From IMG/VR virus record IMGVR_UViG_3300020049_016248: a stretch of DNA of 64,000 nucleotides, one strand, 5' to 3'. The notes under the pieces are model-generated. The model did no database searches. It saw only the letters and a list, made by a program, of their open reading frames with translations, and had not been told where the DNA came from. This document shows, piece after piece, positions 1 through 64,000 of the stretch. How positions within the stretch are numbered: the first letter of the stretch is position 1; each line of letters begins with the position of its first letter. A program made the position numbers and the translations under genes. The stretch is from a virus. Its lineage: Duplodnaviria > Heunggongvirae > Uroviricota > Caudoviricetes.

Positions 1-23
1 TAAATATTATACAGCTTAAAAAG

Positions 24-55
24 AAGAACTTACATTCACTATGTAAGTTCTTTTT
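24..55 (+). terminator. Rho-independent terminator
   Basis: AAGAACTTACAT-tcact-ATGTAAGTTCTT stem followed by a T run. Confidence 0.7.
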
Positions 56-102
56 GTTTTTATTATATTCTTTTCCTATTTTTCATAAAAACTTTGTAAA
101 GA

Positions 103-612
103 ATGTTAATAAGTCCTAAGTATCTTGTAGAAAATGAAATAATTACGTTCCCTGATAATATTATTATAGGTGAACATATACAACAAAACGGTATTGATAT
201 TGATTGTTTTGAGTTAACACATTTAAGTTATAAAACTGTTCCAGTTATCTTTAAAGATAGTTCAGTTAAACCAGAACCTATTTTGTTAAAACCAACTAAA
301 ATTACAAAACCTGGGGAAAAAGATATTAACGGTTGGTTGTTAAAAAAAGGTGAAGTGTATTCTTTTAATTCTTCTTTTGAAATTAAAATCCCTAAAAACA
401 TGGGAGGCCAAGTAGTAGGAAGATCAACATTTAATAGACAAGGTATTTTAGTAAGAAGTAGTTGGTTTGATAGCGGTTTTAAAGGAACTTTAGGAGCAAC
501 AGTTTATTGTTTCAACGATGTGTTTATCGAACAAGGAGTAAGAATTGGTCAATTCATTATGCATTCTGGAGAGTCAGCGGGTTTATATACAGGTCAATAT
601 CAAAGTAAATAA
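103..612 (+). CDS. dcd: dCTP deaminase / trimeric dUTPase family protein
   Basis: QQNGID, GRST, WFDSGFKG, RIGQ and C-terminal YxGQY motifs. Confidence 0.8.
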   Translation: MLISPKYLVENEIITFPDNIIIGEHIQQNGIDIDCFELTHLSYKTVPVIFKDSSVKPEPILLKPTKITKPGEKDINGWLLKKGEVYSFNSSFEIKIPKNMGGQVVGRSTFNRQGILVRSSWFDSGFKGTLGATVYCFNDVFIEQGVRIGQFIMHSGESAGLYTGQYQSK

Positions 613-827
613 TGATAGTTTTTTTAATTATATTAGTAGTTTTAAGCATTCTTGTTTCAAGTTTTGGTATTTGGGCTTTAGGAAAGTTAAATAAATATAT
701 AGCAAGGTTAGAAAGTGTGATAGATAATCAATTAGATAGAATTGATGAATTAGAAGATTTGATACAACAATCTAATATTAAGTCAAAGAAAATAGTTAAA
801 CGTGAAATTATAAAAGAAGATGAGTAA
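612..827 (+). CDS. small membrane protein (N-terminal TM + coiled coil)
   Basis: hydrophobic N-terminus; coupled to flanking genes. Confidence 0.6.
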   Translation: MIVFLIILVVLSILVSSFGIWALGKLNKYIARLESVIDNQLDRIDELEDLIQQSNIKSKKIVKREIIKEDE

Positions 828-2004
828 TATTCAGTACAATCACCATTTAAACGATGGTTATGCTATAGATGGTGTTATGCTTTTCGTTAGAAGAACAGAG
901 AAACACCCTTCTTGTTCAAGAGTTGAAATTACAGCAAATGAACAAGAGTTATTAGATTACTTAAATTCTATAGGTTCTTCTGTAGCAGAGTTTGTTTTAA
1001 ATTCAAATGTTCGTACTCGAATATTCAATGTAGAATCTAAAGATTTAGTTGATACTCGTGGAGAAGAAGTAATTATTATTGAAGTTAGACAAAACAATAA
1101 AGAGCAAGTTGCATTTGAATTCAATAGCAGAACAGGACAGTTTGAAGTTCCTCTAGTTGAAGTTCCTGCAACCGGAGAAGTAGAAAGTGAAAAACAAGTT
1201 AAGAACAAAGGGTATAACATTAACATTTTATACAACTTAAATCAGAAAACAAAATCTAAAGTTGAAGAGATTACAAAAAAAATCTTAAGTCTAAAGTTTG
1301 AAGAAAAAGCAGAAGAAATTTGTAGACTAAACTTAGTAGTAAATTATGGTGGATCTTTAGATTTACAAGCATTTAACATTAACCCACCACAATTAGATTT
1401 AAGTTTAAATTATGGACAAGAATTTAAGGAAAAACATGATTACTTAATTTCTAAAATAGAAGATTCCAAATCAAATAAAGGATTAGTTTTATTACATGGA
1501 GAACCAGGTTGCGGTAAAACTTATTATATTCGTTATTTAGTAAAAATGTTATCTAAAAAGAAAAACGTAATTTACATACCACCAGATTTAGCTCATGAGA
1601 TTGCATCACCGCACTTTTTAGCTTTCTTATTAGAAAACCCAGGTTCTATTTTAGTAATAGAAGATGCAGAAAATATTATTCGTTCAAGAAAAAGTGGACA
1701 AAATCAAGCTGTTGCTAATTTATTAAATACTACTGATGGGTTATTAGCAGATTGTTTAAGAGTTCAAGTAGTTTGTACTTTCAATTGTCCTTACGAAGAT
1801 GTAGATGATGCATTAAAACGTAAAGGTCGTTTAATTGTTGAGCATAAATTTAACAAGTTAAAAAAAGAACAAGCACAATTAGTTGCAAAATCTTTAGGGT
1901 TAGATTTACCGATAACAAAAGATATGACTTTAGCAGAGATTTATAATCATAAAGATTTAGATTTTCAACAGGAGCAGAAAACGAAGATTGGTTTTAATAT
2001 TTAA
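820..2004 (+). CDS. AAA+ ATPase (single AAA domain) with C-terminal KIGF
   Basis: Walker A GEPGCGKT, Walker B LVIEDAE, LLNTTDGL, SRH-like DALKRKGR. Confidence 0.9.
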   Translation: MSNIQYNHHLNDGYAIDGVMLFVRRTEKHPSCSRVEITANEQELLDYLNSIGSSVAEFVLNSNVRTRIFNVESKDLVDTRGEEVIIIEVRQNNKEQVAFEFNSRTGQFEVPLVEVPATGEVESEKQVKNKGYNINILYNLNQKTKSKVEEITKKILSLKFEEKAEEICRLNLVVNYGGSLDLQAFNINPPQLDLSLNYGQEFKEKHDYLISKIEDSKSNKGLVLLHGEPGCGKTYYIRYLVKMLSKKKNVIYIPPDLAHEIASPHFLAFLLENPGSILVIEDAENIIRSRKSGQNQAVANLLNTTDGLLADCLRVQVVCTFNCPYEDVDDALKRKGRLIVEHKFNKLKKEQAQLVAKSLGLDLPITKDMTLAEIYNHKDLDFQQEQKTKIGFNI

Positions 2005-2025
2005 TAAAACAAATCTATTACAATA

Positions 2026-2334
2026 ATGGCTAAGAACAAGAAAAATAATTCTGAAAATTTAGATGAGTTAAAAAGCACAGAAGATATTATTTCTAACGAG
2101 GTGATAACAGAAGAGTCTACAGTTGAAGAGAAGGTTGTAGAAACACCAGAAAAAACAAAAAAAGTAAAAGAAAAACAATTAAAACCTTTATCTTCACAAG
2201 CTTTAAAATGGAAAACATATCTGCACCAATTAAATTGGACTGCACAAGATTATTTAAACCGTTTTCCAGAGCATAAGTATAAAGAGTTTATAGAAGAATT
2301 AGTATCTTATGAAAAATCAATTAAAAATAATTAA
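2026..2334 (+). CDS. hypothetical protein
   Basis: ORF in operon between AAA ATPase and ClpP. Confidence 0.6.
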   Translation: MAKNKKNNSENLDELKSTEDIISNEVITEESTVEEKVVETPEKTKKVKEKQLKPLSSQALKWKTYLHQLNWTAQDYLNRFPEHKYKEFIEELVSYEKSIKNN

Positions 2335-2971
2335 AAACCGTAAAGAAATGAATTTAGTCGAAAGAATTGATGTTTTAAACAATTACGGAGTACATCTACC
2401 TACAGCAACAATATATATTGCAGGGGAAATTGATGCGAACTTAGCAACAGCTTTACGTTTTAAGTATCATATGATTAAAGATTTTTACAAAGAAGAAAAA
2501 GAACCTTTGCATGAAATTAACATTGTTATGAATTCATGTGGCGGTGATGCTTCAGCGATTGCATCTGTTCTAGATTTTTATGAAGAGTTAGAGAAATACG
2601 ACAAAGTAAAAGTAAATGTTCAAGTAGAAGGAAATTGTATGTCAGCTGCAACTTTTATTTTAGGTGGAGCAACAGGTCATAGAAAAGCAAATAAAAGATG
2701 TAGATTAATGGTACATGAAATTCAAATCGAAGGAATGGGTGGTACACATACACAAACTAAAGCTTTTCAAACAGAGTTAAATCGTATGCAAGATGAATGT
2801 TATGAGTTATATGCTCAATTTTCATTTAGAAATGATAGAGCAGAAGGAAAAGACCCTTCTAAAGAAGATTTCGAAGCTAGAGTAAAAATGTGGGAAAAGT
2901 TAAGTACAAAAGAAACTTACCTAGGTGTAGAAAGAGCATTAGAATTAGGATTGATTGATGAAATAATCTAA
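2309..2971 (+). CDS. clpP: ClpP-like serine protease (start possibly 2348)
   Basis: IYIAGEID, MNSCGG, catalytic Ser in CMSAA, His in LMVHE, C-terminal ALELGLIDEI. Confidence 0.88.
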   Translation: MKNQLKIIKNRKEMNLVERIDVLNNYGVHLPTATIYIAGEIDANLATALRFKYHMIKDFYKEEKEPLHEINIVMNSCGGDASAIASVLDFYEELEKYDKVKVNVQVEGNCMSAATFILGGATGHRKANKRCRLMVHEIQIEGMGGTHTQTKAFQTELNRMQDECYELYAQFSFRNDRAEGKDPSKEDFEARVKMWEKLSTKETYLGVERALELGLIDEII

Positions 2972-2990
2972 GAAAAAATAATAAAAATAA

Positions 2991-3019
2991 TGAAACTTGC
3001 AGAGACTGCAGGTTTCCCC
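2991..3019 (+). terminator. hairpin, probable terminator; near-identical copy at 55657-55682
   Basis: GAAACTTGCAG-aga-CTGCAGGTTTC. Confidence 0.55.
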
Positions 3020-3030
3020 GTGTTTAAGAG

Positions 3031-3065
3031 GTAGGAAGTTAACAAAGGAGTTCTTATCTTTAGAT
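3031..3065 (+). promoter_or_regulatory. candidate early promoter GTAGGAAGTT-N14-TATCTTTAGAT
   Basis: same bipartite motif and spacing at 13323-13357, 13635-13669, 20796-20830 (minus strand). Confidence 0.7.
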
Positions 3066-3084
3066 ATAATTAGAATACTATATA

Positions 3085-3519
3085 ATGTATGAACGTATGT
3101 TTGGTCATCAAAGAGATATTTTAAAAGGTTTATTAGAAAGAGTTAAGCCAGAGCAAAGTGCATTTTTTAGAAGAATGTATTTCCCTGGACAAGAACTTAC
3201 AATTGTAGAAATGTGTGAAAAGTTAGAACCTAAAAAACTTAGTCATGCAATCACACAGTGTGAAAATACAATAAAAGATAATCTATTGAAAGAAAACCCT
3301 GCTTTTTATGATAAAAACAATGTCTTGTTAAAAAATGGTGATGTGATTGATTTACATCAAACAGTAAATGGTCACAGTTTATTTATAGTTTTAGATATTA
3401 AAAATTTTGACGTTAGATATAAGTTAGATTTTCGTAAATATGAATATGATGTTCAAAGTCTTCTCGAGAGTGGTCTATTCGGTGCAGAGTGGGAAATAAT
3501 TGATAATTTTTTTAATTAA
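3085..3519 (+). CDS. hypothetical protein with YopX-like C-terminal domain
   Basis: DKNNVLLKNGDVI ... WEIIDNFF resembles the YopX DKNGxEIYEGDI...EVIGN pattern. Confidence 0.5.
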   Translation: MYERMFGHQRDILKGLLERVKPEQSAFFRRMYFPGQELTIVEMCEKLEPKKLSHAITQCENTIKDNLLKENPAFYDKNNVLLKNGDVIDLHQTVNGHSLFIVLDIKNFDVRYKLDFRKYEYDVQSLLESGLFGAEWEIIDNFFN

Positions 3520-3543
3520 AATTTAAACTAAAAACTATATAAT

Positions 3544-4236
3544 ATGGAATACCCTAGTCAATTGCAAGATAAAGTAGATTATTATAACAGTTTAAAGAAA
3601 GTTATAAAACCTTTGAGAAAACAAATCTTAAAAGAAAAAGTAATGTTTATTATTAAACACAACAAGCATTATTTAACTAGACGCTTTCTTGTGTTATCCT
3701 CTTTAACAATTGCAATTATATTTGCAGGGTTATATTACTTACGACCTATTATCATTCATACAAGATATCAAAGTGTCCCTGGTGAAGTAATCTATGTACC
3801 AGATTCAACAAAAACTATGGATAAATTTTTATACGAATTAGGTCGTCTTGAGTCAAATAATAATTATAAAATTGTAAATCAATTTGGTTATATGGGAAGA
3901 TATCAAATAGGTAGACAAGCTTTAAAACAAATTGGCTTAGGTGAAGTTTCCAATGAACAATTCCTAAATAATGCTGAATTACAGGAAGTTGCAATGAAAT
4001 TACTTTTAAAAGAAAATAAAAGAATTTTAGCTTCTCATATTGGAAAATACCAATCAAGAGTAATCAACGGGATTTACATCACTGAATCTTCTATTTTAGC
4101 AGCTTCTCACATGGCACCTCAAGGTGTAATTGACTTTTTAACTTCAGGTGGGGAAAAGGTTTTCAAAGATGGGAATGGAACACCTATAACGAAATATTTA
4201 AAACAATTTTCTGGTTACAAAATTAAACTAAATTAA
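3544..4236 (+). CDS. membrane-anchored lysozyme-like / lytic transglycosylase-fold protein
   Basis: TM helix near aa 48-66; LGRLESNNNY..VNQFGYMGRYQIG catalytic-Glu motif; AASH. Confidence 0.7.
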   Translation: MEYPSQLQDKVDYYNSLKKVIKPLRKQILKEKVMFIIKHNKHYLTRRFLVLSSLTIAIIFAGLYYLRPIIIHTRYQSVPGEVIYVPDSTKTMDKFLYELGRLESNNNYKIVNQFGYMGRYQIGRQALKQIGLGEVSNEQFLNNAELQEVAMKLLLKENKRILASHIGKYQSRVINGIYITESSILAASHMAPQGVIDFLTSGGEKVFKDGNGTPITKYLKQFSGYKIKLN

Positions 4237-4250
4237 TACAATTATTAAGA

Positions 4251-4637
4251 ATGAAAAAACGATTAAGAAAAAAATATCATAAAGGAGAATTTAAACAAGA
4301 AGGGTTTACTATATTACTTCAATTAAATTTAACTTTTTCACCTAATGATTTAGATAATACTATTGATACAGTATTTAAAGTAATCCAAGATCATAATTGC
4401 TATGGTGCAGGAGGTGGGGATGAACAGTTTATAACAATTACAATTGTTCCTAGTAAAAGAAAAGGGACAATAACAGAAGAGTTAAAGCAATCTATTTTAA
4501 ATCAAATTTTACTTCAGACTTCTGCAATCAAAAATTTAAAATCTTTCCCTTTAAGAGATTGTTGGTATATCACTGATGAGGAATTTGAAAAAGAACATCA
4601 ATTAATTCAAGAATTAAAAGAAACACAAGCAATTTAA
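4251..4637 (+). CDS. yggL: YggL (DUF469) family 50S ribosome-associated protein
   Basis: N-terminal KRLRKKYHKGEFKQEGF, central GGGG-like loop and C-terminal LRDCWY are the family signature. Confidence 0.75.
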   Translation: MKKRLRKKYHKGEFKQEGFTILLQLNLTFSPNDLDNTIDTVFKVIQDHNCYGAGGGDEQFITITIVPSKRKGTITEELKQSILNQILLQTSAIKNLKSFPLRDCWYITDEEFEKEHQLIQELKETQAI

Positions 4638-4639
4638 CA

Positions 4640-4813
4640 ATGAAGCATTTTTATTCAAAATTACTAATAATATTTTTAGTAATGTTAACATTTACTATTT
4701 TAAATCTTATTAAAGGTAGTAATTGGTGGGGTTATGTTATTTCATTAATCATTCTTCCTTTCATAACATGGTTAGTAATTGAAATTTTCTTTTTTTTAAA
4801 AGGTAAAAAATAA
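4640..4813 (+). CDS. 57-aa two-TM membrane protein (not in ORF track)
   Basis: MKHFYSKLLIIFLVMLTFTILNLIKGSNWWGYVISLIILPFITWLVIEIFFFLKGKK fills the gap between genes exactly. Confidence 0.65.
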   Translation: MKHFYSKLLIIFLVMLTFTILNLIKGSNWWGYVISLIILPFITWLVIEIFFFLKGKK

Positions 4814-4816
4814 TTA

Positions 4817-5182
4817 ATGAAAGGAGTTTTATTTACAGTCAAAGTAACTAATGAAATAGAAAACCAACAAATGATGAATTTGTTTAAAGAGTTGTCTACA
4901 GTAGTTGGTGCACAGTTTCAAGAAAGGTTAAATAATTTTGTTACAAGTCATTCTTGTTTTACGAGTAGCAAATACTATCACTTAAATCATTGGGAACATG
5001 GTTGTGGTGTAGAATGGGACTATGGAACAGCAGATATAAAAACTCTTTCTATATACGAGAGAGGAGATTTCTTTTTTCTTTCAATACAGGAAGATTGGGA
5101 TCTTATAGTAAAATATGCTTTTTCAAGTGTAGATCCTTTAGAAAAAATTATTGAAGAAATTACTCAAGAGTTAGAATCATGA
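4817..5182 (+). CDS. hypothetical protein with C-terminal IxxEL tag
   Basis: ends LEKIIEEITQELES. Confidence 0.7.
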   Translation: MKGVLFTVKVTNEIENQQMMNLFKELSTVVGAQFQERLNNFVTSHSCFTSSKYYHLNHWEHGCGVEWDYGTADIKTLSIYERGDFFFLSIQEDWDLIVKYAFSSVDPLEKIIEEITQELES

Positions 5183-5574
5183 GACAACAATACAAATTAA
5201 TTGTTAGAGTTAATGAAGACGAGCAAAGTATATTTCGTTGTATAGATCTACTTAAACTTTTAGAAGAACAAGTCCGCTCTCATCAAAGTTCTTTCAATCC
5301 AGAGAAAATACAATTTTTAATTAAGTTTTTTTCCGGAAAACTATCCCTATATCATTGCGATTATGGTAAAGTAGTAATGGTATCTTTCAACTTATCCCCT
5401 TCATCTATTGGTTATACTACACTTGTTCACTATTTTAACACTCCACAGAATGAAGATGTACCAAAATATAACATTGTACATGACTTTCGTGAAATCTTAG
5501 GAGATTTACATCTCTTAGATTCTGATAGTATAGAACATGTTGTATATCAAATAGCAAAAGAGTTAAAAAAATAA
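5179..5574 (+). CDS. hypothetical protein with C-terminal IxxEL tag
   Basis: ends IEHVVYQIAKELKK; ATGA overlap. Confidence 0.7.
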   Translation: MRQQYKLIVRVNEDEQSIFRCIDLLKLLEEQVRSHQSSFNPEKIQFLIKFFSGKLSLYHCDYGKVVMVSFNLSPSSIGYTTLVHYFNTPQNEDVPKYNIVHDFREILGDLHLLDSDSIEHVVYQIAKELKK

Positions 5575-5582
5575 CTATTTAT
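5575..5582 (+). promoter_or_regulatory. candidate late promoter CTATTTAT
   Basis: TATTTA recurs just upstream of most virion gene starts. Confidence 0.6.
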
Positions 5583-5612
5583 ATATATCATTTATAATGA
5601 TGATATACATAA

Positions 5613-7445
5613 ATGTTAACAACCTCTTATTTAAAATCTCTTGACCCAGAAACTCGAAAAAAAGTAGTAATCAAAGAGTTTTTAAAGTGTAAGCAAGATC
5701 CAATATATTGTATTGAAACGTATTTCACTGTTTCAGATCAAAAGAAAGGTCAACGTGTCCCTTTTAAATTATACCCACATCAAAGAAGAGCAATTTTAGC
5801 TTTCGAAAACTATCCTTTAAACCTTACGATGAAAACTCGACAAATGGGTTTAACAGCAGTTTCTTCTGCTTATGTTGCATGGGTAATGGCAACAAAACAA
5901 CAACAAGTAATTGCTGCTTTAGCTCATGAGAAACAAACTTCAAGAAAGTTTTTAAGACAAGTAAGAGAGACATTAGATAATGCTAAGTTAAGTGCGCCAT
6001 GGTTAATTCCAGATTATATGGAAAACAACAACGGTAAGGATTCATTTACTTTGAAAACAGGTTCAATGATTCAAGCAGAAGCTAACAAGCCAAATGCTGC
6101 ACGTGGTATGTCTTTGAATTACTTAATTATAGATGAGGTAGCAGCGATTACTCACATGGGTGAAATTTGGGCTGCTGCTGGTTTGACATTAACAAAATCA
6201 GGGGGAAAATGTATAGGTATCTCAACACCTGTAGGTAAATCTGGTTGGTATTTCGAACAGTATACAAATGCTGAAGAAAATGGTTGGAATATTATTGAAG
6301 CTCATTGGAGTGATCATCCAGATTATAAATTAGGTATGTATCAATGGGTTAAAGATGATTTAAAACCAGAAGGTGGTTATATAAAATTCTATAATGAAGA
6401 CTGGCCTGATGTTTCAGATGCAATTTCCTTAAAGAAATATGCTACAAGGGAAACTTACAATTACATAAGAGATGGTAAATTAAGAAGCCCTTGGTATGAT
6501 TATGAAAGTAAACGTTTAGGGTTACAAAAAACTCGATGTGAGTTAGATTGTTCTTTTGCCGGTTCTGGTAGTGAAGTTTTAGACCCGGAAGTAATCAGAA
6601 GCTTAGAAATGTTAGCTAAAGATTATCCCCCTTTTACTGCAGAAGAGTTAGGTGTTAGAGGAAAAGGTTTATGGAAAAGTTATAAACAGTTTAAAGATTA
6701 TAATCCAGACCATGGTTATATATTAAGTGCCGATGCTGCAACAGGAGATGGTTCAGATTATTCAGCATTTGTTGTTTTAGATATGACAACAAGAGAAATA
6801 GTTGCTACATATAAAGAACAACTAGACCCTTTACAATATGCAAAAATTATAAAAGATGTTGCAGTTACTTTCGGTAGTTGTTTAGTTATAGTAGAGTATC
6901 AAGGCCCTGGGTTAACAGTTTTATTAGAATTGAAAGGAACATTACGTTATCATAACATTTACCATCACACTTTAAAGAAAAACGAAGTAACTAAAAACCA
7001 AAAAAGAAAAATTGGTTTCTGGCAAGGAGAAAGTACAAGAACTTTAGGTGGAGATAGATTAGAAGAAGTTTTAAACACAGGAGAGTTAAAAGTTTATTCA
7101 ACTGATTTCATTGCTGAATTGCATACATGGATATGGGATAAAGATGGGAAAAGAAGACATGCACCAGATAAGCATGACGATTTAATCATGGCAACGACTA
7201 ATGCTATGTTCTACGTTTTCTATGTAATCACTAAACGTGCTAATGCAAATGAAATGATGAAAAAACAATTTAGTAGAGTTTCAGTAGGTTCATATAATAC
7301 AAACGGTATGATTGATTATAATGAATTATTGAATGACGATATTAATGAGAATAAAAGATTTAAAGAGAACGGTCAGTATGATAACTCATCAGCAAAAGAT
7401 TTAAAAAACTTTCATACGTTTAGAACATTAAACAGAAGAGATTAG
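5613..7445 (+). CDS. gp17: terminase large subunit (T4 gp17-like)
   Basis: KCKQDPIY, FKLYPHQ, KTRQMG, LIIDEV, ISTP, nuclease DAATGDGSDYS and HDDLIMA. Confidence 0.95.
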   Translation: MLTTSYLKSLDPETRKKVVIKEFLKCKQDPIYCIETYFTVSDQKKGQRVPFKLYPHQRRAILAFENYPLNLTMKTRQMGLTAVSSAYVAWVMATKQQQVIAALAHEKQTSRKFLRQVRETLDNAKLSAPWLIPDYMENNNGKDSFTLKTGSMIQAEANKPNAARGMSLNYLIIDEVAAITHMGEIWAAAGLTLTKSGGKCIGISTPVGKSGWYFEQYTNAEENGWNIIEAHWSDHPDYKLGMYQWVKDDLKPEGGYIKFYNEDWPDVSDAISLKKYATRETYNYIRDGKLRSPWYDYESKRLGLQKTRCELDCSFAGSGSEVLDPEVIRSLEMLAKDYPPFTAEELGVRGKGLWKSYKQFKDYNPDHGYILSADAATGDGSDYSAFVVLDMTTREIVATYKEQLDPLQYAKIIKDVAVTFGSCLVIVEYQGPGLTVLLELKGTLRYHNIYHHTLKKNEVTKNQKRKIGFWQGESTRTLGGDRLEEVLNTGELKVYSTDFIAELHTWIWDKDGKRRHAPDKHDDLIMATTNAMFYVFYVITKRANANEMMKKQFSRVSVGSYNTNGMIDYNELLNDDINENKRFKENGQYDNSSAKDLKNFHTFRTLNRRD

Positions 7446-7487
7446 TAACAAAAAGTTACCAATTTTATATGATATTTAAAAAAATAA

Positions 7488-9185
7488 ATGGCAGATAATA
7501 ATAAAATACAGTCCGATATTAAAGGTTTTTTTGATAGACTTAAAGGTGAGGATAAAATTAGAAAATCAAATAGTTTAATTGTCTTAGATACACCTCAATC
7601 AGATAGAGAGAGACAAACTAAGCAAAAGATTTCGTCTATAGTTCAGTTTGTTAAAAACAAAACATGGAGCAGACGACATGTAGAATTCTTTGAAGAGTAT
7701 CGTAAAATGTCATCAACTTTCCCTATCATAAAAGCAGGGTTAGACATTTATGCAGAAGAAACAACAGCTCGTGATTCTAATGGTAATATTTTCACTATAA
7801 AATGTGATAATAAGAAAGTTAAAGATTTGTTAGAGGAATTGTTTTTCAAAACTTTAGCTTTAAATTCTAAAGGGTCAAAGATTGTAAGACAAATGTGTCA
7901 ATTCGGAAACTCTTATGGTTGGTTGACAACAAGACCAAAAGATGGTGTTACAGATATAGTTTTCTTACCACCTGAAGCAATTATAAGAGAAAATATGTAT
8001 GACCCTTCTAATTTAGAGAATTACAGATTTGTATGGTATGGTTCTGGAGGTGGAGCAATGTTTGAACCATATGAAATAGTTCATTGGAAAAACTCTGAAG
8101 ATATTGAATCTGAACCTTATGGTACAAGTATTTTAAGACCAATTGTAGATACATGGAGACGAGTAATTTTAATTAGAGAAGCATTAGTTATCTATCGTAT
8201 AACAAGAGCTCCTTCTAAATTATTATTTAAAATTGGTACAGATGGTATGACTGGAGATGAGGCTTTTCGATTTGCACAAGAAATGAAAAAAGAAGTGCAA
8301 AAGAAACCTTTAGTGAACCCACAAACAGGTGAAATTGATTTTAAATACAATCCTATGTCAGTTGAAGAGTCAATCTTTATGCCTACATATGAAGGGTCAC
8401 CTACTGATGTGAGTGTTTTGGAAGGTGCTTCAAACTTAGATGCTGTAGAGGATTATAAAATTATTAAAGATGACTTATTTGCAGGGTTAAAAATCCCAAA
8501 ATCATGGTTATCTTTTGAAGAAGATTTGTCAAACAAAAGTGCACTTGGGGAAGAAGATATTCGTTTTGCTAAAACAATCCAAAAAATTCAAGCAGATTTT
8601 GTTGAAGGTTTATTACATATAGGTTTAGTTCACTTATTTATGAAAGGTTGTTCACAAGAAGAAATGCAATCATTTACTATTGAGATGAATAACCCTTCTA
8701 TTGCTTCTGAAAAGAAAAAATTAGAACTGATTGAACAACGTTTAAACATTGCTAAAAGTGCTTGGGATTTCAACAATCCAGGGTTAAATTTAATGTCATA
8801 TGTAGATGTTTTAAAATCAATTTTAAAATTTACTGATAAAGAAGTAGAACAAATAATCAAAGCTCAATTTAATGAAAAGAAAATTGCATGGAGATTAGAG
8901 CAATTGAGAACAAATGGTATGTATGAGGAACCGGAAATTGAGAAAAAATTAGCTGAACTGAAAGGTTTAACAGGTTCAGCAGATGGTAAAATTTCTAGTG
9001 GTTTAGATTCTTTACAATTTGAAGGAGGAACTTTAACAGAAGTTTTGAAGAAGAAAATAGATGAAGAGATTAGAGAGATTTTAGCACCAGTAAGTGCTAC
9101 ACCAACTGCTAAGCAAGTTAGAACTCTAACAGAAGGTTCATTAACAAAAAATTTAAGAAAAGCTAAAAAAGACTTTGGATTATAA
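7488..9185 (+). CDS. gp20: portal protein (T4 gp20-like)
   Basis: PYGTSIL, EALVIYRITRAP, NPMSVEE, LFAGLKIPKS, EDIRFAKTIQKIQ. Confidence 0.95.
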   Translation: MADNNKIQSDIKGFFDRLKGEDKIRKSNSLIVLDTPQSDRERQTKQKISSIVQFVKNKTWSRRHVEFFEEYRKMSSTFPIIKAGLDIYAEETTARDSNGNIFTIKCDNKKVKDLLEELFFKTLALNSKGSKIVRQMCQFGNSYGWLTTRPKDGVTDIVFLPPEAIIRENMYDPSNLENYRFVWYGSGGGAMFEPYEIVHWKNSEDIESEPYGTSILRPIVDTWRRVILIREALVIYRITRAPSKLLFKIGTDGMTGDEAFRFAQEMKKEVQKKPLVNPQTGEIDFKYNPMSVEESIFMPTYEGSPTDVSVLEGASNLDAVEDYKIIKDDLFAGLKIPKSWLSFEEDLSNKSALGEEDIRFAKTIQKIQADFVEGLLHIGLVHLFMKGCSQEEMQSFTIEMNNPSIASEKKKLELIEQRLNIAKSAWDFNNPGLNLMSYVDVLKSILKFTDKEVEQIIKAQFNEKKIAWRLEQLRTNGMYEEPEIEKKLAELKGLTGSADGKISSGLDSLQFEGGTLTEVLKKKIDEEIREILAPVSATPTAKQVRTLTEGSLTKNLRKAKKDFGL

Positions 9186-9553
9186 TGAAAAGAGCTGCAA
9201 TTGCAATAATATTAAACAGTAATAATGAAGTGTTGTTAGGTTTATCAACAAATCCTGACTTTAGAAAAAACAAACTTTGTTTTGTAGGTGGTGGAATTGA
9301 AGAAGGTGAATCTATTATAGATGCAGCAGTAAGAGAGACTCAAGAAGAAGTTGGGTTAAATGTTACTGCTAGAGAAGGTGAAGTATATAAGATAGAAGGA
9401 AATGAAAAGATTATGTTTGTAATATGTGATTATGTTTCTGGTGAAATAACACCAAATCATGAATTTTCTCATGTAGGATGGTATGGTGTAAATAATTTAC
9501 CTCCAAATATTTTAAACCAAAACAAACAGATTATAGAAAAACTTTTTTATTAA
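9185..9553 (+). CDS. NUDIX hydrolase
   Basis: Nudix box GGIEEGESIIDAAVRETQEEVGL. Confidence 0.92.
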   Translation: MKRAAIAIILNSNNEVLLGLSTNPDFRKNKLCFVGGGIEEGESIIDAAVRETQEEVGLNVTAREGEVYKIEGNEKIMFVICDYVSGEITPNHEFSHVGWYGVNNLPPNILNQNKQIIEKLFY

Positions 9554-9611
9554 AAAAACAAAGAGCTTTGATAAAAACATTAAAGCTCCCCTATTTAAAA
9601 ACAAAAACTTA

Positions 9612-10670
9612 ATGCCTTTACCTTTTACACGAGAAAACAACGTTAGAACTAAAATTTCTAATGATTCAACAGCTTTAAAGCTATTTGAGTCTATGTTAAA
9701 AGAAAACAAAGACATAGAAGATATAGAAAAGTATTTTAATATTGAACCAAGTAATTTAATGAAAGAGGAAAAAGCACTTAAAATCGCTTATGATATGATT
9801 AACGAATCATATAAAAAATTAAGTTTAACAGAACAACGTTTAGTTAGTTTGTTTGAATCTAATCGTAAAAATAGAGTTTATACTCAATTGAAATTAGTAG
9901 AAACTTTAGCAACAGGTTTGAAAACAAAAAAAGATAAAGAATATATCCAAGAGTGTATTTCTGCTTTGAAAAACAGTATTACTAAAAAGCCTTTCATGGA
10001 AGCTGCAGAAAAAGTATTAGAGTTGAAAAAAACAGTTGGTACTTTATTAGAAGCAGAAGATGATGAAGATGCAAAAGAAGCTTCAGTAAAATTTGTTGAT
10101 ATTAATATTGGAAACTTTAAACATGTAAAAAATGTAATGTTAGCTGTTTTGAAAGATGAATTAGATTCACCAGAAACAATTTATATTACATTTAAAACAA
10201 CTTTTTACCCATTAGGAAAAGATTTCAGTTCTGTAACTGCATCTTTGAAAACATTAGATGATAAGTTTAGTAGAATTGGTAGAAAAGTATTAAGTGTAGT
10301 AAAAAATGACTCTCAATTAAGTGAAGTTTTCACTGGTGAAGGTATTTGGGATGCTAGCGTTAGGGTTAACGCTATCAAACCTGGAACTGCTACAACAGGT
10401 TCAGCAGAAATAGCAATGCACATTGTACCAGGTTCTTTTTCTTCAGTAAAAGAAGTTGTAAATGCAGTGAAAGTATTTGTTGTAAAATTAGATTCAATGA
10501 TTCCTGTTTGGTTTGATGAAACAGATAAAGTGGCTCAAAAAACATTTATGAAATCTAAAGATACAAACGATATTCAAAGAATGCAAGCACTTAAGAAGAA
10601 TGTGAGAAAGAGAGAAGCAGATGATGAAAAAGTAAGTGATTATGAAGATAACTTCGGAGGTATATTTTAA
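9612..10670 (+). CDS. putative prohead core/internal head protein
   Basis: in head module after CTATTTAAAA; many L/I-x-E sites (LFES, LKEN, INES, LLEA). Confidence 0.5.
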   Translation: MPLPFTRENNVRTKISNDSTALKLFESMLKENKDIEDIEKYFNIEPSNLMKEEKALKIAYDMINESYKKLSLTEQRLVSLFESNRKNRVYTQLKLVETLATGLKTKKDKEYIQECISALKNSITKKPFMEAAEKVLELKKTVGTLLEAEDDEDAKEASVKFVDINIGNFKHVKNVMLAVLKDELDSPETIYITFKTTFYPLGKDFSSVTASLKTLDDKFSRIGRKVLSVVKNDSQLSEVFTGEGIWDASVRVNAIKPGTATTGSAEIAMHIVPGSFSSVKEVVNAVKVFVVKLDSMIPVWFDETDKVAQKTFMKSKDTNDIQRMQALKKNVRKREADDEKVSDYEDNFGGIF

Positions 10671-10680
10671 GAAATAATAC

Positions 10681-10710
10681 TATTTAAAATAAAGATATTT
10701 AAAATAAAGA
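10681..10710 (+). repeat. 15-bp tandem duplication TATTTAAAATAAAGA x2 containing the late motif
   Basis: exact direct repeat immediately upstream of 10714. Confidence 0.8.
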
Positions 10711-10713
10711 TAA

Positions 10714-11658
10714 ATGTATAAAAGTATAGGTGACATTAAAGAGTTTTTAAAAAAAAACTCTGAGACTGTTTATATTAAAAAACAAGCAAATAGTAAGTCT
10801 AAAATAACTTGGGAAGTTACCCCTGTAATTGAGGTCCCTTCAACTCACCCTGGTGTACTTAAAGTGAGTCAATTTTTAGAAAAAAAACAGTTTAAAAAAG
10901 AAGTTTATAATGTTAAACTGAATTTCGCTGATTTGAAAGTCAATGAAGAAACATGTAAAAGTATTGCAGAAGATTTTGTAGTTAACAGTTATTTAATACT
11001 AGGATTTAACCCTAAAACTAAATTATATGTAATAGTAGCACCTCTAATGGGTTTATGGAAATTTGATGCAGGGTATTTAATAGGTGTCGGTGAAGAATTA
11101 TTTCCCCCAGTGAAAAAGTATCGATCAGCAACAGAAGCAATGAAAGCTATAAATTGGTTTTCTGACCCTATAAATTTTAACGAAAATAAAAAAACAATGG
11201 CAAAGATATCACGCGAAAAACAATTAACAATAGCTCTTTTAAAAGAGAAGATCGAAAAAGCAACTGGTAAAAAGGTTGTATTCGAAGAATCAAAAGAAGA
11301 TAAGTTAAAACGTTTAATTGAACAATTAGAAAAAGTAACTGGTAAAAAAGTTGTTTTTGAATCAGAAGAAACAGAAAAAACACCAGAAGAATTAGAAGAA
11401 GGTTTATTTGGTAAAAAGTCTGATGCTGAGTTTCAAAAAGAATACCAAACTACAATTAATCTTTGGACTAAAAAAGGTTATAAACAACCTGATATAAATG
11501 CTATCATGGCTGCAGCTAAAGTTGATAAGTTTGAAGGTAAATTAGGTGTTGATAAAGAAAAGAATATCATCTACCGTGCTGCTAAAGATATTAAATGGCA
11601 AAATCAATTTGCTGGTGGTGGTACAGGAACAGCAACAGGTGGAACATCTGGAGCTTAA
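10714..11658 (+). CDS. putative internal head protein with two EKxTGKKVxFE motifs
   Basis: EKATGKKVVFEE and EKVTGKKVVFES; Gly-rich C-terminus. Confidence 0.6.
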   Translation: MYKSIGDIKEFLKKNSETVYIKKQANSKSKITWEVTPVIEVPSTHPGVLKVSQFLEKKQFKKEVYNVKLNFADLKVNEETCKSIAEDFVVNSYLILGFNPKTKLYVIVAPLMGLWKFDAGYLIGVGEELFPPVKKYRSATEAMKAINWFSDPINFNENKKTMAKISREKQLTIALLKEKIEKATGKKVVFEESKEDKLKRLIEQLEKVTGKKVVFESEETEKTPEELEEGLFGKKSDAEFQKEYQTTINLWTKKGYKQPDINAIMAAAKVDKFEGKLGVDKEKNIIYRAAKDIKWQNQFAGGGTGTATGGTSGA

Positions 11659-11678
11659 TAGAAGAAAATAAGAAATAA

Positions 11679-11714
11679 AAAACCTCGTAAACATTTACGA
11701 GGTTTTCTTTTTTT
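11679..11714. terminator. bidirectional terminator between convergent genes
   Basis: AAAACCTCGTAA-acat-TTACGAGGTTTT with A and T tails. Confidence 0.8.
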
Positions 11715-11727
11715 AATAAATTTATTT

Positions 11728-12621
11728 TTATTTTCTTAATTCAGAATTAACTTCATTCACTATATCATACAACAAAGGGTTCTTAGAATATTCAATCAAC
11801 TTTGCGTAAACTTCAACATTCTTTTCAGCTTCATTCTTAGGAACACCTGAATTAGTTAAATCAATAGAACTAATATCAAAACCTTCTTGAATTAAATACT
11901 TTAAATTTTCTTCACGAAAAGTATAAAAATATCTTAATTTTAAAACAGAAGAAAGTTCAGAGAATAAATCAGCTTTATATGCTGGGAAAGCAGTTAAGAA
12001 AGCTTTCAAGTTTTGTTCAAAGAAAATCTCACGTACAAGCGGAAAGAGTCTCAAAGTTATTTCACGAAGTTGTATTTCTTTAACAACGTCAAGTTTAAGC
12101 ATTAAATCTACACGTTCATTTATAGATAATTTTATGTTTCTTAAAGAAAATGCAAAGAAATCTCTAGGTCGAGTAACAGGTACTCCATTGTTTAAGAGAT
12201 AATCGATTATTTCATAAGTACAATGAGAAAGAGCATACCCTAAAGTATTATGAAAACTCCCTAAACTTCTAGGTGGTTTATTCAAAAGCTTAGTTTTATT
12301 AAGTTTTTGTAATGCATCAAAATCGTTTTTTACAAGTAGCTCGTAAACACTAGTTGCGTTACCTGCTATTCTAAGTTCTAATTCTGAGAATGGAACTTTA
12401 GCTAAATTCCAAAGGTCATCTTTTGTCTTGAAGACACGCATTGTAGAATATGTTGCCCCTTTATTTAAAGTAACATAAGCAAAAGCAGCTGTTTCGATTG
12501 CAGAGTAATCTTTTTTTGAAATTGAATTATTAGGAATACTTTCTGATTCAATCATTTTAATTACACCTTCACATTTTGTTCCTTTAATTCGAATTAAAGA
12601 ACCTACTACAAATTTAGTCAT
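11728..12621 (-). CDS. ankyrin-like helical-repeat protein with C-terminal IxxEL tag
   Basis: TLGYALSHCTYEIIDYLLNNGV and LKYLIQEGFDI ankyrin-like segments; ends LYDIVNEVNSELRK. Confidence 0.55.
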   Translation of the reverse strand: MTKFVVGSLIRIKGTKCEGVIKMIESESIPNNSISKKDYSAIETAAFAYVTLNKGATYSTMRVFKTKDDLWNLAKVPFSELELRIAGNATSVYELLVKNDFDALQKLNKTKLLNKPPRSLGSFHNTLGYALSHCTYEIIDYLLNNGVPVTRPRDFFAFSLRNIKLSINERVDLMLKLDVVKEIQLREITLRLFPLVREIFFEQNLKAFLTAFPAYKADLFSELSSVLKLRYFYTFREENLKYLIQEGFDISSIDLTNSGVPKNEAEKNVEVYAKLIEYSKNPLLYDIVNEVNSELRK

Positions 12622-12821
12622 AGTTTAACTTTTAAATGAAATATGAACTGACAACAACACTTATTGCAACAATTACAACTACAATTACTAAAAAGAGTTG
12701 TTTGTCTTCTTTTTGAAAATGATTTTTGTTTTCTGAATCCATGTTTATAATGAATTTAATTGTTCTTTTAACTCTTCTAATCTCGTCAATAAGATTTTTT
12801 GAGATGTTTTTGATTTCATTA

Positions 12822-13307
12822 TTACTTGTTTAATGTTAATTTTAATTGATTTTCTGCATCTTTCCATCTCTTTCCATTACACTCTGGCCCTATACCACTA
12901 AGCACACTTACTGGGTTTGTAAGCTTTCTACCACAACGACCACAAGACCCTTCATGCCAGATTTCAACTTTACTTGGTAAGGTGTTATTTTCAACAAGAT
13001 TAATAAACTTTGCAAAAACTTCTACTTTTTTATCAGTAGCAGATAAAGTAGATTTTTTTGAATGTTGATAATTAAATTTACCAAACAATGTTCCTAAGAA
13101 TGAATATGATTTTTCATTATCTTTCCCAGTCATTAAATTGACAAAATAAATTGGTCTTTTAGGGTCTTGTTTTTTTGGTGCAGAAACTCTAAAAGTTAAA
13201 TGATTACCTGAACTTGGGTTACGTAAAGTAAAAGTAGCATTCCCTGCAAAAATAAAATCAATAACAGATTGAACTGTTTCCAATTTATGTTTATGAGTAA
13301 TTTCCAT
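12822..13307 (-). CDS. DUF6011-like zinc-binding protein
   Basis: AGNATFTL and HEGSCGRCGRKLTNPVSVLSGIGPEC. Confidence 0.7.
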   Translation of the reverse strand: MEITHKHKLETVQSVIDFIFAGNATFTLRNPSSGNHLTFRVSAPKKQDPKRPIYFVNLMTGKDNEKSYSFLGTLFGKFNYQHSKKSTLSATDKKVEVFAKFINLVENNTLPSKVEIWHEGSCGRCGRKLTNPVSVLSGIGPECNGKRWKDAENQLKLTLNK

Positions 13308-13322
13308 GGCTCTTAATTTATA

Positions 13323-13357
13323 ATCTAAAGATATGATATAACTAGTAAACTTCCTAC
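13323..13357 (-). promoter_or_regulatory. candidate early promoter copy
   Basis: reverse complement GTAGGAAGTT-tactagttatatca-TATCTTTAGAT. Confidence 0.75.
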
Positions 13358-13611
13358 TAAATTAAAGCTTTTTTAGCTTCCATAACTCCTTTATATTCTC
13401 CTTTTTGTGCATTGTAAAGAATTTCATGAATCACATATGCAGCTTCATAATTATCAGAACTCACCTTTAATTCAACATTATTATATCTAATAATCCCTTC
13501 AGGTCCACCTTTTGGATTACCATAACTATAACCGTTAGGATTTTTCATTATTTGTAAAATAAGTTCTATTTCAAATTTATTATCACGAATAATATTATTT
13601 GTATTTGCCAT
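13357..13611 (-). CDS. hypothetical protein
   Basis: ORF flanked by two promoter copies. Confidence 0.65.
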   Translation of the reverse strand: MANTNNIIRDNKFEIELILQIMKNPNGYSYGNPKGGPEGIIRYNNVELKVSSDNYEAAYVIHEILYNAQKGEYKGVMEAKKALI

Positions 13612-13634
13612 AGATATATGTTTTTTAATTTATA

Positions 13635-13669
13635 ATCTAAAGATATAGTTAAACTAGTAAACTTTCAAC
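13635..13669 (-). promoter_or_regulatory. candidate early promoter copy
   Basis: reverse complement GTTGAAAGTT-N14-TATCTTTAGAT. Confidence 0.75.
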
Positions 13670-13725
13670 TAAAATTGAAGAAATCTATAGAATCAAACAT
13701 ATTTAAGGTTATATAAAATAAACAA

Positions 13726-14505
13726 ATGAAATCAATAAGAAAAGAACGTTTTTTATTAGATGAGTCTAAGTGGGACAGAAAAAGAAAGATGAACTCTAAA
13801 GCATCTACTTTTTTATTAGAATCAGAAGGTGGAGAATCTTATATAGAAAGATGTAAACGTAATCCTGATTTGCCTTTATTCTTAACAGGTATTATTCAAA
13901 CAGGGGATAAGCCAAATAGAAATAATAGAATTTATCCATGGGAATATCTTAAAAGAGAATGTTTAAGATATATGGAAGAAAAAGTTAATACAGGTTTATC
14001 ATATTGTGAATTAAATCACCCAGAGAACTCTACAACCCCAGATCTTAATAATGCATGTGCAACAATTGATGATATCTGGTTTAAAGGTAAAGATGTTTAC
14101 GGTAGAGTAAAAGTATTAAATGCTTTTATGCCAGAAACAGCACCAGGTAAAATGGTTAGAGGTTTTATTTTAAATGGTAAAAATATAGGTATCTCATCAA
14201 GAGCATTAGGGTCATTACAAGAAGATTCTTATTCAGAGCATGATATAGTAGATGAAGACTTAGAATTAATTTGTTGGGATTTAGTAGATAGTGCATCTAA
14301 CTTTGGTTCAGAAAAATTAGATTTAACAGAAAGTTCATCTAAAAAATCTTCTTTACTGTTGACAGAAAGTCAATGTTATGAAGGTGTTTGTGGTTTAAAT
14401 AATAAACAAATTAAAACTTTAAATCAATTAACTGAATCGGAACAAACATATTTGAATATACTTGGAGTTGAAAAGTACTTACAAATATCTGCTAAGTTAA
14501 AGTAA
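13726..14505 (+). CDS. gp21: prohead core protease (T4 gp21-like)
   Basis: GIIQ..D.PNRNNRIYP, ELNHP (His), IGISSRALGS (Ser), WDLVD. Confidence 0.93.
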   Translation: MKSIRKERFLLDESKWDRKRKMNSKASTFLLESEGGESYIERCKRNPDLPLFLTGIIQTGDKPNRNNRIYPWEYLKRECLRYMEEKVNTGLSYCELNHPENSTTPDLNNACATIDDIWFKGKDVYGRVKVLNAFMPETAPGKMVRGFILNGKNIGISSRALGSLQEDSYSEHDIVDEDLELICWDLVDSASNFGSEKLDLTESSSKKSSLLLTESQCYEGVCGLNNKQIKTLNQLTESEQTYLNILGVEKYLQISAKLK

Positions 14506-14516
14506 ATCAAAGAATA

Positions 14517-14547
14517 AAAAATGCTGTAATTTTTTTACAGCATTTTT
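14517..14547. terminator. hairpin/terminator
   Basis: AAAAATGCTGTAA..TTACAGCATTTTT inverted repeat. Confidence 0.6.
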
Positions 14548-14633
14548 CCTGTCTATAGTTTAAAACAAACAAATTAGATAAATTTGTTGAAAAACATATA
14601 TTTACATAAAAAACTATATAATAAAAACAAATA

Positions 14634-16160
14634 ATGGCAAATAAAAACAAAAAAAACGTTACTGACGTATTTGATGGTTTAAAATACGTTGATAAAGTTC
14701 TTAATGAAGCTGCCGGTGTTAAAACAGATAAAGATTCTTTAAATGAATCTTTTGAAGATCGTTTAAGAAACCGTCTTACAGAAAACACAGAGGAAGCTGA
14801 AACTGAGGATTTAAACGAATATGAAAATGCTTACAATTATAATTACAATTATGATGAAGCAGGTTCAAATGAGTTTTTAGGAGAAGAATTTCCTGAAGAC
14901 GAGGATGAAGACGAAGATGAATTAGATATTGATTCATTAGGGTTAGATCTTGACAACGAAGTAGGTGCAATTGCTGCTGCTGATATGGAAGATGAATTTT
15001 CATCAGAAGATGAAGATGAAACTAATCCATGGAAAGAAGGTGAAGAAGAAAATTTCAACTTTGAAGAAGATACAGATTTAATGGAAGCATTATTATCTGA
15101 AGGTCCAGAAGATGAAATTGAATCACCAGAAGTAGAAGTTCCTGAAATTTCTGACGAATTACCTGCAGAAGGTGATGTTCCAGCTCCAGTTGATGTTGAA
15201 GCAGGTGTTGATACAGCAGAAGGTGATTTAGATTTAGGTGCTGCTCCAGAAATGGGTGGTGATATGTCTATGCCATCTATGAGTGATGTTTCAGCATCAG
15301 AACCATCAGGTGTAGAAGATATAACAGCTTCAGCAGAAATTACTCCTATTGCACAACCAGAAGATATTGATCAGTTAATTGCTGATTTAGTATCTCCAGA
15401 AGGTGAAGTAGAAGAAACATCTCCAGTAGTAATCGGAGAATCTGAATTAAAAGATTTAGGTTTTGAAAACTTAGGTGATGAAGACGTTGATTCAAAAGTA
15501 AAAATGGAATCTAAAAACAACAAAACAAAAGCAATCGTGGAAGGTGAAATTAAATTAACTAAACTAGGAGATAAAGAAATCACTGGAAACGTTAGAGGTG
15601 CAGAAGCATCTAAAGCAGTAAAACATTCTGGAACAGGTAAAAAAGTAGACCCATCTGGAAATACTTTTGAAGATTTAGGAGATGAAGATATTAATTCAAC
15701 TAAAGTAAAAGAAACAGGTTCAGCTAAAGTAACTGCTCAACCAAAATTTGCTGAATTGAAAAAAGAATCTGAACAAAAATCTAAAGCTTTATATAATTTA
15801 GCTGAACAAGTTGTAGATTTACAAGATGAAGTATCTAAGTTAAAGTTTGAAAATTTCAAATTAAAACAAGCTAATTCAGTTCTTACATTAGTAGAAGAGT
15901 TAAAACAATCTACTAGAGAGAAATTAGTTGAGAAATTTGATAATTGCAAAACAGTTGCAGAAGTTAAAAAACTTTACACTGAAGTTGCTTCAATGGTAAA
16001 AGAACACAAACGTGGTTCAATTAACGAAGCAGTACTTAAAAATTCAAAATCAATTAAGCATTTTGCTGAATCAGTAAATTCTCCAGAAGAAGATAATGAT
16101 CAAGCAAGAAAAAATTACTTAATGGGTCTTGAAGGTTATGATGATCAATACTTAAAATAA
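14634..16160 (+). CDS. prohead scaffolding protein
   Basis: very acidic with C-terminal coiled coil, between protease and MCP; many LxE sites. Confidence 0.8.
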   Translation: MANKNKKNVTDVFDGLKYVDKVLNEAAGVKTDKDSLNESFEDRLRNRLTENTEEAETEDLNEYENAYNYNYNYDEAGSNEFLGEEFPEDEDEDEDELDIDSLGLDLDNEVGAIAAADMEDEFSSEDEDETNPWKEGEEENFNFEEDTDLMEALLSEGPEDEIESPEVEVPEISDELPAEGDVPAPVDVEAGVDTAEGDLDLGAAPEMGGDMSMPSMSDVSASEPSGVEDITASAEITPIAQPEDIDQLIADLVSPEGEVEETSPVVIGESELKDLGFENLGDEDVDSKVKMESKNNKTKAIVEGEIKLTKLGDKEITGNVRGAEASKAVKHSGTGKKVDPSGNTFEDLGDEDINSTKVKETGSAKVTAQPKFAELKKESEQKSKALYNLAEQVVDLQDEVSKLKFENFKLKQANSVLTLVEELKQSTREKLVEKFDNCKTVAEVKKLYTEVASMVKEHKRGSINEAVLKNSKSIKHFAESVNSPEEDNDQARKNYLMGLEGYDDQYLK

Positions 16161-16176
16161 GAATAATTAAAAAAAC

Positions 16177-16211
16177 ATAGGTACGGAATAATTAAAAAAG
16201 TCCGTACCTAT
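16177..16211. promoter_or_regulatory. 11-bp inverted repeat just upstream of the MCP late motif
   Basis: ATAGGTACGGA...TCCGTACCTAT with no T tail. Confidence 0.55.
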
Positions 16212-16255
16212 ATATTTAAAAACAATAAAACAAAAAAAACAATAAAAAAACAACA

Positions 16256-17992
16256 ATGAAAAATTTGAGAGAAAATACAAAATCTCATGAACTTGGAAGA
16301 TTGTTAGAGCGTTCAGAAATGGCGAAGCGTCAAACAGTGGTTGAAGCTTGGAAAGGTTCTGGATACTTATACGGTTTAAAAGGTCGTGATTTAGGTAATA
16401 TGGCTATGTTAGCTGAAAACCAAAAAAGACAAATATTAAGAGAAAATAACACAACAGCTGATATGGCAGTGTTTGATACAATCGCTATTCCGATGATCAG
16501 ACGTCAAAACGCTTTGATGGTTTCTCCTAATTTAATTTCTGTACAACCATTATCATATCCAAACGGTATTGCGTTTTACTTAGATTATAAAGTATCAAAC
16601 ACAAAAAAACCTATTAAATCTACTTATTTAGAGAACGATTTATCAGGTGGTCAAGCTGATGATATGACAGGTAATACATTTGAATCAACATCTGGTTACG
16701 ATCGTCATTATAATAACTCAGGTTATGACAACACAAAAGGTAAAGAAATTGCTCGTGGTTGGAATCCAAACACAACTAACTTTAACAATACATCAATTGG
16801 AGGTTTAGATGATACAGCTTTTGCTGCAGCATTCTCTAAAGCAGGTGTTGATATGGGTACAGGTGCAGGAGTTATCAACATTAATGTTATCGATTTCGAT
16901 TTAACAGCAATGGGTGGTATTACAATGGACCAAGCAGCTTCTATCACTGTATATGAATCTACTGGTGCATTAGTACAAGGTACAGATTTCTTCGTACAAA
17001 GAGTTGTTAATAACTATACTGATTATTCTTTATCAACAGGTCGTACTGGTGGTGGATTAACAACATCAGAAGCAGGTCCAGCGTCTACAAACAATGGTAT
17101 CTCTGGTCCAGGGTCAGCAAATAAAATTTTACGTTTACGTATTATCCCAACAAGTGATAATCAAGGTACAGTAGCTTTACGTTTAGGTTTCAAACAATAC
17201 TTAAATTTAGAGTTGTATCCAGCGTTCTCTTCTGAGTTGAAATTGGAAATTAAATCAGTTCCTATCCAAACTCAAATTCATAAAATGAAAACAGCTTGGA
17301 CAGTTGAATTAGCTCAAGATTTAATGGCATACCATGCTATTGATGCTGAAGCAGAATTAACTCAATTGTTAGCTGAAGAAGTAGCTGCTGAAAAAGACAG
17401 ATTAGTTATTCGTGAGTTAGTTAACTTAGCAGGACATTTTGAAGTATGGAATGCTGATTTTGCTAATGCAGTAGATCCAAATCCAGCTAACACTGTATTC
17501 CGTGGAACTGAGGCATCTTACAACCAAACATTGATGTTGGCAATTAATCGTGCAAACGGTAAAATCCAAAAATCAACAAAACGTGGTGGTGCTAATTGGA
17601 TTTTAATTTCTTCTGAAGGTGCAGCTAAAATGGTTAATATGGATACATTTAAACCAACTGACTTAAATGAAGAAGGAACAAAATTTGCAGCAGGTGTTGA
17701 AAGAATTGGTTCATTAAACCAAAAATACACAGTGTATGTAGATCCACATTTACCAGCAGAAGTTTGTTTAGTAGGTCGTAAAGGTACTTCATTCTTCGAT
17801 TCAGGTTATGTATATTGTCCTTATATTGAGTATATGTTATCTCCAGTTGTTTTAGAACAACAAGATTTCAATCCTCGTAGACAAATTGCTTCTCGTTTCG
17901 GAACATCTATGTTGAACAATAAATTCTTCGCAGTTGTTTGGATGAAAGGTATGGAAGTATTCGATGTATTACAACCATCAACAACAGTGTAA
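16256..17992 (+). CDS. gp23: major capsid protein (T4 gp23-like) with large insertion
   Basis: LAENQ, PMIRR, SVQPL, WTVELAQDLMAYHAIDAEAEL, GYVYCPYI, DFNPR. Confidence 0.97.
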   Translation: MKNLRENTKSHELGRLLERSEMAKRQTVVEAWKGSGYLYGLKGRDLGNMAMLAENQKRQILRENNTTADMAVFDTIAIPMIRRQNALMVSPNLISVQPLSYPNGIAFYLDYKVSNTKKPIKSTYLENDLSGGQADDMTGNTFESTSGYDRHYNNSGYDNTKGKEIARGWNPNTTNFNNTSIGGLDDTAFAAAFSKAGVDMGTGAGVININVIDFDLTAMGGITMDQAASITVYESTGALVQGTDFFVQRVVNNYTDYSLSTGRTGGGLTTSEAGPASTNNGISGPGSANKILRLRIIPTSDNQGTVALRLGFKQYLNLELYPAFSSELKLEIKSVPIQTQIHKMKTAWTVELAQDLMAYHAIDAEAELTQLLAEEVAAEKDRLVIRELVNLAGHFEVWNADFANAVDPNPANTVFRGTEASYNQTLMLAINRANGKIQKSTKRGGANWILISSEGAAKMVNMDTFKPTDLNEEGTKFAAGVERIGSLNQKYTVYVDPHLPAEVCLVGRKGTSFFDSGYVYCPYIEYMLSPVVLEQQDFNPRRQIASRFGTSMLNNKFFAVVWMKGMEVFDVLQPSTTV

Positions 17993-18015
17993 TCTAGTTT
18001 AATTACATAAATAAT

Positions 18016-18048
18016 AAAAAGAGCTAAGAATTAACTTAGCTCTTTTTT
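18016..18048. terminator. bidirectional terminator after MCP
   Basis: AAAAAGAGCTAAG-aattaa-CTTAGCTCTTTTTT. Confidence 0.85.
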
Positions 18049-18336
18049 ATTTCTTATATCTTCTTTAAGTTCTTCGTCTATCTCATATAATATATGAGCA
18101 ATAGTACGTATCTCAAAACATAGTATAGGAAAATTCCAAGGAGCGATATGTTCATCATATTTAACTATAAACACATTTGGGAGTATTTCTTCTACAATTT
18201 CTACTTCTTTCCTACAATAGAAAAACATAGAAGTTGTAAACGTTTCATGACCTAGATCAAAACCGTCTGAACTTAGTTGATATTGTTCTTTTAATGTTGA
18301 TAATTCTTTGACAAAAACTTTATCACCTAGTTTCAT
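18031..18336 (-). CDS. SH3/KOW-like hypothetical protein with IxxEL tag
   Basis: MKLGDKVFVK N-terminus; IAHILYEIDEELKE near C-terminus. Confidence 0.65.
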   Translation of the reverse strand: MKLGDKVFVKELSTLKEQYQLSSDGFDLGHETFTTSMFFYCRKEVEIVEEILPNVFIVKYDEHIAPWNFPILCFEIRTIAHILYEIDEELKEDIRNKKELS

Positions 18337-18744
18337 TTAATTCAACGTTTATTTGAGCAACAATAAAAGGTAAGGTAGGAGTTGAAGAAATATAATCTTT
18401 AAGTGCACTTCTTTGAATTTCAACCATGTAATCAGCATAGTTTTCTGGTGTGAAATAATTCCAATTCTCTTCAGTTAACATCTCTCTCGTATAAGGGCAA
18501 CCGTGAACTGCATCTAGATCTTTTTCCCACCGTTCTTCTAATAAGTTATATGAAACTTCATCAATTTCAAAAAGTAACTATGATCAACTGGTCTTTCAAG
18601 GTCTGTTTCATGTCCTAAGAATTTTCCAACAACTAAAAAGTTTTTGTTTAAATTTTCGGAAAAGTCTAAGTATACGAGATCACCAACTTTTAACTGTTGA
18701 ACAAGTTGGTTAAGAGTTTCTTTTTCAGATTTAGTACGTTTCAT
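18323..18744 (-). pseudogene. gene split by a 1-nt frameshift in a T5 run; repaired product ends in the IxxEL tag
   Basis: ORF 18538-18744 continues in the -1 frame as FEIDEVSYNLLEERW...TLPFIVAQINVELNETR-stop. Confidence 0.7.
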
Positions 18745-18944
18745 AAACCTTCTTTCCTAAGTTGTTCTTTCCACTTTTCAATTTTCTCTTTTACTTGTTC
18801 ATCTGTATATTTCTGAGAAATCATGTCAGTTATAAAAGCAATAGTTGAGAGTAATAATTCAACCTTATAATACTTTTTACAAAGTTTAAAGCCAAATATA
18901 AAAGAGAAAACACAAGCAAGAAGAGTTACTAAAACAGGGTTCAT
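18741..18944 (-). CDS. small membrane protein
   Basis: hydrophobic N-terminus; ATGA overlap. Confidence 0.6.
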   Translation of the reverse strand: MNPVLVTLLACVFSFIFGFKLCKKYYKVELLLSTIAFITDMISQKYTDEQVKEKIEKWKEQLRKEGL

Positions 18945-18959
18945 AGAGGTTAATTTAAG

Positions 18960-19214
18960 TTACCGATTATTTATTTGTTCTAAAGCTACTTTCAATTGTT
19001 CTGTTGGAAGTAAGTTCGTTTTTATATTTTTTACCTCTGTATAGAAATTACTGTTTTTTTCTACTTTAAGGAAAGATCGACCAGTTTTAGTTCTATGTAA
19101 AATTTCATATACTACTAAATTCTCTTCAGAGAAAAACGTAATAATTTCAACTGACTTTTCTTGACTATTTTCAACTCTATTAAATGGTTCTAGTTGCATT
19201 GTTTTACCCTTCAT
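18960..19214 (-). CDS. hypothetical protein
   Basis: ORF in minus-strand operon. Confidence 0.6.
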   Translation of the reverse strand: MKGKTMQLEPFNRVENSQEKSVEIITFFSEENLVVYEILHRTKTGRSFLKVEKNSNFYTEVKNIKTNLLPTEQLKVALEQINNR

Positions 19215-19662
19215 GAGATTCGATCTTTTTATAATTAGGGTTTGTAGATTCTAAATAATTACGAATTTTACGATTCACAACCAACATAGCATCTAAAGCT
19301 CTCTCTTCTTGTTCTTTAAATTCTTTTCGTTTATCGTTAGAGTTAGCAAGTAAAGCTTGAGTTCTTGCTTTAGCTGCTTCTATTCTGAACAATTCTTGTT
19401 CTTTGTGTAAATCTTTGACAGTAGTATAGAATAAATCATCTTTTTCTGCTTTTGTTTCTTTAGATCTCTCTTGTTTACTCTTACCATAAACAACTTGCCA
19501 CATTGCAGCAAAAAGACCTTTTGAAGCTTTAGGGTTTGTAGTCTTTTCATAAGCATTGAACCCTTCGTGATAATCTTTGTACTTATCTTTATTTTGTTCA
19601 ATGAATTCCTGCATAACATATTTAACAGGTGTTTTTTTTGCTACTTTTGCTTGATTTTCCAT
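19204..19662 (-). CDS. hypothetical coiled-coil protein
   Basis: ORF in minus-strand operon. Confidence 0.65.
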   Translation of the reverse strand: MENQAKVAKKTPVKYVMQEFIEQNKDKYKDYHEGFNAYEKTTNPKASKGLFAAMWQVVYGKSKQERSKETKAEKDDLFYTTVKDLHKEQELFRIEAAKARTQALLANSNDKRKEFKEQEERALDAMLVVNRKIRNYLESTNPNYKKIESHEG

Positions 19663-19678
19663 GATTTGAATATTAGAT

Positions 19679-20128
19679 TTATTCTAAAACAATTTGATTT
19701 TGAGGGTCAGCATTTAAAACTAACCAAGTTTTATAATCAACAGGGTATGTTTTTACTTTATTATGCTCATCTCGAATGTGAATATAAATTTGTTCTGTAC
19801 AAACCCCATTTTCAGAGTTTCCTGCTATCCAATCATTATTCGGAGAAAAGTCAACTACAGTACCAGGTGGTAAGTTATAATCATTTGCATAGTAAACAAC
19901 AGTCGTTTTTGAAGTAGGTTGTTTTACACTAGCTTTATTTGCAAGAGTGTAACTTTCTGTTGAATCTAAAACTTCATCAAGATTACATAATGGTGTAGAA
20001 CGCAAAACGCTATCTGCTTCATCCCCAAATAATATTTCTGCTCTATATTTATCTTCAGCTGAAGGGCCGCAGCTCGTTAACATTGAACAAGATAATAGAA
20101 TTGTTGAATAGAAAAATATTTTTTTCAT
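19679..20128 (-). CDS. putative lipoprotein (start revised to 20128)
   Basis: MKKIFFYSTILLSCSMLTSC lipobox-type signal peptide. Confidence 0.65.
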   Translation of the reverse strand: MKKIFFYSTILLSCSMLTSCGPSAEDKYRAEILFGDEADSVLRSTPLCNLDEVLDSTESYTLANKASVKQPTSKTTVVYYANDYNLPPGTVVDFSPNNDWIAGNSENGVCTEQIYIHIRDEHNKVKTYPVDYKTWLVLNADPQNQIVLE

Positions 20129-20258
20129 TGTCTTTTTATTTAATTGATTTATTTTAAGTTTAAAGCTACAATTATAAATTCCAACTTCTTCGTAGCAAAA
20201 GTTATACATCCTTTGGTTTAACATGCAGGAATTAAACTAAGTAATGGAAAGATTTTTA

Positions 20259-20774
20259 TTATTTTACAATAAAATGTTCACCTAACATTTTAACAGCTGC
20301 GATACTTTCAATTGAAAAATCACGAACTTTAATTTCCTTTTCAGTTTCCTGTGTGTTTGACTTTTGAGGAACTGGCATGAATTCTTGAATTAATTTCACT
20401 TCAATAGGAGTACCATCACACAGCCAAATTGTATTTTGAGCTTTTCCACTTGGTTTTGCTTCAACATAAAAACTACCTTTATGTTGAATAAGTGGAGTTC
20501 CTTCAATTCTTTCACCCCATTTACGTGCATGAGCTACGAAAGGTGTTTCAATTCCTTCTTTTTCTCTTTGATTGTTAACTGAATTTGTATAATTAAAATT
20601 CAACATAACGTGCTGGGTCGAAAGCTTTTGAATACGACCGTAATATGGATTACCTGTTTTTTTCATCGTTGGAGATGTTACAGTTTCCAATGTAGCAGGT
20701 GTAGCTGTTTTTAAACGAGAAAAGATTGTAATCAATTCGTTTATTGTAATGTGTTTTGGTGCTTTGTTTGCCAT
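20259..20774 (-). CDS. hypothetical phage protein
   Basis: first gene downstream of an early promoter copy. Confidence 0.7.
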   Translation of the reverse strand: MANKAPKHITINELITIFSRLKTATPATLETVTSPTMKKTGNPYYGRIQKLSTQHVMLNFNYTNSVNNQREKEGIETPFVAHARKWGERIEGTPLIQHKGSFYVEAKPSGKAQNTIWLCDGTPIEVKLIQEFMPVPQKSNTQETEKEIKVRDFSIESIAAVKMLGEHFIVK

Positions 20775-20795
20775 GATTTTATGTTTTAATTTATA

Positions 20796-20830
20796 ATCTA
20801 AAGATATGATATAACTTGTAAACTTTCTAC
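20796..20830 (-). promoter_or_regulatory. candidate early promoter copy
   Basis: reverse complement GTAGAAAGTT-tacaagttatatca-TATCTTTAGAT. Confidence 0.75.
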
Positions 20831-20872
20831 TAAATTAACAAAAATCTTTAAAACACACAGATAGTGCATGTT

Positions 20873-21304
20873 CTACGAGTATTCATTTATCCATTTATAA
20901 AAAGTATCTCGAAATTTCACTAAATTCTTATAGTTCCCTATAATAGTAAAACTAACAACTGTTTTATAATCAAAGAAGAAAAACTTCTTTTCCACTACTT
21001 CAAAATAACAAGTTTCTATATAACAATCGTGAAGATAGCAAAACATTTGCAGTGTTTCTATTACAATTGTTTTTTCGTTTGAACGAAATCGAATCTTTTT
21101 ACTAAAACGATATTCACTTGTTGAAGAGTTTTCTTTTTCTGGTTGAGGGTTTAAATGTGCATTTGAAATATTATATTTTTGCTTTAACGAATTAGCTTTA
21201 TCTTGAGCTGTTTTAGAAGCTTGAATATTACCAATTTTCTTCTCACTTACAGCTAATGCTTCAAGTTTTTTAATTCGTTCTATAATTTGTTGTTGTGAAG
21301 ACAT
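20873..21304 (-). CDS. DUF2786-like N-terminal domain protein
   Basis: IIERIKKLEALA...A..A.DKA..L.QKYNI pattern. Confidence 0.55.
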   Translation of the reverse strand: MSSQQQIIERIKKLEALAVSEKKIGNIQASKTAQDKANSLKQKYNISNAHLNPQPEKENSSTSEYRFSKKIRFRSNEKTIVIETLQMFCYLHDCYIETCYFEVVEKKFFFFDYKTVVSFTIIGNYKNLVKFRDTFYKWINEYS

Positions 21305-21306
21305 AG

Positions 21307-21528
21307 TTAGTTAACTAATTTAAGTTTTTCCCAGTCAGTATTATCTTTTACAACTTCACTTAAATCTGTCAACGTAGCACAATTACCGCAAGTTAGATAG
21401 ATAGCAGGTTGTAACTTGTTTTCATCTTTAATGAATTCTTTTGCATTTAAAGACAGTTTAAATACAAATTCAGTTGCACAACCGCATTTTCCGCAAATAA
21501 TATGAATATCAGGGTTAGTCTTTGGTAT
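21307..21528 (-). CDS. zinc-ribbon protein with apparent ATA start (not in ORF track)
   Basis: IPKTNPDIHIICGKCGC...IYLTCGNCATLTDL...KLVN-stop; no in-frame ATG/GTG/TTG upstream. Confidence 0.55.
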   Translation of the reverse strand: MPKTNPDIHIICGKCGCATEFVFKLSLNAKEFIKDENKLQPAIYLTCGNCATLTDLSEVVKDNTDWEKLKLVN

Positions 21529-21604
21529 AGTTTTCTTTTTAGACTCTAAATATATAAGGTTATTTGTAAAGAATTTCCCTATTTATTAAAAAATAAGTAA
21601 CCTT

Positions 21605-21985
21605 ATGTTAATGAAAGATACTCAAAAGTTAATAAAATTGTTAGAAAGAGTAAGTGGGAAGAAAGTTAAATTAGTTGAAAGTTACAACTCTAATCTTTCT
21701 AATACTCTTAATACTTTAATAAGTGACGCAAAGTCAAATTGGATTTCAAGAGAAAAGTTAACTGGGAAGAAGGTTAAGTTAAAAGAAAACAATGATTATA
21801 TTAACTCTTACCAAGAGTTAATTTATAGACTATCTACAGTAATTGATGGTGAAAGCGATATTCAAGAAGAGATTAGTACCTTTTTATGGGATAATGATGG
21901 GTTTTGGAAATCCTTTTCACAAGTAGAGTTTGAAAATTTAGTGTCCAAACTAGAACTAGAATTTGAGGAGAAAGAAGAAATTTAA
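21605..21985 (+). CDS. putative internal head protein with two GKKVKLxE motifs
   Basis: ERVSGKKVKLVES and EKLTGKKVKLKEN; CTATTTAT upstream (21579). Confidence 0.6.
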   Translation: MLMKDTQKLIKLLERVSGKKVKLVESYNSNLSNTLNTLISDAKSNWISREKLTGKKVKLKENNDYINSYQELIYRLSTVIDGESDIQEEISTFLWDNDGFWKSFSQVEFENLVSKLELEFEEKEEI

Positions 21986-22022
21986 GATACGACTTAGGGC
22001 CGTATTGCGTTGCACAAACGTA

Positions 22023-22061
22023 GAAGCTAAATGAATCGCTCCTCATTTAGCTTCCCTTTTT
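22023..22061 (+). terminator. terminator (12-bp stem)
   Basis: GAAGCTAAATGA-atcgctcc-TCATTTAGCTTC-ccTTTTT. Confidence 0.7.
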
Positions 22062-22331
22062 CTTCTTACTTTTCTTATTCGAAGGAGTTACAAATAATAC
22101 ACCGCAATCATTACAAACAAAATTTTCTGCGACAACCCAAGAAGAAAACCCAGGTCCCATTACACCATTATTCCTAGTTTGTTGCATGATATCTATTTCT
22201 GTTGATTTGCAACAAGGACATTTTTTACCTTTTAATTTCTCTAAACGTTCACAGTTCTTACAACTTTTAAATTTTCTATGTTGCGAACCACATTCAAGAC
22301 ACTTTTCATAATCACTTGGTCTGTGTAGCAT
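22047..22331 (-). CDS. zinc-finger protein
   Basis: four CxxC pairs. Confidence 0.7.
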   Translation of the reverse strand: MLHRPSDYEKCLECGSQHRKFKSCKNCERLEKLKGKKCPCCKSTEIDIMQQTRNNGVMGPGFSSWVVAENFVCNDCGVLFVTPSNKKSKKKKGS

Positions 22332-23920
22332 TATTTTCTTATTAGTTTTAATTTATTATAAACTTCATTAGTTATATCACCAGTTAGACTTAAACCTTCT
22401 GTTTTACCTTCAATAGCTTGATTGATATTAAAGATTTTATCTTTCAACACATCAAACATAATAGATTCAATTGAATTATCGTAAACTGGATATAAAATAT
22501 CTACTGATTGATCTTGTCCAATTCTAAAAATTCTATCTTCAGCTTGCATCATAACAGACGGAGACCAAGATAAGTCATTCATAATAGCTACACAAGCTTT
22601 AGTGAGAGTTAAACCAACAGATGCAATTGCTAAATTACATACAACAATAGAAGGACCTTTACCTGATTGAAATAATTCTATTCTTTCATTTCTTTCTTCT
22701 AAAGATAATCTTCCATCTAATGTTAAACAATCATCTTTATAATGTTCTTTAACAGTATCGATAACATCTAAGTAATTTGTAAAGATAACAATCTTTTTCC
22801 CTTGATCGATTATATCATCTACTAGTTCAAATAAAGATCTATCTTTAATTTTCTCTAAAGCAGTAAATTTTCTTAATACAGAAAGTTCAACTAATTTGTC
22901 AGTATATTCTTTATTCTTCAAAGAACCTGTAAGTTCATATTCAATTAGTTTTAATTGAGCTTCTAATTCGTTTTGTTTCTTTAAAAGATATTCTGTCACA
23001 GCGTTATCATAACCTTTTCTATTAGTTAATTCAAGATATATAGGTGTTCTTGTTTTCGGAGGTAATTCTAAAGTATCTTCTTTTCTTCTTCTCAATAAAA
23101 CGTTTTTTGTTTTCAAATGTAATCTCTTTAAATTGGAAGCTCCATTGAAATCCCAACCAAAAAATGTTTTAATACCACCACAGAACTGTTCACCATAAGC
23201 TTGTTTGTTTTTACCTAGTTCATGTTTACAAATTTTAAGTAATGAATAGAAGTCAATAGGTTTGTTGGCAATTGGTGTTCCTGTTAGCAACCATACTCTT
23301 TTAGCTTTGTTAGCTATTTTAGTAAAGTTTTTAGTTCGTTTCGATTGTAAGTTTTTACAATAGTGAGCTTCATCCCCTATAACTAATTCAAACTTATGTT
23401 TTTCTATTTCTTTTAAAAACTTTGGTAAAGATTCATAATTTACTATAGTAAATTTAGCAGGAGTAAATTTTTTATCTAAAATAGATATATCACTTGAAGT
23501 TGCAAAAGTTTCTATTTCTTTTCTCCAATTTAACTTTAAAGAAGCTGGGCAAACGATAAGTATTTTTTTATACTGACTTTCAATTGCTGCAATTGTAGTA
23601 ATTAAACTTTTACCTAAACCCATATCAAGTCCTAATATAGCTCTTTCCTTATTTAAAAGCCAATTGATATCTTGCTTTTGAAATTCAAAAGGAGACTTGT
23701 TTGTATACTTTCCCCAATCTGTTTTAAAATCTAAAATAATTTCTTCAGGTAATAAGGAAAGGTCATCACTCTTAATGACATGAGTTATTAAAAGCTTTTC
23801 TGCAAATAAAATTTGACTTTTATTTAACACACCATCAGTTTCTAAAATATGTCTTAAAGTATTAAGATATTGATTAGGACCATAATAAGATCTTAATTTT
23901 TCTTCTAAATCACTATTCAT
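22331..23920 (-). CDS. SNF2/SWI2-family helicase (HARP-like)
   Basis: DMGLGKS, IVCPASL, DEAH, LTGTP, GLTLT, QAEDRIFRIGQ. Confidence 0.93.
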   Translation of the reverse strand: MNSDLEEKLRSYYGPNQYLNTLRHILETDGVLNKSQILFAEKLLITHVIKSDDLSLLPEEIILDFKTDWGKYTNKSPFEFQKQDINWLLNKERAILGLDMGLGKSLITTIAAIESQYKKILIVCPASLKLNWRKEIETFATSSDISILDKKFTPAKFTIVNYESLPKFLKEIEKHKFELVIGDEAHYCKNLQSKRTKNFTKIANKAKRVWLLTGTPIANKPIDFYSLLKICKHELGKNKQAYGEQFCGGIKTFFGWDFNGASNLKRLHLKTKNVLLRRRKEDTLELPPKTRTPIYLELTNRKGYDNAVTEYLLKKQNELEAQLKLIEYELTGSLKNKEYTDKLVELSVLRKFTALEKIKDRSLFELVDDIIDQGKKIVIFTNYLDVIDTVKEHYKDDCLTLDGRLSLEERNERIELFQSGKGPSIVVCNLAIASVGLTLTKACVAIMNDLSWSPSVMMQAEDRIFRIGQDQSVDILYPVYDNSIESIMFDVLKDKIFNINQAIEGKTEGLSLTGDITNEVYNKLKLIRK

Positions 23921-24546
23921 TAATTAAAAAGTTTAAAATATAACCTATCACTCAATGGTAAAAATAAATTTTGTAGAGTTTCAAAATACTCTTTAGCTTG
24001 TTCATCGTTTATACAAACAAAATTTACTTCTCTTAAAGAATAAGTATTAGCGTTAGTTATAACAGTTTTTAAAAAAGTTTTAAGCTCTTCTTTAGAAAAT
24101 GTTCCGTAGATTTGCTCTGAAACTGGTGTAAGTGTAATTTTCCTTAAAGGGGAATGAGTAGTAGAGTATTCATTAATCAATGCGAACATATAATTAATAC
24201 CACCTAGTAATAAGTTTTGTTTGTAATTTATTTCTTGTTTATTTCTGTAATTAGGCACTACAACGTGGACAAGTTTTTTTACTGGTAGGATACCAGCACT
24301 TGTAATAATAGCTTCACCAGTTTGAATATATTTTGTGTTATCTTCAGCTAATTTCCCATAAGAAGCTAATGCTCCATTACATTCTTTATAGATAGATGAC
24401 CCACCTTCTCTATGTATTTCCATAAATAAAGAATCACCACTGTCTAAAGTAGGGACAGTCCAATTTACAAGTATATCTGACTTAATACTTTTTAGGTCAG
24501 AGACTTGAATTGTAATTTTAGTGTTTTTAACTTTGAATGTGTACAT
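23920..24546 (-). CDS. macro domain protein (degenerate motifs)
   Basis: SDL..IKSDILVN, IHREGG, GEAIITSAGILPVKKLVHVVVP, IYG. Confidence 0.8.
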   Translation of the reverse strand: MYTFKVKNTKITIQVSDLKSIKSDILVNWTVPTLDSGDSLFMEIHREGGSSIYKECNGALASYGKLAEDNTKYIQTGEAIITSAGILPVKKLVHVVVPNYRNKQEINYKQNLLLGGINYMFALINEYSTTHSPLRKITLTPVSEQIYGTFSKEELKTFLKTVITNANTYSLREVNFVCINDEQAKEYFETLQNLFLPLSDRLYFKLFN

Positions 24547-24606
24547 TGATTTAGAATTTACCAGTTTTACGTTATATTTAGGTAAACAATTAAATTTGGT
24601 AAAATT

Positions 24607-25551
24607 ATGAAATATAAACTTTTAATCTCTTTTTTATTATTATTTTGTGTGAGTTTTTCTCAAAACACTTGTCCAGCAACATTTATATGTAACACGCATA
24701 ATACAACTCCGAATGGAAGTGGTTCTGGTGGACAATATGGGGAGTTGTCTAGTTCAACTGATGGGTGTTTAAGCGGTGAACATAACTCTACCTGGTTAAC
24801 AATTACAATTTTAACATCAGGGACGTTAACTTTTACAATAGATCCAAACAATAATTCAAATGATTTTGACTTTGCAATCTGGGGTCCTAATAGCACTTGT
24901 CCACCTACTAATAGTCCTATAAGATGCTCATATGCTGCAGGTACAGGAAACACAGGGTTGAATACAACTGCAGGGGATGTTGCAGAAGGTATCTTTGGTA
25001 ACGGTTGGGTATCACAATTAAATGTAACAGCAGGTGAGAGTTATCTTATTTTAGTTGATAATTTCACAACGAATAACGGATTTGAGATTCGTTTTGGAGG
25101 AACATCTATATTAAATTGCACAATTCTTCCAATAGAATTAACATATTTTAAATGTAGTACTATGCAAGATAATATTTTAATTGAATGGGAAACAGAAAGT
25201 GAAAGTAATAATCAAGAGTTTCAACTGTGGCGAAGTATAGATGGTGTTAATTGGGTAAAAATTTATACAAGATCAGGAGCAGGTAATTCTACGACACCTA
25301 AACAGTATTGGTACAATGACTATCTATTACCAACAGGTGTTTATTATTATAAGTTAATTCAAAAAGATTATAATGGAACTGAAACGTCTTCAGATATTAC
25401 ATCTTGTAATTTTATTTTAAACTCCAATATAACTATCACATATTACAATTTAATTGGTCAAGAAGTTAAATTAGAAGAAGTCTCTTCTGGGTTTTACATT
25501 AAAGAATCTAAAAATAAAGATAAAGTAAAAAGAGAAGTTATTTATAAGTAA
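24607..25551 (+). CDS. secreted Bacteroidetes-type protein with T9SS CTD-like C-terminus
   Basis: signal peptide; DFDFAIWGP..PIRCSYA domain; LPIELTYF..W.T.SE.NN..F Ig-like domain; YYNLIGQEV..SGFYI tail. Confidence 0.75.
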   Translation: MKYKLLISFLLLFCVSFSQNTCPATFICNTHNTTPNGSGSGGQYGELSSSTDGCLSGEHNSTWLTITILTSGTLTFTIDPNNNSNDFDFAIWGPNSTCPPTNSPIRCSYAAGTGNTGLNTTAGDVAEGIFGNGWVSQLNVTAGESYLILVDNFTTNNGFEIRFGGTSILNCTILPIELTYFKCSTMQDNILIEWETESESNNQEFQLWRSIDGVNWVKIYTRSGAGNSTTPKQYWYNDYLLPTGVYYYKLIQKDYNGTETSSDITSCNFILNSNITITYYNLIGQEVKLEEVSSGFYIKESKNKDKVKREVIYK

Positions 25552-25627
25552 TTTAATTTTATATATTCTCATCTTTGTTTGCATTATGTAGTAAATAGTT
25601 CTATTTATATAATAAAGATTATATATA

Positions 25628-26743
25628 ATGGCTTTATTGGATATGACTAACAGTGAGATTCAAGAATTATATGAATTTACTCAAGTAGCACTAGGTGGAG
25701 AAGATGTTGATGTTGATATTACAGAAAAAGAAATTAGAGTTCTTGCACGAAGAGCTTTAAAAGATTATTTATATGAAATAGGTGTATGGCAAACGAGAAA
25801 TCAGTTTTCCAATATAGTAGGTCAATCGTCAACACTCGATTTTACAAGAAAATTTATTACAGATAATACAATGATTGCTCAAAGGTTGAGTGATTGGTGG
25901 GCGTCAATGCAACGTGTAGGTGGAAAAATACCTTGGAAGAAAGATTATTTTGTATTAGAATCAGGTAGACAGGTTTATGATTTATCTGTTGAATCAGCAA
26001 TCCCATATGTTACAGGTACAAGAAGAATTCATAAAATATTATGGTATGGACCACCTGAAGTTTGGGGTTCAGCTACTGTAAGTGGTGATTTAACAAATTC
26101 AACTTTATTTTCTTTCGGACAATCAGGTTTGAGTTATGGTTCTTCCCCGTTGATGTATTTAGGAAACTTATTTGATGTTGTATTATTAGCACAGGCTTTA
26201 GAGTCGAGAAATAAGGTTTTGAGAAGTGAATTTTTCTATAACATATCAGGTGATATGATTGAACTAACACCAACACCAGGGAGACCTTCAGCAGGTTCTT
26301 GGGCAAGTGGTGCAAGAGTTTATTACTATTACTTAGACGAACAAGATTTCTTAGGATTAGGTACTCAAGATGCAAATGGGGTAGGTGAACTTATAACTAA
26401 CCCATCACAAGTTAGAATAGATAATGTTCCTTATTCAAATTTGAATGATGTATCTAAAAGTTGGGTTGATAATTATACAGTTGCTTTAGCTAAATATGCT
26501 CAAGCAGCTAAATGGAGAAGAGTAAGAACAATTGCATCACCAAACTCTGAATATCAAGTAGAACTTGATTATGTTTCTTTATTAGAAGAGTCTAAAGTAG
26601 AAAAAGAAGAGTTAAAGCAAAAGTTATATGATAATTTATTAAACTTCCTTGATACAGCAAAAATGATGGAAGATAAAGCAGCTATTGCGTTGAACGCAGC
26701 AAAGATAAATCACCTAGGTGGAAGAAAATTCTTCATAGGGTAA
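25628..26743 (+). CDS. gp13: neck protein (T4 gp13-like)
   Basis: LGGEDVDVDIT, WVDNYTVALAK; first gene of the neck/tail module. Confidence 0.8.
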   Translation: MALLDMTNSEIQELYEFTQVALGGEDVDVDITEKEIRVLARRALKDYLYEIGVWQTRNQFSNIVGQSSTLDFTRKFITDNTMIAQRLSDWWASMQRVGGKIPWKKDYFVLESGRQVYDLSVESAIPYVTGTRRIHKILWYGPPEVWGSATVSGDLTNSTLFSFGQSGLSYGSSPLMYLGNLFDVVLLAQALESRNKVLRSEFFYNISGDMIELTPTPGRPSAGSWASGARVYYYYLDEQDFLGLGTQDANGVGELITNPSQVRIDNVPYSNLNDVSKSWVDNYTVALAKYAQAAKWRRVRTIASPNSEYQVELDYVSLLEESKVEKEELKQKLYDNLLNFLDTAKMMEDKAAIALNAAKINHLGGRKFFIG

Positions 26744-26770
26744 CGTGTTGAAAACAAACGAGTTAAAAAG

Positions 26771-27664
26771 ATGAAACAAGTTTTAAAAGAAGTAAGATTA
26801 CCAAAGAGCTTTTTTAGAGTAGTAAGAAGTTTTACATTACCAGGTGTTGATGATTGGGATGTCGCTTTCAATAAAGATGAATACCTTTATTTAGATTCAT
26901 CTAATAAAGATGTTTTAGGGTATGCTACTCATTCTTATTTATGGAAAAAGAAAGGGGTTAAGTTTTCTCATTTATTATCCCCTCAAGGGTATAAAGAGTT
27001 TATGCAAAACGTTATAAGAATTGATGCAAATGAAGCACCTGAATTACCAGGTATTACAAAGAAGAAAGACCCAATTGAATTTACTACAACAATTAAAAGT
27101 ATAGGTAGAAAGTTAGATGATTTAGATTTAGAACCTTCTACTAAAATAAAAGTAGCAGTTTTAGAACAACATTTAACTAAGTTAACAGGAAAAGAAATTA
27201 GATTTGTAGAGTCGATAAACATAAGCGATTCAGACGTAAAACTTAAAAGAGGTTTAAGTATAATTGAAACAGAAGATTATATTATTAATTTCGATTATGA
27301 AGGGGAGAAAGCAACATTAAATTGGATTAATACTAAAACTAATAAGTATAAAGGGAAAGAAATTTTTAATGCTTTCTTAGATTATATGAAAAGTAAAGGT
27401 GTAAGAAAAATAGGTGCTTATGGAACTAAAGGGAATGTATATGGGATTAAAGCTTATGGTTATTATGTAATGTTAAAATGGGGTTTTATTCCAGAAAATA
27501 TCAGTGAAATAAACGACTTGTTAAGTACAAGTTATAATAGTTTTGAAGAAGCTTTACAAGATTCAAATTTTTGGAATCAATGGAAAGAAAAAGGTGATGA
27601 TTATTATGGAATATTTGATTTAACACCTAATTCTTTGTCATGGAAATTGTTTAATAGAGCATAA
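26771..27664 (+). CDS. GKKV-motif protein with GNAT-like C-terminal domain
   Basis: TKLTGKEIRFVES followed by KGKEIF...KGVRKI...GYYVMLKWGF. Confidence 0.5.
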   Translation: MKQVLKEVRLPKSFFRVVRSFTLPGVDDWDVAFNKDEYLYLDSSNKDVLGYATHSYLWKKKGVKFSHLLSPQGYKEFMQNVIRIDANEAPELPGITKKKDPIEFTTTIKSIGRKLDDLDLEPSTKIKVAVLEQHLTKLTGKEIRFVESINISDSDVKLKRGLSIIETEDYIINFDYEGEKATLNWINTKTNKYKGKEIFNAFLDYMKSKGVRKIGAYGTKGNVYGIKAYGYYVMLKWGFIPENISEINDLLSTSYNSFEEALQDSNFWNQWKEKGDDYYGIFDLTPNSLSWKLFNRA

Positions 27665-28224
27665 TGACTAAAAATAGTGAAAACAGTGGAAGTGGTAATA
27701 ACTTTTACGGAGATAAAACTTTAAAGTATTTAAAAAAGCTTTCAAGAGAATCTGTAGAACAACATACTAATACTTCTGTATTATATTTTGAAGTAGATTT
27801 TGAAAGATCTAAAAGAAATTTCTATGGAGAGATGTTGATTAGAATTTGGAAAAACCCTATTGGAATTAGTGTTAGAGGTGTAATTCAATTAGATCAGTCA
27901 GATGAAATAGCAATAGAAGATATTCCCAATAAAACTATGAATTTAAACTTTAGTTGTTACTTAGATCATTTAAAAGAGTTAAACATAGAACCTAAAATTG
28001 GTGATTGTTTCTCTATCAAGAATAGAATTTATATGATTTACGATAAAACTATATTAGATGCTAATATGGTTTCAGTAGCAGTTGATAGAGAAGCTTTATA
28101 TATTAAATACATTTGCATAGCTCTTGATTCAGAGCAAATACAGATACCTGGTGAGAAAGCTAGTTCTCTAGGGTCTAAAAACGATATAACTGGTGATAGT
28201 CAAACAGATAAAAGAGTTTATTAA
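27664..28224 (+). CDS. neck/head closure protein (gp14-like)
   Basis: NFYGE, LKELNIEPKIGD; position after gp13. Confidence 0.65.
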   Translation: MTKNSENSGSGNNFYGDKTLKYLKKLSRESVEQHTNTSVLYFEVDFERSKRNFYGEMLIRIWKNPIGISVRGVIQLDQSDEIAIEDIPNKTMNLNFSCYLDHLKELNIEPKIGDCFSIKNRIYMIYDKTILDANMVSVAVDREALYIKYICIALDSEQIQIPGEKASSLGSKNDITGDSQTDKRVY

Positions 28225-28463
28225 TGAAAGATAAAAAAAATAGAATTAGAAGTATATTAAAAGAAAGTTTAGGTGATATTATTGTTTATCCTAAAGATAT
28301 AGAATCTTTAGTTAAAGAAGAAGACCCTGATTTAACATCATTTGATTTAGAGCAAATTAAGCAAATTATTTTGCGTACAATGGCAGATGGTAAAATTGTA
28401 GAGAAAAAAGATATTCCTTTCTTTATAAATGTTTATATGAAATCTACTAAAAACTTAAACTAA
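28224..28463 (+). CDS. small virion-associated hypothetical protein
   Basis: RIRSILKES LxE site; in structural operon. Confidence 0.55.
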   Translation: MKDKKNRIRSILKESLGDIIVYPKDIESLVKEEDPDLTSFDLEQIKQIILRTMADGKIVEKKDIPFFINVYMKSTKNLN

Positions 28464-29296
28464 TGTCTTTAAGAAAGAGAGCGCGTAACGGTTACCCTCA
28501 AGTAACTTCTACTTACAATGAAACAAGTGATTTAAACCCATCACATTTACCTAATCAAAACGGTGATTTCATTTTAAGAGATATTACTTTAGAGAATATT
28601 GACCAAGCAGTTTGGGAAACTTTTAATAGAAGATTTACTGTTGCAGAAAAATCTTTAAATTTAATTCCTTTAGATGCTGATGTTGCTGCGTTTAAATTTC
28701 AAAACCCAGGACAGTTTGATGATAGTACTGGTTATATGAATTTTCCTTATTTTACTATGTGGAGAACAGGAGTAGGTCCTGAGAATAATATTCGTTCATC
28801 TCCATCTAATAAACCTATTATATATACTATTCCAAAGCAAAAAGCTCAAGGAGTTGTATATGAAGAATATATTATGCCTGCTCCACAATTATTAAGAGCT
28901 ACGTATACTTTTAAATTTGTTACAACTTATAGAGAGCATACAAATCAATTTGAACAACATATGTTAGATTATTTTAAAAATAAAAGAAATCTAATTGTTG
29001 TTGATAATGAAAGATTTGAAATGATGCCAGTAACATCAGCTCAACCTTCTAGTTTAGATGTAGCAGATAGAGATGGTTCAAAAGGTTATTCTTTATATAT
29101 TTTGACTTATGAATTAGCAGTGATTTGTTATTTAAGAGATTCAAATCAGGTTCAAAAAAGAGAAAGACCTAATACGTATACATTACAAATCACAGAGAGT
29201 TCTGGTCCACAAGTAAACGAAATAGTTCAAGCAACATTATCTAGGGGTGTTCAACCTACATTAGATAATACTTCTACTGACTTCATACAAGAGTAA
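28463..29296 (+). CDS. tail terminator / sheath stabilizer (gp15-like)
   Basis: ITLENIDQAV, FPYFTMWRTG, YEEYIMPAP; directly before sheath. Confidence 0.65.
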   Translation: MSLRKRARNGYPQVTSTYNETSDLNPSHLPNQNGDFILRDITLENIDQAVWETFNRRFTVAEKSLNLIPLDADVAAFKFQNPGQFDDSTGYMNFPYFTMWRTGVGPENNIRSSPSNKPIIYTIPKQKAQGVVYEEYIMPAPQLLRATYTFKFVTTYREHTNQFEQHMLDYFKNKRNLIVVDNERFEMMPVTSAQPSSLDVADRDGSKGYSLYILTYELAVICYLRDSNQVQKRERPNTYTLQITESSGPQVNEIVQATLSRGVQPTLDNTSTDFIQE

Positions 29297-29400
29297 ATAA
29301 ATATCTTAATTATTTCTGGTTTAAAAAGATTCTTAAAAGATAAATTTACTTTTAAGAATTACAGACTATTTATTATAAACTAATAAAATATATAAAAACA

Positions 29401-32229
29401 ATGGCTTTAAATAAGATCAGTAAAATTAGCTCTGGGATATATTACCAAGAGGTTGATTTGACAGTAGTTCAACAAGCTGCTGGTACTTTCGCTGGTGCAA
29501 TGTTAGGATTAACAGAAAAAGGTCCTGCATTTCAAATCTTAACTTCTACTAGTTTCACAGAACGCGTAACTAGATTTGGGGATCTAAATCCTTTATACCC
29601 TAGTTCATATTATGCTAGAGAATTTCTAGAACAAGCAAACAATTATAAAGAAGTAAGAATTTTAGGTTTAGAAGGTTATAACGAAAAACCAGGTGATGAA
29701 CCAGGAGTAGATTCAGGTAATGATAAATGCTTTGCAATCATTTATAATACAGGTTCTGTTTCTGCAAGAACACCATTAGGGGTAGGTGGAACAACACCTG
29801 TTACTGCTTCACCAGAAACTATTGCAGCAATTTTAAAACCTAGAAGACAAGCTTTTACAGGTTATGGTATTGTTGATTATGTAGAGATTACAACAATTCT
29901 ACAAAGAGACGGTGTAACAACTGATGCTACAGATGATTTGTTTAATGTACATATTGTATTCGAAACAGGCCCTGTGACATATGCAGATTTAAACATCCCT
30001 TGTTCATTAAGACCAGAAGCAAAAGAATATATTGGAAAAGTATTCGGTTACGATCCAAGAGATACAACAAAAGTTCAAGGTGTTGTATCACCATTATGGG
30101 TTGAGTTTTCTTACCCTTCTAAAACAAGAAAAAGCACTGCATCAGGTGATTCAGAATATTATTACCCTGGAGATACTTCACCACAATTAAGTGGATTTTT
30201 AAGTGTCTTGATAGGAGATATGACAGTACAAACTGGATTTACTTATACATCTGTTACTCCATCTAACATTACTGTTGGAGCAACAACAACAGTAACTGCA
30301 GCAGGTCATGGTTATGTAAATGGAACACCAATTGTTTTCACTGGAACAAGTTTACCAGTAGCAAACGTTTCTGGTGTTACTTCATTAGATAACACTACTT
30401 GGTATGTAGGAGGTGTATCAGGTGCAAACTTTAACGTTTACACAGATGCTACATTAACAACATTAGTTGATACAACAAGTGGAGTATACGTAGCAGGAAC
30501 AGTTCGTAAAGCATTTATCTCAACTTGGGAAGATGAAGTTATGACATTAGGTGGAATTGATGGTGATGAAGTAGAGTTTCAAACTCCAATTTCTCCATGG
30601 TTAGTTTCAGACGCTGATGCAAACGGTGATGTAAAAAGATTATTTAGAATTTGGTCTATTTCTGACGGTGAAGCAGCTAATACAGAAATTAAAATAGAAT
30701 TATCTAACATTAACCCTGATGGAAATATTGGATTAGGTTCATTTGACATTAAAGTAAGAGCTTATTCTGATAGAGAAGATACAGGAACACAAATTGTAGA
30801 AGTTTATTCAAACTTAACAATGAATCCTGCATCTGATAATTACGTTTTAAGAAGAATTGGTGATGGTGAAACATTCCCTTTAAAATCTAGATATATTTTC
30901 GTTGAATTAAACGAAGAAGATACAATACCAAATGATGTATTACCATACGGTGTTGAAGGATATATTGGTACAACAGGAATTGTAACACCAGATGTAGTTT
31001 GGACAAATCAATATGATTTAACTAAACCATTATCTAAACAAATTTTAGGTTTACCTAATAATAGAACAAACATGTTTGCTGAATTACAATCAGACATGTT
31101 ATCTTATAAAAACGTAGTAGAATTATCTGCTGCAACAGGTAAAGGTTTCCATTTAAACCCTAATAACAATACAAATATTTCAACAGCATTGTTTACATTA
31201 TGTGATACAGATCCATTATCTGCAGATTCTATTTATAGAACATCACCAACAAATGCAACACCAGTTACAGGTTTAACTAAAGTAGCTCGTAATAAGTTTG
31301 TATTTGCATTAGCAGGTGGTTTTGATGCATTTAATGTATATCAAGCAAGAGATTGGGGAACATCTACATCAAAAGACTTTGAAGCTTTACAAAGAGGTTT
31401 AGAAATTTTATCTGACGCAGAGAGTTTAGATGCTGATTTTTCAGTATTAGTTACTCCAGATTTTAACTTCCAAGATCATTCATTAGCTGTTGAAACAACT
31501 TTAGAAATGGTTGAAGGTAGAGGTGACGCTTTATATTTACCAGACTTTAGATATGAATTAGATCCAATTCCAGATAATGCTAAATTAGATTTAGAAAATT
31601 CTAATATCTTATCTAATTACGATGCGATTTATTACCCTTGGGTTCAAATTGAAGATTCAACAAATAAGGTTAATTTATGGTTACCTCCTTCATTAATTGC
31701 TTTAGCAACAATTGCTGCAACAGCTACAAATGAAAATGTATGGCAACCACCAGCAGGTTCTTTAAGAACAATTACTCAACATTTAGTTAGAACTCGTAAG
31801 AGAATGAAATTAAATGATAGAGAAATTTTAAAATCTGCTAATATTAATCCTATAACAGAGTTTCCAGGTTCAGGTTTTGAAATCACAGAAACAAGAACAA
31901 CTCAAGAAGTGTTTTCAGCATTATCTTTTGTTCATAATAGATTATTATTAAACTATGCTAAAAAAGCTTTAAATCAAGTATTGAGACCATTGTTACATCA
32001 ACTTAATACTCCAAATTTAAGAAATGCTTTCGTTAACGCAGTGAATCCAATTTTTGATAGAATCAAAAAATTAAACGGAGTTGAAGAGTTTAAAGTATCT
32101 GTTATCGATCAAGAAAATGACAGAACAACTTTATATGGAGTTATCGAAATTGTTCCTCTATATCCAGTAGAACGTATTTCAGTAACATTTACTTTACGTA
32201 ATGGAACACTTGATTTTAATAATCAATAA
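29401..32229 (+). CDS. gp18: tail sheath protein (gp18-like)
   Basis: SSGIYYQEVDL, GLTEKGPAF, YYPWV, LPPS, W.PPAG..R, INPI, NRLL. Confidence 0.95.
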   Translation: MALNKISKISSGIYYQEVDLTVVQQAAGTFAGAMLGLTEKGPAFQILTSTSFTERVTRFGDLNPLYPSSYYAREFLEQANNYKEVRILGLEGYNEKPGDEPGVDSGNDKCFAIIYNTGSVSARTPLGVGGTTPVTASPETIAAILKPRRQAFTGYGIVDYVEITTILQRDGVTTDATDDLFNVHIVFETGPVTYADLNIPCSLRPEAKEYIGKVFGYDPRDTTKVQGVVSPLWVEFSYPSKTRKSTASGDSEYYYPGDTSPQLSGFLSVLIGDMTVQTGFTYTSVTPSNITVGATTTVTAAGHGYVNGTPIVFTGTSLPVANVSGVTSLDNTTWYVGGVSGANFNVYTDATLTTLVDTTSGVYVAGTVRKAFISTWEDEVMTLGGIDGDEVEFQTPISPWLVSDADANGDVKRLFRIWSISDGEAANTEIKIELSNINPDGNIGLGSFDIKVRAYSDREDTGTQIVEVYSNLTMNPASDNYVLRRIGDGETFPLKSRYIFVELNEEDTIPNDVLPYGVEGYIGTTGIVTPDVVWTNQYDLTKPLSKQILGLPNNRTNMFAELQSDMLSYKNVVELSAATGKGFHLNPNNNTNISTALFTLCDTDPLSADSIYRTSPTNATPVTGLTKVARNKFVFALAGGFDAFNVYQARDWGTSTSKDFEALQRGLEILSDAESLDADFSVLVTPDFNFQDHSLAVETTLEMVEGRGDALYLPDFRYELDPIPDNAKLDLENSNILSNYDAIYYPWVQIEDSTNKVNLWLPPSLIALATIAATATNENVWQPPAGSLRTITQHLVRTRKRMKLNDREILKSANINPITEFPGSGFEITETRTTQEVFSALSFVHNRLLLNYAKKALNQVLRPLLHQLNTPNLRNAFVNAVNPIFDRIKKLNGVEEFKVSVIDQENDRTTLYGVIEIVPLYPVERISVTFTLRNGTLDFNNQ

Positions 32230-32246
32230 GTATAATTTACAGTAAT

Positions 32247-32281
32247 AAAAAAGGATAGGTGTAAAAATCTATCCTTTTTTT
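32247..32281 (+). terminator. terminator after sheath
   Basis: AAAAAAGGATAG..CTATCCTTTTTTT. Confidence 0.8.
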
Positions 32282-32351
32282 ATGTAAAAAGTTTTGTTTA
32301 ATTTTAATTACAAACTTCTATTTATATAAAAGAATCTATTTAAAAGATATA

Positions 32352-32627
32352 ATGAGTAAAGAAAAGAAAATTGAAAAAGTTTTAAATAAAACTTTCTTAA
32401 AAGAAGTTGAAGCTCCTGCATCTGAAAGATCAAAAGAAGTGTTTGATTTGTTAGATGAAGCGAGAAAAGCTTTACAAGACGCTCAAGCTAATATATATAT
32501 TCAAATGCCTAATATGTATCAACAAGCATATAAAGCAGAATTAGATTCAATTTATAATCATTGCGGTCAAGCAATAGCTGAAATTCAAGTTTTAGCTAAA
32601 AAAATCCATGGAGAAACTGGACAGTAA
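32352..32627 (+). CDS. late hypothetical protein
   Basis: two CTATTTA motifs upstream; FLKEV site. Confidence 0.6.
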   Translation: MSKEKKIEKVLNKTFLKEVEAPASERSKEVFDLLDEARKALQDAQANIYIQMPNMYQQAYKAELDSIYNHCGQAIAEIQVLAKKIHGETGQ

Positions 32628-32630
32628 GAA

Positions 32631-34043
32631 ATGGAAAAAGTATATTATTTTGAATATTACCCTTCTAGGGGTGATACTTTTAAAACAGCTGTGGTTTTAA
32701 CACTTGAAAGTTTGCAAGCTTTACGGAAAGCTCATGCAACTGACGATGAGTTGTTTGGTGAATTGGTAAGAAAACTAGAAACTAAAACAAAACAAACAAT
32801 ATGGTTTATATCAGAGATTCTTACTGATGAACCAAAATTAATTTCTAAACTGAAAAGTAAAAAGACTATTGGTGATATGACAGAAGAAGGAAGTTGGGCA
32901 ATGTCTTTAGTTAGTATGAAAGATGCTAAAAACAAAGTAAAAGAAATAGAGTTAGATTTAGACGAAGCAGTGGTAAAAAAAGCACCTACAAGTTTAGGTT
33001 TAATGACTGAAGAGTATAGGGATTTAAAAGATAATCTTTGGATTTTAAAAACAGCTATAAAAAAAGAACCAAATACAAAAAGGGGGAAAGAAGCAAAAGA
33101 AATTTTGAAAGCATATAAGTTTAATGAGTTTGATAAAGAAGAATATGATAACAAAGTTGAATATTTGGACAATGCAGTAGAAGAATGGATGGATTATTAT
33201 AATTGGAAAGAAGTCCCTTATCAAACAGAAAACAGTAATAAAATAAAAGAATCAGTTAAAAGTAAACTTAAAGAGTCAAGACCTAGCGCTATGAGTTTAG
33301 AAGAAATCACTTCTATAATTGGAGAAATGAATAATACAATAAGTGGTCCTAGTGAAGAGGGTAAACCTGGTGTTTGTATTGTTTACAGTTTTGAAAAAGA
33401 ACAATTAGATAAATTATGTTCAAAATATGGAATTGAATATGAAATAATTGAAAAATTCGTTGACGGTAACGGTGATGAATGTTTAGAAGTTCGAGAAAAA
33501 CAATTAAAAGAAAATAAAAATATAATGTCAAAGAAAAAACAAATAGAATTACTTGAAGGTGAAATTGAAAAACTAGCAGGTAAAAAAGTAAAATTAGTAG
33601 AATCTTCAATTGAATGTTCTTGTAAAAAAGATAAATTGACAGAAGCTAAAAAAGATAAAGAAGAAAAGGAAGAAGAAGAGGTTGAAGTAGAAGATACAGC
33701 AGTAGCAAAATCAGATGAAGCAGCGTTAAAAGCAGCTACAGAAGATGCTTCTGAACCAATCTTAGGTAATATTATTCCTGCTTCTGTTATTAAAGAAATT
33801 GACGCTTATGTTACAAATACATTAGCAGAGATTGATAAAGCAACAACTCAATTGAGAGCTATAAAAAAACAAATTACATCTGGTGCAACTGCATCTAATG
33901 AAGATTTTTCTACATTAACAGATAGAATTGCTTTCTTAGTAAAACAATTATCTCGTATTGCTCTTTATTCGTCTAATACTATTAAAGCTGGAAAGTTTGA
34001 TAAAACTTTGTTAGATAAAATTTTCGAACAAAAAGAACTTTAA
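32631..34043 (+). CDS. modular putative internal head protein with GKKV motif
   Basis: EKLAGKKVKLVES; LxE sites (LDEA, IKES, LKES, LKEN, LTEA) separate the modules. Confidence 0.6.
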   Translation: MEKVYYFEYYPSRGDTFKTAVVLTLESLQALRKAHATDDELFGELVRKLETKTKQTIWFISEILTDEPKLISKLKSKKTIGDMTEEGSWAMSLVSMKDAKNKVKEIELDLDEAVVKKAPTSLGLMTEEYRDLKDNLWILKTAIKKEPNTKRGKEAKEILKAYKFNEFDKEEYDNKVEYLDNAVEEWMDYYNWKEVPYQTENSNKIKESVKSKLKESRPSAMSLEEITSIIGEMNNTISGPSEEGKPGVCIVYSFEKEQLDKLCSKYGIEYEIIEKFVDGNGDECLEVREKQLKENKNIMSKKKQIELLEGEIEKLAGKKVKLVESSIECSCKKDKLTEAKKDKEEKEEEEVEVEDTAVAKSDEAALKAATEDASEPILGNIIPASVIKEIDAYVTNTLAEIDKATTQLRAIKKQITSGATASNEDFSTLTDRIAFLVKQLSRIALYSSNTIKAGKFDKTLLDKIFEQKEL

Positions 34044-34131
34044 TCTGATTAAAGTAATGTACAAAACAAATAAATTAATCGAAAAGTTAGAAAACTAGTT
34101 AATAAAAGAAACTGAAAAAGGAATTAGGTTA

Positions 34132-35073
34132 ATGTTTAGATATGTTGTAGGAATAGATAGAGGTGGAGTAACTGTAGATAGTTCTTCTAAAATATCTAAA
34201 GAAGAAATGTTACTTGAAGTAAAAGAAATAAGTGAAGAGTTTGATTATGGAATTTATTTTTTTCAAAAAGTTAACGTTTACACTGTTTTAGGGGATGAGT
34301 ACACAATAGTATATTCTCCAGTTGAAATTAACACAGGTAAAATTTTAAATTATGCACAAAACTCTGATGATGGTGTTTATGTTTCATTACAAAAGTTAAC
34401 TTCTTTAATAAAGGAAAGTAGCAACAAAGTAGATAAATTAATCGAAAAGTTAGAAAAACTAACTGGTAAAAAGGTTAAGTTAAAAGAAGCTTCATCTTCT
34501 ACAAAGTTTGAATTAACTAGTAAAGGAAAATCTTTAGTTGCTGATTATAAACAACTACATAGTGCATTAGTTAGATTAGGTGTTGAGGATGATTTTGAAT
34601 TAGGTGATGATGCTATGGATGCACAAACAGTATATGGTGCAGCTGTAGTTTTAAAAGATATAAATTCTTTAAAACCTTATTTTACTTTAGATGAAATAAT
34701 TGATATAGAAGGTGATGAAGAGTTTGTTGAAAAGACTTTGATTCCTTTATATCTAAGAAGAGGATATATTAAACAAGTAACGACAGAAAATGTAAAGTTG
34801 ACTGAAGTTGCAAAAACGTTTAAAAAAGACATTGGATTGAGTACATCGTTTGACGAATTCAGAGAAATAGATTCCTTGTTAAGAAAAGCTGGTTTTAAAG
34901 CATCAACGATAGAAGATACAGTTCGCGGAATTGTTGACGAAACTTTAGATTATTATTGGTGGATTGCTAGAGGTGATGATATGCCTCATGGTATTACAAT
35001 CAATAACCCTAAAATTTTTAAAACTAAAATGTATAACGCTTTATTAGACTATCAAGGTGAAAGCGAATATTAA
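34132..35073 (+). CDS. modular putative internal head protein with GKKV motif
   Basis: LIKES..EKLTGKKVKLKEA..LTEV. Confidence 0.6.
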   Translation: MFRYVVGIDRGGVTVDSSSKISKEEMLLEVKEISEEFDYGIYFFQKVNVYTVLGDEYTIVYSPVEINTGKILNYAQNSDDGVYVSLQKLTSLIKESSNKVDKLIEKLEKLTGKKVKLKEASSSTKFELTSKGKSLVADYKQLHSALVRLGVEDDFELGDDAMDAQTVYGAAVVLKDINSLKPYFTLDEIIDIEGDEEFVEKTLIPLYLRRGYIKQVTTENVKLTEVAKTFKKDIGLSTSFDEFREIDSLLRKAGFKASTIEDTVRGIVDETLDYYWWIARGDDMPHGITINNPKIFKTKMYNALLDYQGESEY

Positions 35074-35220
35074 TTAATAGTTTTAACCACTCTTAAAATA
35101 GAATTTTAAGACAGACACTTTTGAGGAAATAAAAAACTTCAAAAGTGTTTCTTTTTTCTATTAGAAACGATAAACCTATAAAATAATTTATATTTATAAT
35201 AAACAATTAAATTTAAGTGA

Positions 35221-35760
35221 ATGTTAAACAACACAAATATAGTAAAGCCATTTAAAACTGGATATGCAAACTCAGGTCAATTATTTTCTAATATCCCAAA
35301 TCAGTTTGAACCGATAAGAAAAGATTTATGGTCTTTAGAATTTCCAGTTCAAATGGGTATTCCAGAGATTTTGGAAGTGTCTGCGTCAAGACCAAAAATG
35401 ACAAATGCTTCAAAAGAAGTTATGTTTAAAAACTTATCTACTTTTTATAAAGGTAAGACAAAAATGGAACCGATGACAATTGTTTTCAGAGATGCTATCG
35501 GTCCTGCAATTTTCCAAAAACTTTTACAATGGCAAAGAGAACATACAGATTTTGCAACAGGAAAAGGTGGATATGCTGCAACATATAAGAAAACATTAAC
35601 TCTTAACATGGAAGATCCAACTGGAGCAGTAATTCAAAAGTTTTATCTTTATGGATGCTTTATAACTGATTTAGATGGTGGTGAAGTAACAGCAGATTCA
35701 GATGATATTGCTACAATTTCAATAACCATACAGTGCGACTCGTTCGTCCAAGTTTTCTAA
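35221..35760 (+). CDS. gp19: tail tube protein (gp19-like)
   Basis: FEPIRK, SASRP, GKTKMEP, GYAATYKK, DPTGAVI, ISITIQCD. Confidence 0.9.
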   Translation: MLNNTNIVKPFKTGYANSGQLFSNIPNQFEPIRKDLWSLEFPVQMGIPEILEVSASRPKMTNASKEVMFKNLSTFYKGKTKMEPMTIVFRDAIGPAIFQKLLQWQREHTDFATGKGGYAATYKKTLTLNMEDPTGAVIQKFYLYGCFITDLDGGEVTADSDDIATISITIQCDSFVQVF

Positions 35761-35782
35761 AAAGTTACAAAGAGTATACGTT

Positions 35783-35821
35783 AAAAAAAGATTATTAGCA
35801 CAAACTAATAATCTTTTTTTT
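35783..35821 (+). terminator. terminator after tube
   Basis: AAAAAAAGATTATTAG..CTAATAATCTTTTTTTT. Confidence 0.85.
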
Positions 35822-35866
35822 ATTTCACAGTTTTACTGTATATAAACTATTTAAAATAAACTATTT

Positions 35867-36316
35867 ATGACTCGTCTTAAACAATATGTAATTTCACTAT
35901 GTTTTCTTTGTTTTGCTAGTATTTCAATAGCAACACCTAGTAAAGATACAGTTCAAGTAAAAAACAAGTTAGAATTAACGTTTTTCGATGAAAAACAATT
36001 CTTTTCTGATATAGACTGGGGAACATTGCATTGCGAATATCAAGTGTTAAGTGCTTATTTAAAAGATTCTGTACAAATCTTTGTACAAATAGAAAATCAA
36101 ACATTAGAATCGATAGAAACTAAAGCAGCAATAAAAGAAAGTTTAAACTTTATATGTGCTTCATTCACAGGATACACTTATGATGTATATAAGAAAGAAT
36201 CAGAACAAGAAGTGATGTATACAATTGTTTTCAATTTAACAGAAACTCTTGAATTGAATCCAAAGTTAAGTTTTTTTATGAAACAAAATAAAATTTATAA
36301 AATATATTATTATTAA
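35867..36316 (+). CDS. secreted hypothetical protein
   Basis: N-terminal signal peptide. Confidence 0.6.
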   Translation: MTRLKQYVISLCFLCFASISIATPSKDTVQVKNKLELTFFDEKQFFSDIDWGTLHCEYQVLSAYLKDSVQIFVQIENQTLESIETKAAIKESLNFICASFTGYTYDVYKKESEQEVMYTIVFNLTETLELNPKLSFFMKQNKIYKIYYY

Positions 36317-36543
36317 TGGGAAAAGATTATACAAACGGAGATCATAGTTTTAAAAACTGGTTTAAGATTATGTGGAAAAACTTTTATATTCAATTGTTTA
36401 TATTAGCATTAGCTTTTACAATTTACGGGTTTATTGATTTAGAAGGAACCGGTCAATTAGTTTTGATTATTCCTATTTTAGCAATGAGTGTAATAGCATA
36501 TTTTGGTTTTTATAAATTCTGGAAAGAGTTAAGAGGTTTATAG
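36316..36543 (+). CDS. two-TM membrane protein (holin candidate)
   Basis: two hydrophobic helices, 75 aa, in a late operon. Confidence 0.45.
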   Translation: MGKDYTNGDHSFKNWFKIMWKNFYIQLFILALAFTIYGFIDLEGTGQLVLIIPILAMSVIAYFGFYKFWKELRGL

Positions 36544-36559
36544 TTTAATACTCAATATA

Positions 36560-37060
36560 ATGTCAAAGTTTAAATCTTATAAAATTTGGAAAAACTGGCA
36601 TTGGTGTAATATATTATTCCGATTTAGTTTATTATTTGATTGTAGACGTATGGTTAAACAGGTGATATTTAAAAAATCTTGCTTATATACTTTACCTTTC
36701 CCTGATAAGTTAGATATTAATAAACTCTTTGGATTTTCTTACGGGTTACATCATAATAATTCAGCAAGATTTGGTTGGCATTGTGTAGAAGATCATATAG
36801 CTCTTTTTGCTTATTGTTATATAAACGGTAAACGAGAAGAAAAATTTATTACTTTAATTAAACCTGAACAAGAATATAAACTTATGATTAGTGTAAGTAA
36901 TAAAAAATATGTATTTACTGTGTTTGAAGGTAAAAACTTGATTCAACGTACAATAGATAAGCCAAATAACCTATTTAAAATAGGTTATAAATTATGGCCA
37001 TATTTTGGTGGTAATAGAAAAGCACCTCATACAATGGAAATTTTATTAGCAGACGAATAA
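36560..37060 (+). CDS. hypothetical beta-rich phage protein
   Basis: DINKLFGFS..HHNNSARFGW..PYFGGN..APH. Confidence 0.6.
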   Translation: MSKFKSYKIWKNWHWCNILFRFSLLFDCRRMVKQVIFKKSCLYTLPFPDKLDINKLFGFSYGLHHNNSARFGWHCVEDHIALFAYCYINGKREEKFITLIKPEQEYKLMISVSNKKYVFTVFEGKNLIQRTIDKPNNLFKIGYKLWPYFGGNRKAPHTMEILLADE

Positions 37061-37070
37061 AAATTAAATA

Positions 37071-38252
37071 ATGGACAAGAAAAACTTAAAAGAAGCAGTT
37101 GAAAGTGTTGAACAGTTAAAATCTCGTATTTCTTCTTTAGAACAAGCTTATCAAAATCGTAAAGCAGAAGTTGAAGATGATGAATATTGGAAAGATGTTC
37201 CTAGGGGAGCTAAGTTAGCAATATTATCAAAGTTAGATTCTTTGCAAAGAGAATTAGATAGAGCTAAAAAGAAACTAACACGATTAGAAGCTAGTGAAGT
37301 TGTAGTTGAAGACGAATTACCTGGCGGTATAGGTGATGATGCAAAAGTTAGTGACTTTTCACCAGAACAAATTTCAACAGGTTTGAAAGTAGAAATGGAA
37401 CATACTAATGATCCTAAAATAGCTTTAGAAATTGTATTAGATCACTTAACAGAAGATTCAGAATACTATACAAAGTTAGCTACTATTGAGAGTGAACCAG
37501 AAATTGCTTCTTCAGAAATTGTTGCACCAGAAAAAGAAATGAGTATAGACCCTGAACTAGCTCTTAATCAAAGATCACAATTAGAAGCTTTAGTTCAACA
37601 ATTAGAAAATTTTATAATAACTTCAAAAGCTGAAAACACTTTAGCAGATGAATTGAAAGAAGCTTTATCTAAATTAAAAAACGTTGTAGAGATTTTAGAT
37701 AAAGAAAGTTCAGTTTTATTTCAAACTAAAGAAAATGAAGATGATATAGATTATGTTGTAACCAGAGAAGATGAACCTTCTGAGGAAGAACATATAACAT
37801 CCCTTATTGAAGAAGAAGTTGAAGAAGTTATTCTTGAACCAGAAGCAACTAAAATGGTTAAAAGTATTTTAGCTGATATGTTAGCTAATAAAACTCCTTA
37901 TATAACTGATGCAACTACAAAGTTCCCTTATATAGTTGAAGCTGAACCAGGTGATAATGAAGAATCTGTAGAAATCTTATTAGGTTTTAACACAAAAGAA
38001 TATGGTAAACATTTTGACGGTTGGGTTGAATTAAAATATGTGATTGATTACAGTTATACTCCAGCAAGAGCAAGCAATTCAAGAGACATTACACCTGAAG
38101 ATTCAGATTTTGAGTTAAACTCAGTTACAATAGAAAGTATTCAGTTTTATAATGATACTAACAGTGAAAATTATTTCTTATCTTTAGGAGATGTAGAGTT
38201 AAAAACTCTTGCAGAAAAAGTAGGAAATAAAATTATAGATGTTAGTTATTAA
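37071..38252 (+). CDS. DUF5661-containing modular protein
   Basis: GLKVEMEHTNDPKIALEIVLDHLTEDSEYYTKL. Confidence 0.75.
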   Translation: MDKKNLKEAVESVEQLKSRISSLEQAYQNRKAEVEDDEYWKDVPRGAKLAILSKLDSLQRELDRAKKKLTRLEASEVVVEDELPGGIGDDAKVSDFSPEQISTGLKVEMEHTNDPKIALEIVLDHLTEDSEYYTKLATIESEPEIASSEIVAPEKEMSIDPELALNQRSQLEALVQQLENFIITSKAENTLADELKEALSKLKNVVEILDKESSVLFQTKENEDDIDYVVTREDEPSEEEHITSLIEEEVEEVILEPEATKMVKSILADMLANKTPYITDATTKFPYIVEAEPGDNEESVEILLGFNTKEYGKHFDGWVELKYVIDYSYTPARASNSRDITPEDSDFELNSVTIESIQFYNDTNSENYFLSLGDVELKTLAEKVGNKIIDVSY

Positions 38253-38254
38253 TT

Positions 38255-38590
38255 ATGAAAATATATTTGATCAATCAAATCAATACCAATAAGTATAAAA
38301 TTGGTGTTACAAAAAATAATGTTAGTTTAAGGGTTAAACAATTACAAACTGGTAGTAGTGAATCTTTAACAACGATAACAGAATTTGAAACAAATTACGG
38401 TTTTAAGTTAGAATCTGTTTTACATCGACATTACGATTGTAAAAAAACTATTGGAGAATGGTTTGAGTTATCTGAACAAGATATTGCAACGTTTTTAAAA
38501 ACTTGTGAAGCTTATGAGAATAACTTTAAAATTATAGAAGAACAAAACACTTACTATCAAGATAAAGTAAGTAGACAAAAGAAAAGCTAG
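38255..38590 (+). CDS. GIY-YIG / T5orf172-like nuclease
   Basis: IYLI..YKIGVT..RVKQLQTG..E..LH....GEWF. Confidence 0.85.
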   Translation: MKIYLINQINTNKYKIGVTKNNVSLRVKQLQTGSSESLTTITEFETNYGFKLESVLHRHYDCKKTIGEWFELSEQDIATFLKTCEAYENNFKIIEEQNTYYQDKVSRQKKS

Positions 38591-38608
38591 ATATTATCTA
38601 GCTTTTTT
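38582..38608. terminator. bidirectional terminator
   Basis: AAAAGCTAGATA-t-TATCTAGCTTTTTT. Confidence 0.7.
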
Positions 38609-38624
38609 ATTTTTAAATAAATTC

Positions 38625-38957
38625 TTATTTGAAAAGACCAATGATTGCTAATACAACACCAAAGATAATTTGAACAATCGCCCAAGCAGTAGTAGAAATA
38701 GTTTTAAAAGTCTTCAGACGTTCAATTTCATCTCTCATAGATCTAATCTGTGAAGGTGAAGCAACATCGTCAATATCTTTTTTCCATTGCTTTAACTCAC
38801 CGATAACAGATGTAGTAGCTTTAATTTCAGCCATTTCTTCTCTCATATCAGCTAGTTCAGTTTTAATACTTTCATAGTTAGAATTTAAACGTTCTAACTC
38901 TTTAAGAACATGTTTTGACCATATTTCCCATGATTCTCCTTGAGGATTCTCTGCCAT
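38625..38957 (-). CDS. coiled-coil protein with C-terminal TM (XhlA/holin-like)
   Basis: heptad repeats then AWAIVQIIFGVVLAIIGLF. Confidence 0.55.
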   Translation of the reverse strand: MAENPQGESWEIWSKHVLKELERLNSNYESIKTELADMREEMAEIKATTSVIGELKQWKKDIDDVASPSQIRSMRDEIERLKTFKTISTTAWAIVQIIFGVVLAIIGLFK

Positions 38958-39460
38958 TATAAATCTCTATGAAAATTAACAATATTTTGAAAGTCATCAA
39001 AGTCTTGAACAATATGTCCAGAAACTTTAATAACACCTGTAGGATATACTAATATAGCAATATATTGATTTCCTTCATAGTAACCAAATTTAACAACGTT
39101 ATTTACACTTTCTTCAGCTTCACCAATATTCAAATGTAAATCATTCGCCCAATTTTCTAAATTAAAAATTGCAACTTCTTGTACTGAACTTTCAATTCTA
39201 TCTTTCTCTGAAGTCTGTGTAGGTGTTTCAATTGAAACTTCATCTGCTTCAGCAACAACATTTACAGTAGTTTTATCAGCTATTTTAGATATTTTATCTG
39301 CATCCATAGTAGCTAGATCTTTAACTTTAATATTAACACCTTTAGTTGATGGTAATTCTTCTTTTATAAAGTTTTGTTGAGAAATACTATGGTCAACGCG
39401 TGAAATTGCTTCGTTGATTAATGAAGTTATACGAGATTGTCTTTTTGCTTTGTAAGACAT
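38957..39460 (-). CDS. late hypothetical protein
   Basis: TATTTA upstream on minus strand (39485-39490); LINEA and FIKEE sites. Confidence 0.6.
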   Translation of the reverse strand: MSYKAKRQSRITSLINEAISRVDHSISQQNFIKEELPSTKGVNIKVKDLATMDADKISKIADKTTVNVVAEADEVSIETPTQTSEKDRIESSVQEVAIFNLENWANDLHLNIGEAEESVNNVVKFGYYEGNQYIAILVYPTGVIKVSGHIVQDFDDFQNIVNFHRDL

Positions 39461-39573
39461 TGTTAATGTTACCTAGGTTTCCTTTAAATATGGAAAAAAA
39501 ACAAGAAAGAAAATTGTTTTCTAAAAAAAAGTTCTTAAATTAAGGTCTAATTTAAAAATATAACTTTATAACC

Positions 39574-39819
39574 ATGTATGAACAATTAAAAGAAAACCTT
39601 TCTAAAGGTATTGTTTGTTTCGAATACGAAAAAAGCAATGGGGAAGTACGTAAAGCAATTGGGACAGCTAATTTAAGTTTTATCCCTGAACAATCTCACC
39701 CTAAAACTGCAGTCGAAGAAAAAGGTTCTAGTTTCCCTTATTACGATTTTGCAAAAAAAGATTGGAGAAGTGTAAAGTCTACTAATGTAAAAAGCATTAT
39801 TGCAACTTCTCAACAATAA
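39574..39819 (+). CDS. SH3 beta-barrel / WYL_2 (DUF2693-like) protein
   Basis: F.YEKSNGEVRKAIGT ... YYDFAKKDWRS. Confidence 0.75.
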   Translation: MYEQLKENLSKGIVCFEYEKSNGEVRKAIGTANLSFIPEQSHPKTAVEEKGSSFPYYDFAKKDWRSVKSTNVKSIIATSQQ

Positions 39820-39839
39820 CAAAAGATTTTTATTATTTG

Positions 39840-39871
39840 AAATCCTTCAGAAATTCTGAAGGATTTTTTTT
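39840..39871 (+). terminator. terminator
   Basis: AAATCCTTCAG-aaatt-CTGAAGGATTTTTTTT. Confidence 0.8.
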
Positions 39872-39929
39872 GTCTCATTGTTTTTGATAATTGTTTTGTA
39901 CACTTTTAAAGAAATTTAAAATATATATA

Positions 39930-40601
39930 ATGACAAACAACACAGGAACATCTGAACAAAAAGAAAAAACAATGTTAGGGGAACCTAACGGAAACCTAGG
40001 TTTATCCCTTGAAGAAAGAGCACAAATTATTGAAGAAGCAATTCCACATATGGAAAAGTTTTTAACTGCATTACGTTTTGATCACGAAAATGCAGCACAC
40101 ATGAAAGACACCCCAAGACGTTTTACTAAAGCTTTGGTGAATGAATTAATGGGAGGTTGTTATTCACAAGAACCTAAAATTACAGCATTTGAAAATACAG
40201 ATAAGTATGATGGAATGGTATTTCAAGGAAATATTGAATTGAAATCGTTATGTTCTCATCATCTTTTACCTTTTGTAGGTAAAGCTCATGTAGCTTATAT
40301 CCCTGGTAAAGATGGAAAAGTAATCGGTTTATCAAAATTAAATCGTATTGTAGATTTCTTTTCTCGTAGACCACAAGTGCAAGAAAATTTAACTATGCAA
40401 ATACATGACTTTATTAATAAAACATGTGAAGGTAATCAAGGTGTAGCAGTATTCATTGAAGCAGGCCATATGTGTGCATGTTTGAGAGGTATTCAACATG
40501 ATTCAACTATGATGACTTCTAAATTATCTGGTTGTTTTATGGATGACAGTAGTTTATCTAGACAAGAGTTTTATGATTTTGTTAACAAATTAAAAAAATA
40601 A
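39930..40601 (+). CDS. folE: GTP cyclohydrolase I (start revised to ATG 39930)
   Basis: [41 protein letters not shown]. Confidence 0.95.
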
Positions 40602-40605
40602 AAAA

Positions 40606-41148
40606 ATGGAAAAAGTAAACACAGCAACTGTAACAGGAACAGGTGCAGAAATAGCAACACGTATTGGTTTTACTCCTAAAGAAGGAACGTTAGACAATTG
40701 GCCGATGACAGGTGAGAAGTTTATCATTGATGCAGAGTTAGCAGAGTATGGTAAATTTTTAATTAGAAAGTATCGTAATGACCTTTTAGGGTCAAATATA
40801 CAATATGTATTCAAACAAAAAGCATCTAAGCAAGGTGAATTAGCAATTCATGGTCAAGCTAAAACTGAAAATGATTTACAAAAAATATTACATGGATTAG
40901 ATGCAGTAATTATTATTGGTTGGGATGAATGGTGTGCGTTAGATGTAGATAATAAATTGCGTGTTATGCTACATGAACTTGAAAAACTTCAATTTGATGA
41001 TAAAAACAAATTAAAGTCTACTAATCCTTCAGTAATGCAGTTCCCTTTAGTTATGCAAGTTTTCGGACCATCTTCACAAAATGAAATTGATTTAATTTCA
41101 GCTTATTCTCGCTTCTGTAAAGACAACGGTGGTGATGGAAAGTTTTAA
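40606..41148 (+). CDS. putative phage metallopeptidase-like protein (HExxH degenerate)
   Basis: IQYVF, GQAK, DAVIII..DEW..L, LHELEK. Confidence 0.55.
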   Translation: MEKVNTATVTGTGAEIATRIGFTPKEGTLDNWPMTGEKFIIDAELAEYGKFLIRKYRNDLLGSNIQYVFKQKASKQGELAIHGQAKTENDLQKILHGLDAVIIIGWDEWCALDVDNKLRVMLHELEKLQFDDKNKLKSTNPSVMQFPLVMQVFGPSSQNEIDLISAYSRFCKDNGGDGKF

Positions 41149-41160
41149 AAACTAAAGAAG

Positions 41161-41634
41161 ATGAGAGTAATACTATTAAAGTTTGATTGTTTAAACTTAA
41201 ACGGACGAATTTATCGAAAGGAAAGTGTTATCCCTCTTCTAGATGAATTAAATAGTAATGATATTTACGGTGAATTGGAAAATTTACCTTGTGAAGAAGT
41301 TAGTCCTTCAGAAGCTTCTCATGTTGTGAGAAATATTCGAATTGAAGGGGAATATTTAACAGGGGAAGTAGAAATTTTAAACACACCAAAAGGGGAAATT
41401 TTACGTAAAGATTTAAGTAATAGGGTTTTCAGAAGTAGAGGTCAAGGTTGGATAGATGGTTTAACTCATGAAGTTAGACTTGAAAAAGTTTTTTCTTTTG
41501 ATGCTATAAAGAAAGAAGATGATGCATTTGAAATTACTGACTTACAAGTAATTGAATCAGACTTAGAAAAGGAAATAAGTAAGATAAAAAAAGAGTTGAA
41601 GGAAGAAATAATAAACGAAATCGAAAAGGGTTAA
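41161..41634 (+). CDS. second, minimal prohead-protease paralog lacking the catalytic His
   Basis: NLNGRIY, YGELENLP, SHVV, GEVEILNTPKGEIL, RSRGQG. Confidence 0.8.
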   Translation: MRVILLKFDCLNLNGRIYRKESVIPLLDELNSNDIYGELENLPCEEVSPSEASHVVRNIRIEGEYLTGEVEILNTPKGEILRKDLSNRVFRSRGQGWIDGLTHEVRLEKVFSFDAIKKEDDAFEITDLQVIESDLEKEISKIKKELKEEIINEIEKG

Positions 41635-41638
41635 AATA

Positions 41639-42475
41639 ATGGAGAAAAGAAAACATATTTCCTTTTCAGAGTATAGACTTTATGCTGCATGTAGTTTTAA
41701 ACATGCTATTCAATATAGACTCAAATTACAAGAAGGTACAAATGAATTTTTAGTGTTCGGTTCTGCTTTACATTCTTCAATTGAAGAAATTATTCAAAAG
41801 AAGCATAGTAAAATCTTATACGAAAAAGTATTCAAGAAGTATTTAGAAATCGAATCTAATATTATTACTTTAAATTCTTACTTTGGTAGAAACTTTTCTA
41901 TTCAAGGAACAGCAATCTTAAAGACATTAGATTTCTTTGAAAGATTCAAAGAGTATGATGTTGTTGGTGTTGAAGAGGAAATAATGGAACCTTTATTTCA
42001 AGATGAAGATGGGGAGTTCAAATTCAAAGGTATCATTGACTTAATATTAAAACACAAAGAAACAGGGGATATATTAATTATAGATTGGAAGTCAGCAACA
42101 AAACCTTGGGATATAGATAAAAAACTAGAGGATAAAAGTTTTTTTGGACAATTAGCTTTATATAAACATTTCTTTTCTAAAAAACATAATATACCCTTAG
42201 ATAAAATAACTACTCGATTTGTCGCTTTAGCACGAGACCCAATTGATGTACAACAGTATGAGATTAAAATCTCTGATGAGTTTAGAGAATATATTGTTGA
42301 GGATATGACTAGAGTAGCTAAAGAGATAAAACAACAATTACCTTCTACAGAGTTAACTAAAGCTAAAAGTGTTAGTTTAAGTGCATGTAAATATTGCGCG
42401 TTTAATAAAGGTATTTGTACTAATGATTTAAAACAAGATATTGATACAAAAAATGAAGAAGAAAAAAGTATCTAG
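41639..42475 (+). CDS. PD-(D/E)XK RecB/Cas4-like exonuclease
   Basis: HISFS, FGSALH, KGIIDL, IIDWKS, QLALY, CKYC...C. Confidence 0.88.
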   Translation: MEKRKHISFSEYRLYAACSFKHAIQYRLKLQEGTNEFLVFGSALHSSIEEIIQKKHSKILYEKVFKKYLEIESNIITLNSYFGRNFSIQGTAILKTLDFFERFKEYDVVGVEEEIMEPLFQDEDGEFKFKGIIDLILKHKETGDILIIDWKSATKPWDIDKKLEDKSFFGQLALYKHFFSKKHNIPLDKITTRFVALARDPIDVQQYEIKISDEFREYIVEDMTRVAKEIKQQLPSTELTKAKSVSLSACKYCAFNKGICTNDLKQDIDTKNEEEKSI

Positions 42476-43118
42476 AAGACCTCGTGTTGGTATTGTTATC
42501 GACTATAGTCTTCGTGTACCTAATTTTAAAGAAAGTTATCTAAAGTTTAAAGAACAAGTATTAGTAGGTGTAGCTTCTGCTGCTAATTTAGGTGAAGAAG
42601 ATATTTTAGATGAAAATAACTTCTGGGAGAAAGAAAAGAAACTACACCCAGAAATGATTACTTTTTACTCTAAAACACCAGTCCCTAATTCCAATTGGGA
42701 ACCTGGATTCGATTTAACATATACAAAGTATTTCTTTAACAAAGATCATTTATCTAAATTTTTAGAAGAGTGGTCTTTTAATTTATTTGGACAAGGTATT
42801 ATTGCTAATAAAGCTGATATTAACATTGTTAATTTAGCTCAAAGTAAATTGTTTGATGTAGTTTTATTAGATGTAATTACACATACAAGAAAAGTAGCTA
42901 ATACTTTTGCGTTTTTATCTAAATCTGGTTTGTTTGTAAAAGAAGTAAGATTTGTAAGTGAAAGTGAATTAGAATCTTTAGGGAAAGAGTTTATAGGTTT
43001 ATGGAACCCTTTTTTAGAAGAAGGTAAAGTTATAGAAGGTGTAGGTAAGTTTGAGAAACCTACGCAGAAACTTTTAGATTGGTTTATGGAATTAGAAACA
43101 AAGCAAAATACATTATGA
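42453..43118 (+). CDS. hypothetical protein, possibly degenerate HAD/nucleotidase-like
   Basis: VGIVIDYSLR N-terminal strand. Confidence 0.45.
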   Translation: MKKKKVSRRPRVGIVIDYSLRVPNFKESYLKFKEQVLVGVASAANLGEEDILDENNFWEKEKKLHPEMITFYSKTPVPNSNWEPGFDLTYTKYFFNKDHLSKFLEEWSFNLFGQGIIANKADINIVNLAQSKLFDVVLLDVITHTRKVANTFAFLSKSGLFVKEVRFVSESELESLGKEFIGLWNPFLEEGKVIEGVGKFEKPTQKLLDWFMELETKQNTL

Positions 43119-43408
43119 TTAAAAATTATTTAATATTTCAAGCAACTATAGGTATAAAAGGACTTAGGATGGAGGAGGCAACGAAAAGTAGTCAAGAAGT
43201 TCAAACTATTTTACAAAAAGAATTAGAACAAGAAGGTTTTACTGTTAAAGTAATTGTTGTTCCAGATACTTCTATAGAATATGGTGTTGATATTAAGTTA
43301 ATTTACCCAGTCTATAACTTAATAGATAAAGATGCTTATGATAAACATATAGAACTACATCAAGAAATAGATAAGATTAAAAAAGAATTAGAGACTAAAG
43401 TTGATTAA
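43115..43408 (+). CDS. hypothetical protein
   Basis: ATGA overlap; ends LHQEIDKIKKELETKVD (weak tag). Confidence 0.6.
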   Translation: MIKNYLIFQATIGIKGLRMEEATKSSQEVQTILQKELEQEGFTVKVIVVPDTSIEYGVDIKLIYPVYNLIDKDAYDKHIELHQEIDKIKKELETKVD

Positions 43409-43462
43409 ACTAGATAAAATAATCACTTTTAACAAAAATGAAAAACATTCGAACACAAAACA

Positions 43463-44716
43463 ATGGGTAAGAAAAATAGAAAAAAATCAGAGTTTCAAAA
43501 GCAATTAGAAGCTGGATTTAGAACACAAACAGATATGAAAATGTCAGAAGAAAAAAGAAAAGAACAAAGATATAATAAGTTAGAGAGAATCTTTAATGAA
43601 TTTGGAGATAATAAAAATCGTTATTTATTATATTGTCCTGATATTCCTTTTGCTTGTACTTTAGTTAGAACTGTTTATGAGCATGCTCGTTTACTTAATG
43701 AACTTGGCTTTAATGCACAAATTATTCATGAAGTAAAAGGATTTAAACCTTCTTACTTAAAAGCTGAAGAGTCAAAAGGTATAACTATTAACTATCTTCA
43801 AGAGAAAGATAAGTTTGGTAAATTATCAAAACCAGATTTTAGTTTCTTTCCAACTGATTCAATTATTATACCTGATGGGTTTTGGACTGTGATGACAGGA
43901 TTCATTAACACAAAAACTTTACATAAAATTGTATTAGCAACAGGTTATGGTGGATTTTACACAGCAGAGCCAGGAGCTAACTGGAGTACTTTAGGTTTTA
44001 CAGATGTATTATGTTTATCTGAACAATTGAAAGAAGATTACTCTAAACTATGGCCAGAGTTAAAATATCATGTTACAGGTTATTCAATTGATAGAGAAAG
44101 TTTTAAACCTTTAAGTAAAACAGAAATTCAACCTTCTATAGCTTTATCTTGTCGTAGTAGAGAAGATGCTCAAGCATTAATTAATATTTTCTATAGCAAA
44201 TATCCATTTTTAGATTTATTCCAATTTAGAGTTCTAAAGAAATTGGATGTTGAAAATTACACAGAAACTTTAAAGAGATCATCTTGTTTGGTTTTTGTAG
44301 ATGAAAAAGCTGGACATCCTGCTCCACCTTTAGAAGCTTTAGCAAGTAATGTACCTGTGATTGCTGTATATGGTAGAGGTATGGAACATTTATCTGAACA
44401 AGAAGGAATGATTTGGGCTCCAACGAACGACTTATTTATTTTAGCTGAAATGATAGCTGAGTTTTGCATCAATTGGTTAGAAAATAACATTGCCCCTTTA
44501 TCAGTTGATAAAGTTTTAGATAATTATGATGTTAAGCAGGTAAAATCTCGTTTGTTGAGTGCAACAAAAGATCTACAAGCACATAAAGTAAAGTTGTTTA
44601 CTGCTATAAAGACTGCAGTAGATCAAGGGAAATTAGACGAGACAATGTTAGATGACTTGGTTATGCCTTTAGAAAATAAAGGAGCTCAAGAACCAGCAAT
44701 GTCAGTAGTAAAATAG
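43463..44716 (+). CDS. glycosyltransferase (GT-B/GT4-like)
   Basis: YEHARLL..LGFNA, DSIIIPD, GHPAPPLEALASNVPVI. Confidence 0.75.
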   Translation: MGKKNRKKSEFQKQLEAGFRTQTDMKMSEEKRKEQRYNKLERIFNEFGDNKNRYLLYCPDIPFACTLVRTVYEHARLLNELGFNAQIIHEVKGFKPSYLKAEESKGITINYLQEKDKFGKLSKPDFSFFPTDSIIIPDGFWTVMTGFINTKTLHKIVLATGYGGFYTAEPGANWSTLGFTDVLCLSEQLKEDYSKLWPELKYHVTGYSIDRESFKPLSKTEIQPSIALSCRSREDAQALINIFYSKYPFLDLFQFRVLKKLDVENYTETLKRSSCLVFVDEKAGHPAPPLEALASNVPVIAVYGRGMEHLSEQEGMIWAPTNDLFILAEMIAEFCINWLENNIAPLSVDKVLDNYDVKQVKSRLLSATKDLQAHKVKLFTAIKTAVDQGKLDETMLDDLVMPLENKGAQEPAMSVVK

Positions 44717-44844
44717 TATGCATGAATTATTACACATAATAGGACTTTGTCCTGATAATTTAACTCACACAGATTTGATTGACCTTGTTGCAATTAATTA
44801 TAGTGAGTTAAGTTATTTAACTTTGAATATAAAAAATAAAATAA

Positions 44845-45129
44845 ATGGCACAACGTGGAACACAAAAAGAAGAAAAACCATTAAAAAAGTTGTCAAAAAC
44901 AACAAATAAAGCTCCAGGTAAAAAAGGTAGACCTAAAAAGCAAGACAAATCTAATTTACCTGAAGTGTCTAAAATAGTTCAAACCACACAAGTTGGACCA
45001 GAAGAATTAAAAGCTATTTTAGATAAAGCAAAACAAGAAGAGTCGAAAGCACTTAAGCAAGTTAATGCTCCAGGAGTTAGTCCAGTACAAGTAAATGTCT
45101 TGTATAACCATACAATTAAAAGAAAATAA
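44845..45129 (+). CDS. basic protein with AT-hook-like KKGRPKK
   Basis: motif and Lys richness. Confidence 0.5.
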   Translation: MAQRGTQKEEKPLKKLSKTTNKAPGKKGRPKKQDKSNLPEVSKIVQTTQVGPEELKAILDKAKQEESKALKQVNAPGVSPVQVNVLYNHTIKRK

Positions 45130-45130
45130 T

Positions 45131-45403
45131 ATGATTGAACCTGTTAAGTCTATAGAAATCCCTATAGGTTATACATTAGAGAATAAACTCATTAGCGTAA
45201 TAGTTAATGAGTTTATTTTTAAAAAGATAAGTTCAAAAGAATTTGTTGATATTGAACATTGGCAAAAAGAATTATCTGAAATGTTGTTACTAAAGTTAAA
45301 ACTACCTATTTTTCGAGTAGAATTAACCAAAGAAGATCAATTGATTACCGGGTTAGTTGAAAGTACTAAGAATAATCCTTTAAAATTTGAAATAAAAATA
45401 TAA
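45131..45403 (+). CDS. hypothetical protein
   Basis: ORF in operon. Confidence 0.55.
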   Translation: MIEPVKSIEIPIGYTLENKLISVIVNEFIFKKISSKEFVDIEHWQKELSEMLLLKLKLPIFRVELTKEDQLITGLVESTKNNPLKFEIKI

Positions 45404-46080
45404 TGAAAATTAAATATATCGTTACTGTTCCTAAGAGTGAAGATGCTACAGAAGCAAATCTAATTTCTGAAACATTAAAAAGTGTTACAACTATTATTGG
45501 TTCATCTAGAGATGAAGTAAGTGTTGTGAGATACGAATTAAACAAAGAAGAAGAAGAAATCAATAAAGAAGTTAATAAAACAGCTGATGCATTTACACAT
45601 GTTGTTATTATAAACGCTGGTTCAACTTTAAAAGATCATTTTAGAAAAACTGTAGAAGAATATGTAGGTTCTGACAAAGAAACAATTTATCTACCAATAG
45701 TTGAATTGTATACAGAGGAAGCAGGTGAATATTCTTTCAGAGCATTTTTAAATTCGTCTTTATGGAAACCTTATTTAACTGATGAAGTAGGTAAGTTAGA
45801 TTTAAAATTATCTAAAAGAGGAATTGATTTGATTCAATATGGGGCAATTATTCCACTTGATATACTTAAAAAATATTCATTTAAAGAAGATATTAAATAT
45901 TACTCTTATTTTGAATTTTTTAATCGTGTATTAAGTAATGAGGTAAAAGTTAAAAGTATCCCGCGAACTTTACTTCTTTGCAAAAAAGATTACGAACTTA
46001 AAAACGTTTCAAAAGACGAAAAATTAGAAGAGTTTAAAAAAACGCAAGAAGTCTTTCTCACTACAGTAGTTAATCCTTAA
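45403..46080 (+). CDS. degenerate GT-A (GT2-like) glycosyltransferase-fold protein
   Basis: YIVTVP, IYLPIV, FLN..LW, YFEFFNR..IPR; near the GT-B gene. Confidence 0.45.
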   Translation: MKIKYIVTVPKSEDATEANLISETLKSVTTIIGSSRDEVSVVRYELNKEEEEINKEVNKTADAFTHVVIINAGSTLKDHFRKTVEEYVGSDKETIYLPIVELYTEEAGEYSFRAFLNSSLWKPYLTDEVGKLDLKLSKRGIDLIQYGAIIPLDILKKYSFKEDIKYYSYFEFFNRVLSNEVKVKSIPRTLLLCKKDYELKNVSKDEKLEEFKKTQEVFLTTVVNP

Positions 46081-46109
46081 AATTTTTATTCTCATAACCA
46101 AAAACAAAT

Positions 46110-46140
46110 TTAGCTCTTTGCAATGAAGAGCTAATCTTTT
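46110..46140 (+). terminator. hairpin/terminator
   Basis: TTAGCTCTT..AAGAGCTAA-tcttt. Confidence 0.55.
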
Positions 46141-46160
46141 ATCAATCGGTTATAGAATAA

Positions 46161-47162
46161 ATGCAAGAAGAATCACAAAAGAAAAAAAGAGGTAGAAAAG
46201 CAAAAGTAATTGACGAATCTACCCCAGTTAAAGAAGGATATTTTGGTGCTAAAGAAGAGTTAGCAGTTAAACAATACCTGTCAAAGGATCTCACAGAAAG
46301 AGAGAAAAATAAAATATTTGAAACAATACTAGAACCTTGTTTTAGGGAATTAGTAAATGGTGTCTTACAAATGCCTAAGTTTCAGAAAATCGTAATCATT
46401 GGCTCTAACGAAGAACAGTTAAGAGAAGATGCTTTCTACCATTTAGTCTTTCAAATTCATAAATATGACCCTAATAGAATAGGTAAAAATGGGCAATTAG
46501 CTAAAGCTTATTCATATCTAGGTACTGTTGTAAAGAATTATTTCCTGCAAATTAAAATTCAAAATGATAGCTTAATTGCAAAGCATGGTGGAATGCTAGA
46601 TGTTGATGATTTGAATGATCAAATTCCAGACAATAGAAGAGATCCAAAAGATTTTGATGATTTAAAAAGAAATTTAGTTGAACAATTAGATAAGACGCTT
46701 TTAGCTAAAAGAATGAATAAAAACGATTTAATCGTTGGTCATACTTTAAAATATATGTTGTCTAATTGGCATCGAATTGAATTTAAAACAAAAAACGAAT
46801 TTATACGCCAATTGTGTTATTACACACAATTAAACCCTCCTGTAGTTGCAAGAAGTTTAAAGAAATTTAAAACTTTAGTTTATGACTTTTTAATGCAACC
46901 TGTTAAACCTCAAAAAAATAAAGAAGATAAACCTAAAGTTAAAGCAACTTCAACTTTAGATAAAATCATCACACAAGCTTTTACAACTGAAGATTTGAAA
47001 GAGGGAAAAAAACTAGTTTGTGATTACCTACAAAACACTAAAATTAATATAGAGAACAAAGAAAGTATGATTGAAGAGATTAAATCAGCTAAGTCTCTTA
47101 ATGATTTTCATAGATATTTAAGTAATAGCTTATTAAAATATGAAGGACTTGGTTTAAATTAA
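46161..47162 (+). CDS. gp55: late-transcription sigma factor (gp55-like)
   Basis: YFGAKEELAVKQYL, HKYDP..GQLAKAYSYLGTVVKNY region-2-like motif. Confidence 0.65.
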   Translation: MQEESQKKKRGRKAKVIDESTPVKEGYFGAKEELAVKQYLSKDLTEREKNKIFETILEPCFRELVNGVLQMPKFQKIVIIGSNEEQLREDAFYHLVFQIHKYDPNRIGKNGQLAKAYSYLGTVVKNYFLQIKIQNDSLIAKHGGMLDVDDLNDQIPDNRRDPKDFDDLKRNLVEQLDKTLLAKRMNKNDLIVGHTLKYMLSNWHRIEFKTKNEFIRQLCYYTQLNPPVVARSLKKFKTLVYDFLMQPVKPQKNKEDKPKVKATSTLDKIITQAFTTEDLKEGKKLVCDYLQNTKINIENKESMIEEIKSAKSLNDFHRYLSNSLLKYEGLGLN

Positions 47163-47198
47163 AAACAAGAAGTTGATTAACTATTTAAAATTATTATA

Positions 47199-47606
47199 AT
47201 GTATGTAGAAATTGCACCAAGACAAACAGGGAAAACAGCTAGACTTATAGAAAGATTAGTTGTAGAGGTATTGAATGGAAAAACAGTTGCTTTGGTTAGT
47301 AGAACTAAAACAATGGCAAATAGTATTAAGCATAAAATTTTAGAAAAATACCCGGAAATAAATTCATCTAGAATAATGACTTCACACGTTATGTTAAGGG
47401 GAGTAATAAATTTTGTAGATGAGTTTGATTTTATAGATGAAAAAAATTTATTTATAGATAAAGACAGTTATTATACTACATCACTTCATAATGAATTAGG
47501 TACAGTTTTTACAAGAGATTTATATATAGGGTACATAAATCAACCTGAATTGTCTGAGTTTGAGAAAGTAGTAATTAATATTCAAAAAGAAATTAATAAT
47601 GGCTAA
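47199..47606 (+). CDS. mini terminase-like P-loop ATPase with IxxEL-type tag
   Basis: PRQTGKT, FVDEFD; ends FEKVVINIQKEINNG. Confidence 0.65.
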   Translation: MYVEIAPRQTGKTARLIERLVVEVLNGKTVALVSRTKTMANSIKHKILEKYPEINSSRIMTSHVMLRGVINFVDEFDFIDEKNLFIDKDSYYTTSLHNELGTVFTRDLYIGYINQPELSEFEKVVINIQKEINNG

Positions 47607-47952
47607 GAAAAAAGTTAAAGTTAGTGATGATGGACTAGAGGAACTTATAAACGATTTATATAACAGTTGTTTGGACGATGTTGAAGAAGCAAACTTAAAT
47701 GTAAACTTATATAAAACAGAGGTTTTAAATAACACTTTAGGTAAAGAAAGTTATGGTACTTTATTATCTGATGCTTTAAAAATCAAAGGAGCTGCAAGGG
47801 ATCGAATAATAAAAGTAGTAAATCTAGTAAAGGATAGGGTAAAATCTAAAGAATTTTTAGATAAATCTACAAATCAAGATGATATGTCTCCAGAAAACAT
47901 CGTAAAAGGGTTAGATATGTACTTACAAGAAGACGAAGACGGTGATGAGTAA
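47599..47952 (+). CDS. hypothetical helical protein
   Basis: ORF in operon. Confidence 0.6.
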   Translation: MAKKKVKVSDDGLEELINDLYNSCLDDVEEANLNVNLYKTEVLNNTLGKESYGTLLSDALKIKGAARDRIIKVVNLVKDRVKSKEFLDKSTNQDDMSPENIVKGLDMYLQEDEDGDE

Positions 47953-48124
47953 ATATAAAAATATTTCAAGTGAAGAACTAGAACAAAGACGTAATCTTTT
48001 ACATACTAAATCGGAAAGTTTACGTCTTTCCCTTATTAAGCAATGTGCTGAGTTAGATTCTTTATATAAAGAATTAATGCTTATTACAGGTGAATTGAAA
48101 ATAAGAAAAGAATTGAATGGCTAA
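47942..48124 (+). CDS. small coiled-coil protein
   Basis: ORF in operon. Confidence 0.55.
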   Translation: MMSKYKNISSEELEQRRNLLHTKSESLRLSLIKQCAELDSLYKELMLITGELKIRKELNG

Positions 48125-49055
48125 GCAAAATCGTATTAGTGTCTCTCGCCCTGAAACATTTTTAAGTGGAAGAGTCGGGGATTTATTAAGTGGAGCTGAA
48201 AAAAATGGTATAAACCGTGTTTTCTACTTCGGACAAGTTATTGATTCAGAGGACCCAGATAATGCAAATCGTATTAGAGTAAGGATCCCCTTAATTGATG
48301 ATGCTTTTTACTATAATGATAGCGGAGAATTAACAAATACAGAAGGTCATGATAAATTACCTTATTGTATTGCTGCACATGGTAGGTATGTTGAATCACC
48401 AGAGAACGGGTCTGTTGTTTTAGTTGGATTGATGGATCCTTCTTCACCTTTTGCAGGTAGAATTTGGTTTGCAGCATCTAATGAATTATCATCAACTGAT
48501 CTTTTTGATAAAGAAAGACTAAATGAAGAAATTGATTCTAACACAGCATGGGAAAATGCAGAAGAATCAATCAGAGTAAATTATAACAATACACCTGGTA
48601 AAGGTAATAGATCTTCAATTCAATCAAAAAAGAAAACAGTTAATTATAAAGTTGGATTGAGAGGTAAAGATAAGAATAAACTTTTATTTGAAAAAGGTAA
48701 AACTACTTTAGTTCAAAATGAAGGTGAAAACAATGATGAAAGTAAAATTGAATTAACTGAAAAGTTTATATCAAATGCAAAAGAGTTTGAATTTCTAGCG
48801 AATCAGTCTAATAAAAAACATCAACCAGTTTTTGCTGATCCTTTATTTACATTTATGCAATCACAATTAAATTTATTAAATCAAATTATTACACTTTTAA
48901 ATACTTCACCTGGAACTACTACATATCCCGGTTCACCAGTATCACCTTCACCATCAGCTCCGTCAATTCAAGCGTCATATCAAAAATTAACTTTAGATTT
49001 TAATAAGTTAAAGCAAAAAGGTGAAGGTCATAGTAAGTATATAACAATTTCATAA
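48117..49055 (+). CDS. baseplate hub/spike protein (gp5/VgrG OB-fold)
   Basis: GQVIDSEDPDNANRIRVRIP, PENGSVVLV, RIWF. Confidence 0.8.
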   Translation: MAKQNRISVSRPETFLSGRVGDLLSGAEKNGINRVFYFGQVIDSEDPDNANRIRVRIPLIDDAFYYNDSGELTNTEGHDKLPYCIAAHGRYVESPENGSVVLVGLMDPSSPFAGRIWFAASNELSSTDLFDKERLNEEIDSNTAWENAEESIRVNYNNTPGKGNRSSIQSKKKTVNYKVGLRGKDKNKLLFEKGKTTLVQNEGENNDESKIELTEKFISNAKEFEFLANQSNKKHQPVFADPLFTFMQSQLNLLNQIITLLNTSPGTTTYPGSPVSPSPSAPSIQASYQKLTLDFNKLKQKGEGHSKYITIS

Positions 49056-49402
49056 TGGCTACAAGACAAGAAGGTATAGAGAAAAAAATGTTAGCAGCAG
49101 GTGTAGAGATATCAAATCTAACAACACCTGGAATTGCTCCATCTCCAAAATCAGTTATGATAGCTAAAATATCAGCAAAAGCTATAACTGAAACAAAAGA
49201 TTCAGGGTTAGTAACTATTACAAACAACTTAGGAGTATATAGTTTTACACACGGTCTAGGTTATACACCAAGTGTAAATTTAATAATACCACAATATTCA
49301 GGTAATCTACCTTATATAAAAGATATAAACGATCAAACAGTAACAATAAGTGTTATTGGTTCAACAAGTTCACCAACAATCATAAGAATTATTTGTCATT
49401 AA
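49055..49402 (+). CDS. small baseplate/fiber-associated protein
   Basis: FTHGLGYTPSV beta-sandwich motif; between gp5 and gp25. Confidence 0.5.
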   Translation: MATRQEGIEKKMLAAGVEISNLTTPGIAPSPKSVMIAKISAKAITETKDSGLVTITNNLGVYSFTHGLGYTPSVNLIIPQYSGNLPYIKDINDQTVTISVIGSTSSPTIIRIICH

Positions 49403-49776
49403 TGAAAAAATCTGCCTCATTACTTTTTCCTTTTCAAAAAGACTCAGAAACAAATGGGTTGAAAAGAGCTCATACAGTTAACGATACGATAACAAGTGCT
49501 ATAAAATTATTCTTGATAACAGAAAAAGGTCAGAGAAGAGGGAATCCTATTGGATCTTTTTTACCTTCTTTGCAACATAAATTAATTCCACAAGAAGCTT
49601 TATCAGGTTTTGCTGATGAATTGAAAAATGAATTAACTAAACAATTCCCTGGAGTTACATTTACTAACATTACTTTAACTAAAGTAATAGAGAATAATAC
49701 AAGTGTTTTAAAAGTTAACGTAGAGTTTGGTACAGCTTTATCTGACATATCTCAACTTGAACTGTTAATACAGTAG
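49402..49776 (+). CDS. gp25: baseplate wedge subunit (gp25-like)
   Basis: FPF, IKLFLITEKGQRRGNPIGS. Confidence 0.85.
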   Translation: MKKSASLLFPFQKDSETNGLKRAHTVNDTITSAIKLFLITEKGQRRGNPIGSFLPSLQHKLIPQEALSGFADELKNELTKQFPGVTFTNITLTKVIENNTSVLKVNVEFGTALSDISQLELLIQ

Positions 49777-49824
49777 TTCAGGGAAAAAAAATTGTTTATT
49801 TTGTTATATTTAACTTAAAAGTAA

Positions 49825-50670
49825 ATGGAAACAACATTTATTTATGCACTGATTGACCCTAGAGATAATAAAGTAAGATATATTGGGAAAGCAAATAAGC
49901 CTAAGTATCGTTTACAAGCACATTTAACAGATAAGACAAAAACACATAAATGTAGTTGGATTAAAAGTTTGTTAAAAGAAGATTTAAAACCAGAACTTTT
50001 AATCATAGATGAAGTTTCTTTTAAAGAATGGCAATTTTGGGAACAACATTATATCAGTTTATATAAATCATGGGGGTTTAATTTAACTAATGGAAACAGT
50101 GGCGGGTATGGACAGGTAAAATGTTCTGAAACTACTCGGGTAAAATTACGTCTAGCAAATTTAGGTAAAAAAATTTCTAATGCGACAAAAATTAAAATGA
50201 GTAAAAGTCATAAAGTATTTTATGCAAAAATGACTATAGAGCAAAAAAAAGAAAGAAAAAAAATTGCCAAACTAGCAGGTAAAAAAACAAAAAAAACACG
50301 AACAAAAAACAATTCATATTCTCGATCTTTAGAATCAATAGAGAAAATGTTACAAACGAGAGTTGAAAAAAAGTTAAATAAACATTCAGAAGTCGCTAAG
50401 GCTAAAATGCGTGAAAGACGATTGGAAAACCCGGTTACCTTTTGGAAAGGTAAAACTAGTGAAAATTGTGAGCAAGTTAGAAAAAATGCAGAAAAGCGTT
50501 GTAAAAAAGTTTTGCAAAAATCTCTTGAAAACGGTAGTGTTAAAGAATGGTCATCAATAAAAGAAGCTGCGTTGACACTAAATATAGCATCTTCTAGAAT
50601 AAGTGAATGTTGTAATTCATATAAAGGAAGAACAACAATTGGTAAATATAAATGGGAATTTAAGAAATAA
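49825..50670 (+). mobile_element. free-standing GIY-YIG homing endonuclease with NUMOD3/NUMOD1-like repeats
   Basis: FIYALIDP..VRYIGK, EQHYI, LTN..GG, SEETRxK-type repeats, WSSIKEAA..ISECC..YKW. Confidence 0.85.
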
Positions 50671-50682
50671 AGTAAAAAAGCA

Positions 50683-52857
50683 ATGGCAAGTACACAAAAC
50701 GTTCAAGTTAATTATTTAAGTAGAGATTTTAACTCTTTGAGAGAAGATTTAATTAATTTTGCAAAACAATATCATCCGGATAAGTTTGCTTATTTTAACG
50801 ATGCTTCACCAGATATAATGTATGCAGAAATGTGTGCTTTCGTAGGAGATATGTTATCTTATTATACAGATAAGAGTTTTAACGAAAGTTTTCTATCAAC
50901 TGCACAAGCAGGTTTATCATTAGTTAGAATTGCACAAGATTTAGGGTTTTTTGAATTAGGTCAAACACCTGCTTCAACTCAAGTGATGTTATCTATCACA
51001 GTACCTAAATATGTAGACCCTTTAACAGGAGTTGTTTCTCCTAACTCTGATTTATTACCTGCTTTGAAACCTGGGATATTATTAAAATCAGACAGTGGTG
51101 TTAGTTTTGAAATCTTAGAAGAAGTTAATTTTGCTGATTCATTCAATCGACAAATAATCCCTAATTTTGATGCTAACAATCAAATAATTGATTATGTAGT
51201 AGAAAAAGCAGTAGTTGCAAAGGCTGGTGAGACAAAAATACAAAGATTTTATGTATCAGCTGATTTAGCTAAACCTTTTTTAAACATTACATTAGATGAT
51301 AATGATATTACTGAAGTTGTAGGTGTTGTTACAAAGACAGGTAATCAATATGTAGCACCTCCAGATGAAGATTTTATTGACCCAGACAAAGCATGGTTTG
51401 AGGTAAGAGCTTTAGCAGATAATAAATTATTCGTTGATATAAATACAACTCAACAAGTTACTCAAAGTTTAGCAAGTTATATTACTCCAGTAGTAAAACA
51501 AGGAACATATGTAGATATTCCTAAAAGATTTATTACTAGAAGAGATGTTAATGGTTTAGTTTCTTTAACTTTTGGTTCTAGTACACCATTGTTTGATTCT
51601 TTTAATAGTTTAATACAACAAAGTGTTGTTAATTCAAGTACAATTTCTTTGAATACTGTATTACAAAATTCTGTTTTAGGTGAAATACCTGCCCCGAACA
51701 CAACTTTATTTATAAAGTATAGAATTGGTGGCGGAGTTGAATCTAATGTTCAAACAGGTCAAATTAACACAGTTGCTATCAAGACATTTTTCCCTGCATC
51801 ACCAACAGCATCTTTAACAGATTTACAAACTGTTAGAAACTCGTTGAAAGTAAGAAACGATATACCAGCAATGGGTGGTAAAGCTGCTCCTTCTAAAGAA
51901 GAGATAAGAGCAACTGCATCTAAATTGTTTGCTGCACAAGACAGAGGTGTAACTTATGAAGATATTAAGAGTATCATTTCAACTATGCCACCAGAGTTTG
52001 GTAGACCTTTTCGTATAGCTTATGAGGAAATAAAACCAAGAGTGGCAAATTATCAACAAGTAGAAAATGGTGTCAATTCATTGTTAACTGATTTACTTGC
52101 AGAAACTACTGCAGTAGGGAGACAACAGAAAGCACAAGCTATTTCTAAATTCTTAACAGATTTAAGAAATGGTCCAGTTACTATAAATAATACAACAGTT
52201 CAATCAACGTTAGATACTACATCTTTAAACTTATTAGGTGTAGCACCAAGTTTATGGATTGGGGAAAAGGCTAGGTTATATGTATTAGGAATAGATGAAA
52301 ATCAACAATTACTTTCTGCATATAAAAATAGTGATAACATTTGGATATCACCAAATGAATTATTGAAAACAAATATAAGAGAATTTTTATCTACAAAAAG
52401 ATTAATAGGGGATTGGATTGATATAGTAGATGCTAGAATTGTAAATATTCAAGTAGAATTTACAGTTTTAGTAGATAAGAAAAATAAGCAACAAGTATTA
52501 CTTGAATGTTTAAATAAATTAAGAGATTATTTTAATATTAACAACTGGCAAATTAATCAACCAATATTTGTATCAAACGTAAGTACTATTTTACAAGAGA
52601 TTAACGGTGTGATAAACGTTGTTGATTTGAAATTTTATAATATTTTCGGAACATCAACAAGTAATATAGACCCTATATCAGGTAGAGTTTATTCTCCAAT
52701 AGAAACAGGTCGTTATAGAAACAATTCCTCTACTCCAGCTTCTTTAAGTAACAATAAGTTTTTAATGAATCAAGTTAATGGAGTAATATTACCTTATAGT
52801 GATACTATTTTTGAAGTAAAATACCCCGAGAGCGATATCGTGGCTAAGGCAATTTAA
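50683..52857 (+). CDS. gp6: baseplate wedge protein (gp6-like)
   Basis: YLSRDFNSLREDL, FVGDMLSYYTD, YRIGGG..SN, AQDRGVTYED, EVKYP..DI. Confidence 0.9.
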   Translation: MASTQNVQVNYLSRDFNSLREDLINFAKQYHPDKFAYFNDASPDIMYAEMCAFVGDMLSYYTDKSFNESFLSTAQAGLSLVRIAQDLGFFELGQTPASTQVMLSITVPKYVDPLTGVVSPNSDLLPALKPGILLKSDSGVSFEILEEVNFADSFNRQIIPNFDANNQIIDYVVEKAVVAKAGETKIQRFYVSADLAKPFLNITLDDNDITEVVGVVTKTGNQYVAPPDEDFIDPDKAWFEVRALADNKLFVDINTTQQVTQSLASYITPVVKQGTYVDIPKRFITRRDVNGLVSLTFGSSTPLFDSFNSLIQQSVVNSSTISLNTVLQNSVLGEIPAPNTTLFIKYRIGGGVESNVQTGQINTVAIKTFFPASPTASLTDLQTVRNSLKVRNDIPAMGGKAAPSKEEIRATASKLFAAQDRGVTYEDIKSIISTMPPEFGRPFRIAYEEIKPRVANYQQVENGVNSLLTDLLAETTAVGRQQKAQAISKFLTDLRNGPVTINNTTVQSTLDTTSLNLLGVAPSLWIGEKARLYVLGIDENQQLLSAYKNSDNIWISPNELLKTNIREFLSTKRLIGDWIDIVDARIVNIQVEFTVLVDKKNKQQVLLECLNKLRDYFNINNWQINQPIFVSNVSTILQEINGVINVVDLKFYNIFGTSTSNIDPISGRVYSPIETGRYRNNSSTPASLSNNKFLMNQVNGVILPYSDTIFEVKYPESDIVAKAI

Positions 52858-52899
52858 CGAGATTTTTACCAATTTTATATAAAACTAAAAAAATATATT

Positions 52900-53973
52900 A
52901 TGGATTTGGGAAAATATCACTCATTGCAAAAGAAATTTGAAAACAAACGCTTCGAAAAAACTCATTACTGGACTAATAAAACTTTATACTATGGTTCTTT
53001 TTTAGGGAACTTACTAAGTATTATACTTGCTTTCTTCTTTGTTAATAAAATTTCCAAAGAAACAGCAGTTCATTTTGCAGGTCAAGATTGGATATTACCA
53101 ATCTTTGTTGTTCTTTTCTTAACAATATTTGAATTTGCTAAACGATTTACCTTTGCAAACACTGTAGTTTCTTATCTAACTACAAAGAAACTAACCTTAA
53201 CTTTTTTTCTAAGTTTAATTTTTTCCTTATCTCTTGTAGGTTTAACCTTTTATTTATCTTTAAGTGGAGCAAATCATTATGCTAATAAATCAGAGGTCAT
53301 TGAGATTAATACTCAACAAAGTATCAATAAAGTAAATGATAGTTTAACAAATTATTATGTTGTTGAAAATAAGAAATTAGAAGATAGAATTGATTATCTT
53401 TATACAGCAGCTGCACAAAGAAAAAAGAAAAGCTTAACAGAGAGTGAAGTACAACAAGTACAAGGGTGGGAAGTTCTAATAGAAAAAAACAAACAAGTAT
53501 TAGAAAATAAGATTAAAGAAGCAAATCAAGTTTCATTATTAAGTGCAGAGAAAGAAAAAGAAAAATCTAGTAAAAATCAAATAGCTTTTATTTTGATTTC
53601 TGCATTTATTGAATTGTTAATTTTAATAGGTGTAGGTTTCTCTCAATATTATGCATTTCTTTCTTTCAAAGAAAAGAAAGAAGCTCTTGTAAACAATGCG
53701 AACTATCATAAACTTATTAATTACCTTGATCTCTTAAGAGTTCTATACAACAATGGTAAAACAACAACTGGTGCTATTTTACCTTCTTTTAATCAATTTA
53801 AAGATTTAGCTAACGCTTCAGGAAAAAAATATCAATATAAAACTTTAAAAGAATTTATAACACTAACAAGTCATTTGAAAGTAATACAAACAGTAGGTAA
53901 AAATAAAACAGTAATTGTTTCTTATGAACAAGCACAAGAGATAATAAATAACTATTTAACAATAGAAGATTAA
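52900..53973 (+). CDS. multi-TM membrane protein with coiled coil
   Basis: three N-terminal TMs, coiled coil, one further TM. Confidence 0.65.
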   Translation: MDLGKYHSLQKKFENKRFEKTHYWTNKTLYYGSFLGNLLSIILAFFFVNKISKETAVHFAGQDWILPIFVVLFLTIFEFAKRFTFANTVVSYLTTKKLTLTFFLSLIFSLSLVGLTFYLSLSGANHYANKSEVIEINTQQSINKVNDSLTNYYVVENKKLEDRIDYLYTAAAQRKKKSLTESEVQQVQGWEVLIEKNKQVLENKIKEANQVSLLSAEKEKEKSSKNQIAFILISAFIELLILIGVGFSQYYAFLSFKEKKEALVNNANYHKLINYLDLLRVLYNNGKTTTGAILPSFNQFKDLANASGKKYQYKTLKEFITLTSHLKVIQTVGKNKTVIVSYEQAQEIINNYLTIED

Positions 53974-53987
53974 CTAATACATAACAA

Positions 53988-54740
53988 ATGAGAAAACCGA
54001 AAAGTAAAAAGCGTTTATCCTCTGAGGAAGAAGATGAAATTGTTCGAAGTATGAATCAAAGAGCTAAACCTAACGAGTTTAATTTGAATAACTTAAACAT
54101 AAATTTTAAATGTAAAACAGAAAATCAAAAAAAATTCGTCAATTTAATCAAAGAAAAAGAAATTATAATTGGTGCTGGGTTTTCAGGTTGTGGTAAGACT
54201 TTTCTTGCAGCTGCACAAGCTTTAAAACTATTGAAATCAGAACCACATTTTAAAAAAATCATGTTAGTTAAATCAGTAACTGATTTGAAAGGTGAAGAAG
54301 TAGGGTTTTTAAAAGGTGAGTTGAAAGATAAAATGCAACCTTATATGGAATCTTTCAAAGATAATTTTACTAAATTGATAGGACCAGCTAATGCTAACAA
54401 ATTACAAGAATTAGGGTTGATTGAAATACAACCTTTAGCATTTATTCGTGGAAGATCGATTGATAATACGATTATTATTGTAGATGAAGCTCAAAACTTA
54501 AGTTATGATGTAATGAAAGCTGTTTTAACTCGAATAGGGGAAAATAGTAAAATAATTATAACTGGAGATGTTAAGCAAATAGATTTAAAGCAAAAGCGAG
54601 AATCTTGTTTGTTATGGTTAACAGAAAAGTTTGAAGGTAATTCTCACTTTGGGGTTGTAAAGTTTGAAAAAACAGATCAGGTGAGAAACCCAATAATTAA
54701 TATTATTGAAGATATGTTTGATGAATTAGATAATAAATAA
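53988..54740 (+). CDS. phoH: PhoH-family ATPase
   Basis: GFSGCGKTF, GFLKG, PLAFIRGRS, DEAQN, TRIGE, GD..QID, RNP. Confidence 0.95.
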   Translation: MRKPKSKKRLSSEEEDEIVRSMNQRAKPNEFNLNNLNINFKCKTENQKKFVNLIKEKEIIIGAGFSGCGKTFLAAAQALKLLKSEPHFKKIMLVKSVTDLKGEEVGFLKGELKDKMQPYMESFKDNFTKLIGPANANKLQELGLIEIQPLAFIRGRSIDNTIIIVDEAQNLSYDVMKAVLTRIGENSKIIITGDVKQIDLKQKRESCLLWLTEKFEGNSHFGVVKFEKTDQVRNPIINIIEDMFDELDNK

Positions 54741-54768
54741 CTATTTATCAATATAATCTAAGTTAAAA

Positions 54769-55404
54769 ATGAATTATCAACAAAATATACAGAAGTTAAA
54801 TAAAGCTTTGGAGATGTTAGCAAATCAAGATAAGCTAACTCCGCAACATGAAACTAAAATTAAACAAATTAATCAAATTACTGATTTGTTTCAAAAATAT
54901 ACTGCTTTAAATAAGTTTTATATTGATAGTAACTTCCCAGCAATTGATACGTTGTTAAAACCAGAGGTAGAAAGTAAATCAGGTTTATCTTCAGAAGAAA
55001 TAAACACTATGAAGTTAGATCAAATAACTACTTGGTTAAATATTTATAACACTGTAATAAATACTAAACATAAAAACGATGAGTTTGATAAAAACACTTT
55101 TGCTGAATTGTTAAATTCAAATAAAAAAGCTGGAAACGATACTAGAAAGCAATTATTAAGTTTAGTTTCATTTGCTAACAAATATCTTGCAGGTGAAAAT
55201 ATTAAAGCAGAGTTTGATAAAATTAAAGAAGAACAAGGTAAACAAACTACTCAATCTCAACCTGCAAGCGTTGTTGATAATTTAACTGCTAAAGGTTTAA
55301 CAAGTGTGAAGAAAAAATCACCTGAGGAAATTAAATTATTAAATAGATATGTTAGTTATATTGAAAAATTAACTGGTCAAAAAATCAAATTTGTTGAAAA
55401 TTAA
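54769..55404 (+). CDS. late protein ending in a GKKV-type motif
   Basis: CTATTTAT upstream (54741); ends IEKLTGQKIKFVEN. Confidence 0.6.
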   Translation: MNYQQNIQKLNKALEMLANQDKLTPQHETKIKQINQITDLFQKYTALNKFYIDSNFPAIDTLLKPEVESKSGLSSEEINTMKLDQITTWLNIYNTVINTKHKNDEFDKNTFAELLNSNKKAGNDTRKQLLSLVSFANKYLAGENIKAEFDKIKEEQGKQTTQSQPASVVDNLTAKGLTSVKKKSPEEIKLLNRYVSYIEKLTGQKIKFVEN

Positions 55405-55553
55405 TGAAAACAGATAAACTTACCTTAGAAAGGAAAATGATGATAATTGAATGTCTCAGTGAAAGAGGACGCTATAAAAATTGTAGTTTAAGGACCAGAT
55501 TAGGTGTGTTAAAAGCTAGAATTATTTGGTTTTTGATTTATCGTTGGGTGTGA
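55404..55553 (+). CDS. 49-aa hypothetical protein (not in ORF track)
   Basis: TAATG coupling; MKTDKLTLERK...WFLIYRWV. Confidence 0.4.
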   Translation: MKTDKLTLERKMMIIECLSERGRYKNCSLRTRLGVLKARIIWFLIYRWV

Positions 55554-55656
55554 TTTTAAAAAACGTATTCTAGGGTTAGGTAGACTTACCCCTATTGAAG
55601 TAAATGTTAACGACAGTAACAAAGAAAGTTAACTAAATTTCTTAAAAATTACCTAG

Positions 55657-55682
55657 TGAAACCTGCAGAGATTGCAGGTTTT
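55657..55682 (+). terminator. hairpin, copy of 2991-3019
   Basis: GAAACCTGCAG-aga-TTGCAGGTTTT. Confidence 0.6.
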
Positions 55683-55728
55683 GTTGTTTATAAAATATTT
55701 CTTATATTCAGGTATATAGAGAACTCGT

Positions 55729-55926
55729 ATGCAAATAGAAGCGCTAACTCATATCTTAGGAAAAAGAGTAAAAGTTAAAGATAAAAAAGGTGAAGAACAT
55801 TTTGGTATTCTTCAATTCGTTGGTGAAAGTGAATTCTTTCCTAGTGTAGGTTTGTGTTGCACTATCAGTAGACAGCCTCATATTCAAATCAAATCAATTT
55901 TAGATATAACTCTATTAGAAGAATAG
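55729..55926 (+). CDS. small SH3/Sm-like protein
   Basis: LGKRVKVKD..GEEHFGIL. Confidence 0.55.
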   Translation: MQIEALTHILGKRVKVKDKKGEEHFGILQFVGESEFFPSVGLCCTISRQPHIQIKSILDITLLEE

Positions 55927-55927
55927 T

Positions 55928-56290
55928 ATGGAGAAGTTTCCCTATACAGCAGGTGTTTTTAAACGAATGGATTGCATTTGTGAAATTTATGCAATCCATT
56001 CTACCCCTAGTCGTAGTTGTGCACTTAGTTATTGTATACCAGTTAAAAGTTTACCAACTGCTTTTTTTGAATCACTGACAGACCCAGATGATAGGGTGTT
56101 TTGTTTGAAAGAGTGGACTGTTGCTAATTGGGCTTCCAATAATCAGCTTACTATAGATGTTTCAGAAAATATTACCTCTCACTTTGGAGATGAATGTATT
56201 TGGGTGTCAGATGTTGAAATTTGTTTAATAGAAATAAAAGATATAGAAAAAGAAATTATAAAAATTAACGTTGAATTGAATTCACAATGA
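55928..56290 (+). CDS. IxxEL-tagged hypothetical protein
   Basis: ends IEKEIIKINVELNSQ. Confidence 0.7.
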   Translation: MEKFPYTAGVFKRMDCICEIYAIHSTPSRSCALSYCIPVKSLPTAFFESLTDPDDRVFCLKEWTVANWASNNQLTIDVSENITSHFGDECIWVSDVEICLIEIKDIEKEIIKINVELNSQ

Positions 56291-56694
56291 GCTTAAGAGA
56301 TACGGAATTAGTTTTAGGTGATATAGTTAAAATTATAATAGGGCATCAAACTTTTATTGGAGAAGTTGTTGTTGTTAGAAAGTTTTTAAGTGATTACGCT
56401 AAAAAAAATTGGAATAAAACTTTAATAAAAATTATAGACGGTGCTCCATATAAAGTACTTCCTACTCAAACTATCACCCCCACACTTTTTAGAATAACAC
56501 ATGATATAATTAATAGAGAATTAACAGAGCATCAGAAAGAGTTTTACATTGAAGAGTCTAATCTTCAAGAAGAAGATCTTTTCAGTTTAGCAACATGGAT
56601 ATCAAATGATGTTACATATTTGGAAAAGGTTTCAGAAAACATTTTACTTTTAAGCAAAACTATAAGTAGTATAAACGAAGAATTAGAAAGTTAA
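56287..56694 (+). CDS. IxxEL-tagged hypothetical protein (KOW-like start)
   Basis: LVLGDIVKI; ends LSKTISSINEELES. Confidence 0.7.
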   Translation: MSLRDTELVLGDIVKIIIGHQTFIGEVVVVRKFLSDYAKKNWNKTLIKIIDGAPYKVLPTQTITPTLFRITHDIINRELTEHQKEFYIEESNLQEEDLFSLATWISNDVTYLEKVSENILLLSKTISSINEELES

Positions 56695-56695
56695 C

Positions 56696-56941
56696 ATGGC
56701 AACACAGACAATTTATGTTTTTCAACCTGAAGATTATCAAGGTGAATTGAATTTAAACGCATTAGAAAGAAGAATTATTGTTCGAGAATTAAAAAGAACT
56801 CAACGTTTCAATAAAGCAGTTGCTTTGTTAGGGTTTACTACAAAGAGTTTAGAACGAAAATTAGTAGCACATCAAATTAAAGAAGAAGAATGGAAAGTTA
56901 TAAAACCAAGTACATCTAAGTTTAGAACAAAATGGGATTAA
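56696..56941 (+). CDS. Fis-like (HTH_8) DNA-binding protein
   Basis: LNALERRIIVREL.RT...KAVALLGFTTKSLERKL. Confidence 0.75.
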   Translation: MATQTIYVFQPEDYQGELNLNALERRIIVRELKRTQRFNKAVALLGFTTKSLERKLVAHQIKEEEWKVIKPSTSKFRTKWD

Positions 56942-57264
56942 CACAAAATGTATTCAAACCAATCTCTGTTAACAATACAATTGTTTATAAAGACAAACAA
57001 TATGTTGTAAGAGGTATAATGCAAGACAGAGGTTCTGAATGGATATTAGTAGACTGTAAAGAGGTAAGTTTTATTGATGGTAGGACTTGTTTTTTTCTAA
57101 CACGTTCAATGTTAGATAATTGGTCTGTAAGAGAACCTTTGTTAGATGAAGCAAATCTTAAAATTGGAAATGCTTACTGTTGGTTACCTTCTAAGGAAGT
57201 AGAGTTACTTAGTTTAGATCAAATAATTTTAAATATTAACATTGAGTTAGATTCAAATGTGTAA
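56932..57264 (+). CDS. paralog-array protein with IxxEL tag
   Basis: YVVRGI..WILV; ends LDQIILNINIELDSNV. Confidence 0.7.
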   Translation: MGLTQNVFKPISVNNTIVYKDKQYVVRGIMQDRGSEWILVDCKEVSFIDGRTCFFLTRSMLDNWSVREPLLDEANLKIGNAYCWLPSKEVELLSLDQIILNINIELDSNV

Positions 57265-57646
57265 AGCATTATCTTTAGGTAGGTTTCGTCTTGGACAAGT
57301 TTATTCTTTTGAAGGACTTGATTTTATTGTCCGCGGTGTGATGGATAATGGATTTGCGAATAAACCTCAAAGATTATTATTAGAGATTTATAAAGGAATT
57401 AATTATACACACTTGAATAGTCAGTGGGAATTGAATGATTATAGTTTTGTTATGGGGGAAGATATTAACTTGTATATCGCTAATTGGGAACAACAAAATC
57501 ATTTTATAGATAAAAAAGTATTACTTCCAGACTCTCGTTATATTGTATTAATGAACACTGTTTTATTATCTTTCGGTGTTGAATTAGATTCATTTTTAAT
57601 GGCTGAAGAAATAAAAAAAATAACACAAGAATTAAACAATGAATAA
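57257..57646 (+). CDS. paralog-array protein with IxxEL tag
   Basis: FIVRGV..RLLL; ends MAEEIKKITQELNNE. Confidence 0.7.
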   Translation: MCKALSLGRFRLGQVYSFEGLDFIVRGVMDNGFANKPQRLLLEIYKGINYTHLNSQWELNDYSFVMGEDINLYIANWEQQNHFIDKKVLLPDSRYIVLMNTVLLSFGVELDSFLMAEEIKKITQELNNE

Positions 57647-57998
57647 GTTTTTTTTAAATCAAGTTTTTTTTAAAGACGGTTATTATTTAGTCGTTCGAGG
57701 TGTAACAGGTAAAAGTTTTACAGGTGTAAAATCTAATCAAGAATTATTGTTAGAAGTTCGTAGTTCTGTAGAAGGTTCTAATAATTTAATAAAACCTTCT
57801 TGGTTAGCACATTCATTTGTTTTAACAAAGGTGACAAGTCATATTGCAGCATGGGAAAGTCAAGAATTTTTAATTGCTAAAAACTTTTTAAAAGAAGGAA
57901 AAAAATATGTTTGGTTGTCAGCTGATAAGTTTAGTAGAGAAGTTTTTGAATCATTAGAAGTTATTGTAGATAATATTAATAGAGAATTGAATGCATGA
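57639..57998 (+). CDS. paralog-array protein with IxxEL tag
   Basis: LVVRGV..ELLL; ends LEVIVDNINRELNA. Confidence 0.7.
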   Translation: MNKFFLNQVFFKDGYYLVVRGVTGKSFTGVKSNQELLLEVRSSVEGSNNLIKPSWLAHSFVLTKVTSHIAAWESQEFLIAKNFLKEGKKYVWLSADKFSREVFESLEVIVDNINRELNA

Positions 57999-58321
57999 AA
58001 TCTGAAAAGTTAAAATATACTAAATATACTATTGGTAGTTTATTTGATGGTAAATTAGTTTTAGGTTTACTTTATGATAAACAAATGGATGAAGGTTATC
58101 TATTAGTTGCAGATGAAGAAAGCGGTTGGAATTGGAGTGCAGCAAAAGCATACGTACCTGAAGTTCAGCAGAGGTTTGAACAAAGTTATGACTTGGAGTG
58201 TGGTCGAAAAGTTTTGTGGAAATTTGTTTTGAGAGAACAAATTATGTTCTCAGATGAAATAGTAGATGAATCTTTTAGTAATATAGTTAACGAAATAAAC
58301 AATGAGTTATACGATAAATAG
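57995..58321 (+). CDS. paralog-array protein with IxxEL tag
   Basis: YTIGSLF..LVLGL..YLLV; ends FSNIVNEINNELYDK. Confidence 0.7.
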   Translation: MKSEKLKYTKYTIGSLFDGKLVLGLLYDKQMDEGYLLVADEESGWNWSAAKAYVPEVQQRFEQSYDLECGRKVLWKFVLREQIMFSDEIVDESFSNIVNEINNELYDK

Positions 58322-58598
58322 TTTTTACAAAGATGGTGGAAATCTTAAACGAATTTTAGGAGTGTATGTTAATTCAACTCGTGATTCTGGAGCTATATTA
58401 CTTCCTAATAGTGATGGTTGGACTTATGAAGTAGGTGTAGAGCGTAATTGGACTCCAGGGTTTACAGTAGAATATAGTACTTGGTTGAAAGAAGGTACTC
58501 GTGTTGCTTGGATAGTTGTTGACATTGGAGATATATATTTTTCAAGTCAAGAATTTGAATTTACAATTAATCAAATAAATTTAGAACTAAACTCATGA
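58302..58598 (+). CDS. paralog-array protein with IxxEL tag
   Basis: YTINSFY..RILGV..AILL; ends FEFTINQINLELNS. Confidence 0.7.
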   Translation: MSYTINSFYKDGGNLKRILGVYVNSTRDSGAILLPNSDGWTYEVGVERNWTPGFTVEYSTWLKEGTRVAWIVVDIGDIYFSSQEFEFTINQINLELNS

Positions 58599-59335
58599 AA
58601 GCATTTTTAGAAACATTAGGTGAAGAGTATTTAGACGACTTTGTCTACTGTTCTGTTTTACCTTTAAAAGATTTAGGTTATACAATTGTAAAATTTGATG
58701 GTGCTGATTTAGAAAACACACTTTTGAATAAACGAATTACATCTTCAGATATTATTATTGGTTCTGTAGAAGCAACGAGTGCATTTTTTCAAGAGCTTAA
58801 AATTCAAGAACCTAAATATTTAGGTTACCCAGAAGAGTTAGAACAATACTTAGGTAGAACGATTAGTAAAATTACATTAGAAGAATGTAAACAATGGAGT
58901 TATCCTTTTTTCATAAAACCGGCTGATAAAATTAAGTTATTTTCAGGTAGTTTGATTGAAAAAGAAAGTACAATAAACTTCTTAAAAGAATATTGTAATG
59001 TCCCAGGTGAAACTTTAGTTTATTTAAGTGATCTTATTAAAATTAAGTCAGAATATAGAGTCTTCGTTTACAAAGGGGAGATCAAAGGTATTCAATATTA
59101 TCTAGGTGATTTTAAAACATTCCCTTCAATAGATAAAATTGAAGAAATGGTAAGAACTTACACTAGTTCACCAGTAGCTTACACGTTAGATGTTGGTGTA
59201 ACTGATAAAAATGAAACAGTTTTAATTGAAGTGAATGACTTTTGGGCTATAGGGTCATATGGATTTGATGCTAAAACTTATGTTAAGATGATTATTTCAC
59301 GATTTCAACAAATAATTTTACAACATGTCTGTTAA
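58595..59335 (+). CDS. ATP-grasp domain protein (DUF4343 / R2K-like)
   Basis: YPEEL..YLGR, FFIKP..KLFSG, SEYRVFV, YTLDVG, LIEVND. Confidence 0.85.
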   Translation: MKAFLETLGEEYLDDFVYCSVLPLKDLGYTIVKFDGADLENTLLNKRITSSDIIIGSVEATSAFFQELKIQEPKYLGYPEELEQYLGRTISKITLEECKQWSYPFFIKPADKIKLFSGSLIEKESTINFLKEYCNVPGETLVYLSDLIKIKSEYRVFVYKGEIKGIQYYLGDFKTFPSIDKIEEMVRTYTSSPVAYTLDVGVTDKNETVLIEVNDFWAIGSYGFDAKTYVKMIISRFQQIILQHVC

Positions 59336-59675
59336 ATCAAAACCATATAAAATCGGAGATATGTTAAATGGCAAGTTAATTGTTGGGACGTGGTTCCAAG
59401 AATCTACTAAATTTACTAATTCAAGTTGTTTTCTTTTATTGAAATTTCTCGACCCTTCTGAAAAAAATTTGAATGTTGATGGTAGGAATGGGTTTGTTTT
59501 AAGTGAATATGCAATTGAAAAGTGGAATGATTTAGAGAGTGTTACATATTATGTTGATTGGAATTTAGTACGTTACCATGACAATGTTATCTGGACATCA
59601 GTATCAATGGACGTATTCCCTTTAATACAAATTGAGATAATAATCAAAGCAATAAATGATGAGTTGAATGAGTAA
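59325..59675 (+). CDS. paralog-array protein with IxxEL tag
   Basis: YKIGDML..LIVGT..FLLL; ends IEIIIKAINDELNE. Confidence 0.7.
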   Translation: MSVKSKPYKIGDMLNGKLIVGTWFQESTKFTNSSCFLLLKFLDPSEKNLNVDGRNGFVLSEYAIEKWNDLESVTYYVDWNLVRYHDNVIWTSVSMDVFPLIQIEIIIKAINDELNE

Positions 59676-60072
59676 AGGTCAAACGTATAAGATAAATAGT
59701 TTATACAAAGGAGCTATTGTTTTAGGGGTTTACAAGCATTATACTAGAGATATCTTTTTTACAAAAGGAAGTCGTTTTAAGACTTCATCTTGGATTTTAG
59801 TTCTTGATAACGTTTTAGTAACTGAAACATTAACTGGTAGTATATTACTTGAGAGTGTTTGGGACACTTATAAAGCAGGTTCAAACCCTTTTCAAATTGT
59901 TGAATTTTTACCTGCAGAGGAATTGGAAATACTCCAACTGTCAGGTGATTCAAAAGTAACATGGTTACCGATAAAAGAATATCAAGGTGAATCTGTTGGA
60001 TTTATTCAAACAGACAATCTAATATTAGAAATTGATAATGAATTAAAAGAATGGGAACAAGAAGATTTGTAA
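59668..60072 (+). CDS. paralog-array protein with IxxEL tag
   Basis: YKINSLY..IVLGV..WILV; TDNLILEIDNELKE near end. Confidence 0.7.
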   Translation: MSKGQTYKINSLYKGAIVLGVYKHYTRDIFFTKGSRFKTSSWILVLDNVLVTETLTGSILLESVWDTYKAGSNPFQIVEFLPAEELEILQLSGDSKVTWLPIKEYQGESVGFIQTDNLILEIDNELKEWEQEDL

Positions 60073-60782
60073 TGGGGGACATACATGGTGAAGCTGATAA
60101 ATTAAAAGCTGCATTGAAAGCTGTAAACTTTGACTATGAAAACGATGAACTAATACAATTAGGGGATATTGTAGACAGAGGTTTACAGAGCTACGAATGT
60201 GTTGAAGAATTATTAAAAATAAAAAAACTAATCTCAATAAAGGGTAACCATGACGTTTGTTTTTATGATTCAATAAGAACAGGTCGAGCTAATATTTTAT
60301 TCAATCAAGGTGGTAAGCAAACTTTACAATCGTACATAAGAAATTGCGACCCAGATAAAGAAATTTCTATTAAACTCTCTGAGTATTCTACAGATTTTGA
60401 TTATGACAATTACCCTATAACACATATTAATTTCTTTGCCAATCAAAAAAATTACTACCTTGATCAAGAAAATAACTTTTTTGTACACGGTGGTTTTGAT
60501 CGTCATAAGTTAGTTGAAGAAGAATCTGACCCAGAAGTATTCTACTGGGATAGAGATTTATTCTTAGCAGCTAAGAGCTATGCAAGTATGAAAAACAATA
60601 ATTATCCTTTTAAAATGAAAAATAATTTCAAAGAGGTTTTTATTGGACATACTCCAACGACATACTTTGAAGAAACAAAACCTATTAATGCTGCAAACAT
60701 TTGGAATTTAGATACAGGTTGTGGTAAAGGAGGATTATTAACGATTATGAATGTAAAAACAAAAGAATATGTCCAAGTCTAG
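60051..60782 (+). CDS. metallophosphoesterase (lambda NinI/PrpA-type Ser/Thr phosphatase)
   Basis: GDIHG, GDIVDRG, GNHD, VHGG, GHTP, LDTG. Confidence 0.92.
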   Translation: MGTRRFVMGDIHGEADKLKAALKAVNFDYENDELIQLGDIVDRGLQSYECVEELLKIKKLISIKGNHDVCFYDSIRTGRANILFNQGGKQTLQSYIRNCDPDKEISIKLSEYSTDFDYDNYPITHINFFANQKNYYLDQENNFFVHGGFDRHKLVEEESDPEVFYWDRDLFLAAKSYASMKNNNYPFKMKNNFKEVFIGHTPTTYFEETKPINAANIWNLDTGCGKGGLLTIMNVKTKEYVQV

Positions 60783-61095
60783 AAGAGGGAGACCTAAAAA
60801 AGGTTTAGAATTAATTAAAACTGTTAATATAATAGGTTTAGAATTATTAGAAAAAGATTTTATAAAAGGGGAACATGTTTATTATATTCCTCCACATCTT
60901 ATGAACACTGAATTGTACCTAACACATCCTCAAGTTGAATCAGGTATTGTAAGCTCAATGAACAAACAATATGTTTTTGTTCGTTTCTTTGAAGTAGATG
61001 GGGAAAAAGGTCTTGTAAGTTTACAGGAAACAGGAAAAGCATGTTCTAGGGATAATTTATTTCCAATGTCTATTAGAGATATAATTCCATATTAA
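60769..61095 (+). CDS. hypothetical protein with AT-hook-like RRGRPKK
   Basis: motif plus SH3-like remainder. Confidence 0.55.
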   Translation: MSKSRRGRPKKGLELIKTVNIIGLELLEKDFIKGEHVYYIPPHLMNTELYLTHPQVESGIVSSMNKQYVFVRFFEVDGEKGLVSLQETGKACSRDNLFPMSIRDIIPY

Positions 61096-61120
61096 CCAAT
61101 GAAAACAAATAATAAATAAA

Positions 61121-63599
61121 ATGGCAAAAAAACAATCGTCAACATCTCAGTTAGGACATAACTATGTCTACCATTATAATGAATTTGAATGTAAATGGTA
61201 TTGCATTCACAGAGATAGTTATATGAATTATTGGAATAAAAATTTTAAACATGATGACCGTCTTTGGACTTCAGGTCAAACAGCAGAAGAAGCAGCTGAA
61301 AAAATGTTAAAACATCCAGTTAGAAAAAAGAAAGAAGCTTTATAATGATACTACACATATCTTTATTTATTGTAGCATGGATTTTATTGTTTCTTATCAA
61401 CATACAAATGTATAAATTGTATCGTAGGAGAGAAAATTTCTTCTACCCAAGTGTACTGTTTTGTTTTCTTCATATTGTAGGAACTCTTTTACTTTTAATT
61501 CTTTTAATTGATACTTACAATGTATTTAGTAAAATTTTAAATTATTTTAAGAAATAAAAATGATTGAATGTATATTTGAAGAATTGAAAGTAGGAGATGA
61601 AGTAGTAGATTTAGAATCTAACACTGGGGTAGTAGATAGTATTGGTGATATTCATAATATTTTTGTCTTATACGGTGAACAAGGTAACCTTGGAAGTGGT
61701 TTACATTGTTTAGATAAGAGCTGTAGTCATTATGACCCATTGTTTAAATTAAAACCACAATTAACATGACATTAGAAGAATTGATTGCACAAGAACTTTA
61801 CTCAGATGTAAAGTTAGAAGATGCATTAAAATATGTAGAAGCTGATAAGCAAAACGGTAAACACTTATATTCAATGAATGAAGTAATTCGTTGTATGAAA
61901 TCAGCTCTAAGTAATAAAATAAATTTACCTGTCGTGAAACATACGAGAGATTTTTCTTCTTTTCAAGAAGGAAAAATTTATTCAACAGTAGGAGCTTGCC
62001 CAGAACCTTTTTTAATTAAAAAGATTGTTACTGTTGAAAGAAAAGGTGGGTCAAAAGAAATTGTAAAGTTTATTGGAGAGTATGTTAATAGACCTAATTT
62101 AGGTTTATGTCCGATAAACCCTGAATTGTTAAACTCTAAAGTGAAATAAAATGGATTTAAACCTTGACCCTAATAGTGAAATTATAATAGGATGTATTCC
62201 TATTGTTTTACAAGACTTTCCACCTGCTGATTATAAAAACCCTTTTATAGGGAAATGTGAAAATTGTGATAAAGACATTTGGATGAGTGAAAAGAAAAAA
62301 CAAGTTAAATTAGATCATCCGAAAGCAAAGTGTTTATGCATGTTTTGTTGTGCTAAAGTAGTAGCAACTGCAGATAAAAATGAATTTACAGTTCGTAATA
62401 TAGGTGAAGGTAAGAGTCCTTCTACCCCTGGTGAAGATTTAGAAATGTAAAAAAAAATAAAATGAGAACTCCAAAACCAAAAAGCAAATTAGTAAATAAA
62501 ATAGGTAAATTTACCCCAAAATTAGTTCCAGAACCGAAATCAGAACCAGGGTTACTTTGGGTTGATGAAAAAGCACAAGAAGAAGATGAAGATCAACCTT
62601 TTAATACATTATCATCACTTGGAAGAGGAGCGACAGATACATTTGTTACAGAGAATTTAATTGTTAAAGGTAACATGACTCCTACATTACCACCACAAGT
62701 TTATTATACAAATTTAAGGGTACAGATAGAAAACTATCATGGAACAGGGTTGTATTACCCACCATTATCCTTAAATCTCGGTGAAGTTGTTGTCAGTCAA
62801 TCTACCTGCTCATCTTATGACAGTTATGGTTCACTCACAACTGTAACAACTTTAACAATCGGGACACCTTGCTTAATTCATGATTTTGCATTAGAGAATG
62901 AAATAAAAAGACACACTCACACACGTGATGCTTTACTCCAAGAGCAAGAATATGTAATTAAAAAATTAAAAGCAGAGATATCAACTACGCAAGATCTTTT
63001 AAGTTTAGCTAAAACAGTTCTAAAAGATCATAACTTAGAAGATCAATTGTTGATTGCTGAATTCACTAAGGGTGTAACTGATGAGTTGAATACATAAAGA
63101 AAATATTTTAATTTTAGCTCCTATGAAATATAATGTTAAAGCAACTTTAAAGAAAGTTAAAACCCTTAAAGGTAATCCGGTAAAACGAACAATCGTAAAG
63201 AAAAATAGTTTTAATGCAAATCTTTTTTTACAAAATTGTAATAAGCGTAGGAAATTAAAAAAAGGAACTGCAAAAACTTTAAAAGATTTAGTTACATTAA
63301 TGAATTTTGAATTACAATCATAAATGAAAAAAAAGAAAACAACTACACCATCGGGATGGCAGACAGTTTATGACGAAAGTCTTTTGAAAGGTTTAGAAGC
63401 TTTATTGTTACCTCTAGGTGCTGAAATGTTAGCCTCACCGCCTGAGTATCATGATGTTGCTGTTGACTTTCTTGAAGACTTCAAAGTTCATTACTGTGAA
63501 ACTTTAGATGCTAAAGGTCATAAGAAACCACGTAAGCAAAGTTATAAACAAGCTTTAAAACAAACCGTTAAAAGTATAAATGATGAGTTGAATGCTTGA
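61121..63599 (+). other. run of small hypothetical genes (61121, 61345 TM, 61560, 61766, 62151 Zn-finger, 62462, 63123, 63324); 62462 and 63324 carry the IxxEL tag
   Basis: tightly packed co-directional ORFs; ends IAEFTKGVTDELNT and LKQTVKSINDELNA. Confidence 0.65.
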
Positions 63600-63650
63600 G
63601 ATTATCTAAATTAATTACTAATTTTAAAGAAAACAATAAATTTTAACACA

Positions 63651-63830
63651 ATGGAATCATTTAATGAATTAAAAACACTAGTAGAATCTTTACAAGCAGA
63701 CGTTGAAAAGTTTTCTAGTGGAAACAATGCAGCAGGTACTCGTGTGAGAACAGGTTTACAATCTGTAAAAAAATTAGCTCAACAAATTCGTTTAGAAGTA
63801 CAAGATGCTAAAAAAGCTAAAAAAGCTTAA
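63651..63830 (+). CDS. histone H1-like protein Hc1 (Bacteroidetes type; not in ORF track)
   Basis: MESFNELKTLVESLQADVEKFSSGNNAAGTRVRTGLQSVKKLAQQIRLEVQDAKKAKKA; GNxAAGTRxR signature. Confidence 0.85.
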   Translation: MESFNELKTLVESLQADVEKFSSGNNAAGTRVRTGLQSVKKLAQQIRLEVQDAKKAKKA

Positions 63831-63836
63831 TAATGG

Positions 63837-63869
63837 TTAAGAGCTGGATAATGTCCAGCTCTTAATTTT
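63837..63869 (+). terminator. terminator
   Basis: TTAAGAGCTGGA-taatg-TCCAGCTCTTAA-TTTT. Confidence 0.8.
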
Positions 63870-63899
63870 ATTTTTTTCTCATAACCTAACCTCTTTTCT

Positions 63900-64000
63900 A
63901 TGAAACAGATTTATTCTAAATCAGATACGGTAATAAGCCGTGATATTAATATTGAACGCTACTTACGAGACATACGTCACTTTCAACCCTTAACAAGAGT
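63900..64000 (+). CDS. sigma-70 (RpoD/SigA-like) factor, N-terminal fragment running off the window
   Basis: MKQIYSKSDTVISRDINIERYLRDIRHFQPLTR resembles region 1.2 of the Bacteroidetes primary sigma (MRQLKI..TNR...LDKYL.EI....L). Confidence 0.65.
   Translation, partial: MKQIYSKSDTVISRDINIERYLRDIRHFQPLTR

Follow-up and report, generated by a model that had tools for sequence, protein, structure and literature searches.

In the genome of an uncultured wastewater phage (G000, 191,278 bp), about 47 ORFs carry the motif h-x-x-h-h-x-x-I-N-x-E-L-N at their C-termini, followed by 0 to 12 residues and the stop codon. Selection on the peptide maintains this tag, and related phages keep the same architecture, each with its own tag dialect. 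From sequence comparison, we hold with moderate confidence that the tag may be a common handle, a constant interaction surface on about 47 lineage-restricted small accessory proteins, all read by one partner. The window analyzed here is a stretch of 64,000 nucleotides (genome 62291-126290), and feature coordinates follow the window numbering except where marked as genome. We found no published description of this C-terminal tag in the literature.

Motif composition and enrichment

The tag is a 13-residue amphipathic segment closing a C-terminal helix, with hydrophobic residues at -7, -4, -3, 0 and +4. Among the 47 tags, Glu+3 is invariant (47/47), followed by Leu+4 (46/47), Ile0 (44/47) and Asn+1 (30/47), and most tags have Asn at +1 and +5. 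The residues after the motif vary in number, and the last ones are not conserved.

A position matrix spanning -7 to +5, trained on its own matches, scored at least 10 at 57 sites among 56,142 positions, 49 of them within 12 aa of a C-terminus. Composition predicts 3.6 occurrences of the pattern I[ND].EL; 44 were observed, 36 of them no more than 12 aa from the end (binomial P = 2e-35), while per-protein shuffles gave on average 0.25 C-terminal occurrences and never more than 3. For IN.ELN, 20 occurrences were observed against 0.12 expected, all of them within 7 aa of the C-terminus. As a control, we used 1,682 small ORFs in 80 loci from other phages that are AT-rich and encode a sigma factor, where I..E[LI] lies near the end of 1.4% of the ORFs versus 20% in G000, and even loose tag forms reach just 1.4-3.7%. 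These counts confirm the observation of the initial annotation.

The codons of Ile0, Asn+1, Leu+4 and Asn+5 match genome-wide usage (P 0.37-0.85), a mild GAG excess at Glu being the sole deviation. Since codon use in the tag is that of the genome, selection acts on the peptide with no constraint at the DNA level, as had been proposed from the synonymous codon variation. Tagged proteins are mostly small (83-155 aa), the largest having 297 aa, and large virion and replication proteins lack the tag, also in agreement with the first description.

Tagged ORFs in the window

All 18 ORFs listed initially translate to the C-termini quoted for them, at the same coordinates. That set was nevertheless too small, as it left out the ORFs at 43079 (IKKELETKVD), 47942 (IRKELNG) and 63123 (MNFELQS), and beyond the window another 29 or so tagged genes, most of them at genome 129.6-149 kb. 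The tagged ORFs of the window outside array 1 (55928-60072) are given below, with their matrix scores.

4817..5182, + strand: tagged ORF, 121 aa, end LEKIIEEITQELES; score 20.8; no Pfam or PHROG family
5179..5574, + strand: tagged ORF, 131 aa, end IEHVVYQIAKELKK; score 23.9
11728..12621, - strand: tagged ORF, 297 aa, end LYDIVNEVNSELRK; score 19.4
18031..18336, - strand: tagged ORF, 101 aa, motif IAHILYEIDEELK 11 residues before the end; score 21.1
18323..18744, - strand: probable frameshift-split tagged gene; score 26.7
41161..41634, + strand: partial paralogue of gp21-type prohead protease, 157 aa; Peptidase_S77 6.5e-5; score 19.8
43079..43408, + strand: late-module ORF, 109 aa, end IDKIKKELETKVD, K-type tag; score 16.4
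47199..47606, + strand: Walker-A (APRQTGKT) protein, 135 aa, end FEKVVINIQKEINNG; score 17.5
47942..48124, + strand: ORF, 60 aa, end GELKIRKELNG, K-type tag
62462..63097, + strand: ORF, 211 aa, end IAEFTKGVTDELNT, weakest tag (VTDELNT); score 11.4
63123..63323, + strand: ORF, 66 aa, end LVTLMNFELQS, variant tag
63324..63599, + strand: Lys-rich ORF, 91 aa, end LKQTVKSINDELNA; score 26.4

The 297-aa protein has N-terminal beta strands and a helical, weakly ankyrin-like middle before the tag. A frameshift has plausibly split one gene into 18538-18744 (68 aa, start ...LKVGDLVYLDF) and a 3' half, the 52-aa ORF at 18323-18481 (end LPFIVAQINVELNETR). Four tagged genes belong to the late/structural module. 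One of them is the prohead protease paralogue, in which the motif LEKEISKIKKELK stands 10-11 residues before the end; its counterpart in the related phage L019 is split and ends in VINEIEEELS. The Walker-A protein is 72-100% conserved among relatives, has a late-type promoter motif 9 nt upstream, and carries E-I in its tag where others have E-L.

Array 1 and the bodies in front of the tag

One group of tagged genes, array 1, extends from 55928 to 60072 and includes the following ORFs, with dN/dS values taken from the comparison with L018, a close relative.

55928..56290, + strand: array 1 member, 120 aa, end IEKEIIKINVELNSQ; L018 orthologue 55% identical; dN/dS 0.71
56287..56694, + strand: tagged ORF within array 1, 135 aa, end LSKTISSINEELES; dN/dS 0.82
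56932..57264, + strand: array 1 member, 110 aa, end LDQIILNINIELDSNV; dN/dS 0.44
57257..57646, + strand: array 1 member, 129 aa, end MAEEIKKITQELNNE; dN/dS 0.68
57639..57998, + strand: array 1 member, 119 aa, end LEVIVDNINRELNA; modelled with AF2
57995..58321, + strand: array 1 member, 108 aa, end FSNIVNEINNELYDK; dN/dS 0.52
58302..58598, + strand: array 1 member, 98 aa, end FEFTINQINLELNS; dN/dS 0.41
59325..59675, + strand: array 1 member, 116 aa, end IEIIIKAINDELNE; dN/dS 0.17
59668..60072, + strand: array 1 member, 134 aa, motif TDNLILEIDNELK followed by 7 residues; orthologue in L018 stops short of the tag

The bodies of this array evolve about ten times faster than the surrounding genes (dN/dS 0.17-0.82 versus 0.01-0.18 in neighbours). 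The median dN/dS against L018 is 0.52 for tagged genes and 0.04 for 19 untagged neighbours, with similar dS (Mann-Whitney P = 2e-5), and pN in the tag is 0.09 or lower in 5 of the 8 array 1 genes with a comparable tag.

The initial annotation regarded the protein bodies as unrelated, which is an overstatement. Most of them, including conserved late-module proteins such as the prohead protease-like fragment at 41161 and the Walker-A protein at 47199, could not be related by sequence methods: BLAST, iterated HMM and hhalign searches linked no bodies beyond seven small groups. Searches of the tagged bodies against Pfam and PHROG returned no family. Array 1, apart from 56287, can be aligned from end to end as a single diverged family of small beta-barrels in which Met1 is the sole invariant body residue. 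The ORF at 56287 lies outside this alignment (A4), and hhalign gives no link between it and the A4 family. In addition, an N-terminal K-x-G-D-x-V strand occurs in 14 of 44 tagged small proteins versus 4 of 114 untagged ones. The AF2 model of the 57639 protein has six strands followed by a helix at 95-118; its best structural matches are weak (Z at most 4.2) and consistently small barrels (CAP-Gly, Tudor, KOW), so the SH3-like fold named at first is a weak assignment. The ankyrin-like and P-loop folds named along with it have E values of 0.027 and 0.03, below Pfam thresholds, and the fold assignments of the non-barrel bodies in general are likewise below threshold, which weighs against the handle. 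The bodies are small beta-barrels diverged past recognition or other folds, and a single small beta-barrel fold is probably common to many of the tagged proteins.

Tag dialects in related phages

Related phages show the same architecture, each lineage with its own variant of the tag: I-N-x-E-L in G000, L018, L019, L009 and L010; I-[RK]-x-E-I-[YNG] in L020; and I-[KR]-x-E-I-G-L-stop in G001 and L008. Homologous bodies found in different phages take the dialect of the resident phage, based on two strong and two weak pairs. The 297-aa protein ends in VNSELRK in G000, IKKETA in L020 and IKQEIGL in G001 (homologue E 3e-37 and 1e-17), and the G000 protein at genome position 142009 aligns end to end with L020 9449 (E 1e-13), although they end in INIELN and IKQEVN. 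The conserved 47199 protein is an exception, since in G000-type phages it keeps I-Q/K-K-E-I rather than the dialect of its own phage. This misfit and the small number of homologue pairs behind the in-step tag change weigh against the handle.

A single hub for all tagged proteins had been proposed initially. The part of this proposal that our results support indirectly is a shared reader: Glu+3 is invariant, Asn+1 and Asn+5 are conserved, and the presence of the resident dialect in cross-phage homologues favours one reader common to all tags. The polar face of the helix (N+1, E+3, N+5) is conserved with no conserved partner in its own chain, which points to contact with another molecule. With about 3.5 turns, the conserved stretch would match a docking helix in size, and not a coiled coil.

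Handle or expanded family

It is possible, though we think it doubtful, that the tagged proteins are instead one hugely expanded and fast-diverging paralogue family, formed by an SH3/Tudor/chromo-like barrel and a C-terminal helix with no external reader. The helix would then be the most constrained structural or self-association element, and the dialects would result from the turnover of arrays through duplication and loss, which leaves each genome with members derived from recent founders. The full-length alignment of array 1, the excess of the K-x-G-D-x-V strand and the barrel-like AF2 model all favour this explanation, and if many bearers are one barrel fold, the helix could be a fold or self-association element inherited by descent. 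The genes are also tandem, co-directional and tightly packed, often overlapping the next start codon; 35 of 45 best body matches (E < 0.05) are in the same phage; and the 297-aa protein can be read as a barrel plus helix with a domain inserted between them. Against it, bodies outside the small groups are unlinked even by profile methods, the conserved polar residues have no conserved body residue to pair with, cross-phage homologues show the resident dialect instead of a shared ancestral tag, and there is no sign of gene conversion able to homogenise the tags. Tags are also found on conserved late-module proteins of other types, outside the arrays, which supports the handle.

Candidate readers of the proposed handle

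Within the handle reading, the rough shares we give to each reader differ. The largest, about half of the whole, goes to a host or phage machine other than those below, which is possible. Two loci in the window encode other candidates:

820..2971, + strand: candidate reader locus with a classical-clade AAA ATPase (820-2004), a 102-aa ORF (2026-2334) and a ClpP-family protease (2309-2971)
58595..59335, + strand: untagged R2K-clade ATP-grasp gene inside array 1

An unlikely reader is the AAA unfoldase encoded by the phage itself, acting together with ClpP; the tag would then be an adaptor-docking or degradation signal.

Slightly less probable is the prohead interior or scaffold, in which case the tag would do at the C-terminus what the capsid targeting sequence of T4 does at the N-terminus, and its bearers would be packaged and injected as anti-defence 'internal proteins'. 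Docking through C-terminal peptides or helices is known for the cargo, scaffold or protease of HK97-fold shells, examples being the scaffolds of P22 and herpesviruses, the protease of HK97 and the cargo peptides of encapsulins, and this precedent favours capsid targeting. So do the small size and diversity of the tagged proteins, the fast evolution of array 1 members, the four tagged late/structural genes with a prohead protease paralogue among them, and the late-type motif 9 nt upstream of another. On the other hand, the tag lies at the C-terminus and no L/I-x-E protease site keeps a constant position in it, while head proteins of this phage do carry T4-type L-x-E sites. The late-type motif [AC]TATTTAAA[AG] is absent from the coding strand across about 31 kb of arrays, a terminator hairpin precedes the start of array 1, and some 47 cargo species far exceed the few known in T4-type heads.

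Recognition by the ATP-grasp enzyme is very improbable; its target for modification would be the invariant Glu or the C-terminus close by, in the way that RimK and tubulin ligases act on acidic tails. Enzymes of the R2K clade are predicted peptide or protein ligases, Glu+3 is invariant, and the gene lies inside an array in G000, L018 and L019, being 97% identical in L018 where its tagged neighbours are 55-81% identical; but no homologue was found in G001 (89 kb, including its arrays) or among the genes called in L020 (21 kb), both partial records, and the distance from motif to C-terminus varies.

Outside the handle reading, and least probable of all, is a nucleic-acid signal at gene 3' ends (promoter, translational-coupling element or cassette-shuffling recombination site) with no peptide function, since, despite the tight packing of the genes and the mobile regulatory cassettes between small early genes of T4-type phages, the motif never leaves the reading frame and its spacing to the stop and to the next start varies, no direct DNA repeat lies under the tags, and their genome-typical synonymous codons contradict it.

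Comparison with known systems

A close parallel in logic is the capsid targeting sequence (CTS) of T-even phages (IPI, IPII, IPIII and Alt), a short conserved peptide which is the sole common feature of a highly diverse set of small, fast-evolving accessory and anti-defence proteins, and gives all bearers one address (PMC3012670). The CTS, however, is N-terminal, has about 10 aa, ends in the prohead-protease site L/I-x-E, is cleaved off and occurs in a handful of proteins, whereas the tag forms a C-terminal helix, lacks a fixed protease site and occurs on about 47 proteins, and the arrays have no late-type promoter motif. Large phages also show lineage-specific expansions of a single small domain, as in Bacillus phage G with about 35 zinc-ribbon copies (PMC7824862). 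There, too, one genome holds a small protein type in dozens of arrayed copies, but the whole domain is recognisably conserved, and here only the last 13 residues are, also on proteins outside arrays.

F-box, SOCS/BC-box and poxvirus ankyrin-PRANC proteins join many variable recognition domains to one short conserved helix, often C-terminal and, in the BC-box, of similar length, in families expanded and fast-evolving in host-virus conflict; their hubs belong to the eukaryotic ubiquitin system, and they share no sequence or profile similarity with the tag (Pfam negative). SspB-type ClpXP adaptors resemble the tagged proteins in having a small beta-barrel before a conserved C-terminal docking element, and the AAA unfoldase and ClpP encoded by the phage would parallel the SspB/ClpXP setting as a candidate only, but SspB is a single gene with a short, extended docking peptide (LRVVK type) and no homology. 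Clamp-binding tails (T4 gp43, gp33 and gp55; bacterial QL[SD]LF) are also portable C-terminal docking peptides by which unrelated proteins reach one hub; these are aromatic-rich, extended and borne by DNA and transcription enzymes, while the tag has no aromatic residue and is found on small proteins without assigned function.

We suggest that, as a handle, all tags of one phage would be read by one common partner with which the tag co-evolves, and the variable bodies would supply many specificities, like an arms-race library of effectors or adaptors.

The phage and its records

The window has a G+C content of 29% and encodes a T4-type portal, a gp23-type major capsid protein, a tail sheath and a large terminase subunit; the phage is a distant T4-like myophage. 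It corresponds to bases 62291-126290 of G000, the 191,278-bp record of the same wastewater phage, and differs from it at 30 single positions, 15 of which fall in 58507-60532, within a hypervariable gene array. ORF calling over the whole of G000 gave 294 non-overlapping ORFs, which together account for 93% of the sequence. Near-identical DNA was found in activated-sludge, anaerobic-digester and wastewater metagenomes of several studies. The Logan contigs from four runs are fragmentary, with frequent breaks inside the array, and no RNA data set is listed among those containing the array sequence.

A helix shared at the C-terminus

The initial annotation listed 18 ORFs of the window sharing a C-terminal helix, and all 18 end as it quoted them. 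Across G000, this tag (h-x-x-h-h-x-x-I-N-x-E-L-N, numbered from I as 0) is carried by about 47 of the 294 ORFs. The profile of the 47 tags is hydrophobic at -7, -4 and -3, with I0 present in 44, E+3 in all 47, L+4 in 46 and N+5 in 27, while position +1 is N in 30 and D in 7. The stop codon is usually found 2-4 residues past the motif. The conserved stretch makes up about 3.5 turns of helix, in which conserved polar residues flank a hydrophobic stripe.

In the G000 proteins, I[ND].EL is found 44 times where 3.6 are expected, and 36 of the 44 occurrences lie at most 12 residues from the C-terminus, a zone comprising 6.5% of all positions (P = 2e-35); per-protein shuffling leaves a mean of 0.25 C-terminal matches. 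All 20 occurrences of IN.ELN are at most 7 residues from the end. With a position matrix, trained on its own matches, 57 sites scoring at least 10 were found among 56,142 positions, 49 of them C-terminal (0-12 residues from the end). A K-type variant, I[KRQ]xE[LI], is C-terminal in 7 of its 10 occurrences, bringing in 43079 and 47942 as tagged ORFs and backing 41161 and 47199. The tag also exceeds the background expected for AT-rich phages, since among 1,682 small ORFs from 80 loci of other phages that encode sigma factors and have 25-37% G+C, only 24 (1.4%) have I..E[LI] near the end, against 44 of 223 in G000. Selection on the protein had been proposed for the tag, and this agrees with its codons, which follow genome-wide usage; for the same reason, we take the peptide as the conserved object and reject a DNA-level signal. 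Literature searches returned no published description of such tags.

Bodies of the tagged proteins

The tagged proteins are small, mostly 83-155 aa with the largest at 297 aa, and belong to no Pfam or PHROG family. Most are encoded in co-directional, overlapping arrays, at 55928-63599 of the window and at 129.6-149 kb of the genome, just past the window. When the tag is removed, BLAST and iterated HMM searches join the remaining bodies into seven small groups only, leaving about 30 singletons. Comparison by hhalign of the body profile of the first array (55928-60072) with other tagged bodies gave probabilities of 4% or less, barely over those of untagged controls. Eight members of this array can nevertheless be aligned end to end, with 56287 left out of the alignment and still unlinked, and an N-terminal K-x-G-D-x-V strand is present in 14 of the 44 small ORFs with a tag, compared with 4 of the 114 without one. 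The earlier description of the bodies as unrelated is therefore an overstatement.

The same results bear on the main rival explanation, in which the tagged proteins are one expanded family whose helix is constrained by folding or self-association, and the variant tags typical of different phages (dialects) result from array turnover. The end-to-end alignment and the strand favor it, whereas the many singletons and the hhalign probabilities argue against it, and we consider it possible but rather doubtful.

In an AF2 model of 57639-57998 (pLDDT 73), a helix of 24 residues comes after six strands. Foldseek against PDB gave no match for this model at E <= 0.001. In the Atlas, CAP-Gly matches reached TM 0.44, with all matches below TM 0.5, and the best matches in VIA were all small barrels (CAP-Gly, Tudor and KOW types), although weak (Z 3.0-4.2). 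Feature searches in the Atlas scored below 0.9. The array family is rare: its HMM retrieved 15 matches from 1.84 billion representatives, one of them a spurious repeat protein. The six non-spurious matches retrieved beyond the query set are all small ORFs ending in INxEL, and the others seem to be members of the query family.

Divergence of bodies and dialects of the tag

Between G000 and the closely related record L018, untagged neighbors are 89-100% identical with dN/dS of 0.01-0.25, whereas tagged genes of the first array are 55-81% identical with dN/dS of 0.17-0.82, at a dS similar to that of the neighbors. The 11 tagged genes compared have a median dN/dS of 0.52, and the untagged neighbors one of 0.04 (P = 2e-5). 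The tag is retained in L018 despite the divergence of the bodies. The array is a sharp mosaic, where conserved genes stand amid fast-evolving ones: the ATP-grasp (58595-59335) and metallophosphatase (60051-60782) genes are both 97% identical in L018. The sole untagged gene of the compared stretch that strongly diverged from L018 is a 281-aa ORF at 49825-50670 (dN 0.48 over 183 alignable codons), and the matching position in L019 holds a GIY-YIG homing-endonuclease-like gene.

In farther relatives, the architecture is kept and the tag is changed. L009, L010 and L019 have I-N-x-E-L and L020 has I-[RK]-x-E-I-[YNG], while in G001, whose capsid protein is 86% identical to that of G000, and in L008, about 20 small ORFs end in I-[KR]-x-E-I-G-L-stop. 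Where homologues with bodies related outside the tag could be compared between phages, each has the dialect of its resident phage. The 297-aa protein ends in VNSELRK, IKKETA and IKQEIGL in three phages, and the G000 ORF at 142009 ends in INIELN while its L020 homologue at 9449 ends in IKQEVN (E 1e-13, with the alignment reaching the last residue); two weaker homologue pairs likewise carry the resident dialect. The codon diversity of the tags excludes recent gene conversion, so the change of the tag in step with the phage suggests a common selective agent.

Tagged late-module genes and transcription signals

Tags are also found on conserved late-module proteins, among them a partial paralogue of the prohead protease.

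Genes of the prohead protease and capsid region, and the tagged paralogue
Window 13726-14505: gp21-type prohead protease
Window 14634-16160: 508-aa extremely acidic protein with long D/E runs, between the prohead protease and the major capsid protein
Window 41161-41634: tagged partial paralogue of the prohead protease, covering Peptidase_S77 positions 49-139 only

The L019 counterpart of 41161 is split into two ORFs, the second with a canonical tag end. The acidic protein, probably the scaffold, has just 42% identity to its G001 counterpart, compared with 86% for the capsid protein. The tagged Walker-A protein at 47199 shows 72-100% conservation among relatives, and 9 nt upstream of its gene lies the late-type motif [AC]TATTTAAA[AG]. 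The AF2 model of this protein is of low confidence (pLDDT 53) and was not used for fold searches, and its profile had no match among PDB sequences. On the minus strand, 18323-18744 looks like one tagged gene broken by a frameshift, with an ORF of 68 aa containing the N-terminal LKVGDLV strand and an ORF of 52 aa with a perfect tag.

A sigma-70 promoter scan of the first array gave no excess over shuffles. Nine genes are preceded, at a distance of 18-63 nt, by a recurring promoter-like element about 45 nt long, GTT[TA]AC-N10-22-ATCTTTAG-(A/T)TATAAAT. The [AC]TATTTAAA[AG] motif, which is distinct from this element, precedes the portal, capsid and other structural genes by 4-35 nt, and the two probably represent different classes of promoter, middle and late, respectively. 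Relatives of the phage-encoded sigma factor (31-38% identity) are present in at least 580 viral contig stretches.

Promoter-like elements and genes at the end of the window
Window 3040-3085, 12822-13726 (divergent) and 20774-20800: promoter-like GTT[TA]AC element
Genome 32.9 kb, 34.3 kb, 137.3 kb, 159.4 kb and 179.9 kb: promoter-like GTT[TA]AC element
Window 63651-63830: Hc1-like histone-like protein gene
Window 63835-63867: strong terminator, between the Hc1-like and sigma-factor genes
Genome 126190-127044: sigma-70-family factor with regions 2 and 4, starting at window 63900 and extending beyond the window

Possible functions of the tag

The most economical reading, to which we give about an even chance, is that the tag is a docking surface for one shared partner (reader) and the bodies are the diversity. 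The helix would present its conserved face to this putative reader, and the bodies would provide the diversity in front of it. In the array alignment, no conserved body residue was found that could pair with the polar residues of the tag.

Among the candidate readers, a protease hub is attractive because the phage encodes an AAA ATPase of the classical unfoldase clade (Afg2, Mpa, Msp1) two genes away from a ClpP; no relatives of this ATPase were found in viral contigs. In this more specific and improbable version, about 47 binders, many of them fast-evolving, would form an addressed effector library with one docking helix, by which the binders, or host defense proteins captured by them, would be docked to the AAA unfoldase and ClpP that the phage itself encodes, helix and reader co-evolving from phage to phage. 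The initial annotation had compared the tag with F-box and SOCS-box adaptors; none of 52 tagged proteins matches F-box, SOCS-box or PRANC Pfam families at E <= 0.01, and no Pfam match was found among them to SspB, a protease adaptor whose C-terminal element binds the N-domain of an AAA+ unfoldase.

A role in capsid targeting is another candidate, by analogy with its closest precedent, the capsid-targeting sequence (CTS) of T4 (PMC3012670). However, the T4 CTS is N-terminal and ends in a prohead-protease site, L/I-x-E, at which it is removed, whereas the tag is C-terminal (0-12 residues from the end in 49 of the 57 matrix matches) and reads I-N-x-E. Head proteins of this phage have L-x-E sites, and no L/I-x-E was found at a fixed position upstream of the tag, so a cleavable cassette of the T4 type was rejected. 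The missing protease site and, only indirectly, the absence of the late motif from the arrays weigh against capsid targeting. The R2K-clade ATP-grasp encoded in the array is a third candidate reader, against which stands that searches of G001 and L020, both partial records, turned up no homologue of it. A cationic membrane-targeting helix of the MinD/FtsA type was rejected since the G000 tag is neutral to acidic, with E invariant, D/E frequent and K/R rare at +1, as was a sliding-clamp-binding motif (aromatic-rich, QL[SD]LF or LDFLF), since the tag profile lacks a conserved aromatic position.

If the helix is only the core of one expanded family, this is still a large, undescribed and lineage-restricted gene family with arms-race-like evolution. 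If the AAA/ClpP reading were true, a bacterial virus would have a self-contained targeted-degradation system, analogous to the viral F-box, BC-box and PRANC adaptors. With one reader of whatever kind, one in five small genes of this large phage would belong to a single functional system rather than encode "hypothetical proteins". The tag would then allow the partner to be purified and fast-evolving effector genes to be recognized in uncultured phages, and, as a short tag of natural origin, it would serve to send cargo to a machine of the phage or the host.

Follow-up and report, generated by a model that had tools for sequence, protein, structure and literature searches.

A portable peptide tag on unrelated late proteins of an uncultured T4-like phage, a candidate head-targeting propeptide

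Introduction

Why would unrelated late proteins of one phage carry the same peptide? The question is raised by a 64,000-nucleotide stretch of DNA (the window, meaning the whole stretch analysed) from the 191-kb genome of an uncultured T4-like phage, in which six genes, here called A to F, share a motif rich in Lys and Glu. A preliminary description had counted eight copies in these genes and taken the peptide for a helix-turn-strand module that brings diverse cargo into the prohead, where a protease would release it.

The idea of a portable head-loading tag is not new, having been established by T4, whose capsid-targeting sequence (CTS) was reportedly described by Mullaney and Black in 1996. 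The T4 internal proteins have host take-over or anti-defence functions, and we know of no receptor for the CTS to date. The CTS consists of the first 10 residues of IPIII, is common to IPII and has a similar form in IPI (PMC9026906, PMC3012670).

Results

An HMM was built from the eight window copies, all of which were found in genes A to F as described, and was run on the whole 191-kb genome. It returned 10 copies in eight proteins, at 22–36 bits, with the runner-up below 9 bits, and a regular expression for the core matched 10 times in the genome, while 200 shuffles gave 0.03 matches on average and never more than 1. The gap in the HMM scores and the comparison with shuffles exclude a chance origin, and the genome bears one peptide of 25–30 residues on eight unrelated late proteins, in line with the diverse cargo that had been claimed. 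At identical residues, the codons of two copies agree in 55% of cases, below the 60% expected from codon usage, and the mean nucleotide identity between copies is 56%. The low codon identity indicates that what is repeated is the peptide and not the DNA, and that selection works at the peptide level.

All tagged genes and tag copies in the window lie on the plus strand. Gene A (10714..11658, 314 aa) carries two copies, with the tag Gly at residues 185 and 210: A1 (11233..11295; 21-aa core, ...EKATGKKVVFEES; 30.4 bits) and A2 (11308..11370; ...EKVTGKKVVFESE; 31.0 bits). An in-frame ATG at 11197, within gene A, opens a 153-aa form, A-short, in which the tandem tag is followed by an acidic linker and a conserved C-terminal domain; relatives at 91–93% identity are stand-alone 153-aa proteins. 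Gene B (21605..21985, 126 aa; Gly at residues 18 and 54) is a single plus-strand gene among minus-strand genes, with its own CTATTTA, and its two tags, the N-terminal B1 (21623..21685, Gly at residue 18; 31.6 bits) and B2 (21731..21793; 34.7 bits), precede an acidic C-terminal part of 65 aa. Upstream of the sheath cluster lies gene C (26771..27664, 297 aa), which is missing from the equivalent place in the relative L020 and has one copy, TKLTGKEIRFVES, with Gly at residue 140 (27155..27217; 33.5 bits).

Genes D and E both lie between sheath and tube. Gene D (32631..34043, 470 aa) has its tag Gly at residue 317 (33546..33608; 28.8 bits), and gene E (34132..35073, 313 aa) at residue 112 (34432..34494; 32.3 bits); in the relatives P0040 and P0090, part of the gene E cargo stands behind an N-terminal tag. 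Between the two genes, at 34057..34098 and also on the plus strand, we found the decayed copy that had been claimed, a tag remnant reading MYKTNKLIEKLEN-stop. Gene F (54769..55404, 211 aa), after PhoH and with its own CTATTTA, ends in its tag (55342..55401; last 20 residues, ...KIKFVEN-stop; 36.0 bits). The genome has two more carriers beyond the window, one with an internal copy (genome 38502-39173) and one with an N-terminal copy (genome 53957-54979). A separate C-terminal tag, I-x-x-E-L, occurs on 33 ORFs, none of which is among the eight ORFs with the present tag, as stated earlier.

The eight tagged genes are all on the late strand, behind or downstream of a TATTTA box. This sequence stands 15–45 nt upstream of 47 of the 279 genes (3.2% expected), and among these it precedes TerL, portal, protease, scaffold, major capsid protein (MCP), sheath and tube. 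The claim that all carriers belong to TATTTA-driven units holds directly for A, B and F, which have the box 15–45 nt upstream, but C, D and E have none of their own and are instead downstream of genes that do.

We extended the HMM search to relatives, as the preliminary description had proposed, by a profile search over 1.84 billion proteins. It yielded 136 copies in 108 representative proteins, whose cargo, with the tag masked, groups into about 72 clusters unrelated to one another. The consensus of the 136 copies is EKxLxIxLLxEK(L/I)EKL(T/S)GKKVx(L/F/Y)xE, with a net charge of about +2.5 and I/L at -12, -9, -5 and -2 relative to the Gly. The tagged proteins have a median cargo length of 94 aa, to which the size of the T4 internal proteins is roughly comparable. 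The smallest carriers, P0012 (46 aa) and P0046 (32 aa), consist of little besides the tag.

The tag had been described as differing from the T4 signal in being internal, C-terminal or duplicated. This is true of the present genome, where the only annotated N-terminal tags are B1 and that of the protein at genome 53957-54979, but 92 of the 136 metagenomic copies are N-terminal as in T4, with the Gly 12–28 residues from Met1. The internal copies of A and D come directly after in-frame ATGs, at 33525 in the case of D, where the proteins of close relatives begin (for D, P0058 and L020 13087-13566), and they become N-terminal only if these internal ATGs are used. We considered whether internal copies are in general fused gene starts; an in-frame Met at the expected distance was found for 9 of 22 internal copies, compared with 26% expected, and this enrichment is not significant (p 0.09).

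Searches of Pfam and PHROGs with the six window carriers gave no match above noise, and 76 metagenomic carriers gave nothing beyond scattered matches to cargo domains; 61 carriers have no precomputed Pfam domain. A profile search of the PDB with the tag had a best E value of 0.23, which is not significant, and the likenesses to the L7/L12 N-terminal helix (E 0.4) and to the eS7 tail, also non-significant, were taken as chance. No match was found by tblastn in cultured phages with two typical carriers, p352 and A-short, a search in which the low-complexity filter may hide some matches. The tag is absent from Pfam, PHROGs, the PDB and the cultured phages searched.

Structure prediction did not show the proposed helix-turn-strand fold: AlphaFold gives a helix and then coil, with modest confidence. 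The model of B, made with no alignment, has a pLDDT of 51 and is usable only as 'helix then coil', while that of A-short, from 17 sequences, reaches 68 with a confident C-terminal domain. For this domain Foldseek found no match in the PDB or BFVD, VIA-align gave Z values of 3.6 or less for the A-short fold, and the ESM Atlas held no usable match. Prediction of complexes with the full scaffold, the protease and a 33-aa tag alignment scored 0.00, which speaks neither for nor against binding.

In the relative L019 the gene order around the head module runs portal, NUDIX, small tagged protein, p352, tandem-tag protein, protease, scaffold and MCP, with the A-like gene directly upstream of the protease. 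The best-conserved carrier, the tandem-tagged A-short family, lies in the interval from portal to protease that in T4 holds core genes 67 and 68. Tagged genes come and go at fixed hot spots, and a given cargo can be either tagged or untagged, as seen on comparison of window 28224-28463 with L012/L020, and of ORF 44491-45480 on the minus strand of the genome with L020 13588-14190. The internal-protein loci of T-even phages turn over likewise, with only the CTS in common (PMC3012670, PMC9026906).

The tag was said to end in hydrophobic-x-Glu, and it does so in all 10 genome copies and in 122 of the 136 metagenomic ones (~90%), with the Glu at Gly+6 or +7 after L, F, Y, I or V. Among cargo-proximal copies the proportion is 100/106, and the conserved Glu is followed by a polar linker; of the three C-terminal copies, behind which no cargo remains to be freed, two lack the Glu. 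Glu-less copies are also in excess upstream of another copy (Fisher p 0.0185), an excess that comes from one protein family.

The presumed cutting enzyme is the T4 gp21-type prohead protease at 13726..14505 (plus strand; phrog_207, 'head maturation protease', E 2.8e-35), whose ortholog in the relative G001 matches phrog_207 at 3.9e-36. Sites of similar form occur in several head proteins, all encoded on the plus strand. The protease termini have LDE|S and two LTE|S sites, and the scaffold-like protein between protease and MCP (14634..16160, 508 aa), which has an acidic half and a helical C-terminal part, has LNE|A and INE|A, all invariant among three relatives; the scaffold also has invariant F-x-E|S/G sites. 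The MCP of the gp23 family (16256..17992; Pfam Gp23, 5.8e-60) has MLAE|N and ILRE|N at the point corresponding to the cleavage site of T4 gp23. In p352 (9612..10670), the head-module protein adjoining A, (L/I)-(V/A)-E|S/T is invariant at residue 97, with LVE|T across three homologues, and one p352 homologue, P0085, is fused to the tag. These matching sites are weak evidence, because hydrophobic-x-Glu is common in such K/E-rich proteins.

Discussion

We consider that the tag is probably (roughly 0.55) a portable head-targeting propeptide similar to the T4 CTS, lineage-specific and longer, which would be cut off by the prohead protease. Tagged proteins would be made late, together with the head proteins, and the tag, with its predicted amphipathic helix, basic turn (T/S-G-K-K) and short extended piece (V-x-L/F/Y), would dock onto a conserved site of the prohead core during assembly; candidate receptors are the scaffold and A-short, the core protein with the tandem tag. 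Once the shell has assembled, the gp21-type protease would cleave (L/F/Y)-x-E behind its Glu, which stands at Gly+6 or +7, and so free whatever follows the tag; the cargo, of median length 94 aa, would be retained inside the head and may exit together with the DNA. Packaging, core binding, cleavage and injection of the tagged proteins are thus what we infer from the sequences.

The propeptide reading draws on the 10 copies in eight proteins here and the 136 copies on about 72 cargo clusters, under selection at the peptide level; on the N-terminal bias (92/136) together with the median cargo of 94 aa; and on the hydrophobic-x-Glu ending (122/136), with the Glu missing from two of the three C-terminal ones. 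The gp21-type protease and the sites of the same form in protease, scaffold, p352 and MCP also point to it, as do the tandem-tag protein at the place of T4 core genes 67 and 68, the late-strand, TATTTA-linked position of all eight genes, and the hot-spot turnover, with cargo found with or without the tag and the remnant at 34057-34098. Against it, known protease determinants are all much shorter and less conserved than the tag, which also bears no resemblance to the T4 CTS; only two copies in this genome have an annotated N-terminal position; and the excess of Glu-less copies (p 0.0185) comes from a single protein family. In addition, the near-tag-only proteins P0012 and P0046 fit a role of the tag itself, and C, D and E sit among tail genes, not head genes.

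The position of these three genes, beside sheath and tube, would suit a general association module, made of a short helix and a strand, through which late proteins pair with one another or bind a hub that is not the prohead, such as a target in tail, neck or host, and are neither packaged nor cut. The tandem, internal and C-terminal copies, the near-stand-alone tag peptides and the AlphaFold helix, which is isolated and not packed on cargo, also fit, as does the weak likeness (E 0.4, not significant) to the N-terminal helix by which ribosomal protein L7/L12 dimerises. However, such a module has no need of the N-terminal bias (92/136) or of a conserved Glu with a polar linker, and the Glu dropped from two of the three C-terminal copies and the best-conserved carrier between portal and protease also argue against it; we hold it rather unlikely.

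A somewhat smaller chance is given to the tagged proteins being accessories of the prohead core or scaffold, like T4 gp67/gp68, that are cut up, the pieces largely leaving the head or else staying in it as basic internal peptides, and that are not delivered to the host. The A-short family, tandem-tagged, conserved and at the gp67/gp68 position, looks like such a protein, and the mini-proteins made of the tag alone and its net charge of about +2.5 agree with it; the core proteins of T4 are fragmented by cuts at several L/I-x-E sites (PMC9026906). The roughly 72 clusters of unrelated cargo, their rapid turnover and a winged-helix-like cargo, on the other hand, suit passengers better. This alternative keeps targeting and cleavage, and departs from the propeptide reading only in the fate of the product.

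It is improbable that the tag is a recognition signal for a phage AAA ATPase (820-2004) and ClpP (2309-2971; Pfam 1.1e-14), timing the destruction of late proteins. Both genes adjoin TerL, just upstream of it, and are conserved in L019, and Clp signals are often at protein ends; yet a K/E-rich helical module of 25–30 residues, tandem or internal, differs from the short degrons that are known, this reading gives the conserved Glu no role, and no link between tag and ClpP was found. Finally, we reject the idea of a repeat kept as DNA, for recombination or regulation with the peptide as a by-product, which would agree with the recombination near tags shown by cassette turnover and the truncated leader at 34057-34098 but is contradicted by the codon identity (55% vs 60% expected) and nucleotide identity (56%).

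Regarding the receptor of the proposed propeptide, we tentatively suggest, as a less likely extension, that it may be the conserved core protein with the tandem tag, tag pairing with tag; any protein that acquires the tag would be co-assembled into the prohead core, released by cleavage and injected. All injected proteins of the lineage could then be read from sequence, and they would include a winged-helix-like DNA-binding protein that enters along with the DNA.

The T4 CTS is the nearest parallel, being likewise a short peptide on unrelated, fast-changing proteins of T4-type phages, encoded by scattered late genes, and ending in hydrophobic-x-Glu, the gp21 cut site; its N-terminal place is shared by most metagenomic copies of the tag. 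In contrast, the tag, a putative targeting signal, has 25–30 residues instead of 10, is far more conserved, and is also found in tandem, internally, C-terminally and on a conserved head-module protein; its sequence resembles the CTS only in the final hydrophobic-x-Glu, which makes it an analogue and not a homologue. The A-short family and p352 resemble T4 gp67/gp68 in lying between portal and protease, but neither matches a Pfam or PHROGs family, and A-short has no fold match. In P1 DarB, an N-terminal signal of about 30 residues sends the protein into the capsid for delivery; the signal is known from one protein, not as a portable shared module, no protease site is described at its end in the portions of the account consulted (PMC9024508), and P1 is not T4-like. 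In phiKZ, 201phi2-1 and SPN3US, many head and ejection proteins are cut by a gp21-related protease after the Glu of a short motif, and the propeptides can hold several cut sites (PMC10052503, PMC9026906). These propeptides differ in being long (20–254 residues in SPN3US, where they end in A-x-E) and protein-specific, and in having no single shared tag.

If the propeptide reading is true, the packaged and possibly injected proteins of an uncultured lineage of large T4-like phages, with contigs up to ~340 kb, could be listed by their tag, and about 72 cargo families would be marked as candidates for host take-over or anti-defence. The tag is long and conserved enough for a receptor search, and could be used, like the signals of T4 and P1 today, for bringing foreign proteins into capsids. 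In IMG/VR, a scan for the EKLTGKKV pattern gave 47 matches, of which only five hold the real tag, all in the same lineage, and a metagenome scan for the tag gave at least one short locus.

Tag copies in the genome and their late setting

The window corresponds to bases 62291-126290 of a single contig of 191,278 bp with a G+C content of about 29%. The phage is a distant T4-type myophage, encoding TerL (5613-7445), a gp20-type portal (7488-9185; Pfam, 9.3e-58), a T4 gp21-type head maturation protease (13726-14505; phrog_207, 2.8e-35), a gp23-type major capsid protein (MCP; 16256-17992; 5.8e-60), a sheath (29401-32229), a tail tube (35221-35760) and a baseplate wedge protein (50683-52857). Its MCP is only 27-34% identical to those of the nearest cultured phages, and the relatives at 82-86% MCP identity are IMG/VR fragments only. 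A scaffold-like protein of 508 aa (14634-16160) is encoded between the protease and the MCP; one half is very acidic, with a stretch of ~250 residues extremely rich in Asp/Glu, and its C-terminal part is helical, these 140 residues being highly conserved in relatives. From its position and make-up, we take it as the candidate scaffold.

All eight GKKV tag copies of the preliminary description, and the decayed copy, were recovered where it had placed them. An HMM of the eight copies, searched against six frames of the whole genome, gave ten places at 22-36 bits, with everything else at 9 bits or less, and the core regular expression had 10 matches, where shuffled proteins gave 0.03 on average. 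The two extra copies lie outside the window, one internal to a 223-aa protein (genome 38502-39173), the other at the extreme N-terminus of a 340-aa protein (genome 53957-54979).

TATTTA stands 15-45 nt upstream of 47 of the 279 genes in the whole genome, against 3.2% expected, and the genes it precedes include TerL, portal, the head-module protein p352 (9612-10670), carrier A (10714-11658), protease, scaffold, MCP, sheath and tube. The form (C/A)TATTTA, as at 16213, 13700 and 29367, precedes nearly all recognisable structural genes and is likely a late-promoter element, unlike that of T4, TATAAATA. All copies had been assigned to TATTTA-driven late units. This holds directly for A, B (21605-21985), F (54769-55404) and the 38502 carrier, which have their own box; C (26771-27664), D (32631-34043), E (34132-35073) and the 53957 carrier have none, each following a boxed gene. 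The carriers all lie on the plus strand, B being a single plus-strand gene surrounded by minus-strand genes. The T4 internal-protein genes are similarly arranged.

A homing-endonuclease-like gene (phrog_314, HNH; 49825-50670) directly precedes the baseplate wedge gene, and a PhoH-like gene (53988-54740) lies between F and the gene for a 357-aa uncharacterised protein that follows the wedge gene.

Distribution, cargo and turnover

A profile of 33 columns, built from 18 copies (genome and IMG/VR relatives), was searched against 1.84 billion representative proteins, and with an E-value limit of 0.001 it recovered 108 proteins, which together carry 136 tag copies. Their consensus reads E-K-x-L-x-I-x-L-L-x-E-K-(L/I)-E-K-L-(T/S)-G-K-K-V-x-(L/F/Y)-x-E, then S, N, D, K, A or E. 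Most copies (92) sit at the N-terminus, their Gly 12-28 residues from Met1, while 41 are internal and 3 C-terminal; 26 of the 108 proteins have two copies. The tag was not found in Pfam, PHROGs or PDB, nor by tblastn in cultured phages, and in IMG/VR it is limited to a few contigs of the same lineage.

With the tag masked, the carriers fall into ~72 clusters. Where the tag is N-terminal, a median of 94 residues follows it. Known domains are almost absent: the few matches include an HMG box, DUF3008 and, for the ortholog of the N-terminally tagged 53957-54979 protein, a winged helix (Penicillinase_R, 24.4 bits against a cut-off of 22.6; PHROG 'transcriptional activator'). In D (33609-33630) and in the metagenomic proteins P0012, P0060 and P0092, among other things, the tag is followed by short stretches rich in Cys (ECSCK, CGCGCGC, CHCGNSCC); P0012, of only 46 aa, is tag plus CGCGCGC.

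Relatives differ in their tagged genes at fixed places: upstream of the sheath cluster, in the interval from sheath to tube, and next to NUDIX. A 79-aa protein (28224-28463) is without tag here, and its orthologs in L012 and L020 are tagged; L020 also has, behind an N-terminal tag, a domain that here belongs to the minus-strand protein of genome 44491-45480, and its ortholog of D begins at the tag. A leader stump of 13 codons remains between D and E. T-even internal proteins are reported to be highly diverse, with the capsid targeting sequence (CTS) as the only common part (PMC3012670, PMC9026906).

In-frame ATGs lie just 5' of the tags in A (11197) and D (33525), with a shared A-rich context (GAAAATAAAAA..ATG) that at 11197 is the one usual for starts, and relatives' proteins start at these positions. 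A and D may therefore each yield two products, one long and one short, or may have arisen by recent fusion to an ORF upstream.

A candidate cleavage site

T4 gp21 cleaves after L/I-x-E (PMC9026906). Hydrophobic-x-Glu is present in 122 of the 136 copies, the Glu six or seven residues past the Gly. Sites of like form are invariant among relatives in protease and scaffold (three relatives) and in p352 (two homologues and this genome): LDE↓S and, twice, LTE↓S at the protease termini, LNE↓A, INE↓A and F-x-E↓S/G in the scaffold, and (L/I)-(V/A)-E↓S/T at p352 residue 97 (arrows, candidate cuts). The MCP has MLAE↓N and ILRE↓N at about the T4 gp23 cut position, residue 28 of mature T4 gp23 aligning with MCP residue 75. 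T4-type proteases process head proteins of these kinds.

The site is kept in 100 of 106 cargo-proximal copies, against 22 of 28 that are followed by a further copy (p 0.0185); the six site-less upstream copies are one family, and thus count as one event. Two of the three C-terminal copies stop before the Glu. These points fit a release site, though weakly, since K/E-rich proteins of this sort often contain hydrophobic-x-Glu.

Possible roles of the tag

The best-supported account, to which we give a probability of about 55%, is that the tag acts as a T4 CTS-like propeptide for head targeting, cut off by the gp21-type protease. The tag would bind in head assembly and be removed by this protease, and the tagged proteins would be packaged and then injected. 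Its relation to the T4 CTS is one of analogy rather than homology; new are its length, how strongly it is conserved over ~72 cargoes, the existence of tandem and non-N-terminal copies, and its conserved head-module carrier.

The tag could instead be a general pairing module, a possible but clearly less probable reading. AlphaFold (17-sequence alignment, pLDDT 68) was applied to A-short, the 153-aa C-terminal part of A. Each tag is modelled as a helix then coil, so that of the proposed helix-turn-strand shape the helix is predicted and the strand is not; the acidic linker is unstructured, and the small C-terminal domain is confident, with no match to known folds. In the model the tag stays clear of the cargo, as would be expected of an autonomous module.

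It is rather unlikely that the tagged proteins are core proteins in their own right and not cargo.

In the relative L019 the head module is unbroken: portal, NUDIX, a 96-aa N-terminally tagged protein, the p352 ortholog, a 220-aa protein beginning with two tags, protease, scaffold and MCP. The T4 prohead core genes 67 and 68 occupy the corresponding place in the T4 gene order. Among the carriers, the tandem-tag protein is conserved best; it is represented here by the C-terminal 153 residues of A and in relatives by stand-alone 153-aa proteins, 91-93% identical. For the propeptide account, a tag on a conserved head-module protein suggests how cargo could join the core.

A signal to the phage's AAA ATPase and ClpP is improbable. 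Genes for an AAA ATPase (820-2004) and a ClpP-family protease (2309-2971; Pfam, 1.1e-14) lie immediately upstream of TerL and are both kept in L019; two proteases, ClpP and one of the gp21 type, are thus encoded close to the head genes of this phage. A DNA-level feature is barely credible: copies share 45% of residues and only 56% of bases, and identical residues use the same codon in 55% of cases (60% expected from codon usage), which excludes a DNA repeat and indicates that selection acts on the tag peptide.

Other observations

The NUDIX hydrolase gene (9185-9553) lies directly 3' of the portal gene; in L023, a more distant relative, small N-terminally tagged genes stand on each side of it. 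None of the proteins ending in the other, I-N-x-E-L-N tag carries the GKKV tag, as the preliminary description had it; these C-terminally tagged proteins number at least 33, and most are small ORFs located away from the structural modules, from 55928-63599 in the window on to about genome position 175000.
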